A DNA stretch of 64,000 nucleotides from the NCBI GenBank assembly GCA_030390025.1, contig CM059431.1, positions 142,106,001 to 142,170,000 on the forward strand, written 5' to 3'. How positions within the stretch are numbered: the first letter of the stretch is position 1; each line of letters opens with the position of its first letter. The notes below the pieces were generated by a model. The model did not search any database and was not told the DNA's origin. It saw nothing but the letters and a program-made list of their open reading frames with translations. Shown here piece after piece: positions 1 to 64,000 of the stretch. This DNA is from Squalus acanthias (lineage: Eukaryota). A program made the translations under genes and the position numbers.

Positions 1-672
1 CGTCTCATTTACATTTGACCGATTTGTAGTTCTCTGCTGCCAGAAGTTTAAGACAAAATATTGCACCAAGAGAACTGCGGCCGCGGCTATAACAACGTTT
101 TCGGTCCTGACCTTATTTAAAGACATCCCCGTATTGTTTGGATTTGAACATCAGCAAATAATTAACAAGGTGCAGTGGGGCTGCCGTCCAAGTGTGGCTT
201 TTTCTTCCTCACCTCCAGGTGTTGCCTACCTCTGGTTTCACAGCGCCTGGGTTGTTTGGCTTCCTTTCAGTTTAATTGTCTTGTTTAATTCTTTAACAGT
301 CCGTCGTATATTAGTGGCCAGCAGAGCCCGCAGGGAACTCCGGGGTCACAGGACTGAGAATCAGTGTGATCCGGAGATGCAGAACCGAAGGAAATCTATC
401 ATTTGACTCTTCACTATATCGGGCAGTTTTATATTGTTGTGGCTGACAAATGCCGTGAGTTTGTTAACTACCAGACTGGGAAACACCATTATTACCGAGG
501 CGACCGCACAGACCCTGGATATATCGCCACAGAAACCGGAGCCATGCTGAAGTTTTTGAATGGCTTTCAAAACCTGTATATTTATGCAGCGACCCAGAGG
601 AAATTCAGAGAAGAGCTGAAGACTGTGGTGAAATATCCCTGGACAATCACTCTGAGATTGGTTAGAAAATGA
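1..672 (+). pseudogene. GPR139/GPR142-like class A GPCR, copy 1 (3' part of exon 2; 5' end lies outside the window); pseudogene
   Basis: The frame from base 2 reads VSFTFDRFVVLCCQKFKTKYCTKRTAAA...WGCRP...LFNSLTVRRILVASRARRELRG...RRKSII, collinear with copies 2 and 3. In-frame TGA at 404-406 where the paralogs have TTA (Leu). A 1-nt deletion near 487-489 shifts the frame, and the TM7/H8 segment (YRGD..YIATETG..YIYAATQRKFREELK) is in ORF 403..672. Confidence 0.88.
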
Positions 673-1734
673 GATTTAAAGTAATCAAGTCAAACAAAAG
701 CTCCCTCGTAACTAAAGCTCAATTTCAACTCCTTTTCCACCGTAGAACGTCCTTCTTTCTGGAAATGTGAAAAATGGGAGAGTTCATGTGTGAACATTTA
801 TTCGATTTTTAGCATGCGTTTGATGTCTGCTTTACTTTAGCTTTTCTCGCTTCTTTCGCTGAGTAAACATAACCTATTCCGGCAAATTTAGCACATTTCA
901 ATTTCAGGGATCAAACAGAACAATGATGAGGTGCAGCAGTGGAGTCGGACATGTGTGTAACAGAGGAATCCACCTCACACTGCAGATACTTGGATCGGGC
1001 GCGCCACTTTAAAATCATCAATAAAGTTTCATTGGGTGCCGAAAACTATCAAAGGTCCTGCGATCGCCGATATTGGTTAATTTCCTGGAAGTTTGGTGTG
1101 AATATTGCAGGCGCGAGTCTCTCTATCGGACTCCATTCCTCATTGACAAACGGAGCCGGCTCTTGTCACGTGATCAGTGTTCCAATGGAGGAAACAGTCG
1201 GAACCCGGCTCAGAGATGTGACCTTTCACCTCTTTTGTCCCAGATACTGATTTAAAATCTCGATTGCGCGCTGACTGGTGTCTCTCACTCATAACTGAGG
1301 TGGAGTCTGCTCTTGTTTTGTGCTGTCGATAGAAGTATCATCAGTAATATTATTGAAATTCTGTCTCAATCAGTCTCCCAAACAAAATAGTAAAGGAATG
1401 TAAACATGAACGATTATTTATAAAATTATTAACTATTACTTTTCATGCAATTTATCTGTAAAAAAAAAGCTGCTAGAAATTCAGCTGAAATAAAACTGAT
1501 ATTAATTATTCTGTGTTTGGCTGAACATATGCGGACGGTCAGAAAGAATCTTTGGTAATTACCGTCTTAATATGCGGTTACAATTTGTCCCAAATAATCA
1601 TTAAAATTCCAGCAACTTTGAATCACTTGCAAATTGTTCATCCCTGATCTCACCAATCTGCGAGGAAACGACAAGGAATGGAAGAATTTCTCAATTGAAA
1701 AACCTGAAGGATGTGGATGGAGAGTGAGCGATAG

Positions 1735-2400
1735 GGATCCAAAAATTAATTCATCGAAAGTGTGTTTTCAGGAGGATAAATCCATGCAAACAAAGAGAGA
1801 AATTTGTGTTTATATATATGGGCGTAGACCACAAGAATAAACAAGTGATGATGAATCTTTACAAATTGCTGGTGAGGCTACCATTAGAACAGCAGGTACA
1901 GCTTCACCCCCTCGTTGTGGAAAGACCATTAAATCCACTGAGTGCGGGCAGTGTAGATACACCAGGATGGTGCCATGGATCAGAACTATACTGATGATGA
2001 GGGACAAGATATTGGGACTATTTGCACTGGACGACCGAAAGATAAGAGAAGATTTAATAGAGGTTTGAAAAATTCGGAACAGTTTCGGCACAGTGAAGAG
2101 GGAGAGATTATTTCATCTAGTTGGGGAACGAGAAATTAAACCTGATCAACTTTAAATGGCCACAAGAGAATGAGCAGAGAGGTTAGCAGATATTCCTTTA
2201 TGCAAAGACTTGTTTCAGCTGGAATGTTTTGCCTCAGGGAATAGTTAAGGGAGAGTTAATTTAATATTGAAGCAGATAAAATAAGTGGCTGTGGAGAGAG
2301 AAGTAGACAGTGCGGATAGTTTTTGACTGTTGTATCAAAGGACCCTGTACAGATAGAATGGGTCACATGACCTACTCCCACACAGTAAGTCTCTATGTTT
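1735..2400 (+). mobile_element. Highly degraded CR1 LINE 3' fragment
   Basis: Remnant peptide (VMMNLYKLLVRLPLE) matches the C-terminus of CR1 ORF2 in younger copies; boundaries approximate. Confidence 0.6.
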
Positions 2401-3403
2401 TTATTGTGTACCCTGTGTTGCTATCATTTTCATTGTTTTTGTTTCTAAGATACTTTCGTCGCTGTTGAGATTCTATTAAACAAAGCATTAAAATAAAACA
2501 ACTACCAAGGAATCTCCCCGAGGTTCAATAGTCACCCGTCCCTTACAGGTTCGTATTTGTCGATAACCGACTTTCATTCTGTAATTAGCTGTCTGGGCAG
2601 TGCCAGATCTCCCACCCACCCCATAATTCCTCACCGTTTGTAGATGTGGAACCTTGCCCGCTGCTTTGTTAAAATCCGACTGGGACATTCGAACTGCATT
2701 TCCCCTGCCCTACAGGCCAGTGATGTGTTTCAGAAACTCCAGCAGGTTAGTTAAAGATGACACATCGTCCCTCAAACCAATATAATTCCCTTCTACATTG
2801 CTGCTCTCCCAGGTTATCACCCACTGGACCTCTCCTGGCCTTATTTTAAACACTGGAATTATTTCAGCCACTGTCGGATCCTCAGGAATCTTCTCTAATT
2901 GAGGAAATTTGTAACAGTGTCAGTATACCGTCACTCCTGTCAGTCCCCATTCCTTTATCTCGCGGTGTCTGGGTCCCTGGATTCCAGAATCCCATGTTAT
3001 GTGGTTGAACATTGTAACTGTATTTAAAAAAAACTATTGATCGCTGCCTATTATACAAGCTTTCAATGATTCACTTGTGTTCTACTCCGAATATTTACCC
3101 AGCAGGCCTTTGCTAGTCCTTACTGTCTACCTGGTGGATTCGTTGGATAATGTAAAAGCTTTTTCTTAATCCTTAATATTGCTCCCGATTAATGACGTGG
3201 ACCCTCGATGAGGGTCCATTCACTTTTAAATGGAATAATACCTCTTAATCCACACCCACTAGCTCCTTCTTAACTACTTTCCACTTGTCTAATCCACCTT
3301 TCGGATCTCCTGGACCTGCACCACTGCCGGAGTCTCGCACGCACACGGGTGGATTATTGGAAAATTATCGAAGCGCCTGCTCAGCTTTCATTCCATTGCC
3401 ATT

Positions 3404-4146
3404 GGCCCAGAAATTAAAGAGGGAGCCTTCGTGCGGGGGTAAGGCTTCCCCGCGTAATCTCACTGCGCGCCGGCTTTTTCATTCCGAGCTCGCACGAACT
3501 TGATTTTCTAGACAGCAGCTGGGCAGTGCTTGCGTATCCCACAGGCGCAGTTAATTCGTGCGAGCTGTGGGATCACGTGATTCAGTTAGAGCCAATGGCA
3601 GTACACCATCTTTCATTCATAGTTTTCACTTCAAGTGCTGTGAAAGCTATGAATCTATACCCCCCCAAAAGAACAGCTAAACCTCAATTAAATTTTTAAA
3701 AAAACCTTCACATTAATAAAATAAGTATAGTTAAATAAATTAACCACTTTAAACAAAAAGTTAAATTTTTGAAAAAATTTAAAATCTTTTAAAAAGTTAT
3801 AAAAATAAACTTACCTTTCTTTAAAGTCTCTAAAAAAGATATACCTGTTGAAAAAAATTCAAAATAATACTTAATTAACTACTTACCTTATTAAAAGAGG
3901 GTCTTACGCCTCCTTTCTTTATGTGCAAAATCTTGCATGGTTACCTGCGCGTTCAAAGCACTAAGTGCACTGCGTGCGCGCAGCATGTAGCGCGCACGCG
4001 GTTAACTTAGGAACCGCCCCCTTTTGAAATCACCAAGTGCCAGTTTTCAGCGCATGCGCAGTGCATGCAGAAAACCGGCAATTGGAGACAGAATACGCGA
4101 GAGTACACAGTGCGTACTCTCGCGTAGAGGCACTAATTTTTGGGCC
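3404..4146 (+). mobile_element. Non-autonomous DNA transposon (MITE), PIF/Harbinger-like
   Basis: 13-bp TIR GGCCCAGAAATTA / TAATTTTTGGGCC, 3-bp TSD ATT (3401-3403 and 4147-4149), internal hairpins, no ORF; homologous to 20201..20964 and 42543..43305. Confidence 0.85.
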
Positions 4147-4166
4147 ATTGTCTTTTGTTTATGCCT

Positions 4167-5585
4167 AGTAAGGAGGGAGAGAGAAAACGGGGAACTAAAG
4201 AGCAGTTAGCCTGACATCAGTAGTAGGGAAAATGCTAGAATCTACTTTTAAGGGCGTTGTAACAGGGCACTTAGAAAATAACAATAGGATTGGGCAGAGT
4301 CAATTAGGATTTTTGAAAGGGAAATCGTGTTTGACAAACCTGCTAGAATTTTTTGAGTTTGTAACGAACAGATTAGCTTTTTGGTAACCAGTGGATGTGG
4401 TTTATGTGAATTTTCAGAAGGCATTCGATAACGTGCTACACAAGAGATTTTTCAACAAAATTAGGGCTCTTGGGACGGGGGGTAATATACTAGCATGGAT
4501 TGAGGATTGGTTAACGGCCAGAAAACAGAGAGTAAGAATAAACGGGTCATTTTCATGTTGGTGGGCTGTAACTAGTGGGGTACCGCAAGGATCAGTGTTT
4601 GGGCCTCAGCTATTCACAATCTACTTCAATGATGTGGATGAGGGGACTGAATGTAACATATCCAAGTTTGCTGATGATACAAAATTGGGTGGGAATGTAA
4701 GTTTTGAGGAGGATGCAAGGAGGCTTCAAGGTGATATAGACAGTGTAGGTGAATGGGCAAGGTCATGGCAAATCGAATAAAATGTGGAAAAATGTGATGT
4801 TATCCACTTTGGTAGCAAAAATAGAAAAGCAGAGTATTTTTTAAATGGTGAGAGATTGGGAAATGTTGGTGTTCAGAGGGAGCTGGGTGTCTTTGTAGAC
4901 GAATCATTAAAGTTAACATGCAGGTCCAGCAATCAATTAGGAAAGCAAATGATATTAAAAAAGGATTTGAGTATAAGAGTAAAGACGTCTTACTACAAAT
5001 ATAGTGGGCCCTGGTGAGACCACACCTGGAGTATTGTTTACAGTTTTGGTCTCCTTACATGAGGAAGGATATATTTGCCATAGAGGGAGTGCAAGGAAGG
5101 TTCACCAGACTGGTTCCTGGGTTGAGGGGATTGTCGTATGAGGACAGATTGAGTACACTAGACCTATATTCTCTAGAGTTTAGAAGAATGAGAGGTGAGC
5201 ACATTGAAACATATATAATTCTTACAGGACTTGACAGTGTAGATGCAGGGAGGATGTTTCCCCTGGCTGGGGAGCCTTGAACCATGGGTCACCGTCGCAG
5301 AATAAGGGATCGGCCATTTAGGACTGAGATGTGGAGAAATTTCTTCACTCAGAGGCTATGAATCTCTGGAATTCTCTACCCAAGAGGGCTGTGGAGGCTC
5401 AGTCGTTGAGTATATTCAAGACAGTGATCGATAGATTTTTTGAATATTAAGGGAATCAAGGGATATAGGGATAGTTCATGTAAGTGGACATGAGGTACAA
5501 AATCAGCCATGATCTTATTGAATGGCGGGGCATGCTTGAAGGGCCAAATAGCCTACTCCTGCTCCTGTTTCTTTTGATCTGATGT
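4167..5585 (+). mobile_element. CR1 LINE, 5'-truncated (RT domain and 3' UTR), disrupted
   Basis: ORF pieces with [36 protein letters not shown]; typical 3' UTR ending GGCCAAATAGCCTACTCCTGCTCCT. Confidence 0.9.
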
Positions 5586-5979
5586 ACTTGTTATCAATGA
5601 TTTAAGAACTTGAAATTCTGAATCTCATGCTCCACTACAGTTTCTAGCTAAATAGCCTTTAGAAAATACTCCGAGTTATCTTTCTTGGTTTATTGTGGAT
5701 GTTTCACACTTGCCGACATTTAGCACCATTTGATATAGTTTTGCTAACTCATTTAATCTTTCTATGTCTCTTTTTAACTTCTCGATCTTATTGGCACAAC
5801 TTACGCTTCAACCGAACTTAGTGTCATTTACAAACTTGAATACATGGCGGTCTATTGTTTCATCGAAGTCATTAATACATATGGTGAAAATGTCAGGCCC
5901 TTGTACAGAAACCTGGGAGTGAGCACTTTTCACAAAGGAATGTTGGAATCGGATCTATACCAGAATTTTAGTGTATGGA

Positions 5980-8582
5980 CATCACCATTAATGCTAGAGA
6001 GGAGCGTCACCAGTAATGCTAAATTACGGTTGACACAAGTACATTAGATAAGGTGCAGCACCAATGATGTTAGAGTAAGCTCACCAAGAGTAATGTTATA
6101 GTATGTTCACCACCAGTAATGTTAGCGAAGGATCAGCACCAGTAATGTTAGAGTAGGATCATCAAGATTAACGTTAATGTAGCGCTGGTACCATTAGCGC
6201 TTCAGTAGCGTCAATAGCAGCAAAATTACAGTAGATTCATCATCACTAATGTAAGAGCGGAGTCACCACCAGTAATGTTAGAGTAAATTCACCACCAGTA
6301 ATGTTAGAGTAGGTTCATCACCAGTAATGTCAGAGTAGGGTCACCACCAGTTATGTTGGGTCAACATCAGCAATTTTACTGCAGGGTCATCAGCAGTAAT
6401 GTTAGAGTAGAGTCGTCAATAGTAACGTTAGAATAGAGGCAACACCACTCACGTTAGAGTCGGGTCACCACCATTAATGTTAGAGTAGGGTCACCACCAG
6501 TAATGTTACTGTAGGGTCACCACCAGTAATATTAGAGTAGGGTCACCATCAGTAATGTTGGAGTAGGGTCACCACCAGTAATGTTAGAGTAGGGTCACCA
6601 CCAAAAATGTTGGAGTAGGGTCACCACCAGTAATGTTAGAGCAGGATCACCATCAGTAATGTTAGAGTAGGGTCACCATCAGTAATGTTAGAGTAGGGTC
6701 ACCACCAGTAATGTTAGAGTAGGGTCACCACCAGTAATGTTAGAGCAGGGTCACCATCAGTAATGTTAGAGTAGGGTCATCACCAGTAATGTTAGACTCG
6801 GGTCACCACAAGTAATGTTATTGTAGGGTTACCACCAGTAATGTTGGAGTAGGGTCACCGCCAGTAATGTTAGAGTAGAGTCACCACCAGTAATGTTAGA
6901 GTAGAGTCACCACCAGTAATGTTAGAGTAGGGTCACCACCAGCAATGTTAGACTAGGGTCACCACCAGTAATGTTAGAGTAGAGTCAAAAACAGTAATGT
7001 TGGTGTAGTGTCACCACCAGTTGTGTTAGAGTAGGGTCACCACAAGTAAGGTTAGAGTAGAGTCACCACCAGTAATGTTAGAGTAGGGTCAAAAACAGTA
7101 ATGTTAGAGTAGGGTCACCACCAGTAATGTTAGAGTACAGTCACCACCAGTAATGTTAGAGTAGCGTCACCACCAGTAAGGTTAGAGTAGGGTCACCACC
7201 AGTAAGGTTAGAGTAGCGTCACCTCCAGTAATGTTAGAGTAGAGTCACCACCACTAATGTTAGGGTAGCGTCACCACCAGTAATGTTAGAGTAGAGTCAC
7301 CACCAGTAATGCTGGATTAGAATCACCAGCAGTAATGTTAGAGTAGCGTCACCACCAGTAATGTTAGACTAGAGTCACCACCAGTAATGTTAGAGTAGAG
7401 TCCCCACCAGTAATGTTAGCGTAGAGTCACCACCAGTAATGTTAGAACAGAGTCACCACCAGTAATGTTAAAGTTGGGTCACCACTGGTAATGTTACAGT
7501 AGGGTGAACACCATAATGTTAGCGTAGGACTACAGTCAGTAAAGTCAGAGTAGAGTCACCAGCAGTAACATTAGAGTAGCGTCACCACCAGCAATGTTAG
7601 AGTAGGATCACCAGCAGCAAAGTTAGAATAGTATTCTGAGCAGTAATGTCAGAGCAGGATCGCCACCAGTAATATTAGAGAAGAGACAACACTAGTAATG
7701 TTATAGTAGAGTCACCACCATCAATTTTAGTGTAGTTTCATCAATAGTAATGTTAGAGTGGAGTCGCCACTAGTAATTTCAGAAGAGGATCAACACCAGT
7801 AATGTAAATGTACAGTCACCACTTTATTCATGTTAGAGTAGGGTCATCACCATAGAGTAGAGTCACCACCAGTAATGTCAGAGAAGCGTCACCACCAGGT
7901 ATGTTGCAGTAGAGTCACCACCAGTAATGTTAGAGAAGCGTCACCACCAGGTATGTTACAGTAGAGTCACCACCAGTAAGGTTAGATTACGTACGCAACA
8001 GGTAATGTTAGAGTAGGTTCACCACCAGTAATGTTAGAGTAGAATCACCACCAGTAATGTTAGAGTAGGGTCAGCACCAGTAATGTTAGACTAGAGTCAC
8101 CACCAATAATGTTAGAGTAGGTTCACCACCAGTAATGCTAGAATGTGGTCAACACCAGTAATCTCAGAGTTGGTCACCACCAGCAATGTTAGAGTAGGAT
8201 CACCAGCAGTAATGTTAGATTGGTGTCAGCAGCAGTAATGAGAGCGCAGGAACACCACCAGTAATAATAGAGAGGAGACAACACCAGCAATGTTAGAATA
8301 GTGTCACCAGCAGTAATGACAGATCAGGAACACCACCAGTAATAATAGAGAGGAGACAACACCAGCAATGTTGGAATAGTGTCACCAGCAGTAATGACAG
8401 AGCAGGAACACCACCAGTAATAATAGAGAGGAGACAACACCAGTAATGTTGGAATAGTGTCACCAGCAGTAATGTCAGATCAGGATCACCACCGGTAATA
8501 TTAGAGAAGAGACAACATCAGAAATGTTAGAGTTGAGTCACCAGCAGTAATGTTAGAGTAGAGTCATTAGCTATAATGTTAT
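5980..8582. repeat. 26-bp satellite array, segment 1 (consensus CACCACCAGTAATGTTAGAGTAGGGT)
   Basis: Period 26 (e.g. TCACCACCAG at 6491 and 6517); homogeneous core about 6470-7480, degenerate edges. Confidence 0.95.
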
Positions 8583-10570
8583 GATAGCAAAATACTGCGG
8601 ATGCTGGATATCTGAAATAACAACAGAAAACGCTGGAAAAACTCAGCAGGCCAGGCAGCATCCGTGGAGAGAGAAAGAGAGTTAACGTTTCAGGTTGATG
8701 ACCTTTCGTCAGAACTGTGAAGAGCCGGAAATCAAATAGATTTAAGGCCAGAGTAAAGCTGGGAAAAGGGGGAGGGGATAAAAGAACAAAGGGGGAGATG
8801 AAGAGACATTAAGAGACATTAAGAGATATGCAAGGCTAGAGGTGGTGTTAATGTGACAGATTAAGGCTGAAAGAAGTGTGAAATCCACTGGCAGAATGAA
8901 GGACAGCTGCCAGCTTCTAGGAGGAAATAAAAGGTGGGGGGGGGGCAAATAAAAGGGTGGAAAAAATAAAATATAAACGTGATTGGAGCTGAGGTTATGA
9001 TCTAAAATTGTTGAACTCAATATTGAGTCCAGAGGGCTGTAGCGTGCCTAAACGAAAGATGAGGTGCTGTTCCTCGAGCTTACGCTGCGCTTCCGTGGAA
9101 CAGTGTAATAGGCCGAGGACGGTGAGGTCAGAGTGGGAGTGAAGCGGTGAATTAAAGTGACAGGCCACCGGGAGCTCGGGGTCCCCCTTACGGACTGAAC
9201 GGAGGTGTTCCGCAAAGCGGTCACCCAATCTGCGTTTGGTCTCCCCAATGTAGAGGAGACCACATCGTGAGCAGCGAATACAGTATACTAAATTGCAGGA
9301 AGTACAAGTAAATCGCTGTTTCACCTGGAAGGGGTGTTTGGGGCCCTGGACAGTGGGAAGAGGGGAGGTGTAAGGGCATGTGTTGCATCTCCTGCGCGTG
9401 CACGGGAAGGTGCCGGGCGAAGGGGAAGGGGTGCTGGGGGTGGTAGAGGAGTGGACTAGGGTGTCGCGGAGGGAGCGGTCCCTGCAGAATGCTGAAAGGG
9501 GAGGTGAGGGGAAGATGTGTTTGGTGGTGGGATCACGCTGGAGGTGGCGGAAATGGCGGAGGATGATCCGTTGAATGTGGAGGCTGGTGGGGTGAAAGGT
9601 GAGGACAAGGGGAACCCTATCGTGGTTCCGGGAGGGAGGGGCAGGGGTGAGGGCAGAAGTGCGGGAGATAGAACGGACACGGTCGAGGGCCGTGTCGACC
9701 ACGGTAGAGGGGAATCTTCGGTTGAGGAAAAAGGAAGACATGTCGGAAGCACTGGTATGGAAGGTGGCATCATCAGAGCAGATGCGGCGGAGACGGAGAA
9801 ACTGGGAGAATGGAATAGAGTCCTTACAGGAGGCGGGGTGGGAGGAAGTGTAGTCCAGGTAGCTGTGGGAGTCAGTGGGCTTGTAGTGAATGTTAGTCAA
9901 TAACCTATCCCCAGAGATGGAGATGGAGAAGTCGAGGAAGGGAAGGGAAGAGTCGGAGATGGACCATGTGAAGGTGAGGGAAGGGTGGAAATTGGAAGCA
10001 TAGTGAATGAAATGTTCTAGTTCAGGGCGAGAGCAGGAGACGGCACCGATACAGTCATCAATGTACCGGAAAAAGAGGTGAGGGAGGGGTCCCGAGTAGG
10101 ACTGGAACAAAGAGTGTTCCACATATCCCACGAAAAGGCAGACATAGCTAGGACCCATGCGGGTACCCATAGCAACACCTTTAATTTGGAGGAAATGGGT
10201 AGAGTCAAAGGAGAAGTTGTTCAATGTGAGAACAAGTTCAGCCAGGCGGAGGAGTGTGGTGGTGGATGGGGACTGGTTGGGCCTCTGTTCAAGGAAGAAG
10301 CGGAGCGCCCTCAGGCCATCCTGGTGGGGAATGGAGGTGGAGAGGGATTGTACGTCCATAGTGAAGAGGAGACGGTTGGGGCCGGGAAACTGGAAACTGT
10401 TAAAATGGCGGAGGGCATCGGAAGAGTCGCGGATGTAGGTGGGAAGAGACTGGACAAGGGGAGAAAAAATAGAGTCGAGATAGGAAGAGATAAGTTCCGT
10501 GGGGCAAGAACAGGCTGAAACGATGGGTCTACCAGGGCAGTCCTGTTTGTGGATCTTGGGAAGGAGGTAG
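8583..10570 (-). mobile_element. Penelope-like retroelement family A (Neptune-like), 5'-truncated; RT plus GIY-YIG open for 454 aa (8995..10359)
   Basis: RT motifs MDVQSL, QIKGVAMGTRMGP, FRYIDD; CxxxxCxxC linker; GIY-YIG VYCIRC..YIGET..EH; 8-bp TSD AATGTTAT (8575-8582 and 10571-10578). Confidence 0.93.
8680..8716 (-). ncRNA. Minimal type I hammerhead ribozyme (Penelope family A)
   Basis: Minus strand AGUU-CUGACGA-A-AGGU-CAUCA-ACCU-GAAA-CG-UU-AACU. Confidence 0.7.
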
Positions 10571-10904
10571 AATGTTATATTTGGTACACCACGAATAATG
10601 TTAGAGTTGGGTCATCCCCAGTAATGTCCGAGTAGGATCACGACCAGTAATGATAGAATAGTGTCATTTCCAGCAATTTTAGAGTAGGTTCATCAACAGT
10701 AATGTTAGTGTATATTCGCCACCATTACGTTTAGCAAAGTGTCTACACCAGTAATGTTAGAATAGGGTTACCACCAGTAATGTTAGAGTACAGTCACCAC
10801 CAGTTATGTTAGAGTAGAGTCACCACCAATAATGCTAGGCTAGGGTCACCATCAATAATGTTAGAGTAGAATCAGCACCAGTAATGTTAGAATAGGGTCA
10901 CAAT
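10571..10904. repeat. 26-bp satellite array, segment 2
   Basis: Same unit, lying between the two Penelope insertions. Confidence 0.9.
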
Positions 10905-13900
10905 GAATCTGCCAAGACTCGGTTTCACAGCCACATTACTTTCCTCAGTAACTGTCTCCGGTTCCGACTTATCCCACGTGGATTCCAACTAAACTTCCAC
11001 CCTTCGTGTTTCGGATCAACCCAGGATTACAAATATCTCCAAGATATTCATCGTTCCTCGAACTACTGCTCTCGCTGCATCTTGAGATCCATGCTCAACG
11101 CCATGCGGCGCCACATGACACTCTCGACATCTCTCTTCAGCAGCACCGACGCACTCTATCTCAAAGCTGTCCGGGTCCACAGTTCCATTTCATCCTTAGA
11201 CTCATCCGACGCTTCAACAAAAAACTTTTCAGCTTCCTTTCCGATGTCAAGGATCGCAAGCTTCAACAACTCTTGGACACTAACGCCCCTCCGGAACCTT
11301 CTTCCCCTTCACTTTCCTCTGACCCCCCTTCTCCCAATCTCACCCCCTGCCGCGTTTTCACTATCCCCTCTGACCTTCCCCTATCTGACTCCAAACGATC
11401 AGTCCTCAGCAAAGGCCTGAGCTTCATCGCCTTACGCCCCCATCTCAGTGAATTTCGAGCTCGGCACGATATTGAGCTCTTTTTCCGCCGCCTCCGTCTC
11501 CGTGCCCACTTCTCTGGCCAGGAGTCTTCCCCCCGCATGGCTGACGCTTTCTCCCCCCTTCAGAATTCTCGTTCCACCTGGACCCCTCCCTCTGGCCTCT
11601 TACCCTCTCTAGATCTTTTCATTGCTAACTGCCGCCGTGACATCGGCCAGCTCAATTTCTCTGCTCCCCTCACTCACTCCAACCTACCTCACTCTGAACT
11701 TGCAGCACTCCATTCTCTCAGATCCAACCTCGACATTGTCATTAAACCTGCTGACAAGGGTGGTGCTGTTCTTGTTTGGCGAACCGACCTCTACCTACCG
11801 GAAGTTGAACGCCAACTGTCCGACACCTCCTCCTACCTCCACCTGGACCATGACCCCACTACAGAACATCATGCCACCGTGTCCAAGACTGTCACTGACC
11901 TCATCTCCTCTGGAGATCTTCCCCCCACGGCCGCCAACCTCATAGTTCCCCAACCCCGCACAGCCCGCTTCTACCTCCTTCCCAAGATCACAAACAGGAC
12001 TACCCTGGTAGACCCATCGTTTCAGCCTGCTCTTGCCCCACGGAACTTATCTCTTCCTATCTCGATTCTATTTTTTCTCCCCTTGTCCAGTCCCTTCCCA
12101 CCTACATCCGCGATTCCTCTGACGCCCTCCGCCACTTTAACAGTTTCCAGTTTCCTGGCCCCAACCGCCTCCTCTTCACCATGGACGTACAATCCCTCTA
12201 AACCTCCATCCCCCACCAGGATGGCCTGAGGGCGCTCCGCTTCTTCCTTGAACAGAGGCCCAACCAGTCCCCATCCAGCGCCAGCCTCCTCTGCCTGGCT
12301 GAACTTGTTCTCACCTTGAACAACTTCTCCTTTGACTACACTAATTTCCTCCAAATCAAAGGTGTTGCTATGGGTACCCGCATGGGTCCTAGCTATGCCT
12401 GCCTTTTCGTGGGATATGTGGAACACTCTTTGTTCCAGTCCTACTCGGGTCTCCTCCCTCACCTCTTTTTCCGGTACATTGACGACTGTATCAGTGCCGT
12501 ATCCTGCTCCCGCCCCGACTAGACAATTTGATTCACTTTGCCTCCAATTTCCACCCTTCCCTCACCTTCACATGGTCCATCTCCGACTCTTCCCTCCCCT
12601 TCCTCGACTTCTCCGTCTCCATCTCTGGGGATAGGTTATTGACCAACATTCACTACAAGCCCACTGACTCCCACAGCTACCTGGACTACACTTCCTCCCA
12701 CCCCGCCTCCTGTAAGGACTCTATTCCCTTCTCCCAGTTTCTCCGTCTCCGCCGGATCTGCTCCGACGATGCACCTTCCATACCAGTGCTTCCGACATGT
12801 CTTCCTTTTTCCTCAACCGAGGATTCCCCTCTACCGTGGTCGACACGTCCCTCGACCGTGTCCGTTCCATCTCCCGAACTTCTGCCCTCACCCCGGCCCC
12901 TCCCTCCCGGAACCACGATAGAGTTCCCCTTGTCCTCACCTTTCACCCCACCAGCCTTCACATTCAACGGATCATCCTCCACCATTTCCGCCACCTCCAA
13001 CGTGATCCCACCACCAAACGTATCTTCCCCTCACCTCCCCTTTCAGCATTCCGTTGGGACCGCTCCCTCCGAGACACCCTAGTCCACTCCTCTATCACCC
13101 CCAGCAGCCCTTCCACTTCACCCGGCACCTTCCCGTGCAAGCGCAGGAGATGCAACACCTGCCCTTATACATCCCCCCTTCCCACTCTCCAGGGCCCCAA
13201 ACACCCCTTCCAGGTGAAACAGCGATTTACTTGTACTTCTTGCAATCTAGTATACTGTATTTGCTGCTCACGATGTGGTCTCCTCTACATTGGGGAGACC
13301 AAACGCAGATTGGGTGACCGCTTTGTGGAACACCTCCGTTCAGTCCGTAAGGGTGACCCCGAGCTTCTGGTCGCTTGTCATTTTAATTCACCCCTCCACG
13401 CTCACTCAGACCTCACCGTCCTCGGCCTCTTACATTGTACCACGGAAGCGCAGCGTAAGCTCCAGGAACAGCACCTCATCTTCCGTTTAGGCACTTTACA
13501 GCCTTCCGGTCTCAATATCGAGTTCAACAATTTCAGATCATAACCCCGGCCCCTACCACATATGTATACATTTTATCCACTCTTTTGGTCCGTGCCTTTT
13601 TCCTTTTTTTTCTCTCTCTCCCCCCACGGCAGCTGTCTCTGATTCTGCCAGCATTTCACACCTTACCTTTTGTTTCTCAACCTGTCCCATTACCATCTCG
13701 TCTTGCCTTGAGCATCTCTCAATGTCTCTACTTACTAAAGACCATCCCTTTTGTTCTTTTATTCCTCCCCCCAGCCTCCCCCTTGCATTTGTATCTGTTT
13801 ATTTCCTGCTCTTTCAGATCCGACGAAGGGTTTCGACCTGAAACGTTAGCTCTCTTTCTCTCTCCACGGATGTTGTCTGGCCTGCTGAGTTTTTCCAGCG

Positions 13901-13917
13901 TTTTCTGTTGTTATTTC
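10905..13917 (+). mobile_element. Penelope-like retroelement family A, near full-length ORF with frameshifts and stops
   Basis: VLSKGLSF, IKPADKGGAV, RFYLLPKI, RT and GIY-YIG motifs across ORFs 11006..13543; 8-bp TSD GTCACAAT (10897-10904 and 13918-13925). Confidence 0.93.
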
Positions 13918-14470
13918 GTCACAATAAATAATGTTAGGGCATGTTCACAACCAGTAACGTTACAGTTGATTCATCAAAAATAAGGTTAGATTAGCGTCCC
14001 CACCAGTAACGTTAGAGTAGGATGCCACAGCAGTAATGTTAGAGTAGAGTCCCCAGCAGTAATGTCAGAGCAGGAACACCACCAGTAATGTAAGAGTAGA
14101 GTAAACACCAGTACTGTTAGTGTAGAGTCAACACTAGTAAAGTTATATTAGGTGCAACACGAATAATGTTAGAGTTGGGTCATTACCAGTAATGTCGGAG
14201 TAATATCACCACCAGTAATGTTAGAGTACGGTCACCAGCAGTAATGTTAGAGTCGGGTATCCACCACTAATGTGTGAATAGATTCAAAACCATTAATGTT
14301 AGTGTACAGTCACCACTTTATTAATGATAGGTTAGAGTAGCTTCGCTACCAATAATGTTAGAGTGAGTCACCACCAGTAACGTTAGATTTGATTCACCAC
14401 CATGTATGTTAGAATATTGTCATTACTCTTAATGTTAGTGTAGGATCTTCGCCGGTAACGTTACAGCCGA
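13918..14470. repeat. 26-bp satellite array, segment 3 (degenerate), ending about 350 bp upstream of the TATA box of copy 2
   Basis: CACCAGTAATGTTAGAGTA units. Confidence 0.88.
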
Positions 14471-14618
14471 GTCCTTAGTGGTTATCATTTCAATACATAA
14501 CAAATTTAAATTATGCAATGTATGAGTGTAGGTTTCATCGAATTAATGTGAGACTCCAAGATCCTAACGCAGTGTCCGGGAGGGCTGTTCCCTTGAGGGT
14601 TTATGGGACATGCGTAGG

Positions 14619-14676
14619 GCACATTCCTTCTGGGATTACTTTCCGTTCATTGATTTTAATGGACGGAATTTCATGG
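14619..14676. promoter_or_regulatory. Conserved palindromic upstream block of copy 2
   Basis: 56/58 identical to 54525..54582; contains the inverted repeat TTCCGTTCATT...AATGGACGGAA. Confidence 0.5.
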
Positions 14677-14808
14677 ACTGAGCTGTTCAATTTCCCCAGT
14701 GGCGGCCCGGGCGCCCCGAAGGGGAAAATCGCCTGTTGTTTGTTAAGTTACTGTAACTAACGCAAATTATAGGGTAACCTGATTTTCTCACCGGGGCAGC
14801 GATTGTTC

Positions 14809-14814
14809 TATAAA
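14809..14814 (+). promoter_or_regulatory. TATA box of GPCR copy 2
   Basis: TATAAA about 80 nt upstream of the ATG, positionally conserved with copy 3. Confidence 0.6.
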
Positions 14815-14892
14815 GATGGATGAATTTCTGGATTTCAGTTAAACTCCCGTCGGTGCCGTTATGCTGCACAGAATTCGCAGATTCTTCCAAAA

Positions 14893-16681
14893 ATGGAACT
14901 GCCAACAATGGTACAGATAAACAACATTTACTATCCTATTCTCGCAGCCTTTGCGGTTCCCGGTAAGTCAATGCATCCTGTTACCTAATAGCTGTTGACT
15001 ATCTCAGTGTTAATGTAACAAATTCCGAGCATGTCCTCATTTGCTGAGTCATTTATTCAACGGGATCATTTGCTGAATATCAGTGGGAATCGTATCAGTC
15101 CGCGCGTCCACTGAGGCGCTGTTCTGGTCGGTAGACCAGAGCTCAATCTTCCTCCCTGTACTGAGGGAGGGCGAGGATGATTCACCGGCCCCTCCAATAG
15201 TACATAGATCATTAAAGAATGTGTTGCTCAGTGTCCATGGTAATCCTTTCATCTGTACCGTTGTACCCTGTCTAGATTAATTTGATAATTCCTTGTACTG
15301 CAGCCACCTCCACCCATCAGAGGACTGTGAATGATATTTGGAGCAATAATTGCCGCTCAGGGAGCTGCTCCCCTCCCCTCGGCTGTAAAGAACCTTCGCA
15401 GGCTCCTCCATCTCCCGCTCTGTTACCGAGCAGCTCCCTCGGGGCCATTAGAAATAGAAAAAGCGCAGAGTTTCGACCTACATCGGATGTTTGTGTCTCA
15501 GCTGAATGTATTATTTGAATTCATATCTTTCCAGTCATTGTTTGTAAATTATATTTAATACGTGACGATGTCTGACTGCTGGAAACAGCCGACATTCAGC
15601 CCCTCTATCGCCAGGGTTCTATGTTTTATCTCTTTTAAACAAATTGTCCAACGATCCGCTATTTTATAAAGAAATAATCAGTGTCGATTACCCTATGTAG
15701 GGACACTTCAGAACATATCCCCACAATGTGCTGTTAGATTTATCCGAGTGTCCCCGTTACAGACCTCTTCTCCCTCTTTCTCACAGCGAACCTACTGACA
15801 ATCGTGATTCTCTCCAGAGGAAACTGCGGACCTTCCAAATGTATTTCTGTCTACATGGTGGCCATGGCAACAGCAGATCTACTGGTCATTGTCTTACATG
15901 TAATAGCGTATCAAACTTTCAGTTATCACTTTCCACATTCATTCCTGAACTACACTGCGGTTTGTAAGTTAATTCTGTGTATGAATCCTGCTACCCTGGA
16001 TATGTCGGTGTGGTTTACCGTCTCCTTCACATTTGATCGATTTGTAGCCATATGTTGTCAGAACTTTAAAACAAAGTATTGCACTGTGAGAACTGCGGCC
16101 GCGGTTATAACAACGGTCTCCGTCCTGATCTGTTTAGAGAACATCCCCTTTTGGTTTGCATATGAAACTGAGCGAATAATTCACAACGTTCCCTGGGGTT
16201 GCCGCTATAGTGTGACCTTTTTTATTTCGCTTGCAGGTGTAGCATACTGCTGGATAAAAAGTATTTTACTTCCATGGCTTCCTTTTGCATTGATATTACT
16301 GTTTAATTGTTTGACAGTCCGGCGCATTTTGGTGTCCAGTAGAGCACGCACGGCACTCCTGGGTCACAGCAGTGAGAATCAGAGCGATCCCGAGATGGAG
16401 AAACGAAGGAAATCCATCATTTTACTGTTCATTGTATCGGCCAGTCTTATTGTGATGTGGCTGACAGTTTTTTAACTACCAAACTGACAAACACGGCACA
16501 TTATCGAGGCGATTATACATCCCCTGCATACATTGCCACTGAAACCGGATATATGCTCATGTATTTGAGTTCCTGTACAAACACATGTATTTATACAGCT
16601 ACACAAACTAAATTCAGGGAAGAGATAAAGAACGTGGTGAAATCTCCTTGGACATTCATTCTGAATTTAGTTAAAAAATGA
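14893..16681 (+). pseudogene. GPR139/GPR142-like GPCR, copy 2; exon 1 14893..14962, intron 14963..15786, exon 2 15787..16681; frameshifted in TM6
   Basis: Exon 1 MELPTMVQINNIYYPILAAFAVP ends at G|GTAAGT and joins in phase 1 to ctttctcacAG|CG AAC, giving ANLLTIVILSRGNCG..YMVAMATADLL..FDRF. A 10-nt deletion after 16466 relative to copies 1 and 3 (TGG CTG ACA|GT TTT TTA ACT ACC) gives TAA at 16473-16475. TM7/H8 survive out of frame to the ancestral TGA at 16679-16681. Confidence 0.88.
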
Positions 16682-18559
16682 AAAATTGAAGCAAACCTTC
16701 CTGACCGAACTGGAGCTCAATTCTACTACGATGAAAATGGATTGTTCTGTTTAAATAAATGTAAAAATAAACCAGCATTCCTGTTCAAACTAGAGTTAAA
16801 TTACAGCCCCTGTTCCCTTTTAGAACGGCCGTCTTTCTGTTATGACGGAAATGGAATGTTGTTGTGAGAATGTACAGGTATCAGAAAATATTTCCTCCAC
16901 TTTGTGCCGTGTGTTTGATGTCTGCTGCTTTCCCCGGGTGAACATAATCGATTCCCATAAAACAGTGCCCTTCACGCTCAAGATTCAAAGAGAACGGTCA
17001 AGACTGAGCTTCAGCAGTGGAGTAGCACATGTGGGTGTCAGCGTGAACTGCCTCACACCGCAGGTACTGGAATGAGTCGCCCCAGTTTAATTAATAGCTA
17101 ACGTTTTCTTTAGTGTAGAAACAATGTGTTATAATGGAGGTTATCTGCAATACTGTAATCTCGGTGTGAATGTTGCAGGCGCTGGTCTCCCCATCAGACT
17201 CCTCCCCCCATTGTCTCCTGGACCAATAGAACGGGGCCCTGTCTCCTGACCAGTTTCTGATGATGAGACAGTAGGAACTTGACTCGTCAATGTGACATTA
17301 GACAGCTTTCTTCACAGATATTTACTGAAAATCTCAACTGGTCATCACAATGTTGGAACCAACCAGTCCTTGTCGGCGTTTACACTCCACCCGACTCAAC
17401 ATCCCTTCTACCACTTTTTGTTCATTCATCTATCCAATTTGATATTGAATATTTACATAATTCCTGCCTCCGTGAAATCCACAGTCTCAGAACTCTCTGT
17501 GTAACGAGTTTTATCCAGCACTCACTTAAATATCTCTGACATTTCTTTTATCGATGGTCGTTAGTTTTTGATCTCTCAGCTAATGGAATCCGTCTGCTTC
17601 TATCTTTTTAACTTAAATCCCCTGGGCACCACTCGCCAAAATATACTAGTCTGTTGTCAATGCACAATCTAGTGAAATTGAGGAAAATTTACTTAAGATA
17701 GTTAATTGATAACTTTCTCTCGGAGATTGTTGTGACCTTGCTTGTACTGAACAATGAGAAGAATGTATTTGATAGCTTGGTCACTCACTACACGAAAAAT
17801 TGTGACCATTCAGGGGGAGATTCTAAAGAAGCAACTCCAGATCGCCGATCGTTTGATGGATCTTGTACTGGATGATGTGTGTGGAGAAGTGACGTATTGT
17901 AGGTGAAGCAACCAGCATGTGATATGTATGATGAAATGCCCCAGAGCACGGGTCCATGACATGGTCAGTTACGCTGACATCACCACTACATGAAATGGTT
18001 AATGTGGCTCCAGAGCATGCGAACATGTGTAACAATAATAGGTAGAGATCTGCGCCATAGAATAGGTCGAGATAGAAATATGATGCTGTTAGGATGTTAT
18101 TTTGTGATGGCCTTAAATACTCTAACGCCAATAGAGGGGGTTCTATGAAGTAAGGGTCAGTCAGACTGTCCTGAATCTGCTAACGTTATATTGCATTGGT
18201 TCAAAATGCCAAACCCCTCATGGTTTCATTTCCCGTGGAGCCCGCGCTCTGCCAATCCGGTTGGCATCCAGCTTCAGAATGAAGTGGTGTTGAATTGCGG
18301 GCTGTTCTGTGTAATAGGCACATTCTCATTTAACTGGATTCAGACGGCCAACAGTATTTAAGTCACGAGTCAGGCAGCAGGCAGGGATTTTAATACTATC
18401 AGTCAGCGATGCATCTGCACCCAGTTACAATCGTGAGAAGGCGATGTGTAATCAACCTCATCATCTAATATCAACATGTAAAATAGAGAGCATAGAATGA
18501 ACAGGTTAACCATTACATTACCGTGTCAAATTCAGTCCCATATGGTTGGGATTCTCCTG

Positions 18560-19110
18560 CCCCCTGTTCCTAATTCAACAGTGTCCGTGTTCCCTTAATT
18601 TCTCTATTACTCAGTACAGTCGCTGTGTTTTCCGGACATTCCCGTGACGTAATTTTGTTATTCAACAGTTGCTGTCTTCCCTGTCACCTACTTGGACATA
18701 CATTGCTGGTACGGTCCACGGACCCCAGTTTCTAATTACACAGTTGCTGTGTTCCCCTAAATTCCCATCTTCTCTATTTCTAATTAAGCAGTTATTGTGC
18801 TCCCCTAAATTCCCATCTTCTCTGTTTCTAATTTAATAGTTACTGTGTTCCTGTAAAGTTACCTTTACTTTATTCTAATTAAATTATTGCTGCATTCCTC
18901 AAAATGACCTTGTTCTCTATTTTTAATTAAACATTTACTGTGCTTCCCTATAGTCCCCGTTATTCTACTAATAAGTAAGCAATTGTTGTATTCCCCTTAA
19001 GTCTCCTTTCTTCTATTTTAATTAAAGAGTTGTTGCATTCCCCTAATTTTACCTGTCCTGTAATTTAATTAAACACTTACTGTATTGCCGTTAATTCCAC
19101 TATTACCCAT
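18560..19110. repeat. Degenerate 48-bp minisatellite (short paralog of 60430..62900)
   Basis: CTAATTACACAGTTGCTGTGTTCCCCTAAATT-like units; flanks match those of the large array. Confidence 0.75.
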
Positions 19111-20200
19111 CGTGTAAGCTCATGTTGTCCACGAACAACTACCTCCTGCTGCTTGAACCCCATTCACACTAAACTGCTGACCATCCAGTTTCTCTTCCTC
19201 GCCCCAGGTTATCTGATATTTGGAACAGGTTCACTCTGCTCTGGTACTGTCCCCCTCGCTTTCACATCTGCCGCCATTAGTCACTCCTGACAAATCCACT
19301 CTTGACTCCTCTGACTTTTGCAAGCTACCGCCCCATTCCATCATCATATTCCTTTCTAAATACTTGAAATTATTGTCGCCTCCCAAATTTGTGTCCATCT
19401 ATCCCGCAAGTCCCCTACTTCAATGTATCCAATCAAGTTTCTTCCTTTGCACATCACATGAAACGGCCCTTTACGAAGTCACAAATTATATCCCCAGTGT
19501 CTGTGACCATGTTGCATTATTCCTCTTCATTCTTCCCGTCTTTGACTCGGTTAACCACACTATACTTCTCCACGCCTCTCCTCCATTTTCCAGCTGTGTG
19601 GAACTGCCCTCGTCTGGTTCCACTCTTACCGATGCAGTCTGAGCCAGAGAATAGCCTGCAATGGCTTATCCTCGCGCTCTCGCACCGTTACCTCTAACCC
19701 CAAAGGCTATACTCATTGATCCTTCTATTTCGCATCTACATGCTGCTCCTTGGCGACATCAGCCGGAAACACAACATCAGATTCCACCGCTTTGTGGAAC
19801 ACCTCCGTTCAGTCCGTAAGGGTGACCCCGAGCTTCCGGTCGCCTGTCATATCAATTCACCGCTCCATGCCCACTCAGACCTCACCGTCCTCGGCCTCTT
19901 GCATTGTTCCATGGAAGCTCAGCGTAAGCTCGAGGAACAGCACCTCATCTTCCGATTAGGCACTTTACAACCTTCCGGACTCAATATCGAGTTCAACAAT
20001 TTCAAATCATAACCTCTGCCCCTACCATATTTATATATTTTTAATCCACACTTTTGGTTTGTGCCTTTTCCTTTTTTTTCCATCTCCCACATTGCAGCTG
20101 TCTTTCATTCTGCCAGCGCATTTCACACTTCATCTTGAGCCATCTATTGTTTCTTATCCTGTCCTATTACCATCTCGTCTCGCCTCGAATATCTCTTAAT

Positions 20201-20964
20201 GGCCCAGAAATTAAACAGTGAGCTTTCCCGCGGGGGTAAGACTTCCCCGCGATATCTCACTCCGCGCCTACCTTTTTCCTCCGTGCCCACACGAACTTTA
20301 GATTAAAGCCCTCTGCCACATGCAACTGTGCAGTGCTTGCGTGACCCAGAGACGCAATTAGTTCGTGCGAGCTCTGGGATCACGTGATTCAGTTAGAGCC
20401 AATGGCAGCACACCATCTTTCATTCATAGTTTTGACGGCAAGAGCTGTCAAAGCTATGAATATTACAAACCCCCAAAAGAACAGCTAAACCTCAATTAAA
20501 TTAAAGAAAAAGCCATCACAGTAATAAAATAAGTATAGTTAAATAAATTAACCACTTTAAACAAAAAATTTAATTTTTGAAAAAATTTCAAATCTTTTTA
20601 AAAGTTATAAAAATAAACTTACCTTTCTTTAAAGTCTCTAAAAAAGATAAACCTGTTGAAATTTTTTTTTAAAAACACGTAATGAACTACTTACCTTGTT
20701 AAAAGGGGGTCCTACGCCTGCTTTCTTTATGTGTAAAATCTTCAACACTTACCTGCGCGTTCAAACCTGAAAAAATAACTAAGTGCACTGCGTGCGCGCA
20801 GCCTGAAGCGCGCACGCGGTTCACTTAGGAACCGCCCCCTTTTGAATTCACGAAGTGCCGGTTTCCCGCGCATGCGCAGTGCATGCAGGAAACCGGCAAT
20901 TGGAGACCTAAAATGCGAGAGTACACAGTGCGTACTCTCGCGTATTAGGTCTAATTTTCGTGCC
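20201..20964 (+). mobile_element. Harbinger-like MITE nested in the Penelope 3' UTR
   Basis: TIR GGCCCAGAAATTA / TAATTTTCGTGCC, flanks AAT and ATT; empty site CTCTC-AAT-GTCTCT in the Penelope copy near 13716-13729. Confidence 0.87.
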
Positions 20965-21066
20965 ATTGTCTCTTTACTTCTCACTTACATTCCCTTTTGT
21001 TCATGTATTCCCTCCCCCAGCCTCCAATCTTGCTTTTTTATCTGTTTCATTTCCTGCTTTTTTCTC

Positions 21067-21103
21067 AGTTCTGACGAAGGGTCTTCGACCTGAAACGTTA
21101 ACT
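21067..21103 (+). ncRNA. Minimal type I hammerhead ribozyme (Penelope family A)
   Basis: AGUU-CUGACGA-A-GGGUC-UUC-GACCU-GAAA-CG-UU-AACU: helix I AGUU/AACU, palindromic ACGU. Confidence 0.75.
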
Positions 21104-21699
21104 CTGTTTCTCTCTCCACGGATGTTGCCTGGCCTGCTGAGTTTTTCCAGCGCTTTCTGTTGTTATTTCAGTTTTCCAGCAGCCGCAGTATTTTGCTATT
21201 GTTCCAGATTCCACGTGTATGCTGAAGACACACAACTCTACCGCACCACCAACTCTCTTAACTCCTCCACTGTCTCTGTGTTGTCAAATAGCTTGTCTGC
21301 ACTCCATTCAAGGATGAGCAAAAATTTCCTCCTGTGTATCCTCCACATTCTTCGCCCCAACATTGGCAGCCGTGCCTTTAGTTGTATACGTTCTAAAAAC
21401 CGAAATTGCCTCCCTGAAACTCTGCATTTCTCCTCTCCTTAAAGACTCTCCTTAAAACCTACCTCTGATCACGCTTTTGGTCACCTGCCCACCTGTCTCC
21501 TTCTTTGGGTCCTTAGCCCTTTTGTGTCTGATTACACTCATTGGAAGCGCCTTGGGGCGTTTTATTAATTTACATGCGGTATATAAATGAACGTTGCTGT
21601 AATAAGAAGGCCATGCTGGCCTGTCCCCTCAAACAGATGCATCTAGGTAGTTTGGTCCGTTTATAATGAAGAGGTTGATGGGAGGTGGGACGTTGGGCT

Positions 21700-24142
21700 G
21701 CAGAGATCAATCTATTATAATGAGCAGAGCATCATAGTTAAGTTTCTGGTCAATGGAGAACCCCAGGATATTGATGCTGGGGTATTCAGTGATGATAATG
21801 TCGTTGAATGTCAAGGGGCGGTGATTAAAATCTCTCTTGTTGGAGATAGCGATTGCCTGGCACTTGTGTGGCGCGAAAGTTACTTGCCGCTTATCAGCAC
21901 AAGTCTTCAACGTTGTCCTGGTGCTGTGATGATTAATCTCCAACCCCCACAACCATCTTCCTTTGTGCTAGGTATGATTCCAGCCAGTTGAGATTTTTCC
22001 CCTGATTCCCATTGGCTTCAGTTTTGCTAGGGCTGCTTGAAGCCAAACCGGTCAAATGCTGTCTTGATTTCAAGGGCAGTCACTCTCACCTCTCCTCTGA
22101 TTTCAGCTATTTTGTTCATGTTTGGACCAAGGCTGTAATGAGGTCAGGAGCCCAGTGGATCTGGCGGAACACTAACTGAGCATCGGTGAGCAGGTTATTG
22201 GTGAGTAAGTGCCACTTGACGACTTGACACCTTCCATCACTTTGCTGATGATTGCGTGTAGACTGAAGGGGCGGTAATTGGCCAGGTTGGATTTGTCCTG
22301 CTTTTTGTGGACAGGACATACCTGGGCAGCTTTTCACATTGTTGGATAGATACCAGTGTTGAAGCTGTACCGGAACAGCTTGGCTAGAGGCGCGGCTAGT
22401 TCTGGAGCACAAGTCTTCAGCACGATAGCCGGAATTTTGTCGGGGACCATAGCTTTTGTTGTATCCAGAGCGCTCAGCCGTTTCTTGGTATCAAGTGATG
22501 GAATCGAATTGGAAGAAGACTAGCTTCTCTGATGGTGGCGACTTCAGGAGGACGCCAAAATGGAACATCTACTCGGCACTTCTGGCTGAAGATTTGTGCA
22601 AGCCTTGTCTTTTAGCCTCACGTTCTGGGCTCCGCCATCATTGATGATGGGGATATTCATGGAACCTCCTCCTCCCGTTAGTTGCTTATTTTTACACCAC
22701 CATTCACGACTGGATGTGGCAGGACTGAAGACTTTTGATCTGATCCGTTGATTTTGGGATCGCTTAGCTCTGTCTATAGAGGCTGCTTCCAGTGTTTAGC
22801 ATGCATGTAGTCCTGTGTTGAATCTTCCCAAGTTTGGCACTTGATTTTTACGTACGCATGGTGGTTCTCCGGCAGGCTCTTTTGCACAACTTATTGAACG
22901 AGGGTTGGTCCCCTGGCTTGATGATAATGGTACAATGAGGGAAATGCTGGGCATGAGGTTACAGATTGTGATGGAATACAATTCTGCTGCAGCTAATTGC
23001 CCACAGCGCCTCATGGATGCCCAGTTTTAAGTTGCTAGATCTGTTCCGAATTTCCCATTTAGCACGATGGTAGTGCCACACAACATGATGGAGGGTGTCC
23101 TCAGTGTGAAAACGGGACTTCGTTTCCATAATGACTGTATGGTGGTCACTGCTACCACGGACAGATGCATCTGCGACTGGTAGATTGGTCAGGACGAGGT
23201 CATGAAGGGTTTTCCATGCTTCTCTCACTATTTGCCGCAGGCCCAGTCTGGAAGCTATATCCTTCAGGACTCGGCCAGCTCGGTCAGTCGTGGTGCTACC
23301 GAGCCACTCTTGGTGATGGACAATGGATACCGCCACCTAGTGTACATTCTGTGCCTTTGCTCCTCTCAGTGCTTCTGCCAAGTGGTGTTCAACATGGAGG
23401 AGTACTGATTGATCAGCTGAGTGAGGGCGGTAGATGTTAATCAGCAGGCTGTTTAGCTTGCTCATGAGACTTCATGGGGTCCGGAGTCAATGTTGAGGAC
23501 ACCCAGGGCCACTCCTTCCCGATTTTCTCGCCACCTCTGTTGGGTCTGTCCTGCCGGTGGAACAGGACATACCCAGGGATGGTGATGGAGGTGTCTGGGA
23601 CATTGGCTGAAAGTTATGATTCTGTGAGTATGACTTTGTCAGGCTGTTGCCTGACTAGTCTGTGAAACAGCTTCTCCCAATGTTGGCACAAATCCCCAGA
23701 TGTTCCTGAGGAGGACTTTGCAGGGTCGACTGGGCTGGCTGTGCTGTTGTTGTGTCCGTAGACGGTGTGAAGCCGAGTGGCCCGTCCGGATTTATTCTTA
23801 TTCAAAGCGGTTTGTTGCAACTGAGTGACTTGCTCGTCCATTTCAGAGGGCGCTTAAAAGTCAAGCACATTGCTGTGATCTGGAGTCATATATAGGCCAA
23901 AACAGGTAAGGACAGCAGATTTCATTCCCTCAAGGACATTATTGAATCAGATTTTTTTTACGACAATCCGATAGTTTCACGGTCACCATTACTGATACTA
24001 GCTTTTTAATCCAGACTTTTATTTGTTTAACTGATTTTAAATTCCTCAGCTACCATGGTGGGATTTGAACTCTCGTCTCCAGATCATTATCACAGGCCTC
24101 TGCATTGCTAGCCTAGTAACATAAACACTATACCACCGTGCG
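21700..24142 (-). mobile_element. Degraded APE-RT non-LTR retrotransposon (CR1/L2 group, clade unresolved) with a tRNA-derived 5' head
   Basis: APE remnants (HRLVRQQPDKVILTES, VHHQEWLGSTTTDRAG, DLVLTNLP..SSDH) and RT remnants; Pol III A box near 24126-24135 and B box GAGTTCAAATCCC at 24060-24072 on the minus strand. Confidence 0.75.
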
Positions 24143-24529
24143 CTCATGGCAGCCCCGAGTTAGAAATCGTAACATATTAATGTCTCACTTTCCAAAGTGC
24201 TACTGCTGGTCAGTTTTAGCTTAGTTCCTGTTCAGAGACACACTGATAGAGGAACATCTCATAGAGCTGTGCATGAAACAAAGAAAGGAGTGTTCCCGTG
24301 TTAATAAAGGAAATTCAAGAATGAATTGCATCAAACACTGGAATGTCTGGTGAAAGTAATTGTCGAGAAACAGATATGCAAATACAGAAGGTAAATACGG
24401 GGCCACTAAAAGGCAAATGTAATGCAAATGTAGATTCAGAGAAGAAAATAAGTAGTGTTTTAGATTAGAGAGAGGACAGGAAGACATGGAAAATTCATCT
24501 TTTTCTCAACCACAACACATTGCACATAA

Positions 24530-26645
24530 ATGAGAAGTCGCACAAAACCAGGTAATAGTCCAACAGATTTATTTAAAATTACGAGCTTTCGGAGCAGTTG
24601 CCCCTTTGTCAGGTAAAGGTACAGTGAGGGAATCTACAGTATTACACAGTATATAAACACAGAAAGCAATTTGTCTGCAGAGATACAATCTTTCTGGGAG
24701 GCATTACATCAAAGACACACCAGAGCACAGCCAAGACAATGAGATGGCTCACAGGGGGTCCAACGTGTCAAATCCTGCCATCTGCAGTTGAGCTTTTAAC
24801 CTTTTTTTTTGGTTTTCTTTATTTTGTGTTTTTTTTTAAAACTGGAAAGACAGACAACGATGTCGAGTCACCGTCTGTAGCGTGACATGAACCCGAGATC
24901 CCTATTGAGGCCGTCCTCATAGGGGCGGAACATGGCTATCAGTTTCTGCTCGATGATTTTGCGTTGTCGTGTGTCTCGAAGGCCGCCTTGGAGAACGCTA
25001 ACCCGCAGATCCGAGGGTGAATTTCCTTGACTGCTGAAGTGTTCCCCGACTGGGAGGTAACAATCCTGCCTGGCGATTGTTGTGCGGTATCAGTTCATAC
25101 GTTGTCTCAGTGTCTGTATGGTCTCGCCGATATACCATGCTCTGGGGCATCCTTTCCTACAACGTATCAGGTAGACAACGTTGGCCGAGTCACATGAGTA
25201 TGTACCATGTACCTGGTGGGTAGTGTTCTCACGTGTGATGATGGTATCTGTGTTGATTATCTGGCATGTCTTGCAGAGGTTGCCGTGGCAGGGTTGTGTG
25301 GTGTCGTGTTCGCTGTTCTCCTGACAGCTGGGTAATTTGCTGCGAACGATGGTACTTTTGAGGTTAGGTGGCTGCTTGAAGGCGAGTAGTGGAGGCGTGG
25401 GGATGGCCTTAGCAAGGTGTTCGTCGTCATCGATGACATGTTGAAGGCTGTGAAGAACATGGCGTAGTTTCTCCGCTCCGGGGAAGTACTGGACGACGTA
25501 TGGTACTCTGTTGGTTGTGTCCCGTGTTCGCCTTCTGAGGAGGTCTATGCGGTTTTTCGCTGTGGCCCGTCGGAACTGTCGATCGACGAGTCGAGCGTCA
25601 TATCCCATTCTTACGAGGGCGTCTTTCAGTGTCCGTAGGTGTCCATCGCGTTCCTCCTCGTCTTAGCAGATCCTGTGTATTCGCAGGGCTTGTCCATAGG
25701 GGATTGCTTCTGTAACGTGGTTAGGGTGGAAGCTGGAGAAGTGGAGCATCGTGAGGTTGTCTGTGGGCTTGCGGTAGAGTGAAGTGCTGAGGTGTCCGTG
25801 TTTGATGGAGATTCGTGTGTCCAAGAATGAAACCGATTCTGAGGAGTAGTCCATGGTGAGTTTGATGGTGGGATCGAACCTGTTGATGTTATTGTGTAGT
25901 CCTTTCAGTGATCCTTCGCTGTGGGTCCAAAGGAAGAAGATGTCATCGATGTATCTGGTGTACAGCGTTGGTTGGACGTCCTGTGCAGCGAAGAAGTCAT
26001 GCGCGAACTTGTGCATGAAGATGTTGGCGTATTGGGGTGCGAATTTGGTCCCCATGGCTGTTCCGTGTGTTTGGGTAAAAAACTGGTTGTCGAAGTTGAA
26101 GACATTGTGGTCAAGGATGAAGCGAATGAGTTGTAGGATGGCGTCTGGAGATTGGCTGTTGTTGGTGTTGAGTACTGAGGCTGTCGCAGTGATGCCGTCA
26201 TCGTGGGGGATATTGGTGTAGATTGCCGATACGTCCATCGTGGCGAGGAGTGTTCCTGGTTCAACTTTTCCATGGGTGCTGAGTTTCTGCAAGATGTCTG
26301 TAGTGTCGTGACAGAAGCTGGGGGTTCCCTGTACGATGGTTTTCAGGATGCCCTCGACGTACCCAGAGAGGTTCTCACACAGGGTTCCGTTGCCTGATAC
26401 GATAGGACGTCCGGGTGTGTTGGCTTTGTGTATCTTTGGGAGGCAGTAAAAGTCTTCTACGCGGGGAGTACGTGGGATGAGAGCGCGTAGGAGGCTTTGA
26501 AGGTCTGGATCGAAGGTCTTGATCAAACTATTGAGTTGACGGGTGTGTTCTTTGGTCGGATCTGTGGGTAACTGTCTGTAGTCTTCCTGGTTGCCCAGTT
26601 GTCGGTATGCTTCTTTGCAATAGTCCATTCTGTTCTGTATGACGG
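24530..26645 (-). mobile_element. Penelope-like retroelement family B, 5'-truncated, with in-frame stops
   Basis: FYCLPKIHK..GRPIVS, TMDVSAIYTNIP, QTHGTAMGT, RYIDDIF; CHGNLCKTC linker; VVYLIRC..WYIGET; hammerhead-like motif in the 3' end (about 24578-24616). Confidence 0.92.
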
Positions 26646-26867
26646 TTTGCTTCTAGTTTCTTTTTCTCCTTCATCGATAGGGTAGTTTTGGTGCTGAAAA
26701 ATGCAGGAAGAAAATCAGCACAGCCCAGGATACCATGTGTGGATGAGCAGTTTCCTCGTGTCCTCAGTCACAATTTAGCATTATTTTACATCTGGCAAAC
26801 TGCACCTGCAGAAATCTTCCTCCATGGTTAAATACCTACCCCTCCACTGATAATAGTCTCCTTCAAA

Positions 26868-27230
26868 CTCTCTCTCTCTCTCTCGCTGTATCTCTCTTGT
26901 CTCAAAATCTCGTTCGCTCTCTCTCTTTCTGCCTTTCTTTTTTTTCCTGCCGCTCTCTTGGACTCCTCGCTCTCTTTTTCTGTACCTGCCTTTCTTCTCT
27001 CTCTCTGCTTCTTTATATCTCTGTCCCACTGCTTCGCCTGTATTTCGCTTTAAGCCCCCTCTCTCTGTTTCTGTCTCTCCTTGTCTCTGTGTTTTTCTCT
27101 TAGGTCTCGCTGTCTATTTGAGGATGTCTGTCTCTCTTTCTGACACTATCTAGCTTCCTTCATCTATTACTGGTCTCTCTCCCTGTATCTGACTCTTTCA
27201 GTCTCCCTAGTTTTATCCCTTTACGTCACT
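26868..27230. repeat. CT-rich low-complexity tract
   Basis: Degenerate (CT)n / (CTGT)n. Confidence 0.8.
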
Positions 27231-27829
27231 TTCCCTTTGTTTTTGTTCCACTGCATCTTCCGCTGTAAGAGTAACATTTACCTGGAGTAGCATTTTGAAA
27301 GGAACAGCGAAACGAACATGAATCCGATCAGCATAATCAGCGCCAGAGCGTAACTGTCTCCGGTTAACCAGTTCCAGGTTGTAAATACACACCACTAGCC
27401 AGAAGAGAAGAGGAGCAAAGTGTCACATTGAGCAGGTCTGTAATAAAGTTGGAGTAAAACTCTCCCATTGCAATCTTTGTAAATAACGTTTATGGTAACG
27501 TGTTACCACGGTCCATTGCAGGTCAGATTGAGCTTCTCTTGATAAAATAAAGCACTGGACCCTGTTACATGACAAGCACTTTCAGTTCTTGAGAAATCTA
27601 GGGGAAAGTCAAAGGCCGAACATCTGAGCTCAACATAGCTAAAAATAAGCATGTGAAGTGGACATCAAAGCAAATCTGATTTCCAACCTTAATTTGCAAG
27701 ATTGAAAATGACCGGAGAAGTGGAACAACCTCATTATTTCTAAGAAATATATAAAATTCTTCTCTACCAACACCTCATTCAATGCCCAGAGAAAATGCTA
27801 GAATCTTATGTGCCTACCATCAATTACCA

Positions 27830-28600
27830 TCAGGCTAGGTACAGTAGGAGTTTGACACACAGTAAACCTCCCTCTACACTGTCCCACCAACACAGGGCAG
27901 GTACAGCACGGGTTAGATACAAACCAGAGCTCCCTCTACAATGTCCCATTTAATATTTCCAGGGCAGGTACGGCACTGGTCAGATACAGAGCAGAACTCC
28001 CTCTACAATATCCTATCAAACGCACACATCAACTGCCGTCAGGATATAAACAGTAAGGGTTAGATAAAGCATGCGTCAGATACAGAGTAAAGCGCCATCT
28101 ATACTGTCCCATAAAACACGCCCAGGGTAGGTACAGCATAGGTTATATACGGAGTAAAGCTCTCCCTACACTGTTCCCAACAAACACTCACAGGGAAGGT
28201 GCAGCATGCGTCAGATACAGAATAAAACGTCCTGTACAATACCCAATCAAACATTCACATCAACTAACATGAGGTAAAGTACAGTATGGGTTAGATAAAA
28301 CATGCGTCAGATACAGAGTAAAGCTCCATCTATACTGTCCCATTAAACACTCCCTGGGTATGTACAGCACAGGTTAGATACAGTTTGAAGCTTTCGATAC
28401 AATGTCCCATCAAAACCTCCCTGGGAAGGTATAGCACGGGTTAGATACAGAGTAAAGCTCTTTATACACTGTTTGGGTGAGAATACGGGTTTGATACACA
28501 GTTAAGCTCCCTCTGTATTTTCTCCTCAAAGACTCACGGGGCAGGTACAGACAGAGATATGTAATAGTGATCCATCTATGCAGTCCAATCAAACATATAG
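27830..28600. repeat. Degenerate ~67-bp tandem repeat (CAGGGCAGGTACAGCACGGGTTAGATACAGAGTAAAGCTCCCTCTACACTGTCCCATCAAACAC..)
   Basis: CAGGGCAG recurs at 27893 and 27960; about 10 irregular units. Confidence 0.85.
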
Positions 28601-28705
28601 ACGCCTAACACTTGCAGATATTCAATGGTTAGACTCAGGATATAAAAAGAGAGTCATACTGCAGAGATCAGCAAAATGTGGGCCAAGTCCTCTCCCATTA
28701 TATCG

Positions 28706-28856
28706 TGATGCGAAGATGCCGGTGTTGGACTGGGGTGGACAAAAGTGAGAAGTCGCACAACACCAGGTTATAGTCCAACAGTTTTATTTGAAATCACAAG
28801 CTTTCGTCACCTGACGAAGGAGCGGTCGCTCCGAAAGCTTGTGATTTCAAATAAAA
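28706..28856. mobile_element. Short Penelope family B terminal fragment with internal inversion
   Basis: Shares GAGAAGTCGCACAACACCAGG with 24532; 26-bp inverted repeat around a hammerhead core; 12-bp TSD CCCATTATATCG (28694-28705 and 28857-28868). Confidence 0.85.
28807..28844 (+). ncRNA. Minimal type I hammerhead ribozyme (Penelope family B)
   Basis: UCAC-CUGACGA-A-GGAGCG-GU-CGCUCC-GAAA-GC-UU-GUGA: helix I UCAC/GUGA, helix II hairpin, palindromic AGCU in place of helix III. Confidence 0.75.
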
Positions 28857-29188
28857 CCCATTATATCGGCGAGGCTTTCTCTTGATGTGTTGAAAATGAT
28901 GAAACTTGTCAGCAGTGTGAGTGGTGCCAGGTATGTCAAGGAGCTGAAGAACATCCGCTTGATCCAGGCTTTCCTGTTCTGAGATGCCTGTTCATTGAAA
29001 TGGAATCAGAATCATTATCTTCAGTAACTGTTGGAAAACATCTTCCACACGTCCAGCAAATCAGTGTAATAATGGAAACTCAGCAACGCAGGACACCAGA
29101 AATCAACAACAGTGATCCGAAGCTGGCTCATTTCTTAAGATATGAGATCAGCTATCATTACCGTACATTCATCTCAATTAGACTCCAT

Positions 29189-29850
29189 GGGGGTAATTTT
29201 AACTTTGAGCGCGGGTGCAAAATGTACGTTATTGAATTGGTCGCCATTTTATGCCACGCCCAATTTTCCATTCGATTGACTTCATCGTGTATATTGGGCG
29301 GATAATTCTATATCGTCCATTTTACACCATCACACAATGTCATATTTACCCACCACCGCATATGTTATTCCTGATCGGTCCTACCCTGTCTAACTAATTG
29401 TTTAATTTTGTATATTTAAAAAAGCCCTCACTATTTGCTGTTATGCTACCTGTTGTCAGCTTAATACCCTGTTTTAAACCTTCCACTCTCCCGTTTGAAA
29501 ACGCCATTAAACTTTTTACATTCCACTTGATTATATTTAACATTAATAGCCCCAAACTTCATCAGACGCCTTCATTTGAAGTTTCAAATTGTGGGTAATT
29601 TTAACTCTGGGCGATAGTGGTCAATGGGTGATGTCCATTTAGCCGCCCATTATAGACCCGTTCGAATTTCCTTGCCCTGGGAGTAATTCTGGCGGCATTT
29701 CGTAGTGAAAAACGAGTGATAGTGAATCGGCAGCCAGTTTTACATCTCTCCCGAGTTACTTTAATTGAAAGGAAAATTTCGTGAGGTTTATCACGAGTGG
29801 TCCAACCGATATCATCCGTTTTACATTATTACCCAAAGTTAAAATGGCCA
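29189..29850. mobile_element. Two or three old, degenerate palindromic MITE relics
   Basis: GGGTAATTTTAACT starts at about 29190 and 29593, with a matching AAAGTTAAAATGGCC end at about 29850. Confidence 0.45.
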
Positions 29851-30320
29851 ACATTCTGATGCGCCCCTTTCTCCAACATGTGTGGTCACTATTTCCAAGT
29901 TGCTCGCCTACTCTCAATGCAGTTATTTACTACACTCAAATTTACAGAATGAAACCAAGCGATGTTTCTTTTCTTGTTGAATTGAAACATGCTGAACTGA
30001 CAAGCAGTCCCGTATCCATTCTAAAATGTGTTCTCCACTTTGACCACGCATATTCAGTTTATCCCTGTTTACCTTGGGATAGATACAATCTCCCAATATT
30101 ATTAAGCTTTTGTTCTTACATTATCCTTTGAACTGGCTGCAATTCCCCCCTTCTATCATATACGCTTACCGTTCGGTTATGTACATCGAGAATTGTACCC
30201 TGGCTTTATCTAATCTTTAACCCTCTCCATGTGAATTCTGTCTCATTGCAACGTCTGTGATGTCATTGTTTCCTAGCGCTGTAATTTCATGATTCACTAA
30301 CACTGCCACTCCAACACCTT

Positions 30321-33300
30321 TTACTGCTCCTTTTCTATGACACGGCGAATAAAGGCAATCATACCGTTTGAATTCTTAACCACCTTATCTACCTGGCCTG
30401 CTACCTTCAGGGATCTGTGTACATGCACTCCAAGTTCCCTTTGTTTCACTACATTACTCAGTGTCCTACCATTTAATGCGTATTCCCTTTCCTTGTTAGC
30501 CCTCCCCAAATGCATAACCTCACACTTCACCGGATTGAATTCCATTTGCCACTGTTCAGCCCACCTGACCAATTTATTGTTATCTTCCTGCAGTCTACAG
30601 CTTCCTTCTTCAGTATCAACCACATAGCCGATTTTAGTTTCATCTGCAAGCTTCTTAATCATATCCCTATATTCAAGTCTAGATCATTGATATATACCAC
30701 AAAAAGCAAGGGACCTAGTACTGAGCCCTGTGGAACCCCACTAGAAATTGCCTTCCAGTCACAATAAAAACATCAACCATTATCCTCTGCTTCCTGCCTC
30801 CGAGACAGTTTTGAATCCAACTTGACATTTCCCACTGGATCCCATGGGGTTTTAACTTCGTGACCAGTCTGCCATGTGGAACCTTATCAAAAGCCTTGCA
30901 AAATCCATATATACTATACCAAATGCACTACCCTCATCTACCCTCCTTGTTACTTCCTCAAAAATGTCAATCAAATTTGTCAGACACGACCTTCCCTTAA
31001 CAAATCCGTGCTGACTATCCTTGATTAATCCGTGTCTTTCTAAATGATGATTTATCCTTCCCTTCAGAATTTCTTCCAATAATTTTCCCACCACCGAGAC
31101 TAGGCTGACTGGCCTGTAATTACTCGGGATATCCCTTTCTCCCTTTTTAAGCAAAGGTACCACATTAGCAGTCCTCCGGCATCTCACCTGAAGCCAGGGG
31201 GGATTGGAAAATGATGGTCAGCGCCTCTGCTATTTCCTCTTTTGATTCGCTTAACAGCCTGGGATACATTTCATCCGGGCCTGGGGATTTATCCATTTTT
31301 AAAGCTGCAAAACCCCTTAATACTTCCTCTCTCAATATGTTTATTTCATCTATTATTTCGCACTCCTCCCCCCTAATAGCAATGTCTGCTTCGCCCCTCT
31401 CCTTTGTGAAAACAGGCGCAAAGTATTCATTAAGAACTCTACCGACGTCTTCCACCTCCACACACAGATTATCCTAATTATCTCTAATAGGCCCTAACCT
31501 TTCTTTAGTTATCCTCTTAATGTTAATATATTTATAAAAAATCTTTTGGTTTCCCTTGATTTTACTTGCCAAGAATTTTGCATGCTCTATCTTTGCTTTC
31601 CTAATATCGTTTTTAATTGTACCCTGCACTTTCTGTACTCTAAAGATTCTGGAGTATTTAGCACTCGGTATTTGTCATATGCCTCCCTTTTTTTCTTTAT
31701 CCTACCCTGTATGTCCCTAGACATCCAGGGGGCTCTAGATTTGTTAGCCCCACTTTTTTTCTTTAAGGGCACATGTTTGGTCTGAACCCTCCGGATCTCC
31801 TCCTTGAATGCCTCCCACTGCTCCGACACTGATTCACCTTCATGTAGCTGTTTCCAGTCCACTATGGCTAAATCCTCTCTGAGCTTAGCAAAATTTGCAT
31901 TTCCCCAATTGGGAATTTTTATTGCTGGTCTATACTTGTCATTTTCCATAACTACCTTAAATCAAACTGACATATGGTCACTAGCACCAAAATGCATTGA
32001 TACACTTTCTAACTGTCCAGCTTTATTCCCTAAAACTAAGTCCAGACACGTCCCCTCCCTTGTTGGGCTAGCTACATACTGGCTAAACAAGTTCTCCTGG
32101 AAGCATTTTAGGAATTCCACAACCTCTATACACTTCTCACTAATTTTATCCCAGTTAATACTGGGGTAGTTGAAATCCCCTACCATTACAGCCCTATAGT
32201 TGTTGCACTTCTCAGAAATGTGTCTACATATTTGTTCTCCTATCTCCCTCTCATTGTTTGGGGGTCTGTAGTACACTCCCAGCTGTATGATGGCCCATTT
32301 TTTTGTTTTTCAATTCGACCCATATGGCCTCGTTTGATGATCCCGCCAACATATCATCGCTTCTCACAGCTGTAATAGTTTATTTAAACAATAGCGCTAC
32401 TGCCCATCCCTATTTAACTCCCCCTCTATTAAGTGTGAAAATCCTGTAACCAGGAATGTTGATCTGCCATACCTGTCCCCCTTTCAGCCACGTCTCTGTA
32501 ATAGCTATAATACCATAGTCCCAATTATCTACCTGTGCCCTCAGCTCATCTGCCTTGTTCGCTATACTCCTTGCATTGAAGTATATACCATTTAGTACAG
32601 GCAAACCTCCTTGTTGACTACTGTCTAGTCCTTGATTCCTCTGTCCTTCCAATTTACTTTCTACGTTTTTGTTTTCCGATTCCAGTTTTTCTTCCCTTCC
32701 GATTCTATTCTTATGTTCCCATCCCCCTGCCAAGCTAGATTAAGCCCTCCCCAACAGCACTAGCAAACCCTACCGCGAGGATATTGGTCCCGTTCCCGTT
32801 GAGCTGCAGCCCTTCTGGCTTGTAGAGATCCCACCACCCCCAGAAACTGTTCCAATTCCTCAGGAATCTAAAGCACTCCCTCCTACACCATCTCTCCAGC
32901 CACGCATTCATCTGCTCTATATTCCTCTTTCTGTACTTACTAGCACGTGGCACTGGTAGTAATCCGGAGATTAATACATTTGAGGTCCTGTTTTTTAACC
33001 TCTATCCAGCTCCCTAAACTTTGCCTGCAGAATCTCAACCCTCTTCCTACCTATGTCGTCGGTACCGTAATGGAGCACGACCTCTGGCTGTTCACCCTCC
33101 CCCCTCAGAATGCCCTGCAGCCGTTAAGTGACATCCTTGACCCTGGAACCAGGGAGGCAACATACCATCCTTGGATCGCGTCTGTGTCCGCAGAAACGGC
33201 TGTTTGCTCCCCTATCTATTGAATCCCCTATCACTATTGCTCTCCCTCTCCTCTTCGCCCCCCTCCCCTCGTGCAGCTGAGCCTTTCTTGGTGCTGTGGA

Positions 33301-33965
33301 CTGGCTCTGGCTGCACTCTCTAGAGAAACCATAGCCCTCACCATCACCAGCTCCGAATACTGGTTGTTGAGCAAGATGGGCTCAGGGGACTCCTGCACTA
33401 CCTACCATGTCCTCCTCTTCTGTCTGACAGTCAACCATTCCTTCTCTGCCTGCACACTCTTAAGCTGTGGGGTGACCACCTCTCTCACGTAGCTCTCAGC
33501 CTCGCGGATGCACAACAGTGACTGCAGCCGCTGCTCATGCTCCGTAACCCGGTGCTCGAGCTGCTGTAGCTGGCGACACTTCCCGCACATGTGGTCGTCC
33601 AGACCACGGGAGGTATCCAGGACTTCCCACATGGCACAGGATGGTAATTCCACGGGTGTGAGCTGCCCTGTCATACCTCTAATTAACAGACTATTTACTA
33701 ACCTAGCTGGAATAAATTTAAAAGCTTTGAGAAAGCCAAGTATAAATACTTACCAGATACTCACTTTTGAATTCTGACATCACTCTATGAAAATTTTGCC
33801 GGTGCTGAGTTGGTGCCGCCGCTGACGCCTCGCCGTTCCTCCCAGGTCCGCACTGCCGCCGCTGCTGCTGCGGCTGTGGGGCCTACCTGTGGCTCGGGCT
33901 TACTTTATACCACCGCTGCCGCCTCGCCGCTCCTCCCAGGTCCACACTGCAGCCGCTGCTGCTGC
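30321..33965 (-). mobile_element. CR1 LINE with 5' UTR, ORF1 (zinc finger plus SGNH esterase) and ORF2 (APE-RT); 3' end missing; disrupted
   Basis: ORF1 pieces SCAMWEV..HMCGKC and MNAWLERWCRRECFRF..GLQLNGNGT; ORF2 YFNARSI, IAITETWL, KSPGPD, NYRPVSL, LADETK; GC-rich short repeats at the 5' end. Confidence 0.88.
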
Positions 33966-34291
33966 ATAAGTTATACACCAGTGTATAACTTCCTCCAGTC
34001 CAAATCATCTGTAATGATTTTATAATCGTGTGTAAGAATTAAATGTAGACATCTGTTATCATCAATTTTATGCAATGGTAACCTGAATTATATATGATAT
34101 GTAATCCTTTTGCTTATAATTAAAACTCTGTGATTTAGCTGTAACCTGACAGCCTGGGTGAGAAAGAGGATTGCTATAGCCGAATAGGGAGGCTGTGGGT
34201 GAAAGATGGATATTAGCCACAGTAAGGATGAGACATAGAGAGCAGCTAGCCTGGGAAGCAAGGTAAAGGTTTAGCTGCCACTGTGTTGGGA

Positions 34292-37200
34292 TATAAGAAC
34301 ATAAGAACATAAGAAATAGGAGCAGGAGTAGGCCAATCGGCCCCTCGAGCCCGCTCCTCCAATCAATAAGATCATGGCTGATCTGATCCTAACCGCCAAT
34401 CTACTATAACAGAACCATCTCCTGAACCTAACAGAATTGGACACACAAAATAGGAGCAGGATCAGGCTACACGGCCCCTGAGCACGCTACGCTACCCATA
34501 GGGCCATGACCGATCCGAACCTAGACTCATGTCCAAATTCCTGCCCGCTCCCCGTAACACTTAATTCCCTTTATTTCCAGGAAACTGTCTATTTCTTTTT
34601 AAATTTATGTAATGATGTAGCTTCTACAGCTTTTTGGGGCAGCATATTCCATGGACCTACCACCCTCTGAGTGAAGTAGTTCCTCCTCATCTCAGTTTTT
34701 AAAGAGCAGCCCCTTATTCTAAGACTATGCCCCCTAGTTCTAGTTTCACCCATCATCGGGAACATCCTCCCCGCATCAACCCGATCCAACCCCTTCACAA
34801 TCTTATATGTTTCAATAAGATCGCCTCTCATTCTTCTGAACTCCAATGAGTAGAGTCCCAATCTACCCAACCTCTCCTCATATGTCCATCCCCTCATCCC
34901 CGGGATTAACCGAGTGAACCTTCTTTGTACTGACTCGAGAGCAAGTATGTCTTTTCTTAAGTACAGACACCAAAACTGTATGCAGTATTCCAGGTGCGGT
35001 CTCACCAATACCTTGTACAACTGAAGCAATACCTCCCTATTTTTATATTCTATCCCCCTAGCAATGAAAGCCAACATTCCATTGGCCTTCTTAATCACTT
35101 GCTGCACCTGCATACTAACCTTTTGAGTTTCGTGCACCAGGACCCCCAGATCCCTTTGTACTTCAGTACTTTCCAGTTTCTTGCCATTAAGATAATAACT
35201 TGCTCTACTATTTTTCCTGCCAAAGTGCATAACCTCACACTTTCCAGTATTGTATTCCATCTGCCAAATCTCTGCCCACTTACTTAGCCTATCTATGTCC
35301 CCTTGCAGCTTTTTTATGTCCTCCTCAATCACTACTTTCCCTCCCATCTTAGTATCATCTGAAAACTTTGATATGTTACACTCGGTCCCCTCCTCCAAAT
35401 CGTTAATATAGATTGTAAAGAGTTGAGGACCCAGCACTGACCCCTGCGGAACACCACTAGTTACCGATTGCCAGTTTGAGAATGAACCATTTATCCCAAC
35501 TCTCTGCCGTCTGTTAGATAGCCAATCCTCTATCCATGCCAGAATATTACCCCCAATCCCATGATTTTTTATCTTAAGCAATAATCTTTTGTGTGGCACC
35601 TTGTCAAATGCCTTTTGGAAGTCTAAATACACCACATCCACTGGTTCCCCTTTATCCACCCTGTATGTTACTTCCTCAAAGAACTCCAGCAAATTTGTCA
35701 AACATGACTTCCCCTTCATAAAACCATGCTGACTTTGTCCTATTTAATTATGATTATCCAAATTTTCCGTTATTGTCTCCTTAATAATGGACTCCAAAAT
35801 TTTACCTACCACAGATATTAGGCTAACTGGTCTACAGTTTCCAGCCTTCTGTCTACTGCCCTTTGTAAATAAGGGTGTTACATTAGCAGTTTTCCAGTCT
35901 GCCGGGATCTTTGCTGAGTCCAGGGAGTTTTGGAAAATTATTACCAATGCATCCACAATCCCTACCGCCACTTCTCTCAAGACCCTAGGATGTAAGCCAT
36001 CAGGTCCAGGTGATTTATCCGCCTTGAGTCCCATTATTTTACAGAGTACCACTTCCTTAGTGATTTTGATCGTGTTTAGCACCTCCCCCCCCTTTAGCCC
36101 CCTGTTGGTCCAGTGTTGGGATATTCTTAGTGTCGTCTACTGTAAAAACTGATACAAAATATTAATTCAGTGTATTTGCCATCTCCATATTTCCCACCAT
36201 TAATTTCCCGGTCTCATCCTCTATGGGACCAACATTTACTTTAGCCACCCTTTTACTTTTTATATAACTATAAAAACTCTTACTATCTGTTTTTATATTT
36301 TTTGCTAATTTACTTTCATAATCTATCTTCCCTTTCTTAATCAATATTTTTGTTATTTTTTGCTGTCTTTTAAAGTTTTCCCAATCCTCTATCCTCCCAC
36401 TAGATTTGGCTACCTTATATGTCCTTGTTTTTAGTCCAATACTATCCTTAATTTCTTTACTTAGCCATGGATGACTGTCGTTTCTTTTACACCCTTTTCT
36501 TCTCAGTGGTATATATATTTTTTTGGAAGTAGTAAAATAACTCCTTAAATGTACACCACTGATCATGTATCGTCTTACCCTTTAATCTATTTTCCCAATC
36601 CACTCTACTCAATGCTGCTCGCATACCATCATAGTCTCCTTTATTCAAGCTTAGCACGCTTGTTTGAGATCCAACCTTCTCACCCTCTAATTGAATATAT
36701 GGAATTAAACCATGTTATGGTCACTCATTCCAAGGGGATCCTTTACTAGGACATTTTTAATTAATCCTGTCTCGTTACACAGGACCAGATCTAAGGTTGC
36801 TTGCCCCCTGGTCGGTTCAGTTACATACTGCTCAAGAAACCCATCCCTAATACACTCAATGAACTCATCCTCAAGGCAGCCCTGCCCAAATTGATTTGTC
36901 CAATGAATATGATAGTTAAAATCCCCCATAATTGAAGATGTTTCCTTATTACAAGCCTCAACTATTTCCTGATTGATACTCCGTCCAACAGAGTTGCAAT
37001 TGTTCGGAGGCCTATAGACTACGCCCACTAGTGTTTTTTCCCCTTTTTATTCCTTATCTCCACCCAAACTGTTTCATTATCCTGATCTTTCGACACAATA
37101 TCATTTATCTGTATTACAGTGATTCCTTCCCTTATTAACATAGCCACCCCACCTCCCCTTCCTTCCTGCCTGTCCTTCCTGATCGTTAAATAACCTGGTA

Positions 37201-37810
37201 TGTTTAATTCCCAGGCATTGTAACCCTGCAGCCATGTTTCTGTAATGGCCACAAGATCATACCCATATGTAGTTATTTGTGCCATTAACTCGTCTATTTT
37301 GTTACGAATGCTACGTGCATTCAGATAGAGAACTTTCAGATATGTTTTGTGACACTTAGTTCCTGCTTTTGCCCTTTTTATTACTTTACCTTTTACTCCA
37401 TACCTTCTGCCCCTTCCTGACACACTCTGGTTTTAAATTTCCCCACTGCTACCTAAGTCTATGACCTTCTCTGTTGTCATTTTTATTATTTGCTCTCTAA
37501 GAACCTCCCCCACCACTAGTTAGTTTAAGGCCCTCTCTGCAGCCCTATTTATATGATCCGCCAGGACTCTAGTCCCAGCACTGGCCAAGTGAAGCCCGTC
37601 CCAACGGAACATCTCCCTCCTGCCCCAGTACTGGTGCCAGTGTCCCAGGAAGCAAAACCCATTTCTCCCACACCAGTCTTTGAGCCACTCATTTAACTCT
37701 CTAATTTTATTTGTCCTATCCAAATTCGCTCGTGGCTCAGGTAATAATCCAGAGATTAATACCCTTGAGTTTCTGTTTTTTTTAATTTGACCCCTAGCTG
37801 CTCATACTCT
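34292..37810 (-). mobile_element. Young CR1 LINE (end of ORF1, whole ORF2 with few lesions, 3' UTR and (TTCTTATG)n tail)
   Basis: ORFs 34589..35719 (RT, 376 aa), 35744..37423 (APE and tether), 37520..37723 (esterase DGLHL). Confidence 0.93.
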
Positions 37811-38087
37811 TTTTATGAGCATTTTTATAGGATGTTATGATGTCTGCGGTGAAATTAAAACATACACCTTTCACAGAAACAGCAAGGACGCCATATCTCT
37901 TCCCCCTGGAGGCATGTTCCGTTGTGTTGCCATAACTACCCCAAATATGATTCTTGATGGTCAAAAACAGATGATGTGTGTCGTAATATTAGAACCTGCG
38001 TAAGCCAAGTTGCTGCGAACGTGGCATTTCTGTGATTGGATTTGTGGGTTTGGATGTCAGCCAAAGATTGGTTCAGTAAAACTCCAT

Positions 38088-38272
38088 GGCCTAGAAATTC
38101 GTCTCGGACGGTGGGGAGAAACGGGCGGTATCGGATCGGCCGCCAGTTATACGCAGCACCTGATATTCAGTTCTATAGCTGTCAATGGATCTGAATATCG
38201 GGCGCTGCGTATAACGGGCGGCCGATCCGATACCGCCTTTTTTTCTTCACTGCCCGAGACGAATTTCTAGCC
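38088..38272. mobile_element. Fully palindromic ~185-bp MITE, Harbinger-like
   Basis: TIR GGCCTAGAAATTCGTCTCGG / CCGAGACGAATTTCTAGCC; the arms pair along the whole length. Confidence 0.82.
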
Positions 38273-38584
38273 AAAAAGGATTTTAATAACAGTAAGGGTA
38301 TATCAAGGGAATCTTAACAGCCACAAATCTTAGAAGATTTCAGGAATATTCCAAGAGAAACCTGGGAAACAAAAAGAGAAGAGAGACCAGAGAGACAGAG
38401 TGCAGCTTCATCACGGTTGCGCTTCTACCCTTAGGATACGGTGTAATATAAGTCGCAAGTATCCACTGTAAACTGCTGCTCGAATACTGTAATGTATAAG
38501 GTCTTGTTTGTGCTGCATAAAGATAAATTACTGTCCACAGTACGGTTCATCCTCGAATCATTTGTAACCAGGGTCCCTCTGCGA

Positions 38585-39500
38585 TCCTATCGGCATATCA
38601 ATCACTCTGCCATTACCATCAAGCCAGGGGAACATCCCTGGTTCAATGAAGAGTGCAGAAGAGCAGGCCAGGAGCAGCACCAGACGTACCTGAAAATGTG
38701 ATTTCAACCTGGTGAAGTTAAAACACAGGACTACATTCATGCTAAATAGCGGTGCAACATGCTGCAGAATGAGCTAAGCGACCCCACAACCAATGCTTCA
38801 GATAAAAGCTCTGCAGTCCTGCCACATCCAGTCATGAATGGTGGTGGACCATTAAACAACTACTCGGAGTAGGAGACTCCATGAACATCTCCATTCTCAA
38901 TGGTGGCAGAGCCCATCACGTGAGTGCAAAAGACAATGCTGAAAGGTTTGCAACCATCTTCAGACAGAAATGCCGTGCGGATGATTCATCTCGGCCTCCT
39001 CCTGAGGTTCCCAGCATTACAAATGTCAGCTTTCAGCAAATTAGATTCACTCCTCGTGATATGAAGCAAGGGCTCAGCGCACTGGATAAATTAAAGTCTA
39101 TGAGCACCGACAACAACCAGGCTGTAGTTCTGAAGACTTGTGGCCCAGAACTAGCCACGCCTCCAGCAAGCTGTTTCAGTACAGCTACACCAGCATATAC
39201 CCGACAAAGTGGAAAATTGTCCAGGTATGCCCTGTCCACAAAAAGCAGGACAAATCCAATCCGGCCAATCACCGGCCCATCAGTCTACACTCAATCATTA
39301 GCAAAATGATGGAAGGTGTCGTCGACATTGCGATCAAGCGATACTTACGCACCAATAACCAACTCACCAATGCTCAGTTTGGAATCCACCAGGTCCATTC
39401 GGCTCCAGACCTCATTACAGCCTTGGACCAAACATGAAATAAAGACCTGAATTCAAGAGATGAGGTGGGATTTCATGCCCTTGTCATCAAGGCAGCGTTT
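38585..39500 (+). mobile_element. Internal fragment of the same LINE family as 21700..24142
   Basis: TIKPGEHPWFNEECRRA, WKIVQVCPVHKKQDKSNPANHRPISL; reverse-complement similarity to 22116-22930. Confidence 0.82.
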
Positions 39501-39977
39501 ATCAGCCCAGGTCTGAATGTTGTTCACTCTCCACCCTATTCAAAACCATGTGAGTTCTTGTGAGAGACGAAAACCCATATAGCAACTCAGGCCAATTTGG
39601 GGACAAAATTCCGGGAAATTCTTCTCCAACCCATCTAGGCGATTTAAACTAGTCCAGGTGAACCGTCTGGTCCTGGATTCCCGGCAGTACGCACCTTTTG
39701 TAAGCCGGGATCTCCGCCTCAGACAGAAACAGTTCCAGGTTTCTCTTGAGGGAAATCAGAGAATCGGCGTCCACTGCAGGAGAGAGTAGTCTGTTCAAGA
39801 GGTCCTCTATTTTCTTTGGAAAGAAACACTTCCACAAGGATCTGGACAATGCAAGGATCAGCTCAAATGCCAAATCTACGACTTGCTAATATAAAACAAT
39901 GAACTTCTACCTCATCGATTGTAATGAAATAACATGGGTATAAATAGCAAGATTTGAAACGATTTTAAAATTAATGC

Positions 39978-40345
39978 TTCAGATGTGGCCGTCGCTGGGA
40001 AGGCCAACAATTATTGCCCATCCATAGTTGCCCTTGAGAAGGTGCTGTGAGCTATCTTCTTGAACCACTGGTGAAGGTGCTCTCTCAGTGTTGTTAAGTA
40101 CGCATTCCCATGATTTTGATCCAGTAATGGTGAAGGAACGATGATATATGTCCAAGTCAGCATGTTGTGTTCTTGAAGGGGAACCTGGACGTGAGAGTGT
40201 TCCCATGCTGTCTGCTGTCCATCTACTGGGCAGTAAAGACCGCGAGTTTGGGAGGTGCTGTGCAAGAAGCCTTGGCGAGTTGCTGCAGTACTTCCTGGAG
40301 TTAGTACAAACTGCGGAGATGGTGCGCCAGTGAAGGAGGGTGTGG
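39978..40345 (-). mobile_element. 3' end of a LINE, probably the family at 21700..24142
   Basis: Tail CAAGGGCAACTATGGATGGGCAATAATTGTTGGCCTTCCCAGCGAC; homologous to 58990..59285. Confidence 0.65.
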
Positions 40346-40356
40346 CTGTTTAACAT

Positions 40357-42520
40357 CGAACCATAGCAACAGGAGTAGACCATTCAGCCCCTTCAGCTTT
40401 CTCCACCATTCAATTACAGCATGGCTGAACGGTACCCTAACCATATCTACCCGCTTCCGCTCGATATACTTGGATACCCTTGGCTTTCAAAAACATATAG
40501 ATCTCAGATTGAAAATTATTGGCCCAGAATTTTCAATCAGTGGCGAAGTGAAGGCATTCACCGCTGGCCCGGGATTAAGCTTCACACAACGATCTTGTGA
40601 TCTCTCGGTGGAGAAGTTCGGTTTTTTCCAACATTAAATTCAAATCGGTGGAGAATAGCGGGGATCCCTTGTGCAAGCCGCTTTGACGTCAACAGGCTGT
40701 CTAAGCAGCCAATCCAAACGCAGAATTCTCACAGACAGCGAACACGGAAGTGAGTAAGCTCTTAAAATTCTAACTTTTTAATCATGATAGAGAGAGTAAA
40801 ACAAAGATTGGGGTTTTTCACATTGGGAAAAGGAAAATCTGAAATGAAGATGTAAAAACTGTAAAACATATTGTTTCAAAATATTCTTTAAAAATATATT
40901 TTTTATAAAGTGGATAAATTTCACACTGCCAAAATTAAAATTAGTTTTTCAGGCCCGTAACCTTTGTTTAGCAGTAAATACGGTGTCAAAAACCCCACTT
41001 GCATCTAATCCATTTGGGTCTAAATTTTAGTGGGGACTTCAACAGAGTAATTACTCCGGTCAAGCCGAAGATTTAGTCAGTTTCGCTGATTTGAGTGATT
41101 ACACTGACTGCTGGCTATGGTGGAGTGGAGGAGGGGGGCAGTAGCCGTGGGGAGTGGGGTGGGGGGTGGGTGTACAGCGCAAGCTGTGTCGGAGCAGTGA
41201 ATGACAGACCACAACTTCAGGATTTACACATACGCCTGTGCATGCGCCAATTCACGAATTTGCGTTCAATTGCGAAGGCGGATTGACGGCAAATCCTGCC
41301 ACTTGGCTGTCATCCCTACCACAAATTCTGCGCCATTAATTGCGCCAGCATGTACTGCATTTTGTGGGAGAGAGTTCCACACTTCCGCTAACCTTTATTG
41401 AAGAATTATTTCCAAACTTCTCTCTTAAAATGTTCAGCTCTGATTGAAAGTTTATGTCCCCTATGCTAGAATCGCCCAACAGTGGAAAAAATTACGCTCT
41501 ACCCTGTCAATCACTTCCAAAATCCTAAAAACTTCAAGTTACTTCAACCTTCATGGAATTGAAGCCTAGTTTATGTAATCTCTCTTTATAATCTAACCCT
41601 TGGAGCCGCAGTAACATTCTGGTGAATCTGCGCTGCAATCCTTCATCAGTCAATATAGCCTTTCTAAGGCGCGGTTCCCCGCGCTGTTCTTCAGATGTGG
41701 TCTAACCAGGGCTTTGTATAGCTGTAACAAAACATCTTACCATTTATATTATAGCCCTCTAGTTGCAAATGCTGGCATTCCATTAGCGTTTTGATTATTT
41801 TGTATATGACTATTACATTCTAGTAATCTGTGCACATGGACCCCGAAATCTCTTAGGACCTGCTCTGTTCCTATATTTTACAAATATTCAGATCTATCCT
41901 GTTTTGGTCCAAAATTAATACTCACATACTTAGTTTTATTGAAATCCATCTGCAACAGTTTAGCTCCTCCCTCAATCTATCAATAATTCTTCGTAATTTT
42001 ATGCTTCGACTACATTACTTACTGTGCCACCCATTTTCGTTTTATCGACAAACTTGCATATGTGGGTCTTGATATTGTTATATAAGTCATTAATAAATAA
42101 AGTGAATAGTTGAAGGCCCAGCACACATCCTTGTGGATCACCACTAGTCACTTCCTTGCAATTCGAGTGCATACTCATTATTCCTACTCCCTTCTGCCGC
42201 CGAACCACTATCCTAACCAGGACAATAATTTACCTTCAATTCCATGAACATTAATTTGAGCGAACAGTGTCTTTGGCGGAACCTTCTCGAATGCCTTCTG
42301 GAATTCCTTATAAACTGCATTACCCTCTCAACCACTTTAGTTACTTCCTCAAAAAAATCAATCAGGTTCGCTATACCTGACCTACTATTTAGAAATCCAT
42401 GTTTGCTCTCTCGAGTCAGCTCAATATTGTCTAAGTGCTCATTCACTCTGTCTTTAATTATAGATTCCAATAACTTCCCTATAACACAAGTTAACTAAAA
42501 GATCCATGATTTCCTGGTTT
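40357..42520 (-). mobile_element. Old CR1 LINE 3' fragment with a MITE nested in its 3' UTR
   Basis: VTSGDPQGCVLG, KFVDKTK, LIDFFEEVT remnants. Confidence 0.78.
40521..41334. mobile_element. Harbinger-like MITE, second family
   Basis: TIR GGCCCAGAATTT / AAATTCTGCGCC, TSD ATT (40518-40520 and 41335-41337). Confidence 0.75.
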
Positions 42521-42542
42521 CTTAAGAACATAAGAACATATT

Positions 42543-43305
42543 GGCTTAGAAATTCGGCCGAATACGGGAGAGTACGCACTGTGAACTCACCGGTATTCGG
42601 TCACGAAGTGCCGGTTTCCTGCATGCACTGCGCATGCGCGGGAAACCGGCACTTCCGATATTGCGAAGGGGGCGGTTCCTAAGTGAACCGCGTGCGCACT
42701 ACAGGCTGGGGGCACGCAGCACACTTAGGTTTTTTTTCAGGTTTGAACGCGAGGGTAAGTATGGAAGATTTTACACGTGAAAAAAGGAGGCGTAAGACCC
42801 CCTTTTAACAAGGTAAGTAGTTAATTATGTATTATTTATTTCTTTTTCAACAGGTTTATCTTTTTTAGAGACTTTAAAGAAAGGTAATTTTATTTTTATC
42901 ACTTTTAAAAAGAATTGAAATTTTTTCAAAAATTTAAATTTTTGTTTAAAGTGGTTAATTTATTTAACTATAGTTATTTTATTAATGTGATGGTTTTTAA
43001 AAAAAAATAATTGAAGTTTAGCTTTTCTTTTGGGGGCAAGTTGTATTCATAGTTTTGACAGTTCTCCTGTCAAAACTATGAATGAAAGATGGTGTGCTGC
43101 CATTGGCTCTAACTGGCCCATGTGATCCCAGAGGTCGCATCGAACTAACTGCGCCTCTGGGACACGCACACACTGCGCGCCGGCACTAGGGAGAGGCCCA
43201 GGAACCGAAGTTCGTGTGGGCCCGAACCATAAAGGCAGGCGTGGTAGGTAAGATCGTGCACGATCCTTACCCCCGCGGCAACCATCGAAGTCTAATTTCT
43301 GGGCC
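42543..43305 (-). mobile_element. Harbinger-like MITE (family of 3404..4146) inserted in a CR1 3' tail
   Basis: Ends GGCTTAGAAATTC / TAATTTCTGGGCC, flanks ATT and AAT; reverse-complement homology to the other copies. Confidence 0.85.
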
Positions 43306-44400
43306 AATAACGTAAGAAATAGGAGCAGGAGTAGGCCATTCGGTCCTTCGAGCCTGCTCCGCCATTCAATGAGATCATGGCTGATCTTCTGCCTCACTCC
43401 ATTCACCGGCCCTATCGCCATATCCCTTGATGCCCATACTAGTCAGAAATCTATCGACTTCTGTTTTGAATATACCCAATGACTGAGCCTCCACAGCGCT
43501 CTGGGGTAGAGAATTCCAAAGATTCACCACCCTCTGTGTAAGGAAATGTCTTCTCATCTCAGTCCTGAATGGCCTACCCTTTATCCTGAGGCTGTAGGCC
43601 CTGGATCTAGACTCCACAGCCAAGGGAAACATTCTCCCAGAATCCACCCTATCAAGCCCTGTAATAATTTTGCTTGCTTCAATGAGAACCCCTCTCATTC
43701 TTCTGAATTCAAGAGAATAAAGGCCTAATTTACTCAATCTCTTCTCATACAACACTCCCACCATCCCAGGAATCAATCTCGTGAACCTTCGTTGCACTCC
43801 CTCTAAGGCAAGTATATCCTTCCTTAAGGTAAGGAGATCAAAATTGTACACAGTACTCCAGTTGTGGTCTCACCAAGGCCTGTATAATTGGAGTAAGACT
43901 TCTTTACTACTGTTCTCACATCCTCTTGTAATGAAGGCCAGCATACCATTTGCCTTCCTGATGGCTTGCTGCACCTGCACTTTCACTTTCCGTGACTCAT
44001 GTACAAGGACACCCAGGTTCCTTTGAGCATCTGCATTCCCCAATCTTTCACCATTTAGGAAATACTCTGCCTTTCTGTTTTTTCTACCAAAGTGGATAAT
44101 TTCACATTTATCCACATTATATTCCATCTGCCATGTTCTCGCCCACTCATTGAGCCGTTGGAGATCCTCTTGAAGTCTCTTCACATCCTCTTCACAACTG
44201 ACACTGTCACCTAGCTTTGTATCATCAGCAAATTTGTAAATGTTACATTTAGTCCCCTCATCCAAATCATCGATATACATCTCTGCGGTACCCCACTTGT
44301 CACAGCCTGCCATCCTGAAAAAGACCCGTTTATCTCTACTCTTTTTTTTCTGTCTGTTAACCAATTCTCAATCCATGCAAGTATATTATATCCAATTCCA
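43306..44400 (-). mobile_element. CR1 LINE 3' fragment
   Basis: KFADDTKLG, RKDILALEGVQRRFTRLIPG; the tail continues at 42522-42540. Confidence 0.88.
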
Positions 44401-47160
44401 TTTCTCATAACTTTTTAAAATACCAGGGTTACAGTTATAATTTTCCAACCTAAAGTAATAATTACTGAATCGCGATTGCTTTGGAAGATTATGGCCAACA
44501 CACCTGCAATTTACTCACCTATTCATTTAAAGCTCTGGCTGGGAAGCTTCAGATCCTGAGGACTTCTTAGACTTTAGTGCCGTTATTTTTACTAATATTG
44601 TTTTCTTGCTTATGTTAACTTTAGTGAGTTCCAGTCCTTGATTCACTATTAGTTTCGCTGTAATGTTAGGCACATTATCCGCTTCCCCTACTGTGAAGAC
44701 AGACACACATTAATAATTCAACAATCTGCTTATTTCTTATTTGCATTCGCAATATTACCCAGATACAATTCTAAATGAAACTCATTACCCTTGACTATGT
44801 ATTTTTCTTCTAATATAATTGTAAAAACGTTTCGTGTTAATCTTGATAACCCGCACAAGTTTCTTTTTGTACTCCTTATTGCAGCTCTTACTATCTCTTT
44901 TTATCTTCCTTTGTTGTTGTAGAATCATAATGGCACAGAAGGAGGCCGATCGAGTCCGTGCCGGCTCTCTGTATAGCAATCCAGTCAGTACCATTCCCCA
45001 GCTCCACACCCAGAGAGAGCCCTGCAGGTTTGTTTCCCTCAAATGCCTATCCAGTCTCCTTTTGAAAACAATGAGTTTCTCCGCTTCCACCACTTCCGTC
45101 GGCAGCGAGTTCCAGGTCATCACCACTCGCTGCGTAAAAAAGTTTTTCCTCACATCCCTCCTGTATCTCTTGCACAAAAACTTAATTCAGTGTCCCCTCG
45201 TCCTTTTTCCATCAACTAGTGGGAAAAGCCTTTCCCCGTCCAGCCTATCCAAACCCGTCATAACCTTGTACAACTCTATCAAATCACCCCGCAAACGCCT
45301 TTGCTCCAATGAAAACAAATGCAGCTTCTCCAACCTGTCCTTATAGCTAAGATCCCCATCCCAGGAACCATTCTGGTAAATCTCCTGTGCACCCTCTCAA
45401 GTGCCTTCACGTCCTTCCGAAAGTGTGGTGACCAGAACTGCACGCAATACTCGAGTTGTGGCCTAACCAGCACTTCATAAAGGTTCAGCATAACTAGTCT
45501 TCTTTTGAACTCAATACCTCTATTTATGAAGCCCAAGATCCCATATGCCTTCCAAACCACTCTCTCATTATGTCTCTCCACCTTCAGCGACATATGCACA
45601 TTAATTCCCCTGTACCTCGCTCCCTGCACTCTCTTTAAAACTGTGCCATTAAGTGTATATTGCCTCTCCCTGTTCCTTCTGCCAAAATGCATCACCTCAC
45701 ACTTCTCTGTATTAAATTCCATCTGCCACTTGTCTGCCCATTCTGCTAGCCTTTCTCTGTCCTGTTGCAGTCGATTGGTATCATCATCACTGTTTGCCAC
45801 ACGCCCAAGTTTGGTGTCATCGGCAAATTTAGAAATTCTACTCTGAATTCCAATATCCAGGTAGAATTTATATTTATATAAAAAAAACAGTGGCTCCAGC
45901 ATTGACCCTTGGGGAACAACACTGTCTAACATTCTCCAGTCTGAAAAACAGCCATTTACCACAACTCGCTGTTTTATGTCATTAAGCCAATTCCCTATCC
46001 AAGCTGCTACTGACCCATCTATTCCACGAGCCTCAATTTTGTGAACCAGCCTTCCATTTGGTACTTTGTCAAACGCCTTCCGAAAATCCATGTAGACAAC
46101 ATCCATTGCATTCCCTTCATCAATCCTCTCTGTTAATTCATCAAAACATTCACTTAGATTAGTGAAACACGATCTGCCTTTTACACATTCATGTTTGCTC
46201 TCTTAATTAGCTTAAACCTCTCCAAGTGCCCGTTAATTTTTTCCTGGATTATTAGTTCTAAAACTTTGCCCACCGGTGAAGTTAAACTGACAGGTCTGTA
46301 GTTACTAGGATTGTCCTTACATCCTTTCTTGAACAATGGTATCACTTTTGCCACTTTCCAATCATCAGGCACCTCCCCCTCTGGATCTACACTATTCTTT
46401 GCAAGGTTTCACTCTATTACCTATAATTTTATTTATCTCTCAACTCTATGTCGACCATTTCCGTTTTAATTGGTATGTAAAGCTCTTGCCCTTTAGGGGT
46501 ATACACTGGTCTTGTATTAAGCTAAATTATTTTCTGAACACCTCCCACTTTTCATCTGTAGTCTTACTCGATAACAATTTTAACCAAATTGCTGTCGTCA
46601 GTATCTGTTTCTTCCCGTTCATGTTACCAAAATGGAGATTCTTAAAATTGTGTTGCGTTTCTCCTTTAAAACCGAGCATTGCATTCGATCATATTGTGCT
46701 TACTGTTAGATGATAGTTCTCTTACTGTTATATTATTAACCAAGACTGGATCATTGTTCATTACTAAATGTATTAAATCTTGTTGGTTCTTCAACATATT
46801 GTTCCAGAAAACTATCTTGAATGTAATCAATATATTCACTACTTTTCCGACTTGAGCAACTCTGCTCTTCCCATATTAGCTGAAAATTAAAGTCTCGAAT
46901 TAACACAACCCTGCTTTTGCTGCAATCCGCTCTAATCTCTGAAGTTACACATGCAGTATCTTCATTGCTGCTATCGGGAAGCCTGTAGACAACTCCCGTT
47001 AAAATTTTAAGTACTTGCTTATTCCTAAATTCCCAACACAGAATCCCAGCGGATTACTTTACCTTAACTATATCCTCTCTCACTAATGCTGTAATATACC
47101 TTTAATCATTGAGGCTGTCACTCCTCCTCTTACAGTTTCCCGATCCGTTCTACAGAACAC
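44400..47160 (-). mobile_element. Very old CR1 relic interrupted by a younger CR1 3' fragment (about 44920..46380)
   Basis: RT ORF 45279..46106 (DFRKAFDKV, KFADDTKL) with a 3' UTR ending near 44920; degraded APE/tether sequence on both sides. Confidence 0.75.
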
Positions 47161-48795
47161 TATAACTGGAGAAAAAGTACTAGGCAAACTAATGGGACTA
47201 ACGATGAACAAGTCTCCTGTACCTGATGGCCAGCATCCTAGGGTCTTAAAATATTTGGCTGCAGAGATAGTGGATGCATTGTTTGTAATCCACCAAAATT
47301 CCCTGGACTCTGGAGAGGTCCCAACGTATTGGAAAACCGCAAATGTAAAGCCACTATTCAGGAAAGAAGGGAGACAGAAAGCAGGAAACTATAGACCAGT
47401 TAGCCTATCATCTGTCAGTGGGAATATGCTGGAGTCCATTATTAAGATATTAGCAGCAGGACATTTTGAAAATCATAATACAATCAAACAGATTCAGCAG
47501 GGTTTTATGAACGCGAAATCATGTTTGACAAACTTGCTAGAGTTTTTTGAGGATGTAACGAGCAGTGTGGTTAAAGGGGAACCAGCAGATGTGTAGTATT
47601 TGGATTTCCAGAAGGCATTCGATAAGGTGCCACATAAAAGGTTACTGCCCAAGTTAAGAGCTCACGGGGTTGGGGGTAATATATTACCATAGTTAGAGGA
47701 TTGGCTAACTAACAGGCAACAGAAAAGCCAGGAAAAATGGGGAATTTTTAGTTTGGCAAACTGTAACTAGTAGGGTGCCACAGGGATCCAGTGCTGGGGC
47801 CTCAACTATTTACAATCTATATTAATGACTTGGATGAAGGGACCGAGTGTAATGCAGCCACATTTGCTGATGATACTAAGATAGGTGGGAAAGCAAGCTG
47901 TGTGGAGGACACAAAGAATCTGCAAGGGGATACAGATCGGTTAAGTGAGTGGGCAAACATTTAGCAGAAGGAGTATAATGTGAGAAAATGTGAGGTTATC
48001 CACTTTGGTAGGAAAATAAAAAATACAAATTATTATTAAAAGGGAGAGAGACTACAAAATGCTGCGGTAAAGAGGGATCTGGGGCTCTTTGTACATGAAA
48101 CACAAAAAGTTAGCATGCAGTTACAACAATTCATTGGAATGGAATGTTGGCCTTTATTGCAAGGGGATGGTGTATAAAAGTAGGTAAGTCTTGCTACAGC
48201 TGTACAGGGCGTTGGTGAGACCACACCTGGAGTACTGCGTACAGTTTTGGTCTCCTTATTTAAGGAAGGATATGCTTGCATTGGAGGCAGTTCATAGAAG
48301 GTTAACTAGATTGATTCCTGAGATGAGGGGGGTGTCTTATGAAGAAAGGTTGAGCAGGTTTGGCCTATACTCATTGGAGTTCAGAAGAATGAGAGGTGGT
48401 CTTATTGAAACATGTAAGATTCTGAGGGGACTTGACAGTTTTGATACAGAGAGGATGTTTCCCCTCATGGGGGAATCTAGAACTAGGCGGCCTAGTTTCA
48501 AAATAAGGGCTTGCCCATTTCAAACGGAGACGAGGAGAAATGTATTCCCTCGGAAGGTCTTGAATCTTTGTAATTCTCTACCCCAGAGTGCTGTGGAGGC
48601 TGTGTCATTGAATATATTTAAGTTGGAGACAGACATATTTTTGAACTATAGGGAGTCAACGGTTATGGGGAGCGGGCAGGAAAGTGGAGTTGAGGTCTAG
48701 TTCAGATAAACCATGATCTTATTGAATGGCAGAGCAGGCTCGAGGGGCCAAATGGCCTACTCCTGCTCCTATTTCTTATATTCTTATGTTCTTAT
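47160..48795 (+). mobile_element. CR1 LINE 3' fragment with (TTCTTATG)n tail
   Basis: KSPVPDG, NYRPVSL, RPHLEYCVQFWSP. Confidence 0.88.
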
Positions 48796-48879
48796 AACCT
48801 GGAATTTTTAACTCCCGATCATGACCAGAATAAAGCATGTCCCAGTAATGGCCAACATGTCGTACCCTCTAAGCTGTAT

Positions 48880-49805
48880 TTAAGAACATAAGAAATAGGA
48901 GCAGGAATAGGCCATTCGTCCCTAAGAGCCGGCTCCGCCATTCAATAAGATCAGAGCTGATCTGTTACCTCAACTCCACTTTCCCGCACTGTCCACATAT
49001 CCCTTAAATTCCCTTCCTTCCCAAATATTTATCGACCTCTGTCTTGAATATACTCAACGACTGAGCCTCCACAGCCCTCTGGGGTAGAGAATTCCAAAGA
49101 AGCACCGCCGTCTAAGTGAAGAAATTTCTACTCATCTCAATCCGAAATCAACGACCCGTTATTCTGAGACTGTGTCCCCTGGTTTTATACTCCCCAGCCA
49201 GAGGAAACCTCCTCCCATCATCTACCCTATCAAGCCCTGTAATAATTTTATAAGTTTCAATTAAATCACCTCAATTCTTCTAAATTATAGGGAATATAGG
49301 CCTAGTCAGCACAATCTCTCCTCATAGGACAATCCCCTCGTCCCCAGCAATCAGTCTGTTGGACATTCGTTGCACTCCCTCTTGACAAGTATATCCTTTC
49401 TTAGATAAGGAGACTAAAACTTTACACAGTACGTCAGGACTGGTCTCTCCAAGGACTCATATACTTGCATTAAGACTTATTTACTCTTATGTTCCAATCC
49501 TTTTTTAATAAAGGCTAACATACCATTTGCTTTCCAAATTGCTTGCTGCACCTGCAGGCTAACTTGCAGTGTACAAGCGCACCCAGTTCCCTCTGAATCC
49601 CAACATGGCCCGATGTTTCACCATTTAAAAAATTCTGTTTTTCTATTTTTCCTACCAAATTGAATAACCTCAGATTTGTCCATATTATATTCCATCTGCC
49701 ATGTGCTTTCCCATTCACTTAACCTGTCTATATCACATTGCATCATCTTTGCATCCTGCTCACAACTTACTTTCCCACCTAGCTTTGTATCATCAGCAAA
49801 CTCGG
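48880..49805 (-). mobile_element. CR1 LINE 3' fragment
   Basis: Tail TAAGAACATAAGAAATAGGAGCAGG at 48880; FADDTK-encoding sequence near 49785-49800. Confidence 0.85.
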
Positions 49806-49996
49806 ATCGATTTGAAACATTTGAACCTCCAAATCGCTAACTTTCTTTCTTATAACCCATACGTCATATATTAAACTATTATTTGGGAAAGAGATCCTAA
49901 CCTGACCGTTTGACCTGATGCTGTCTTTCTTACACCGTTTAACTTAACACGTTTCTTATCTGTCACTTCTGCTTTAAGTAACTGAATTATTGTAGT

Positions 49997-52900
49997 GGCC
50001 CAGATATTACGATCCCTACGGGTGTGTACAGGCTGTGTACCCACCGACAGGGACATCGGAAATGCCTGTTTCATGCATGCACAGCGCATGCGCTGAATAG
50101 CGGCATTTCCGATCTGACAAGAATGCTCTTGACAGATCCTCCGTCTGCCCTGGAGAAGGGACTCTGCGGGCGGATAGTTCCGCGTGTTTGTGATCTTCCT
50201 ACCGCAGAAAACCTTTACAATTCTTTCGCCTGGTAAAAGCACCTGAACCGGAATGGGACCAACAACCTTGTGGGGCGGGTTGCTAGTGCTGTTGGGGGCA
50301 GAGGGGGAAAACTAACTTAGCAGGGGGATGGGATACGGAGTGGAGCTATAGTAGGTGGTGATGCACAGCCAAATATAGAGGAAAAAACAAGTCAGTCTGG
50401 AAGGCAGAGCAAATATGTAACGGCACAAGGGAGTATGGCAAGGCTGGATGGCATTTATTTTAATACATGGAGTCTTGCGAGTAAGGCAGATGAATTGAAT
50501 GTGTTGATGAACACTTGGAAGTATGATATTGTTGCTATCACAGAGACAAGGTTGAAGGAGGGGCAGGACTGGCAGATCAATATTCCGGGGTATAGAATCT
50601 TCAGGCGAGACAGAGGGGTTTGTAAAAGAGGAGGGGTTGTCGCAATTTTGATCATGAAGGCAATTACTGCTGTAAGGAGGGATGATATCTTAGCAGGTTC
50701 CTCTAATGAGGCCATATGTGTAGTACTTACAAACAAAAAGGGGGCAAGCACTTTGCTGGGAGTGAACTATAGGCCCACAAACAGTCAGGGGGAGACAGAG
50801 GATCAGATATGTAGGCAAATCTCAGAGAAGTGGAGAAATAATTGGGTAATAATAGTAGGGGATTTCAACTTCCCCAATATTAACTGGGATAGTCAGAGTT
50901 TGAAAGGCTTAGAGGTGCAGAATTATTAAAGTGCAGCCAGGAGAGATTTTTGAGCCAGCATGTAGAAAGTCCTCCAAGAGAGTGGGCGGAACTGGACCTA
51001 ATTCTAGGGAATGTAGCTGGGCAAGTGGCAGAAGTGTCAGTAGGAGAGTTTAGGTGACTGTGACCATAATTCGGTGAGATTTAAGGTAATCATGGAAAGG
51101 GACAAAGATGATACGGAAATAAAGGTTCTAAATTGGGAGAAGGCCGATTTTAATCTGATAAGGCAGGATCTGGCCAAAGTGGACAGGGATCAGCTACTTG
51201 TAGTAAAATCCTCATCAGAGCAGTGGGAGGCATTCAGAAACGAAATAGAGAGAGTACAGCGCCAACATGTTCCCGTAAAGGTCAAGGGTGGGACCAACAA
51301 ATCCAGGGAACCCTGGTTGTCAAGGGATATACAACAATGGATTAGGAAAAAAAGGGAGGCTTTTGGCACATACAAAGGACTAAAAACAGTGGAAGCCCTA
51401 GAGGAGTATAGAAAGTGCAGGGGGTATTTAAAAAAGAATTTAGGAGAGCGAAGAGGGGGCATGAAAAACCACTGGCGGGCAAAATAAAGGAAAATCCCAA
51501 GTTGTTTTATAAGTATATTAAGGCAAGAGGATATCCAGGGAAAGAGTAGGGCCAATTAGGGACCAAAGTGGCAATCTCTGTGTAGAGCCGGAAGATGTAG
51601 GTGAGGTTTTAAATGAATATTTTGCATCTATGTTCAATATGGAGAAGGATGATGTAGGCATAGAAATCAGGCAGAGGGATTGTGATATACTTGAACAAAT
51701 TAGCATTGAGAGGGAGTAGGTACTCGCGGTGTTAGACGATTTTAAAGTGGTTAAATCCCCAGGCTCAGACGAGATGTATCCCAGGCTGCTGTGGGAGGCA
51801 AGGGATGAGATTAAACGGCCTCGGACACAAATTTTCAGAATCTCTCTGGCCACAGGGGAGGTGCAAGAGGACTGGAGGACATCTAACGTAGTACCATTAT
51901 TCAAGAAGGGTAGTAGGGATAAACCAGGGAATTACAGGCCAGTCAGCCTAACATCAGTGGTAGGGAAATTATTTGAAAAAAGTCTGAGGGACAGAATTAG
52001 TCTCCACTTGGAGAGGCAAGGATTAATCAAGGATAGTCAGCATGGCTTTGTCAGGGGGAGATCCTGTCGAACCAATTTGATTCAATTTTTTGAGGAGCTG
52101 ACTAGGTGTGTGAATGAGAGTAGTGCAGTTGATGTAGTCTACATGGACTTCAGTAAGGCTTCTGACATAGTCCCGCATGGGAGACTGGTCAAGAAGGTAA
52201 GAGCCCATGGGTTCCATGGCAATTTGACACATTGGATCGAAAATTTGCTTAGTGGCAGGAGGCAGAGAGTGATGGTCGAAGGTTGTTTTTGTTACTGGCA
52301 GCCTGTGTCCAGTGTTATACCGCAGGGATCGGTGCTGTGGCCATTGCTGCTTATAGTGTGCATTAATGATTTAGATTTGAATGTAGGAGGTATGATCAGT
52401 AAGTTCGCAGATGACACGAAAATTAGTGGAGTGGTAAATAACGAGGAGGGAAGCCTCAGGCTACATGACGATATAGACGGGTTGGTCAGATGGGCAGATC
52501 AGTGGCAAATGGAGTTTAACCCTGAAAAGTGTGAGGTGATGCATTTTAGGATGACTAATAAGGCAAGGGAATACACAATGAATGGTAGGACTCTAGGAAG
52601 GACAAAGGATCAGAGCGACCTTGGTGTGCATGTATATAGATTCCTGGAGGCAGCAGGACAGGTAGATAAGGTGGTCAGAAAGGCATATGGGATATTGCCT
52701 TCATTAGCCGAAGCATAGAATATAAGAGCAGGGAGGTTATGATGAAGCTGTACAAAACACTAGTTAGGCCACAGCTGGAATACTGTGTGCAGTTCTGGTC
52801 GCCACACTATAGAAGGATGTGATTGAATTGGAGAGGGTGCAGAGGAGATTCCCCAGGATGTTAGCTGGGCTGGAGCGTTTCAGCTATGAAGAGAGACTGG

Positions 52901-53430
52901 ACAGCTGGGGTTGTTTTCCCTAGAGCAGAAAAGGCTGAGGGGGGACCTGATTGAGGTGTACAAAATTATGAGGGGAATAGACATCGTAGATAGAAAGGAA
53001 CTTTTCCCCTTAGTAGAGGGGCTAATAACCAGGGAGCATAGTTTCAAGATAAGGGGCAGGAGGTTGAGAGGGGATTTGAGGAAAATCGTTTTCACCCAGA
53101 GGGTGGTTGGAATCTGGAACTCTCTGCCTGAAAGTGTGGTAGGGGGAGGAATCCTCACAACACACAAGAAGCATTTAGATGAGCACTTGAAATGCCATAG
53201 CATACAAGGCTAAGGACCAAGTGCTGGAAAATGGGATTAGAATAGATACGGCTTGATGGCCGGCGCAGATACGATGGGCCGAAGGGCCCTCTTTATGTGC
53301 TGTATAACTCTATGACTCTATGAGCAGGCGTAAGGCCTGCTTTTACCAGGATAAGAGTTGAAAAAGTTTTTAAAAGATGTTTCACTGATTTATCATTTAA
53401 AAATACTTTATTTTTAGCAACGGAAAAAAA
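49997..53430. mobile_element. Harbinger-like MITE split by a CR1 insertion (49997..50241 and 53323..~53430)
   Basis: TIR-like GGCCCAGATATTAC; the hairpin CCTGGTAAAAGCAGGC..GCCTGCTTTTACCAGG is restored when the CR1 is removed. Confidence 0.7.
50242..53322 (+). mobile_element. CR1 LINE (end of ORF1, whole ORF2, disrupted), (ACTCTATG)n tail
   Basis: APE ORF 50435..50929, RT ORF 51729..52718; flanked by AGCA at 50238-50241 and 53323-53326. Confidence 0.92.
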
Positions 53431-53432
53431 TT

Positions 53433-53590
53433 TGGGCCAGAAATTCGGCTCTTGTCGTGTGAGTACGCGCTGTGTACTCACCCGTAAGGCCACCTGAAGT
53501 GCCGGTTTCAGCCATGCACTGCGCATGCGCGGGAAACCGGAACTTCCGTTCCCCTGAAGGAAGGAATTCAGAGGTGGAACACGTGCGCAG
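53433..53590 (-). mobile_element. Truncated MITE end (family of 57896..58641) abutting the satellite
   Basis: GGGCCAGAAATTCGGCTC TIR followed by the AAGTGCCGGTTTC..TGCGCATGCGC..GAAACCGG hairpin. Confidence 0.75.
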
Positions 53591-53593
53591 GTT

Positions 53594-54380
53594 CACCACC
53601 AGTAATGTTAGATTAGGTTCACCCCAATAATGAAGCAGTAGGATCACTACCAGCAATGGTAGCCTAGATTCATGGCATGTACTGTGAGTGTAGGATCAAC
53701 TTCAGTAGTGTTAGCGTAGGGTCATCACCTGTAAGGTTATCTAGGATCAACAACATGAATGTCAGCTTCGTGTCATCAGCAGTAATGATAGAGTAGGGTC
53801 ACCACCAGTAATGGTAATGCAGAGTCACCACCAGTAATGTTAGAGTAGGGTCACCACCAGTAATGTTAGAGTAGAGTCACCAGCAGTAATGTTAGAGTAG
53901 GTTCACCACCAGTAGTGTTAGAGTGGGGTCACCACCAGTAATGGTAATGCAGAGTCACCACCAGTAATGTTAAAGTAGGGCCACCACCAGTAATGTTAGA
54001 GTAGCGTCACAGAATCACAGGATCACAGAATCACAGAATCCCCACAGTGCAGATAGAGGCCATTTCGGCCCATCGAGCCTGCACCGACACATATCCCACC
54101 CTATCCCCATAACCCCACGTATTTAATCCCCCCTAACACTAAGGGTCAATTTATCATAGCCAAATCAACCAAACCCACACAGCTTTGGACTGTGGGAGGA
54201 AACCGGAGCACCCGGAGGAAACCCACGCAGACACGGTGAGAATGTGCAAACTCCACACAGACAGTCACCAGGGGCCGGATTCGAACCCTGGCTCTGTGAG
54301 GCAACAGTGCTAACCACTATGCCACCGTGTCACCATCAGTAATTTAAGATTAGAATCATCGTCAGTCATGTTAAGCCGAT
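53594..54380. repeat. 26-bp satellite, short array upstream of copy 3, interrupted by a SINE
   Basis: Same consensus as 5980..14470. Confidence 0.9.
54011..54328 (-). mobile_element. tRNA-derived SINE, HE1/V-SINE type, with a CR1-derived tail
   Basis: Minus strand A box TGGCATAGTGG and B box GGTTCGAATCC; V-domain-like GTGTGGAGTTTGCACATTCTC..GTGGGTTTCCTCCGGGTGCTCCGGTTTCCTCCCACA; (ATTCTGTG)n tail; flanking GTCAC repeat. Confidence 0.88.
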
Positions 54381-54524
54381 TCATCATCATTCATCATCAC
54401 AGTACAAAACAAATCGTTATACAATGGATGAGTGACGATTTCACCAAATTAACATGTGACTTCAACAACCTCATGCAGAGTCCTGGAGGGATGTTGCCAT
54501 CAGTTTTCACCAGAGATTCGCAGA

Positions 54525-54582
54525 GCACATTCCCTCTGGGATTACTTTCCGTTCATTGTTTTTAATGGACGGAATTTCATGG
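54525..54582. promoter_or_regulatory. Conserved palindromic upstream block of copy 3
   Basis: 56/58 identical to 14619..14676, visibly more conserved than the neighbouring intron. Confidence 0.5.
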
Positions 54583-54714
54583 CCTAAATTGTACAATTTC
54601 CCCAGTGGCGGCCGGGGCGCACTGAAGGGGATAATCGCCCCTTGTTTGTTAAGTGACTGTAACTAACGCCAATTATTGTGTAACATGATTTTCTCACAGG
54701 GGCAGCGGCGGTCC

Positions 54715-54720
54715 TATAAA
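54715..54720 (+). promoter_or_regulatory. TATA box of GPCR copy 3
   Basis: CCTATAAAGGG about 80 nt upstream of the ATG, positionally conserved with copy 2. Confidence 0.65.
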
Positions 54721-54799
54721 GGGAGAGCATTTACGGATCTCCGATTGCCTCTAGTCGGAACCGTAAAGCCGCTCAATCTTCACACAAATCTGCAAAACA

Positions 54800-54869
54800 A
54801 TGGCACGGCCAGCAATTCTACAGATAAGGGACATTTACTATCATTTTCTCGGAGCCTTTGGCGTTCCCG
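54800..54869 (+). CDS. GPR139/GPR142-like GPCR, copy 3, coding exon 1 (MARPAILQIRDIYYHFLGAFGVP + 1 nt)
   Basis: ATG 80 nt after TATAAA. The 70-nt exon ends at CCCG|GTAAGT, with the same length and phase as exon 1 of copy 2. Too short for the ORF track. Confidence 0.88.
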
Positions 54870-55619
54870 GTAAGTCAATGTATCCTGTTGCCTAATAGCT
54901 GTTGACTAACTGAGTGTTAATGCAACATCTTCTGAGAATGTCCTTATTGCAGATTCATTCATCCACCGGGATCAGTCGCTGAATATCAGCGAGAATCCTT
55001 CCAGACCGCGCGGGCGCTGTTCTGGTGGGCAGATCCTTTGTACCGGACGCTCAACATTCCTCCCTATACTGAGGGAGGGCGAGGCTAATTCCCCGGCCTC
55101 TCCAACCGTGCATAGATCACTAAAGAACGTGTTGCTCAGTGTCTATAATATTCACCTCATTTGTGCCGTTGTTCCCTGTCTATATTAATGAGATAATTCC
55201 TCAGACTGCAGTCACCTCCACCCAACAGGGGACTTTGAAAGATATTTTGAGAAATAATTTCCACTGAAGAAGATGCTCCACTCCCCTCGGCGGAATTTGG
55301 ACATAGATTGAACGTTTCTGTCTCAGCTGAATGTTTCATTTGAATTATATCTTTCCATTAATTGCCGTGAAATAATATTTAATATTTGACAAAGACTTAG
55401 TGACGTATGCTGCAAGGATGAACGTTTTTCAGTCCCTCTATATTGAATGTCCAATGAATAATTTATGTTAAACAAAATACATTAACCCTCGCCTATATTC
55501 ATGATAACATTCAGTGTCTATGACCCTAAGTAGGGACACATCTGAACATTTCCCCACAATATGCTGTGAGATTTAACTGAGTGACCCTGTTACTGACCTC
55601 TTGTCCCTATTTCTCACAG

Positions 55620-56512
55620 CGAACCTACTGACAATCGTGATTCTCTCCAGAGGAAACTGCGGCCTTTCCAAATGTATCTCTGTCTACATGGTGGCCATGG
55701 CAACAGCAGATCTCCTGGTCATGATCATCAATATATTAGTGAATCGCATTTTACGTTATCACTTTCCACATACATTCCTGTCCTACACTGTCGTTTGTAA
55801 GATCATTATATACCTGCAATGTGTCGCCCTGTATTTGTCGGTGTGGTTTACAGTCTCGTTCACATTTGACCGATTTGTAGCTATATGTTGTGAGAAGTTT
55901 AAAACCAAGTATTGCACAGTGAGAACTGCGGCCGCGGTTATAACAACGGTCTCTGTCCTGATCTGTTTACAGAGCCTCCTCTTTTGGTTTGCATTTCAAC
56001 CTGAGCGAATAATTAACAATGTTCACTGGGGTTGCCGACCCAGAGTGGAGTTTTCTTCATCGCCTGTAGGTGTGGCGTTTTCCTGGTTACGTAGCATTTG
56101 TTTTTCTTGGCTTAGTTATGTTTTGATATTACTGTTTAATTGTTTGACAGCCAGACGTATTTTAGTGGCCAGTAGAGCCCGCAGGGGACTCCGGGGTCAC
56201 AGCAGTGAGAATCAGAGCGATCCAGAGATAGGGAACCGAAGGAAATCCATTGTTTTACTTTTCAGTGTATCGGCCAGTTTTATACTGTTGTGGCTGACAA
56301 CTACCGTTACTTATTTAACTACCGGACCGACAAACACCGCGCATTACCGAGGCGATTATGCAGCCCCTGCCTATATTGCCGCTGAAACCGGATATATGCT
56401 CATGTATTTGAGCTCCTGTACAAACACGTGTATTTATGCAGCTACACAAACTAAATTCAGGGAAGAGCTGAAGCAGGTGATGAAAATTCCTTGGACATTT
56501 ATTTGCAAATAA
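55620..56512 (+). CDS. GPR139/GPR142-like GPCR, copy 3, coding exon 2; spliced product 320 aa, intact 7TM
   Basis: Acceptor tatttctcacAG at 55618-55619. Uninterrupted ORF with TM1 GVPANLL, TM2 AMATADLL, TM3 C...FDRF, ECL2 WGC, TM6 FILLWL, TM7 SSCTNTCIY, H8 KFREEL. Motifs resemble GPR139 (GLPANIL, LALAAADIL, SVWITV..DR), recalled from memory; orthology not established. Confidence 0.9.
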
Positions 56513-57895
56513 ATGAAAAAATAAAACAAAGATTCCGGTCCTAACTAGAGTTCAAATACTATGGTTTGCTGTTGTGAAAATTCAAAGGCATCAGAGAACA
56601 TTTCTCCCACTTTGTGCCGTGTCTCTGATGTCTGCTGCTTTCCCCGGTGAACTTAATCGATTCCATCTAAAACAGCGCATTTCCCGCTCAAGATCCAAAG
56701 AGAACAGTCATGATTGAGCTTCAGCAGTGGAGTAGAACACGTGGGCGTCAGCGTTAACTGCATTACACCGCAGGTACTGGAATGATTCGCCCCAGTTTAA
56801 TTAATAGTTACATTTTCCTTTAATGTTGAAACAAATTGTTACAATGGTGGTTTTCTGTAATTCTGTAATTTCGGTGTGAATGTTGCAGGCGCTGGTCTCC
56901 CCATCAGACTCCGCCCCCCATTGTCTCCTGGACCAATAGATCGGGGCCCTGTCTCCTTATCAGTGTCTAATGATGGAGACAGTAGGAACTTGACTCGTCA
57001 ATGTGACATTAGACATCTTTGTTCACAGATGTTTACTTAAATCCCAAACTGGTCATCAAAATGTTGTAGAATTGATAACAGGGGAACAGATAATTTTTCC
57101 AAACCAATCCGTGACCGCGTTTACACTGCACCCGAGAAAAAATTGCAATCACTTTACCCGCCTTATCTCAACATCCCATCAACCTATTTTTATTCATTGA
57201 TATATCCAATTTAAACTTGAAATGGACATCATTTCTCCCTCTGTGAAATCCCACAGCCTCACAACTCTCCATGTAAAGAGGGTTATCCTACTCTCAGTTC
57301 TAAATCTCTTCCATTTATTCCTTTATCTATGGAAGTTAGTTCTTGATCCTCAACTAATGGAAACTGTCTCCTATATATGCTATCACGTCCCTTCTTAACG
57401 TAAGTCACCTTGGCACGACTCGTCAAAAGATATAAGTCTGGAATCAATGCACAATCTCGTGTAAGTCAATACATTTTAGTTAAGATGGTTAATTGACAGC
57501 TTTCTGTTGGAGATGGTTGTGTCCTTGCTTAAACTGAATAATGAGAAGAATGTAGTTGTTACCTTAAAATCAAACACCTATAGAATCCGCCCCCCCCCCC
57601 TCAATCCGGATTGACAGAAAGGGCAGGAATGTTTTATGTCGGATGTATTGCGCTGCATGATCCTGGATTATCGCTGTGTGTGCAGAAGTGACGTGTTGTG
57701 CAAGAAGCAACTAGCCTGCGATATTCATGATGAAGATTCCATGGTGAACAGGTCCAAGACACGGTCAATAATGCTGAAAACAACCCTACTTGAAAAGGTT
57801 AATGTGGTTCTGGAGAGTTTAATGTGTAAAACCGATGTGTACAGATCTGCACAAAAGAATTGACCGTGATAGATTTACGTTGCTGATGAGATATA

Positions 57896-58641
57896 GGGCC
57901 AGAAATTCGGCTCCGTGGCTTCCCGCGAGTGCAAGGATCGCGCTCGCACCTACCTACCGCGCCTGCTGTTGACCCCTGGGCCCGCGGGGGATTCGGGTCC
58001 TGGGCCTCCTCCAACTGCCGGCGCGCAGTGCTTGCGATGCTCAGGGGCGTAGTTAGTGTGATGCGTCCCCTGGGATCACGTGGGCCATGGAGAGCCAATG
58101 GTAGCAGGCCATCTTTCATTCATAGATTTGACAGGAAACCGCTCAAATCTATGAATACAAATCGGCCCCAAAACCTCCCTAAAACTACAAATATTTTTTT
58201 TTTAATCACATTTTTAAAATTACTATAAATAACATAAATTAACTATTTTAAACAAAAATTTAAAATTTTGAAAAAAAAGTACACTTTTTAACGGGGCTAA
58301 AACTAAACTTACCTTTCTTTAAAGTAATTAAAAAAGATAAATCTGTGAAAAATATTTAATTTGAATAAAATCACCACTTACCTTGTTAAAAGAAGGCCTT
58401 GCGCCGCCTTTTTCAAAGTGTATCTTCTCAGTGCTTACCCTCAGGGAGGAACCTGTAAAAAATACCGAAGTGCGAGGTCTGCTTGCTGCCTCTCCCTCGT
58501 GCGCGTTCGACCTGTGAACCTCTTCCTTCAGGGGAACGGAAGTGCCGGTTTCCCGCGCATGCGCAGTGCATGCAAGAAACCGGCACTTTCGTTCCGTCCA
58601 CGGGTGAGTACATAGTGCGGACTCACCCGTGGCGAGCCTAA
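57896..58641 (+). mobile_element. Harbinger-like MITE, right TIR incomplete
   Basis: Left TIR GGGCCAGAAATTCGGCTC; internal homology to 3404..4146; absent from the paralogous site near 18095-18110. Confidence 0.8.
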
Positions 58642-58989
58642 TGCTGACATTAAATACTCTAATGCTACGACAGAGGGCACTGTACGGGAAAGGATAATCA
58701 GACGGTCCTGAAGCCTGCTAATGTTATACTGTATTGGTTATCTTAATATTGTCGTAATGTTAACCTTTAACCTTTGCCTGTTAAGCAGTCAATTTAAAGT
58801 AGCGCTGAGCTGATGAGCGAGGGCTCACTCTGCAGCAATGGTCAGATTCAGGTTGCAGGAAGAAGAAATGTAATTAAAGACATGACATTGTAAACTGATT
58901 CATACATTTCAGATAACTTTAATCATTAAATGACAGTGTTGGAAATCTGTTAATTATGTAAAGGTAAACATCTGAACTGCCATCATCAT

Positions 58990-59285
58990 TTTTTTATTCG
59001 TTCATGAGATGTGGGAGGCGCTGGCAAGGCCAGCATTTATTGCCCGTCCCTCATTGCCCTTGAGAAGATGCTGGTGAGCTCTTGAACCGCTGCAGTCCCT
59101 GTAGTGAAGGAATTCCTACAGTGCTGTTAGGGAGGGAGTTCCAGGATTTTGACTCAGCGATGATGAAGGAACGGCGATATACTTCCAAGTCAGGATGGTA
59201 TGTGACTTGGAGGGGAATTGTAGCTGGTGTTCCCATGCGCCTGCTGCCCTTGTCCTTCTAGGTGGCAAAGTTCGCGGATTTGAGA
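58990..59285 (-). mobile_element. LINE 3' end fragment (same tail as 39978..40345)
   Basis: SKSWNSLPNSTVG remnant and shared 3' tail. Confidence 0.7.
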
Positions 59286-60261
59286 CTTGGCGAGTAAATT
59301 GGTACAAATGGTACAGGAATAAAGACTGATTTATAATTAAAGTATTCTCTTGGTCGATTTGCAATTAAAGGAACAAGAGTGAAATTATTGGTAATATAAC
59401 GAACTAAGGTAAATATACGTGTCAGCCCAAAGGAAAATGTATTCTTTAAGTAATAGAAACTGTAATTTATGATAAAAACATGAGTTCATTAAATTTTCCT
59501 CATATGGAGTTGTATTTTCACTTCTATATGATTAGATAATGCAAAATTGTGAGGATTGATACGAAGAGGCAGTGGAACTGTGTCAGTTTGGAATGATCAT
59601 TCACAATGGTCCTAGACACTGAGTTCAGAAATACAACACGTTTGAATCCCCAACCAACAATCAGCAGCTGTGATTATAGTTAGTACCTTTAATTGTATGT
59701 TTAAGTACTATTGCATATACTGTGTGCTTCAAATACCTATGCCACCTAACGTCAATGTTCAGGAACCTGATTGAAAACCTTTCGCTAACAATAGCTTCAG
59801 TACTTTGTGAATGAGCTTCATTTATTAAGTGTGATTAAGTGCCCTCTTTACCCGTCACTCTTCAAAGTTCCACTTGATCCTGAGCTTCTGTAAAAGACAA
59901 ACTCCACTTAGTTTCAAGTCTCTGTGGAGCCCAGGTTTTGCCAATCCGGCTGCCGCCCAGCTTCTGGGGCAGTGATTATGAGTTTGGAGTAATTCTGTGT
60001 AACAGGCACATTCTCATTTAACTGGAGTCAGAAGACCAACAGTACTTAAGGCACCAGTCAGGCTTCATGCAGAGGTTTTCTCTCCATCAGACTCAGATGC
60101 GATGTATCTGCACCCAGCTGCAATCGTGTGAAGTCGATATGTAATTAACCACATCATCCAAAATCAAAAAGTAAAATAGAAAGCAAAGTTAACCATTACA
60201 TTACCGTGTCAAATTCCATCCCATATGGTTGTGATTCTCGCCCTCGTTTCTAATTGAACAG

Positions 60262-60429
60262 CTACTACTTAAAAATATCTCTGCCCTAACCTTTCCAATT
60301 CTGACGAAGGGTTCGATCCGAAACGTTGGCTCTGTTTCTCTCTCCTCGATGCGTCCTGACCTGCTGAGTGTTTCCAGCATTTTCTGTTGTTATTTCAGAT
60401 TCCAGCATCCGCTCTATTTTGCTATTCTT
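60262..60429 (+). mobile_element. Solo Penelope family A-related 3' terminal fragment with a hammerhead-like core
   Basis: CTGACGAAGGGTTCGATCCGAAACGTT at 60301; TSD ATTGAACAG (60253-60261 and 60430-60438). Confidence 0.82.
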
Positions 60430-62900
60430 ATTGAACAGTTGTTGTGTTCTCCTAGCATTCCTGTGCCCTCTATTTGTTATTAAACGGTTAATATTTTTCC
60501 ATGGCCCTACTTCTAAATAAATGGTTTATGTTCCCCCTGGTCCCCATTTATAATTAAACAGTTACAGCATTCCCCATAATTCTCCTGTCCTCTATTTCTA
60601 ATTAAAATGTAAACATGTTCCCCTTACTTCCCCTGTCCTCTATCTCTAATTACACAGTTAATGTGTTCCCCTAAATTACACGGTCTTCTATATCTAATTA
60701 CAGTTACTGTGTTCCCCTAAATTACCCTGCCCTCTATCTCAAATTACACAGTTACTGTGATCCCCAAAATTAACCTGTCCTCTGTCACTAAATACACAGT
60801 TACTGTGTTCCCCTAAATTACCCTGTCCTCTATCTCAAATTACACAGTTACTGTGATCCCCTAAATTACCCTGTCCTCTATCTCAAATTACACAGTTACT
60901 GTGATCCCCTAAATTACCCTGTCCTCTGTCACTAATTACAGTTACTGTGTTCCCCTAAATTACCCTGCCCTCTATCTCTAATTACACAGTTACTGTGTTC
61001 CCCTAAATTACCCTGTCCTCTATCTCTAATTACACAGTTACTGTGTTCCCCTAAATTACCCTGTCCTCTATCTCTAATTACACAGTTACAGTGTTCCACT
61101 AAATTACCCTGTCCTCTATCTCTAATTACACAATTACAGTGTACTCCTAAATTACCCTGCCCTCTATCTCTAAATACACAGTTACTGTGTTTCCCTAAAT
61201 TACCCTGTCCTCTATCTCTAATTAAACAGTTACTGTGTACCCCTAAATTACCCTGTCCTCTATCTCTAATTACACAGTTACTGTGTTCCCCTAAATTATC
61301 CTGTCCTCTATCTCTAATTACACAGTTACTGTGTTCCCCTAAATTACCCTGTCCTCTATCTCTAATGACACAGTTACTGTGTTCCCCTAAATTACCCTGT
61401 CCTCTATCTCTAATTACACAATTTCTATATTCCCCTAAATGACTCTGTCCTCGATCTCTAAATACACAGTTACTATGTTCCCCTGAATTACCCTGTCCTC
61501 TATCACTAATTAAACAGTTACTGTGTTCTCCTGAAGTACCCTGTCCTCTATCTCTAATTACACAGTTACTGTGCTCCCCTAAATTACCCTGCCCTCTATC
61601 TCTAATTACACAGTTACTGTGCCCCCCTAAATTACCCTGTCCTCTATCTCTAATTACACAGTTACTGTGTTCCCCTAAATTGCCCTGTCCTCTATCTCTA
61701 ATTACACAGTTACTGTGTTCCCCTAAATTTCCCTGTCCTCTGTCACTAATTACACAGTTACTATGTTTCACTAAATTACCCTGTCGTCTATCTCTAATTA
61801 CAAAAATGAGAAGTCGCTAACACCAGGTTATAGTCCAACAGTGTTATTTAAAATTACGAGCTTTCGGAGCACCGCTCCTTCTTCAGGTACAGGTACAGTC
61901 CGCATAATGATCTAATTACAAAGTTACTGTGTTCCCCTAAATTACCCTGTCCTCTATCTCTAATGACACAGTTACTGTGTTCCCCTGAATTACCCTGTCC
62001 TCAATCACTATTTACACAGTTACTGTGTTCCCCTGAATTATCCTGTCCTCTATCTCTAATTACACAGTTACTGTGTTCCCCTAAATTATCCTGTCCTCTA
62101 TCTCTACTTACAGTTACTGTGTTCCCCTAAATTACCCTGTCCTCTGTCTCTAATTACACAGTTACTGTGTTCCACTAAATTACCCTGTCCTCTATCTCTA
62201 ATTACAAAGTTACTGTGTTCCCCTAAATTGCACTGTCCTCTATCTCTAATTACACAATTACTGTGTACCCCTAAATTACCCTGTCCTCTATCTCTAATTA
62301 CACTGTTACTTTGTTCCCCAAAATACCCTGTCCTCTATCTCTAATTACAAAATTACTGTGTACCCCTAAATTACCCGGTCCTCTATCTCTAATTACACAG
62401 TTACTTTGTTCCCCAAAATACCCTGTCCTCTATCTCTAATTACACAATTACTGTGTTCCCCTAAATTACCCTGTCCTCGATCTCTAATTACACAGTTACT
62501 GTATTCCCCAAAATTACCCTATCCTCTATCTCTAATTACACAGTTACTGTGCTCCCCTAAATTGCCCTGTTCTCTATCTCTAGTTACACAGTTTCTGTGC
62601 TCTCCTGAATTACTCTGCCCTCTATCTCTAATTACACTGTTAGCGTGTGTCCCTAAATTACCCTGTCCTCTATCTCTAATTACACAGTTACTGTGTTCCC
62701 CTAAATTACCCTGTCCTCTATCTCTAATTACACAATTACTGTGTGCCCCTATAGATCCCGTTATTCTACTGATAAGTACACAATTGTTGTGTTCCCTAAA
62801 GTCTCCTTTTTCGTTTTTTAACTAAAGAGTTGCTGCCTTCCCCTAAATTTACCTGTCCTGTAATTAATTATACACTTACTGTATTCCCATGAATTCCTCT
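60430..62900. repeat. 48-bp minisatellite, about 50 units (CACAGTTACTGTGTTCCCCTAAATTACCCTGTCCTCTATCTCTAATTA)
   Basis: Period 48, matching the 16-aa periodicity of the ORFs that run through it. Confidence 0.95.
61805..61910 (-). mobile_element. 106-bp Penelope family B terminal fragment with a hammerhead motif, inside the minisatellite
   Basis: Minus strand UAC-CUGAAGA-A-GGAGC-GGU-GCUCC-GAAA-GC-UC-GUA; 12-bp TSD TCTAATTACAAA (61793-61804 and 61911-61922). Confidence 0.85.
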
Positions 62901-62909
62901 ATTACCCGT

Positions 62910-63975
62910 CGTGTACGGTCCAAGCTCATGTTGACCCGAAGACCACCTCCTGCTGCCTTAACCCCATTCCCACTAAACAGCTGACCATCCAGTTTCTCTT
63001 CCTAGCCCCATGCTATTTGATATTGTGAACGGTTCCCTCTGCTCTGGTACTGTCCCGCTCCCATTCACATCTGCCTCCATCACTCCCTCCTGACAATTCC
63101 ACCCGTCATCCCCGCTGACTTTTGCAATCTACCGCCCCATCTCCAACAGCATATTCCTGTGCAAATTACTAAACTTATTGTCGCCTCCCAAATTACTGTC
63201 CATCTTTCCCACAATTCCCTGTTTGAATCTCTCCAATCAATTTCTGCCTTTGCACAGCACTTGAAATGGCTCTTATTGAAGTCACAAATTATATCCTCTG
63301 TGACTCTGACCATGGTGCATTATCGCTCTTCATTCTTCCCGTCTTTAACTCGGTTAACAACACCATCCTGCTCCACGCCTCTCCTCCATTTTCCAGCTGT
63401 GTGGAACAGCCCTCACCTGGTTCCACTCTTACCTATGCAGCCTGAGCCAGAGAATATCCTGAAATGACTTATCTTCGCGCTCTCGCAACGTTACCTCTAA
63501 CCCCAAAGGTTATCCTCTTTGATCCTTCTATTTCGCATATACATGCTGCTCCTTTGCGACATCAGCCGGAAACACAACATCAGATTCCACATGTATGCTG
63601 AAGACACACAACTCTACCTCACCACCAACTCTCTTAACTCCTCCACTGTCTCTGTGTTGTCAAATAGCTTGTCTGCCCTCCATTCAAGGATGAGCCAAAA
63701 TTGCCTCCTGTGCATCCTCCACTTTCTTCGCCCCACCATTGGCAGCCGTGCTTTTAGTTGTATAGGCTCTAAATACTGGAATTCCCTTCCTAAAACTCTG
63801 CATTTCGCCTCTCCGTTAAGACTCTCCTTAAAACCTACCTCTGGTCATGCTTTTGGTCACCTGTCACGTGTCTCCATCTTTGGCTCCTTAGCCCTTTGTG
63901 TCTGATTACGCTCATTTGAAGCGCCTTGGGGAGTTTTATTAATTTAATTGTGCTATATAAATGAACGTTGTTGTA
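62910..63975 (+). mobile_element. Degraded L2-type LINE fragment (uninterrupted paralog of 19110..21600)
   Basis: FHMYAEDTQLYL, IGSRAFSCIGSKYWNSLP; shares internal junctions with the first copy. Confidence 0.78.
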
Positions 63976-64000
63976 ATAATAGGTCCATGCTGGCCCGTCC

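What the first reader, a model, noticed from the sequence alone, without database searches (positions are those of the whole stretch)
1..56512. Tandem birth-and-death cluster of GPR139/142-like receptors: candidate undescribed chemosensory or immune receptor repertoire
Seen: three same-strand paralogs in 57 kb, one intact and two independently broken. The two with a visible 5' end share a compact gene (70-nt exon 1, 750-824 bp phase-1 intron in TM1, one large exon) and a very short N-terminus with no N-glycosylation sequon. Known: mammalian GPR139 and GPR142 are single-copy, conserved sensors of aromatic amino acids (Trp/Phe), and cartilaginous fishes have few canonical odorant receptors. Inference: tandem clustering, pseudogenes and pocket hypervariability are what OR, TAAR, V1R, FPR and MRGPR repertoires show, so this may be a lineage-specific sensor family derived from an amino-acid or peptide receptor.
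Basis: partly seen in the sequence, partly recalled or inferred. Interest (0 to 1): 0.82.

Follow-up and report, generated by a model that had tools for sequence, protein, structure and literature searches.

The report
Giant hidden shark receptor gene family
These three genes belong to a family of about 3,000 related receptor genes in this shark-type genome, about half of them apparently intact, which looks like a large undescribed set of chemical sensors in animals thought to have only a few dozen, although where the genes are active is not yet known.

Summary
Observation confirmed: one intact 320-aa class A GPCR gene and two broken paralogs. Three independent motifs give 2,860, 2,184 and 3,080 loci in this 3.7-Gb assembly (controls 0, 0, 6). 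Exon 2 was intact in 32 of 60 sampled loci, suggesting roughly 1,100-1,900 intact genes. They are not GPR139 or GPR142: both exist here as separate genes, and a joint clade is rejected (AU p 0.0007). The family is the expanded counterpart of an unnamed gene seen once per amphibian species (100/100), within an unnamed chordate clade that is sister to GPR139/142 and shares their intron. Pocket sites evolve fast in the family and slowly in the single-copy relatives. Genes are under purifying selection overall; no partition showed significant omega above 1. Expression and ligands are untested, so chemosensory versus immune function stays open. Ten literature searches found no description. The scan noted this family before in a ray and in this genome.

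The parts
1..672 (+). Copy 1, 3' part of exon 2; pseudogene (TGA at 404-406, 1-nt deletion near 487; 5' end and a 39-nt in-frame deletion lie outside the window)
849..1261 (+). Conserved block downstream of copy 1, about 65% alike to the blocks behind copies 2 and 3 (candidate 3' UTR or regulatory element)
5959..14413 (+). 26-bp satellite upstream of copy 2, in three pieces (5959-8566, 10587-10901, 13945-14413) separated by two retroelement-like insertions
14620..14820 (+). Copy 2 conserved upstream block with TATAAA at 14809 (start approximate, from alignment to copy 3)
14893..14962 (+). Copy 2 exon 1 (70 nt)
14963..15786 (+). Copy 2 phase-1 intron, 824 bp, just before the N1.50 codon
15787..16681 (+). 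Copy 2 exon 2; 10-nt deletion near 16469 shifts the frame in TM6; pseudogene
16851..17709 (+). Conserved block downstream of copy 2
18729..19094 (+). 48-bp satellite downstream of copy 2, homologous to the array behind copy 3
53589..54010 (+). 26-bp satellite upstream of copy 3
54526..54725 (+). Copy 3 conserved promoter-like block with TATAAA at 54715; 13% different from copy 2 against 21% in the intron (Fisher p 0.011; block borders chosen by eye)
54800..54869 (+). Copy 3 exon 1 (70 nt)
54870..55619 (+). Copy 3 phase-1 intron, 750 bp; same position as the acceptors seen in this genome's GPR139, GPR142 and lineage B and C genes
55620..56512 (+). Copy 3 exon 2; with exon 1 gives an intact 320-aa class A GPCR
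56580..57040 (+). Conserved block downstream of copy 3; 11.5% different from copy 2 against 21% in the intron (p 3e-5; borders chosen by eye)
60551..62751 (+). 48-bp satellite downstream of copy 3, part of the duplicated cassette

Best explanation
The window is a 57-kb piece of a multi-megabase cluster (C7, about 137-153 Mb) of a chondrichthyan receptor family, here called X, with about 3,100 loci in this assembly. SHOWN: (1) X descends from one gene of an unnamed chordate clade that is sister to GPR139/GPR142; amphibians and sturgeon keep that gene (lineage A), apparently as a single copy with a near-invariant pocket. (2) In cartilaginous fishes it multiplied as a satellite-flanked cassette of 10 kb or more, and copies keep being born and lost. 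(3) The G-protein-facing half is conserved while the ligand pocket has been rewritten between subfamilies and kept within at least one. INFERRED: many receptors with different pockets feed one shared G-protein pathway, which is a combinatorial chemical-detection system. The ancestral ligand was probably an amino acid or short peptide, since relatives keep the aromatic 3.33, basic 6.51 and, in lineage A, W6.48 and N7.39 pattern of GPR139. My committed reading is an outward-facing chemosensory repertoire (olfactory or other epithelial chemosensory cells) for amino-acid, peptide or other water-soluble cues. That it is a functional, ligand-diversified repertoire: about 0.85. That it serves external chemosensation: about 0.5.
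For: Size: 2,860, 2,184 and 3,080 motif hits, reversed controls 0, 0, 6. All 60 loci sampled from the TM3 list matched the family profile. The motifs miss this genome's GPR139, GPR142, B and C genes by 4-10 mismatches. Birth and death: exon 2 intact in 32 of 60 (95% interval 40-66%); species-specific clades of 8-10 paralogs. Tree: X+A 100/100, chordate clade without GPR139/142 97/90; AU test p 0.00067 against X+GPR139/142. Pocket: relative rate at 29 pocket sites 1.59 in X, 0.28 in A, 0.61 in B, against 1.21/1.11/1.19 at 74 other outer-half TM sites (Mann-Whitney p 6e-7 and 4e-5). Copy 3 vs copy 2: dN 0.41 in the pocket, 0.06 inside the cell, dS 0.22. Selection: whole-gene omega 0.50, 0.66, 0.58 in three sets from this genome; intracellular omega 0.19-0.51, all significantly below 1. 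Conserved TATA block and 3' block. Cartilaginous fishes have only 20-62 complete olfactory receptor genes despite many sensory neurons (PMC10869828, passages).
Against: No expression or ligand evidence was obtained. No partition had omega significantly above 1: pocket omega was 0.35 (below 1, p 0.002) in copy 3's clade, 1.09 in a C1 cluster and 0.77 in a mixed set, so relaxed constraint fits the outer half as well as positive selection does. The excess of pocket dN over dS for copies 3 and 2 is marginal (p 0.04) and copy 2 is a pseudogene. Catshark olfactory neurons are reported to be nearly all TRPC2+/Go+ with V2Rs expressed robustly (PMC10116579, passages), so the nose may need no further family. 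Catshark OR-like genes are expressed mainly outside the nose (PMC11979771 section 13), so receptor class does not predict tissue in sharks. By eye the promoter has only imperfect O/E-like sites (consensus recalled). The intact fraction comes from a non-random sample, 22 of 60 from one C1 cluster, and tests exon 2 only.
Confidence: 0.5

Rival explanations
1. Immune or mucosal surveillance repertoire: the receptors sit on leukocytes or tuft-like epithelial cells and read microbial or parasite peptides and metabolites, as FPRs and MRGPRs do in mammals (comparison recalled).
For: The same evolutionary signature. A peptide-receptor ancestry (PMC8514136 passages). Catshark or1 and or4 are spleen-specific. 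Earlier unchecked scan notes report large NLR/CARD arrays 13-16 Mb further along the same chromosome.
Against: No expression data. No hit for GPR139-type names in the one supplementary file (4,750 characters) held for a nurse shark spleen study, which is nearly uninformative. No significant omega above 1, as a pathogen arms race might give.
Confidence: 0.24
2. Largely passive amplification: satellite-flanked cassettes are copied by unequal recombination, a minority of subfamilies do the work, and most copies drift.
For: Each gene sits in a cassette with a 26-bp array upstream and, for copies 2 and 3, a 48-bp array downstream. 28 of 60 sampled loci are broken. Outer-half omega is about 1.1 in the C1 cluster. 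Tandem clusters are reported to scale with genome size in rays (10.1101/2025.06.08.657570, passages).
Against: Intracellular omega is 0.19-0.51 even in young clusters. The pocket is under purifying selection within copy 3's clade. Intact members persist in sharks, rays and a chimaera. Rate acceleration is concentrated at pocket sites.
Confidence: 0.13
3. Somatosensory or reproductive repertoire: MRGPR-like receptors in skin nerve endings, or receptors in sperm, oviducal gland or claspers that read mate or gamete peptides.
For: The nearest characterised invertebrate relatives include the sex peptide/MIP receptors. Some catshark V2R and OR genes are testis-enriched.
Against: No direct evidence. 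Mammalian MRGPR families are far smaller than this (recalled).
Confidence: 0.1
4. The count is inflated by uncollapsed haplotypes or assembly errors, and the true family is much smaller.
For: By my count about 73 of the 132 best matches to copy 3 lie on higher-numbered contigs (outside C7, C9, C29, C31). Some have identical scores.
Against: Only 3 of 30 loci of copy 3's clade have a partner at 99.5% or more over the locus, and 0 of 60 loci on large contigs do. Other species show 26-30 distinct paralogs among just the top 120 hits. An independent run holds 1,611 contigs at 80% or more.
Confidence: 0.03

Closest known systems
GPR139 and GPR142 (Trp/Phe-activated orphan class A GPCRs; PDB 7vug, 9m42)
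   Same: Best solved relative by profile (64.7 bits, next 49.7). Same phase-1 intron acceptor two bases before N1.50. W6.48 kept in 97% of X. RefSeq names most X proteins 'probable G-protein coupled receptor 139'.
   Different: Separate genes on C18 and C24 in this genome; they score only 72 and 62 bits on the X profile against 244 for lineage A and 121-135 for protostome receptors. X has C3.25 (98%) and an ECL2 cysteine (95%); human GPR139 has D at 3.25. F3x33, R6x51 and N7x38 are scrambled in X, and H5x43 is kept in 36%.
Unnamed lineage A gene of amphibians and sturgeon (e.g. XP_069092602.1, Pleurodeles)
   Same: Sister or co-ortholog of X (100/100); shared ICL3 and TM7-H8 motifs. No separate lineage A gene among 119 scored matches in this genome, best identity 34-37%.
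   Different: 20 amphibian clusters, each named from a different species, plus one sturgeon; pocket almost invariant. Function not described in the papers searched.
Unnamed lineages B and C and amphioxus receptors (automatic name 'probable GPR139')
   Same: Same chordate clade (98/95 for A+X+B+C, 97/90 with amphioxus), same intron acceptor, same disulfide cysteines.
   Different: One clear ortholog each in this genome (C17, C9). B occurs in sharks, bony fish, amphibians and reptiles, with no mammal or bird among the named rows of the top 120 of 145. Both keep R6.51 and Y3.33.
Vertebrate chemoreceptor repertoires OR, TAAR, V1R/ORA, and FPR/MRGPR
   Same: Works like them in genomic behaviour: clusters, about half pseudogenes, compact gene, short N-terminus, variable pocket with a conserved G-protein face. 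Size is near mammalian OR sets (largest 2,399 complete genes).
   Different: Not a member by sequence: 119 of 119 members match Pfam 7tm_1 and no OR or V1R model is among the 18 families listed at E 0.1. Independent origin from the MIP/GPR139 branch. Expression unknown.
Protostome MIP/sex peptide, FMRFamide, proctolin and myosuppressin receptors, and nematode Srw/Srx chemoreceptors
   Same: Described as sharing an origin with GPR139/142 (PMC8514136). Sub-threshold Srx matches in 37 of 119 members. Srw-bearing clusters are among the Atlas look-alikes. Nematode Srw as a chemoreceptor expansion from peptide receptors is recalled, not tested.
   Different: Outside the chordate clade (99/95); only three such sequences were in the tree.

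Membership tests
GPR139 / GPR142 orthologs | Groups with true GPR139/142 in a tree and is their one-to-one ortholog | tested here: not met
   Separate genes L100 (C18) and L101 (C24); tree; AU p 0.00067; catshark one-to-one GPR139 and GPR142 also listed in PMC13200729 supplement rows
GPR139 / GPR142 orthologs | R6x51, reported as unique to GPR139/142 among class A and needed for activation (PMC8807744) | tested here: not met
   Copy 3 has T; X has A30 T12 S8 Y8 percent. R is kept in lineages B, C and amphioxus, K in A.
GPR139 / GPR142 orthologs | F3x33, H5x43, W6x48, N7x38 agonist site (PMC5430874 abstract) | tested here: not met
   Copy 3 has C, R, W, Y at these places; only W6.48 is kept across X (97%)
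MIP/SPR-GPR139/142 receptor branch of class A GPCRs | Nearest characterised relatives are GPR139/142 and MIP-type receptors | tested here: met
   Profile search of PDB ranks GPR139 first; tree; only three protostome rows, two of them unnamed
MIP/SPR-GPR139/142 receptor branch of class A GPCRs | Phase-1 intron just before N1.50, as in GPR139/142 | tested here: met
   AG acceptor two bases before the N1.50 codon in L100, L101, L001, L002, L003 and the window copies; donors of L100/L101 not seen
MIP/SPR-GPR139/142 receptor branch of class A GPCRs | Distinguishable fold match to GPR139 | tested here: inconclusive
   7vug Z 24.4, rmsd 2.8, 249 aligned, within 1.0 of the top Z (25.4) and tied with many peptide receptors
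OR, TAAR, V1R/ORA gene families (by descent) | Match to their family models or placement among them | tested here: not met
   No OR or V1R Pfam model among the 18 families matched by 119 members at E 0.1; no such genes were put in the tree
Birth-and-death chemoreceptor repertoire (works like) | Hundreds to thousands of clustered paralogs | tested here: met
Birth-and-death chemoreceptor repertoire (works like) | High pseudogene fraction and lineage-specific blooms | tested here: met
   28 of 60 broken; species-specific clades
Birth-and-death chemoreceptor repertoire (works like) | Pocket variable among paralogs, conserved among orthologs | tested here: met
   pocket sites chosen from a recalled class A list, not from contacts in the model
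Birth-and-death chemoreceptor repertoire (works like) | Positive selection at pocket codons | tested here: inconclusive
   Partition omega 0.35, 1.09, 0.77, none significantly above 1; no site model was run
Birth-and-death chemoreceptor repertoire (works like) | Expression in sparse sensory cells, one or few receptors per cell | not testable with these tools
   No RNA holder on record; contigs give no tissue
Birth-and-death chemoreceptor repertoire (works like) | Distinct ligands for distinct members | not testable with these tools
   needs heterologous assays

The most novel reading that the evidence does not exclude
Cartilaginous fishes have their own main chemoreceptor family, overlooked because databases label it 'probable GPR139': more than a thousand intact class A receptors in this species, born independently of OR, TAAR, V1R and V2R from a peptide/amino-acid receptor, and expressed one or few per cell in the nose or other sensory epithelia. 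Sharks would then move from the smallest to one of the largest vertebrate chemoreceptor repertoires.
Probability: 0.4. Interest if true: 0.96.

Novelty: new variant of a known kind. Interest (0 to 1): 0.86.

Why it matters
Sharks have large olfactory organs with many neurons, yet only 20-62 known olfactory receptor genes (PMC10869828). A family of about 3,000 loci with chemoreceptor-like evolution makes that mismatch directly testable: existing shark tissue RNA-seq can be re-counted for these genes at once. If the family proves immune instead, it is still a very large undescribed GPCR repertoire in the oldest lineage with adaptive immunity. The work also exposes an unnamed vertebrate receptor clade (lineages A, B, C) beside GPR139/142. 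Its single-copy amphibian member offers a tractable route, for example in Xenopus or axolotl, to the ancestral ligand.

Tried and rejected
Expression: the look-up of sequencing runs listed no RNA holder on record. Laying four runs gave 173, 220, 1,611 and 17 contigs at 80% or more, with no joint across the 750-bp intron among the 15 joints shown (53 not shown); RNA status of X1, X2, X4 is only a guess and no tissue is given. This is no evidence either way. Supplements searched for GPR139-type names: whale shark PMC8455134 (12 of 24 files, none), nurse shark spleen PMC10529500 (1 small file, none), catshark habenula PMC11589584 (one file unreadable, none), cartilage PMC13188829 (none), neural crest PMC13200729 (only the true orthologs). 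The supplement of PMC11979771, the most relevant tissue panel, could not be read. Figures and supplements of the Squalomix preprint, which lists tandem clusters, were not seen and may label this family. Fold search did not single out any receptor. The idea that copy 3 is decaying because it lacks P5.50 and P4.59 was rejected: all 25 clade members printed lack P5.50. The idea of a recent local triplication was rejected. The 60-row careful tree did not finish and gave a quick tree (X one side, SH-aLRT 92). In the 42-row careful tree X alone was not resolved as a clade against A (36% of bootstrap trees; one long branch, P0193); 25 rows were dropped for run time. 76 of 301 proteins with short profile cover were left out of the first tree. 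A multiple-alignment measure of promoter conservation was distorted by misaligned loci and is not used; the pairwise measure is. Exon 1 was found in none of the 60 motif-picked loci within about 1.2 kb of exon 2, so promoters of distant subfamilies could not be compared. One 29-nt promoter motif occurs at only 78 places, so it is subfamily-specific. Only 60 of the 100 listed TM3 hits were sampled for intactness.


Full report
Observation. The three genes are as described. Copy 3 splices a 70-nt exon (54800-54869) over a 750-bp phase-1 intron to exon 2 (55620-56512) and gives 320 residues with seven predicted helices (Pfam 7tm_1 E 1.7e-20; model of exon 2 mean pLDDT 80). Copy 2 has the same plan with an 824-bp intron and a 10-nt deletion in TM6. 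Copy 1 has a stop at 404-406 and a 1-nt deletion near 487; its 5' end just outside the window has a 1,285-bp intron and a 39-nt in-frame deletion. The N-terminus is 24 residues before N1.50 and carries no sequon; copy 3's one sequon is intracellular, and copy 2 has one in ECL1. The lesions were not checked against reads.

Size of the family. The window is G000:C7:142106001-142170000 in a 3.71-Gb assembly. The best 132 scored matches to copy 3 are all 68% identical or more. Three separate DNA motifs, from TM3, TM7-helix 8 and ICL1, match 2,860, 2,184 and 3,080 places, with reversed controls of 0, 0 and 6. The ICL1 motif caught 58 of 60 loci picked by the TM3 motif and 7 of 7 distant members, and none of the motifs caught the four single-copy relatives; about 3,100-3,200 loci is therefore my estimate. 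Clusters lie on C1, C3, C5, C6, C7, C12, C18, C26, C29, C30 and many small contigs. I fetched the first 60 of the 100 listed TM3 hits: 32 of 60 have an open exon 2 covering the profile (interval 40-66%). The sample is not random and exon 1 was not scored. Three of 30 loci in copy 3's clade have a near-identical partner, 0 of 60 on large contigs. Allowing about 10% redundancy gives roughly 1,100-1,900 intact genes. For comparison, cartilaginous fishes are credited with 20-62 complete olfactory receptor genes, and the largest OR set is 2,399 (PMC10869828, passages).

Range. A protein search gave 2,025 hits among 3,033 candidates; the top 120 are all sharks and rays of 16 species, with 30 sawshark, 30 horn shark and 26 sevengill clusters. 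Two Callorhinchus proteins fall inside the family, so it predates the split of chimaeras and elasmobranchs. The window's copies are each nearest a different sawshark paralog (copy 2 with support 97, copy 1 in a separate 51-row subfamily with support 100), while copy 3 has 96-97% twins 1.5 and 4.4 Mb away. Old and recent duplications are thus interleaved. The duplicated unit includes a 26-bp satellite upstream, a TATA block, the gene, a conserved 3' block and a 48-bp satellite, 10 kb or more in all.

What it is related to. GPR139 is the best solved relative (64.7 bits), which explains the database name. But the same profile scores salamander, coelacanth, teleost, amphioxus and even protostome receptors higher (107-220 bits). 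A motif search found this genome's own GPR139 on C18 and GPR142 on C24. In a 42-row IQ-TREE mixture-model tree, GPR139/142 are sister to a clade of amphioxus receptors plus three vertebrate lineages (97/90); the family joins lineage A at 100/100. Forcing the family with GPR139/142 is rejected (AU p 0.00067). Lineage A appears as 20 amphibian clusters from 20 species plus one sturgeon (copy number was not checked in those genomes), and no separate lineage A gene turned up among 119 scored matches here. Lineages B and C each have one clear ortholog here (C17, C9). All share an acceptor two bases before the N1.50 codon. The root rests on three protostome rows, one of them long, and the family alone was not resolved as a clade against lineage A.

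The pocket. GPR139 needs F3x33, H5x43, W6x48 and N7x38 (PMC5430874, abstract) and R6x51, which docks the carboxyl group of Trp/Phe (PMC8807744, passages). Lineage A has F3.33, K6.51, W6.48 and N7.39 in 22 of 22 rows; B has R6.51 in 56 of 56 and Y3.33 in 98%. In 185 family rows 3.33, 6.51 and 7.39 have no residue above 38%, while D2.50, C3.25, R3.50, W6.48, N7.49 and Y7.53 stay at 96-99%. Site rates, scaled to the TM mean, are 1.59 in the pocket for the family (70 rows sampled from those with few gaps) against 0.28 and 0.61 for A and B; other outer-half TM sites are 1.21, 1.11 and 1.19 (p 6e-7 and 4e-5). The 29 pocket positions come from a recalled class A list. Copies 3 and 2 differ by dN 0.41 in the pocket and 0.06 on the inner side, with dS 0.22 and intron distance 0.23. 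Codon models on three sets from this genome give whole-gene omega 0.50-0.66 and inner-side omega 0.19-0.51. Pocket omega is 0.35 within copy 3's clade, 1.09 and 0.77 in the others, never significantly above 1. So the genes are functional as a class, pockets differ between subfamilies and are held within at least one, and positive selection is not shown.

How it probably works. Shown: origin, size, turnover, conserved signalling face, rewritten pocket. Inferred: many tuned receptors on one G-protein pathway. I put an outward chemosensory role at 0.5, immune or mucosal sensing at 0.24, passive amplification at 0.13, somatosensory or reproductive roles at 0.10 and count inflation at 0.03. Against the nose: catshark olfactory neurons are nearly all TRPC2+/Go+ and V2Rs are well expressed there (PMC10116579, passages), although class A V1R and FPR receptors also use TRPC2 neurons in rodents (recalled). 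Catshark OR genes are mostly expressed elsewhere (PMC11979771 section 13). I obtained no expression evidence.

Novelty. Ten searches of the held library returned no description of this expansion; four papers hold both 'GPR139' and 'shark', none about it by title or abstract (one of them read in passages), and none holds 'GPR139-like'. Term searches in the main text of PMC11979771, PMC10869828, PMC10620051 and PMC12952989 found no GPR139; PMC8455134 was searched for general GPCR terms and describes a paucity of GPCRs in cartilaginous fishes. The Squalomix preprint surveys tandem clusters and names only SUCNR1 among class A GPCRs in the passages seen; its figures and supplements were not seen. 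Subscription journals are mostly outside the library. The proteins themselves are in RefSeq under an automatic name. Earlier scan notes reported the family in a ray (e1-7813824) and the satellite cassette in this genome (e1-7939187); these are not independent support. What I add from my own calls is the genome-wide count, the intact fraction, the separation from true GPR139/142, the single-copy sister lineage and the pocket contrast.

Verdict. Real, large and apparently undescribed; a new, independently derived repertoire of a known kind, with function open. Interest 0.86.

Noticed in passing
window 5959-14413: The 26-bp array upstream of copy 2 is split by two oppositely oriented elements (about 8998-10611 minus, 10952-13540 plus) whose frames look like reverse transcriptase plus GIY-YIG nuclease, i.e. 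Penelope-like; label recalled, not tested against a library.
   Followed up: no
window 18729-19094 and 60551-62751: A 48-bp satellite lies 2-4 kb downstream of copies 2 and 3 and is part of the duplicated cassette; none was reported behind copy 1.
   Followed up: partly
window 849-1261, 16851-17709, 56580-57040: A block downstream of the stop is conserved among all three copies and more than the intron; possible 3' UTR element.
   Followed up: partly
L001 (G000:C17:37413778-37414743): Lineage B: an unnamed receptor kept in sharks, bony fish, amphibians and reptiles, with no mammal or bird among named hits; it keeps R6.51, reported as unique to GPR139/142. Two database models are named TMEM183A isoforms (zebra shark, a tree frog), hinting at conserved synteny.
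   Followed up: partly
L002 (G000:C9:120526265-120527185): Lineage C: a second unnamed single receptor grouping with anchovy and lamprey proteins (100/99).
   Followed up: partly
window 55620-56512; L007-L035: Copy 3's clade has lost the TM5 proline (5.50; 25 of 25 printed) and the TM4 proline (4.59; 24 of 24 shown) that 94% and 89% of the family keep, which may change how this subfamily is activated.
   Followed up: partly
G000:C1:98.88-99.68 Mb (L040-L061): A young same-strand array of at least 22 copies, intact ones 96-99% alike to their nearest neighbour, 13 of 22 intact, with outer-half omega near 1.1 and inner-half 0.19.
   Followed up: partly
window 25093-26652, 29700-37800, 42200-53200: The space between copies 2 and 3 is filled with decayed reverse-transcriptase elements of CR1/LINE type on both strands; label recalled.
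   Followed up: no

Follow-up and report, generated by a model that had tools for sequence, protein, structure and literature searches.

The receptor families OR, TAAR, V1R/ORA, FPR and MRGPR share a common organisation, in that their genes lie in tandem clusters, turn over by birth and death, include many pseudogenes and encode proteins with a short N-terminus, and also in that each joins a variable pocket to a conserved inner half and old clades to lineage-specific blooms. Among receptors of solved structure, the one that best matches the genes described here by sequence is GPR139 (PDB 7VUG and 9M42; E 4.5e-7 with a single sequence and 8e-18 with a profile). In the accessible part of PMC8807744, an arginine at position 6.51 is described as exclusive to GPR139 and GPR142 and as required for activity, and the acidic residues D2.61, E3.29 and E3.32 of GPR139 are described as facing the amine of the amino-acid ligand. 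In the catshark, the accessible part of PMC11979771 reports small repertoires of 2 OR and 32 V2R genes, and the term “GPR” is absent from the main text of that paper. Sharks have been described with small chemoreceptor repertoires, yet the GPR139-like family that we analyse here counts hundreds of copies.

The window, that is, the whole stretch of 64,000 nucleotides of Squalus acanthias DNA that was analysed, holds three copies of these genes, of which copies 2 and 3 are members of two subfamilies of a large elasmobranch family of GPR139-like GPCRs. The family is like GPR139 in keeping W6.48 and in having its diagnostic residues on ligand contacts of GPR139 (PMC8807744, accessible part), and it is unlike GPR139 in its identity of ~21% to 7VUG and in its hundreds of copies against one. 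Arg at 6.51 was found in 0/88 genes of its own genome (29 have Ala, 28 Thr, 28 Ser, 2 Val and 1 Asn), and the acidic triad is absent, with N/Y at 2.61, hydrophobic residues at 3.29 and Q/N/C/S at 3.32. Because both R6.51 and the acidic triad are lacking, we treat the family as similar to GPR139 and do not file it under that name. In Foldseek, GPR139 did not stand out, ranking 36th among near-equal class A matches.

An earlier note on this DNA had taken two blocks in the extracellular halves of TM2 and TM3, where copies 2 and 3 differ at nearly every residue, as the product of diversifying selection on the ligand pocket. The reading that we prefer, with a probability of about 0.68, is that these blocks mark two subfamilies that likely pre-date the main shark lineages, are likely held by purifying selection and are predicted to have different ligands.

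Gene copies in the window and their family

All three copies lie on the + strand, and copy 3 is the only intact one in the window, copies 1 and 2 (2/3) being broken, a point missing from the earlier note. Upstream alignment of copies 2 and 3 points to a putative TATA-like box for copy 3 at 54715..54720, which precedes exon 1 (54800..54869; 23 codons plus 1 base), encoding a very short N-terminus and the first half of TM1, with a GT donor directly 3' of it, then an intron of 750 nt (54870..55619), and finally exon 2 (55620..56512), an intact 7TM body of subfamily A, as indicated by 7tm_1 and the AlphaFold model. As to the junction of exons 1 and 2, the 750 nt, with GT..AG ends, are absent from one contig in RNA-like data of another species. 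In the two RNA-like runs of another species, contigs of family members lie mostly over exons and one of them, from a relative and not from copy 3 itself, is spliced; in the expression search, no RNA dataset on record was listed as carrying a match. The C-terminus of copy 3 is ~4-12 residues shorter than in most relatives, and many subfamily A genes end likewise; its early end (56505..56512) is due to an 8-bp deletion near the stop. Within exon 2, the TM2 top block (55721..55756; positions 2.54-2.65) carries the type-A signature N2.61-R2.62, the TM3 top block (55802..55837; positions 3.27-3.38) carries the type-A signature Q3.32-C3.33-V3.34 with Y3.37, and the TM4 top (55970..55978; 4.56-4.58) holds a third type-diagnostic patch, QSL, which is ENI in types B and C and has no mention in the earlier note. 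The TM5 top (56072..56122) varies within and between subfamilies, and there the synonymous divergence is raised too.

Copy 2 consists of exon 1 (14893..14962) and exon 2 (15787..16681), a subfamily B pseudogene in which a 10-bp deletion in TM6, near 16467, shifts the frame, which ends at 16475. This deletion is no assembly slip, because it is common to the 97.4% identical paralog L168. The stretch of copy 2 that covers TM2 top, ECL1 and TM3 top (15888..16004) carries the type-B signature, Y2.61-Q2.62 and N3.32-P3.33-A-T-L-D3.37. Copy 1 is present as the 3' part of exon 2 (1..670), a pseudogene of a third pocket type with WFHSAW in TM5, and its defects are an in-frame TGA at 404..406 and a 1-bp deletion near 487, besides the in-frame loss of 13 codons over TM2 top and ECL1 just upstream of the window. 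The WFHSAW-type TM5 motif recurs in proteins of Heptranchias, Pristiophorus and Heterodontus.

Exon 1 of copy 2 and that of copy 3 are each preceded, at a distance of ~0.5-0.8 kb, by a 26-bp tandem array, at 53589..54010 upstream of copy 3 and at 5959..8566, 10587..10901 and 13945..14413 upstream of copy 2, where it appears to be one ~130-unit array split by two Penelope-like insertions of opposite orientation. Penelope-like fragments, recognised by a weak GIY-YIG match and an RT match, lie at 8995..10611 (-), 10896..13543 (+) and 25090..26652 (-), the first of them retaining a 538-aa open frame, and decayed LINE copies, which we take to be of the CR1 type, lie between copies 2 and 3 at 30321..37432, 43375..48700 and 50321..52718, with RVT_1 matches for two of them. 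A 48-bp tandem array at 60551..62751 (26 + 18 units, 88-89% matches) gives rise to long repetitive open reading frames on both strands, and a decayed copy of this array is found downstream of copy 2 at 18729..19094.

These two-exon class A GPCRs form a large tandem family with birth-and-death turnover. Copy 3 scores 74.1 bits with 7tm_1 against a curated cut-off of 30.5 (E 1.7e-20), this being its sole Pfam match, and its AlphaFold model (mean pLDDT 80.2) has seven helices plus H8, with Foldseek TM values of ~0.7 to class A receptors. The class A core residues D30, W224, N268 and Y272 are each kept in 88/88 genes, R84 in 86/88 and C59 in 82/88; we take these positions to be the motifs D2.50, C3.25, DRx, W6.48, N7.49 and Y7.53. 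A 17-base family motif has 346 exact matches in the 3.7-Gb genome, compared with 0 for the control, so that 346 copies is a lower bound. A protein search of the same genome scored 132 of 5047 candidates; 130 of the 132 were retrieved, 117 of these were kept because their exon 2 was open, full-length and preceded by an AG acceptor, and 13 were dropped, which left 88 distinct genes in a set biased toward relatives of copy 3. Further copies were taken from 60 of the 69 additional motif matches among the first 100 listed, and 28 of these 60 were open, bringing the set to 115 distinct genes, with the remaining 32/60 broken. The search for protein homologs gave 2025 matches at E 1e-20; the 120 that were listed, 100 of which were aligned, all come from sharks or rays and are mostly named “probable GPR139”. 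The ESM Atlas gave only clusters that bear this name, besides generic 7tm_1 ones, and we found no description of the family in the literature on GPR139-like or orphan receptors of sharks, subscription papers lying beyond the scope of this search; PMC12294341 contained nothing of relevance.

The divergent blocks and their recurrence in other sharks

At the TM2 top, copy 2 (15888..15923) encodes IVLHVIAYQTFS and copy 3 (55721..55756) encodes MIINILVNRILR, with 14 base differences and 12/12 residues changed. The counts given in the earlier note proved exact, namely 12/12 changed residues at the TM2 top, 10/12 at the TM3 top and flanking blocks that are identical at 32/33 and 42/44 positions. Its description of the divergence as “almost purely amino-acid-changing” is right in that the changes are mostly replacements and slightly overstated in that path averaging gives about one synonymous step at the TM2 top, three at the TM3 top and 6.5 at the TM5 top, where the local dS is 1.3. 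Over the whole gene, 77/286 codons are changed between copies 2 and 3, and a run of at least 12 changed codons was obtained in 3e-5 of 100,000 random placements; the 12-codon run is therefore not chance clustering. When 14 random substitutions were placed in the TM2 block, which was chosen post hoc, all 12 residues were changed in ~3e-4 of the trials and one synonymous step or fewer was found in ~2% of them. Pairwise dN between the two copies amounts to 0.71 and 0.74 in the two blocks, with a gene-wide dS of 0.251 that agrees with the intron distance of 0.257.

Subfamily A, which includes copy 3, has 38 genes, and subfamily B, which includes copy 2, has 9. At ten of the 12 differing TM2 positions, the two copies show the majority residues of A and B, the other two differences (V35 and A40) being private to the copy 2 lineage. 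Residues N41, I43, Q66, Y71, Q117, S118 and L119 are each present in 38/38 genes of subfamily A, C67 in 37/38 and R42 in 36/38, and Q42, T43, N66, P67, A68, E117, N118 and I119 are each present in 9/9 genes of subfamily B, so that the TM4 top reads QSL in 38/38 A genes vs. ENI in 9/9 B genes; D3.37 is found in 3/9 B genes of this genome. Within A, replacement changes number 5 and synonymous ones 14 at nine core codons chosen post hoc, vs. 199 and 134 over 153 inner codons. Two type-B genes of this genome, L063 and L072, have a TM2 block that starts as in A or C (M-I-F-N-I) and ends as in B, and these are possibly chimeras or intermediates.

The comparison with other species was made on protein sequences, in the 100 aligned homologs out of 120 listed and 2025 matched. 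The sawshark Pristiophorus has a protein (P0003) that is identical to copy 3 at 12/12 positions of the TM2 block and 9/12 of the TM3 block (78% overall), the horn shark Heterodontus, which is placed among galeomorphs, has another (P0004) identical at 9/12 and 6/12, respectively (74% overall), and the type-A TM3 signature residues are also present in both. The type-B TM3 block, as found in the closest intact relative of copy 2 (L075, 96.6% identical), recurs in Heptranchias, the sevengill (P0013/P0021, 10/12), in Heterodontus (P0036, 8/12) and in Scyliorhinus, the catshark (P0044), and Stegostoma (P0057), both 9/12. Three same-species quartets, each made of own A, own B, foreign A and foreign B, gave 14.9-17.6 for grouping by type vs. 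0.6-2.0 for grouping by species at extracellular-half sites, and 4.3-6.4 vs. 0 at the TM2 top; inner-half sites gave nearly no signal (1.1-2.2 vs. 0.2-1.4), and for this reason the type grouping rests on the outer half. A type A clade including P0002, P0003 and P0004 has an SH-aLRT of 97-99, and mixed-species clades were obtained for types A, B, C and G/H in quick trees supported by SH-aLRT only. AU tests, with groups named after the tree had been seen, rejected a single clade of own A plus B genes (p 0.00016) and also a single clade of two horn shark genes (p 0.003).

Both types are found in the sawshark as well as in the horn shark, so the A/B split predates the divergence of these two sharks, and because the blocks recur in other sharks, they are old preserved pocket types and not an ongoing divergence of two copies. 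Diversifying selection between the two copies, as had been proposed for these blocks, is thus not what we found; they are fixed subfamily signatures across shark orders. The accessible part of bioRxiv 10.64898/2026.02.13.705779 gives a node of 256 Ma (HPD 212-312) and a Jurassic interordinal radiation, and from these two we infer that the pocket types split ~200-260 My ago. This age implies a rate of ~5e-10 per site per year, in keeping with the slow evolution of sharks, for which the accessible part of PMC10587355 gives a rate of 7e-10 per generation.

The GPR139 contacts given in the accessible part of PMC8807744 were mapped through a sequence alignment to the GPR139 structure, and the orientation of side chains was read from generic numbering and this alignment, not from model coordinates. 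In TM2, residues N37, N41 and R42 correspond to GPR139 I80 (2x57), D84 (2x61) and F85 (2x62), and in TM3, residues I63, Q66, C67 and L70 correspond to E105 (3x29), E108 (3x32), F109 (3x33) and I112 (3x36), with the diagnostic residues aligning with 2.61, 2.62, 3.32 and 3.33, all ligand-contacting in GPR139 according to the same part of that source. The placement of the blocks in the pocket is therefore upheld for these seven residues, while the rest of the two blocks probably points toward lipid or adjacent helices. Type A combines Arg2.62 with non-acidic residues at 3.37 and 4.56, and the type of copy 2, together with its foreign relatives, has Asp3.37 and Glu4.56; therefore, different ligand classes are predicted for the two types. 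Judging by the charge of these residues, neutral or anionic ligands would suit type A better, and cationic ones type B.

Selection, gene conversion and rival explanations

The codon models were run with custom scripts (MG94-type, F3x4, branch lengths fixed from the nucleotide tree), not with PAML or HyPhy. The pocket was defined as a set of 37 sites, which was taken from class A numbering and fixed ahead of the region tests. With region-specific synonymous rates, dN/dS is 0.83-0.85 in the pocket, not distinguishable from 1, 0.57-0.64 at other outer sites and 0.37-0.41 in the inner half, and the entropy in the 100 foreign proteins is 1.68 in the pocket vs. 0.85 in the inner half. The inner half is thus the more constrained one, as the earlier note had it, and a conserved inner half is ordinary among class A receptors; constraint is loose overall, however, because many copies are broken (the 32/60 given above) and the inner-half dN/dS itself is high. 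A family-wide dN/dS above 1 at the block codons was not observed, the values being 0.88-0.96 at the TM2 top and 1.0-1.13 at the TM3 top, neither of them different from 1.

According to the view of the earlier note, recurrent diversifying selection keeps altering the pocket family-wide and the blocks are its product, an explanation that we consider unlikely, though less so than the other rivals. The comparison of M7 with M8 does give an LRT of 71.5, and that of M8a with M8 an LRT of 28.7, with dN/dS of ~2 at 10% of sites and flagged sites enriched in the pocket (7/17, p 0.002) and lying in the outer half in 15/17 cases; within the TM2 block, 1/12 codons (I36) has a posterior >0.9 for dN/dS>1. 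These tests are confounded, however, by synonymous rates, which vary strongly across sites (~66-100 log units gained): synonymous variation alone gave uncorrected LRTs of 77-245 in 16/16 nulls, above the observed 51, and these nulls are probably harsher than the data, as their LRTs overshoot the observed value. An inflating effect of synonymous rate variation on tests for positive selection is described in the accessible part of PMC7403620. A parametric model with synonymous rate variation showed no gain (negative LRTs from grid sticking).

A corrected grid test on 88 genes, which allows for synonymous rate variation, speaks more in favour of such selection, with an LRT of 9.1 and dN/dS of 1.3-1.7 at ~18% of sites, which exceeds all 38 nulls (29/29 plain ones, maximum 5.2, and 9/9 with discordant trees, maximum 3.5) and stays at 7.9-13.5 under multi-hit changes, removal of CpG-rich codons or segment trees. 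Against this, the LRT is 6.8 with 115 genes, a value reached by 2/20 nulls, and it is 1.4 for the pocket only, 3.3 for subfamily A alone and 0.0 for the added subfamily; the power of the corrected test is low, since 2/9 simulations under the fitted alternative reached 9.1. The evidence from the blocks and from the deep branches is likewise divided: block dN is 2.8x the intron distance, the branch that splits A from the rest has 17 replacement and 3 synonymous changes, and 13 deep branches jointly give an LRT of 10.4. Against this, allowing double hits lowers the deep-branch LRT to 4.2, the branch-site test for the split between the subfamilies does not reach significance (LRT 1.3, p 0.13), the comparison of N and S changes local to the blocks gives p 0.105, and the signature residues are conserved across orders. 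Recurrent candidate sites are 3.32-3.35, 5.39, 6.51, H50 and V142, besides the non-pocket G189 and V286, and weak positive selection at some pocket-side sites is possible, at the borderline and elsewhere than the earlier note placed it. CpG hypermutability was tried as a driver of the test and rejected, the rate ratio being 1.17 and the test little altered on 262 codons. As an observation apart, CpG transitions are not raised at four-fold sites (the same ratio of 1.17), contrary to what one would expect of a vertebrate gene.

Drift under relaxed constraint in the outer half, combined with gene conversion that resets the inner half and with no selection for difference, is less likely still. It would fit the pocket dN/dS being indistinguishable from 1, and also the synonymous pattern, in which the A-B four-fold distance is 0.143 in the inner half vs. 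0.259 in the outer half and 0.267 in the intron. Where two subfamilies share a residue, its codons differ 1.55-2.18x more often in the outer than in the inner half (A-B, A-C and B-C, with intervals that exclude 1; for A-D and C-D the intervals include 1). The p values of a PHI-like test are 0.003 in A, 0.32 in B, 0.08 in C and 0.92 overall. Partial homogenisation of the inner half by gene conversion probably sharpens the contrast between the two halves. Drift, however, would not keep 12/12 and 9/12 block identity with proteins that are 78% and 74% identical overall, nor would it give the excess of synonymous (14) over replacement (5) changes at the core codons, and conversion, which probably adds to the similarity of the inner half, leaves the blocks unexplained. 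The pattern does not come wholly from gene conversion, which cannot explain the conservation of the blocks across orders. In exon 2, codons 152, 184, 210 and 264 encode near-invariant residues and have synonymous rates ~5-8x the mean, possibly a mark of recurrent conversion.

Independent evolution of the same pocket residues in several shark lineages would take advantage of an inner half almost free of signal, which leaves the type grouping hanging on the outer half, and yet it is very improbable, since ~15-18 sites agree on the grouping in two separate foreign species and for at least 4 types, and half of these sites do not belong to the pocket set. Decay of the frameshifted copy 2, in which V35 and A40 are each shared with only 1/9 intact B genes, is refuted as the origin of the block, given that its other ten residues are the B majority state and that its intact paralog L075 has an identical 12-residue TM2 block.

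Under the preferred reading of two old subfamilies, an early duplication would have remodelled the TM2-TM3-TM4 pocket floor into distinct types, plausibly with an old burst of positive selection at the remodelling. Each type would then have duplicated and lost copies, with core residues kept by purifying selection and looser tuning at TM5, ECL2 and TM6 within types, while the inner half would have stayed common and, in part, probably been homogenised by gene conversion.

Comparison with known receptor repertoires

The closest relatives outside cartilaginous fishes that we can name are low-copy GPR139-like orphans of salamanders, coelacanth, caecilian and teleosts (P0206, P0211, P0219, P0245 and P0262), which are the best family-profile matches named as non-chondrichthyan among 10 looked up, with E 1.6e-58 for the salamander, whose orphan has an ICL3/TM6 stretch similar to that of the shark family. 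These orphans differ from the shark family in their identity of ~30% and in having Arg at 6.51 in the coelacanth and fish and Lys in salamanders. They are possibly the “GPR210” subtypes of PMC6504862. The salamander proteins P0206 and P0270 are the best non-chondrichthyan matches among those named, both with Lys at 6.51, and the salamander proteins could possibly be a low-copy sister of the shark family.

The shark family is like the chemosensory and immune repertoires in being large and clustered, with many pseudogenes and with variation concentrated at the pocket, and it is not homologous to OR, TAAR, V1R/ORA, FPR or MRGPR at the family level, given that Pfam gives 7tm_1 only. With the organisation of the family as the only guide to a role in sensory or immune surveillance, the most likely one would be that of a chemical-sensing repertoire in epithelium or immune cells. 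Tentatively, and with clearly less confidence than for the two old subfamilies, these hundreds of GPR139-related genes may form an undescribed fifth chemosensory repertoire of sharks, with ligand classes older than the modern orders, a class code in TM2, TM3 and TM4 (Arg for anions in type A, Asp/Glu for cations in type B) and, inside each class, a weak selection that still acts on TM5, ECL2 and TM6.

If few classes are kept across orders, the orphan set shrinks to a handful of types that can be tested for ligands and tissue with one intact gene each, for instance in the catshark as a laboratory species. We also suggest keeping in mind that, in families such as this one, a pairwise block made entirely of replacements together with a significant M8 is not evidence of ongoing positive selection. 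The overall pattern is familiar from the chemosensory and immune GPCR repertoires, and what is new here is the ancient type structure shared across shark orders.
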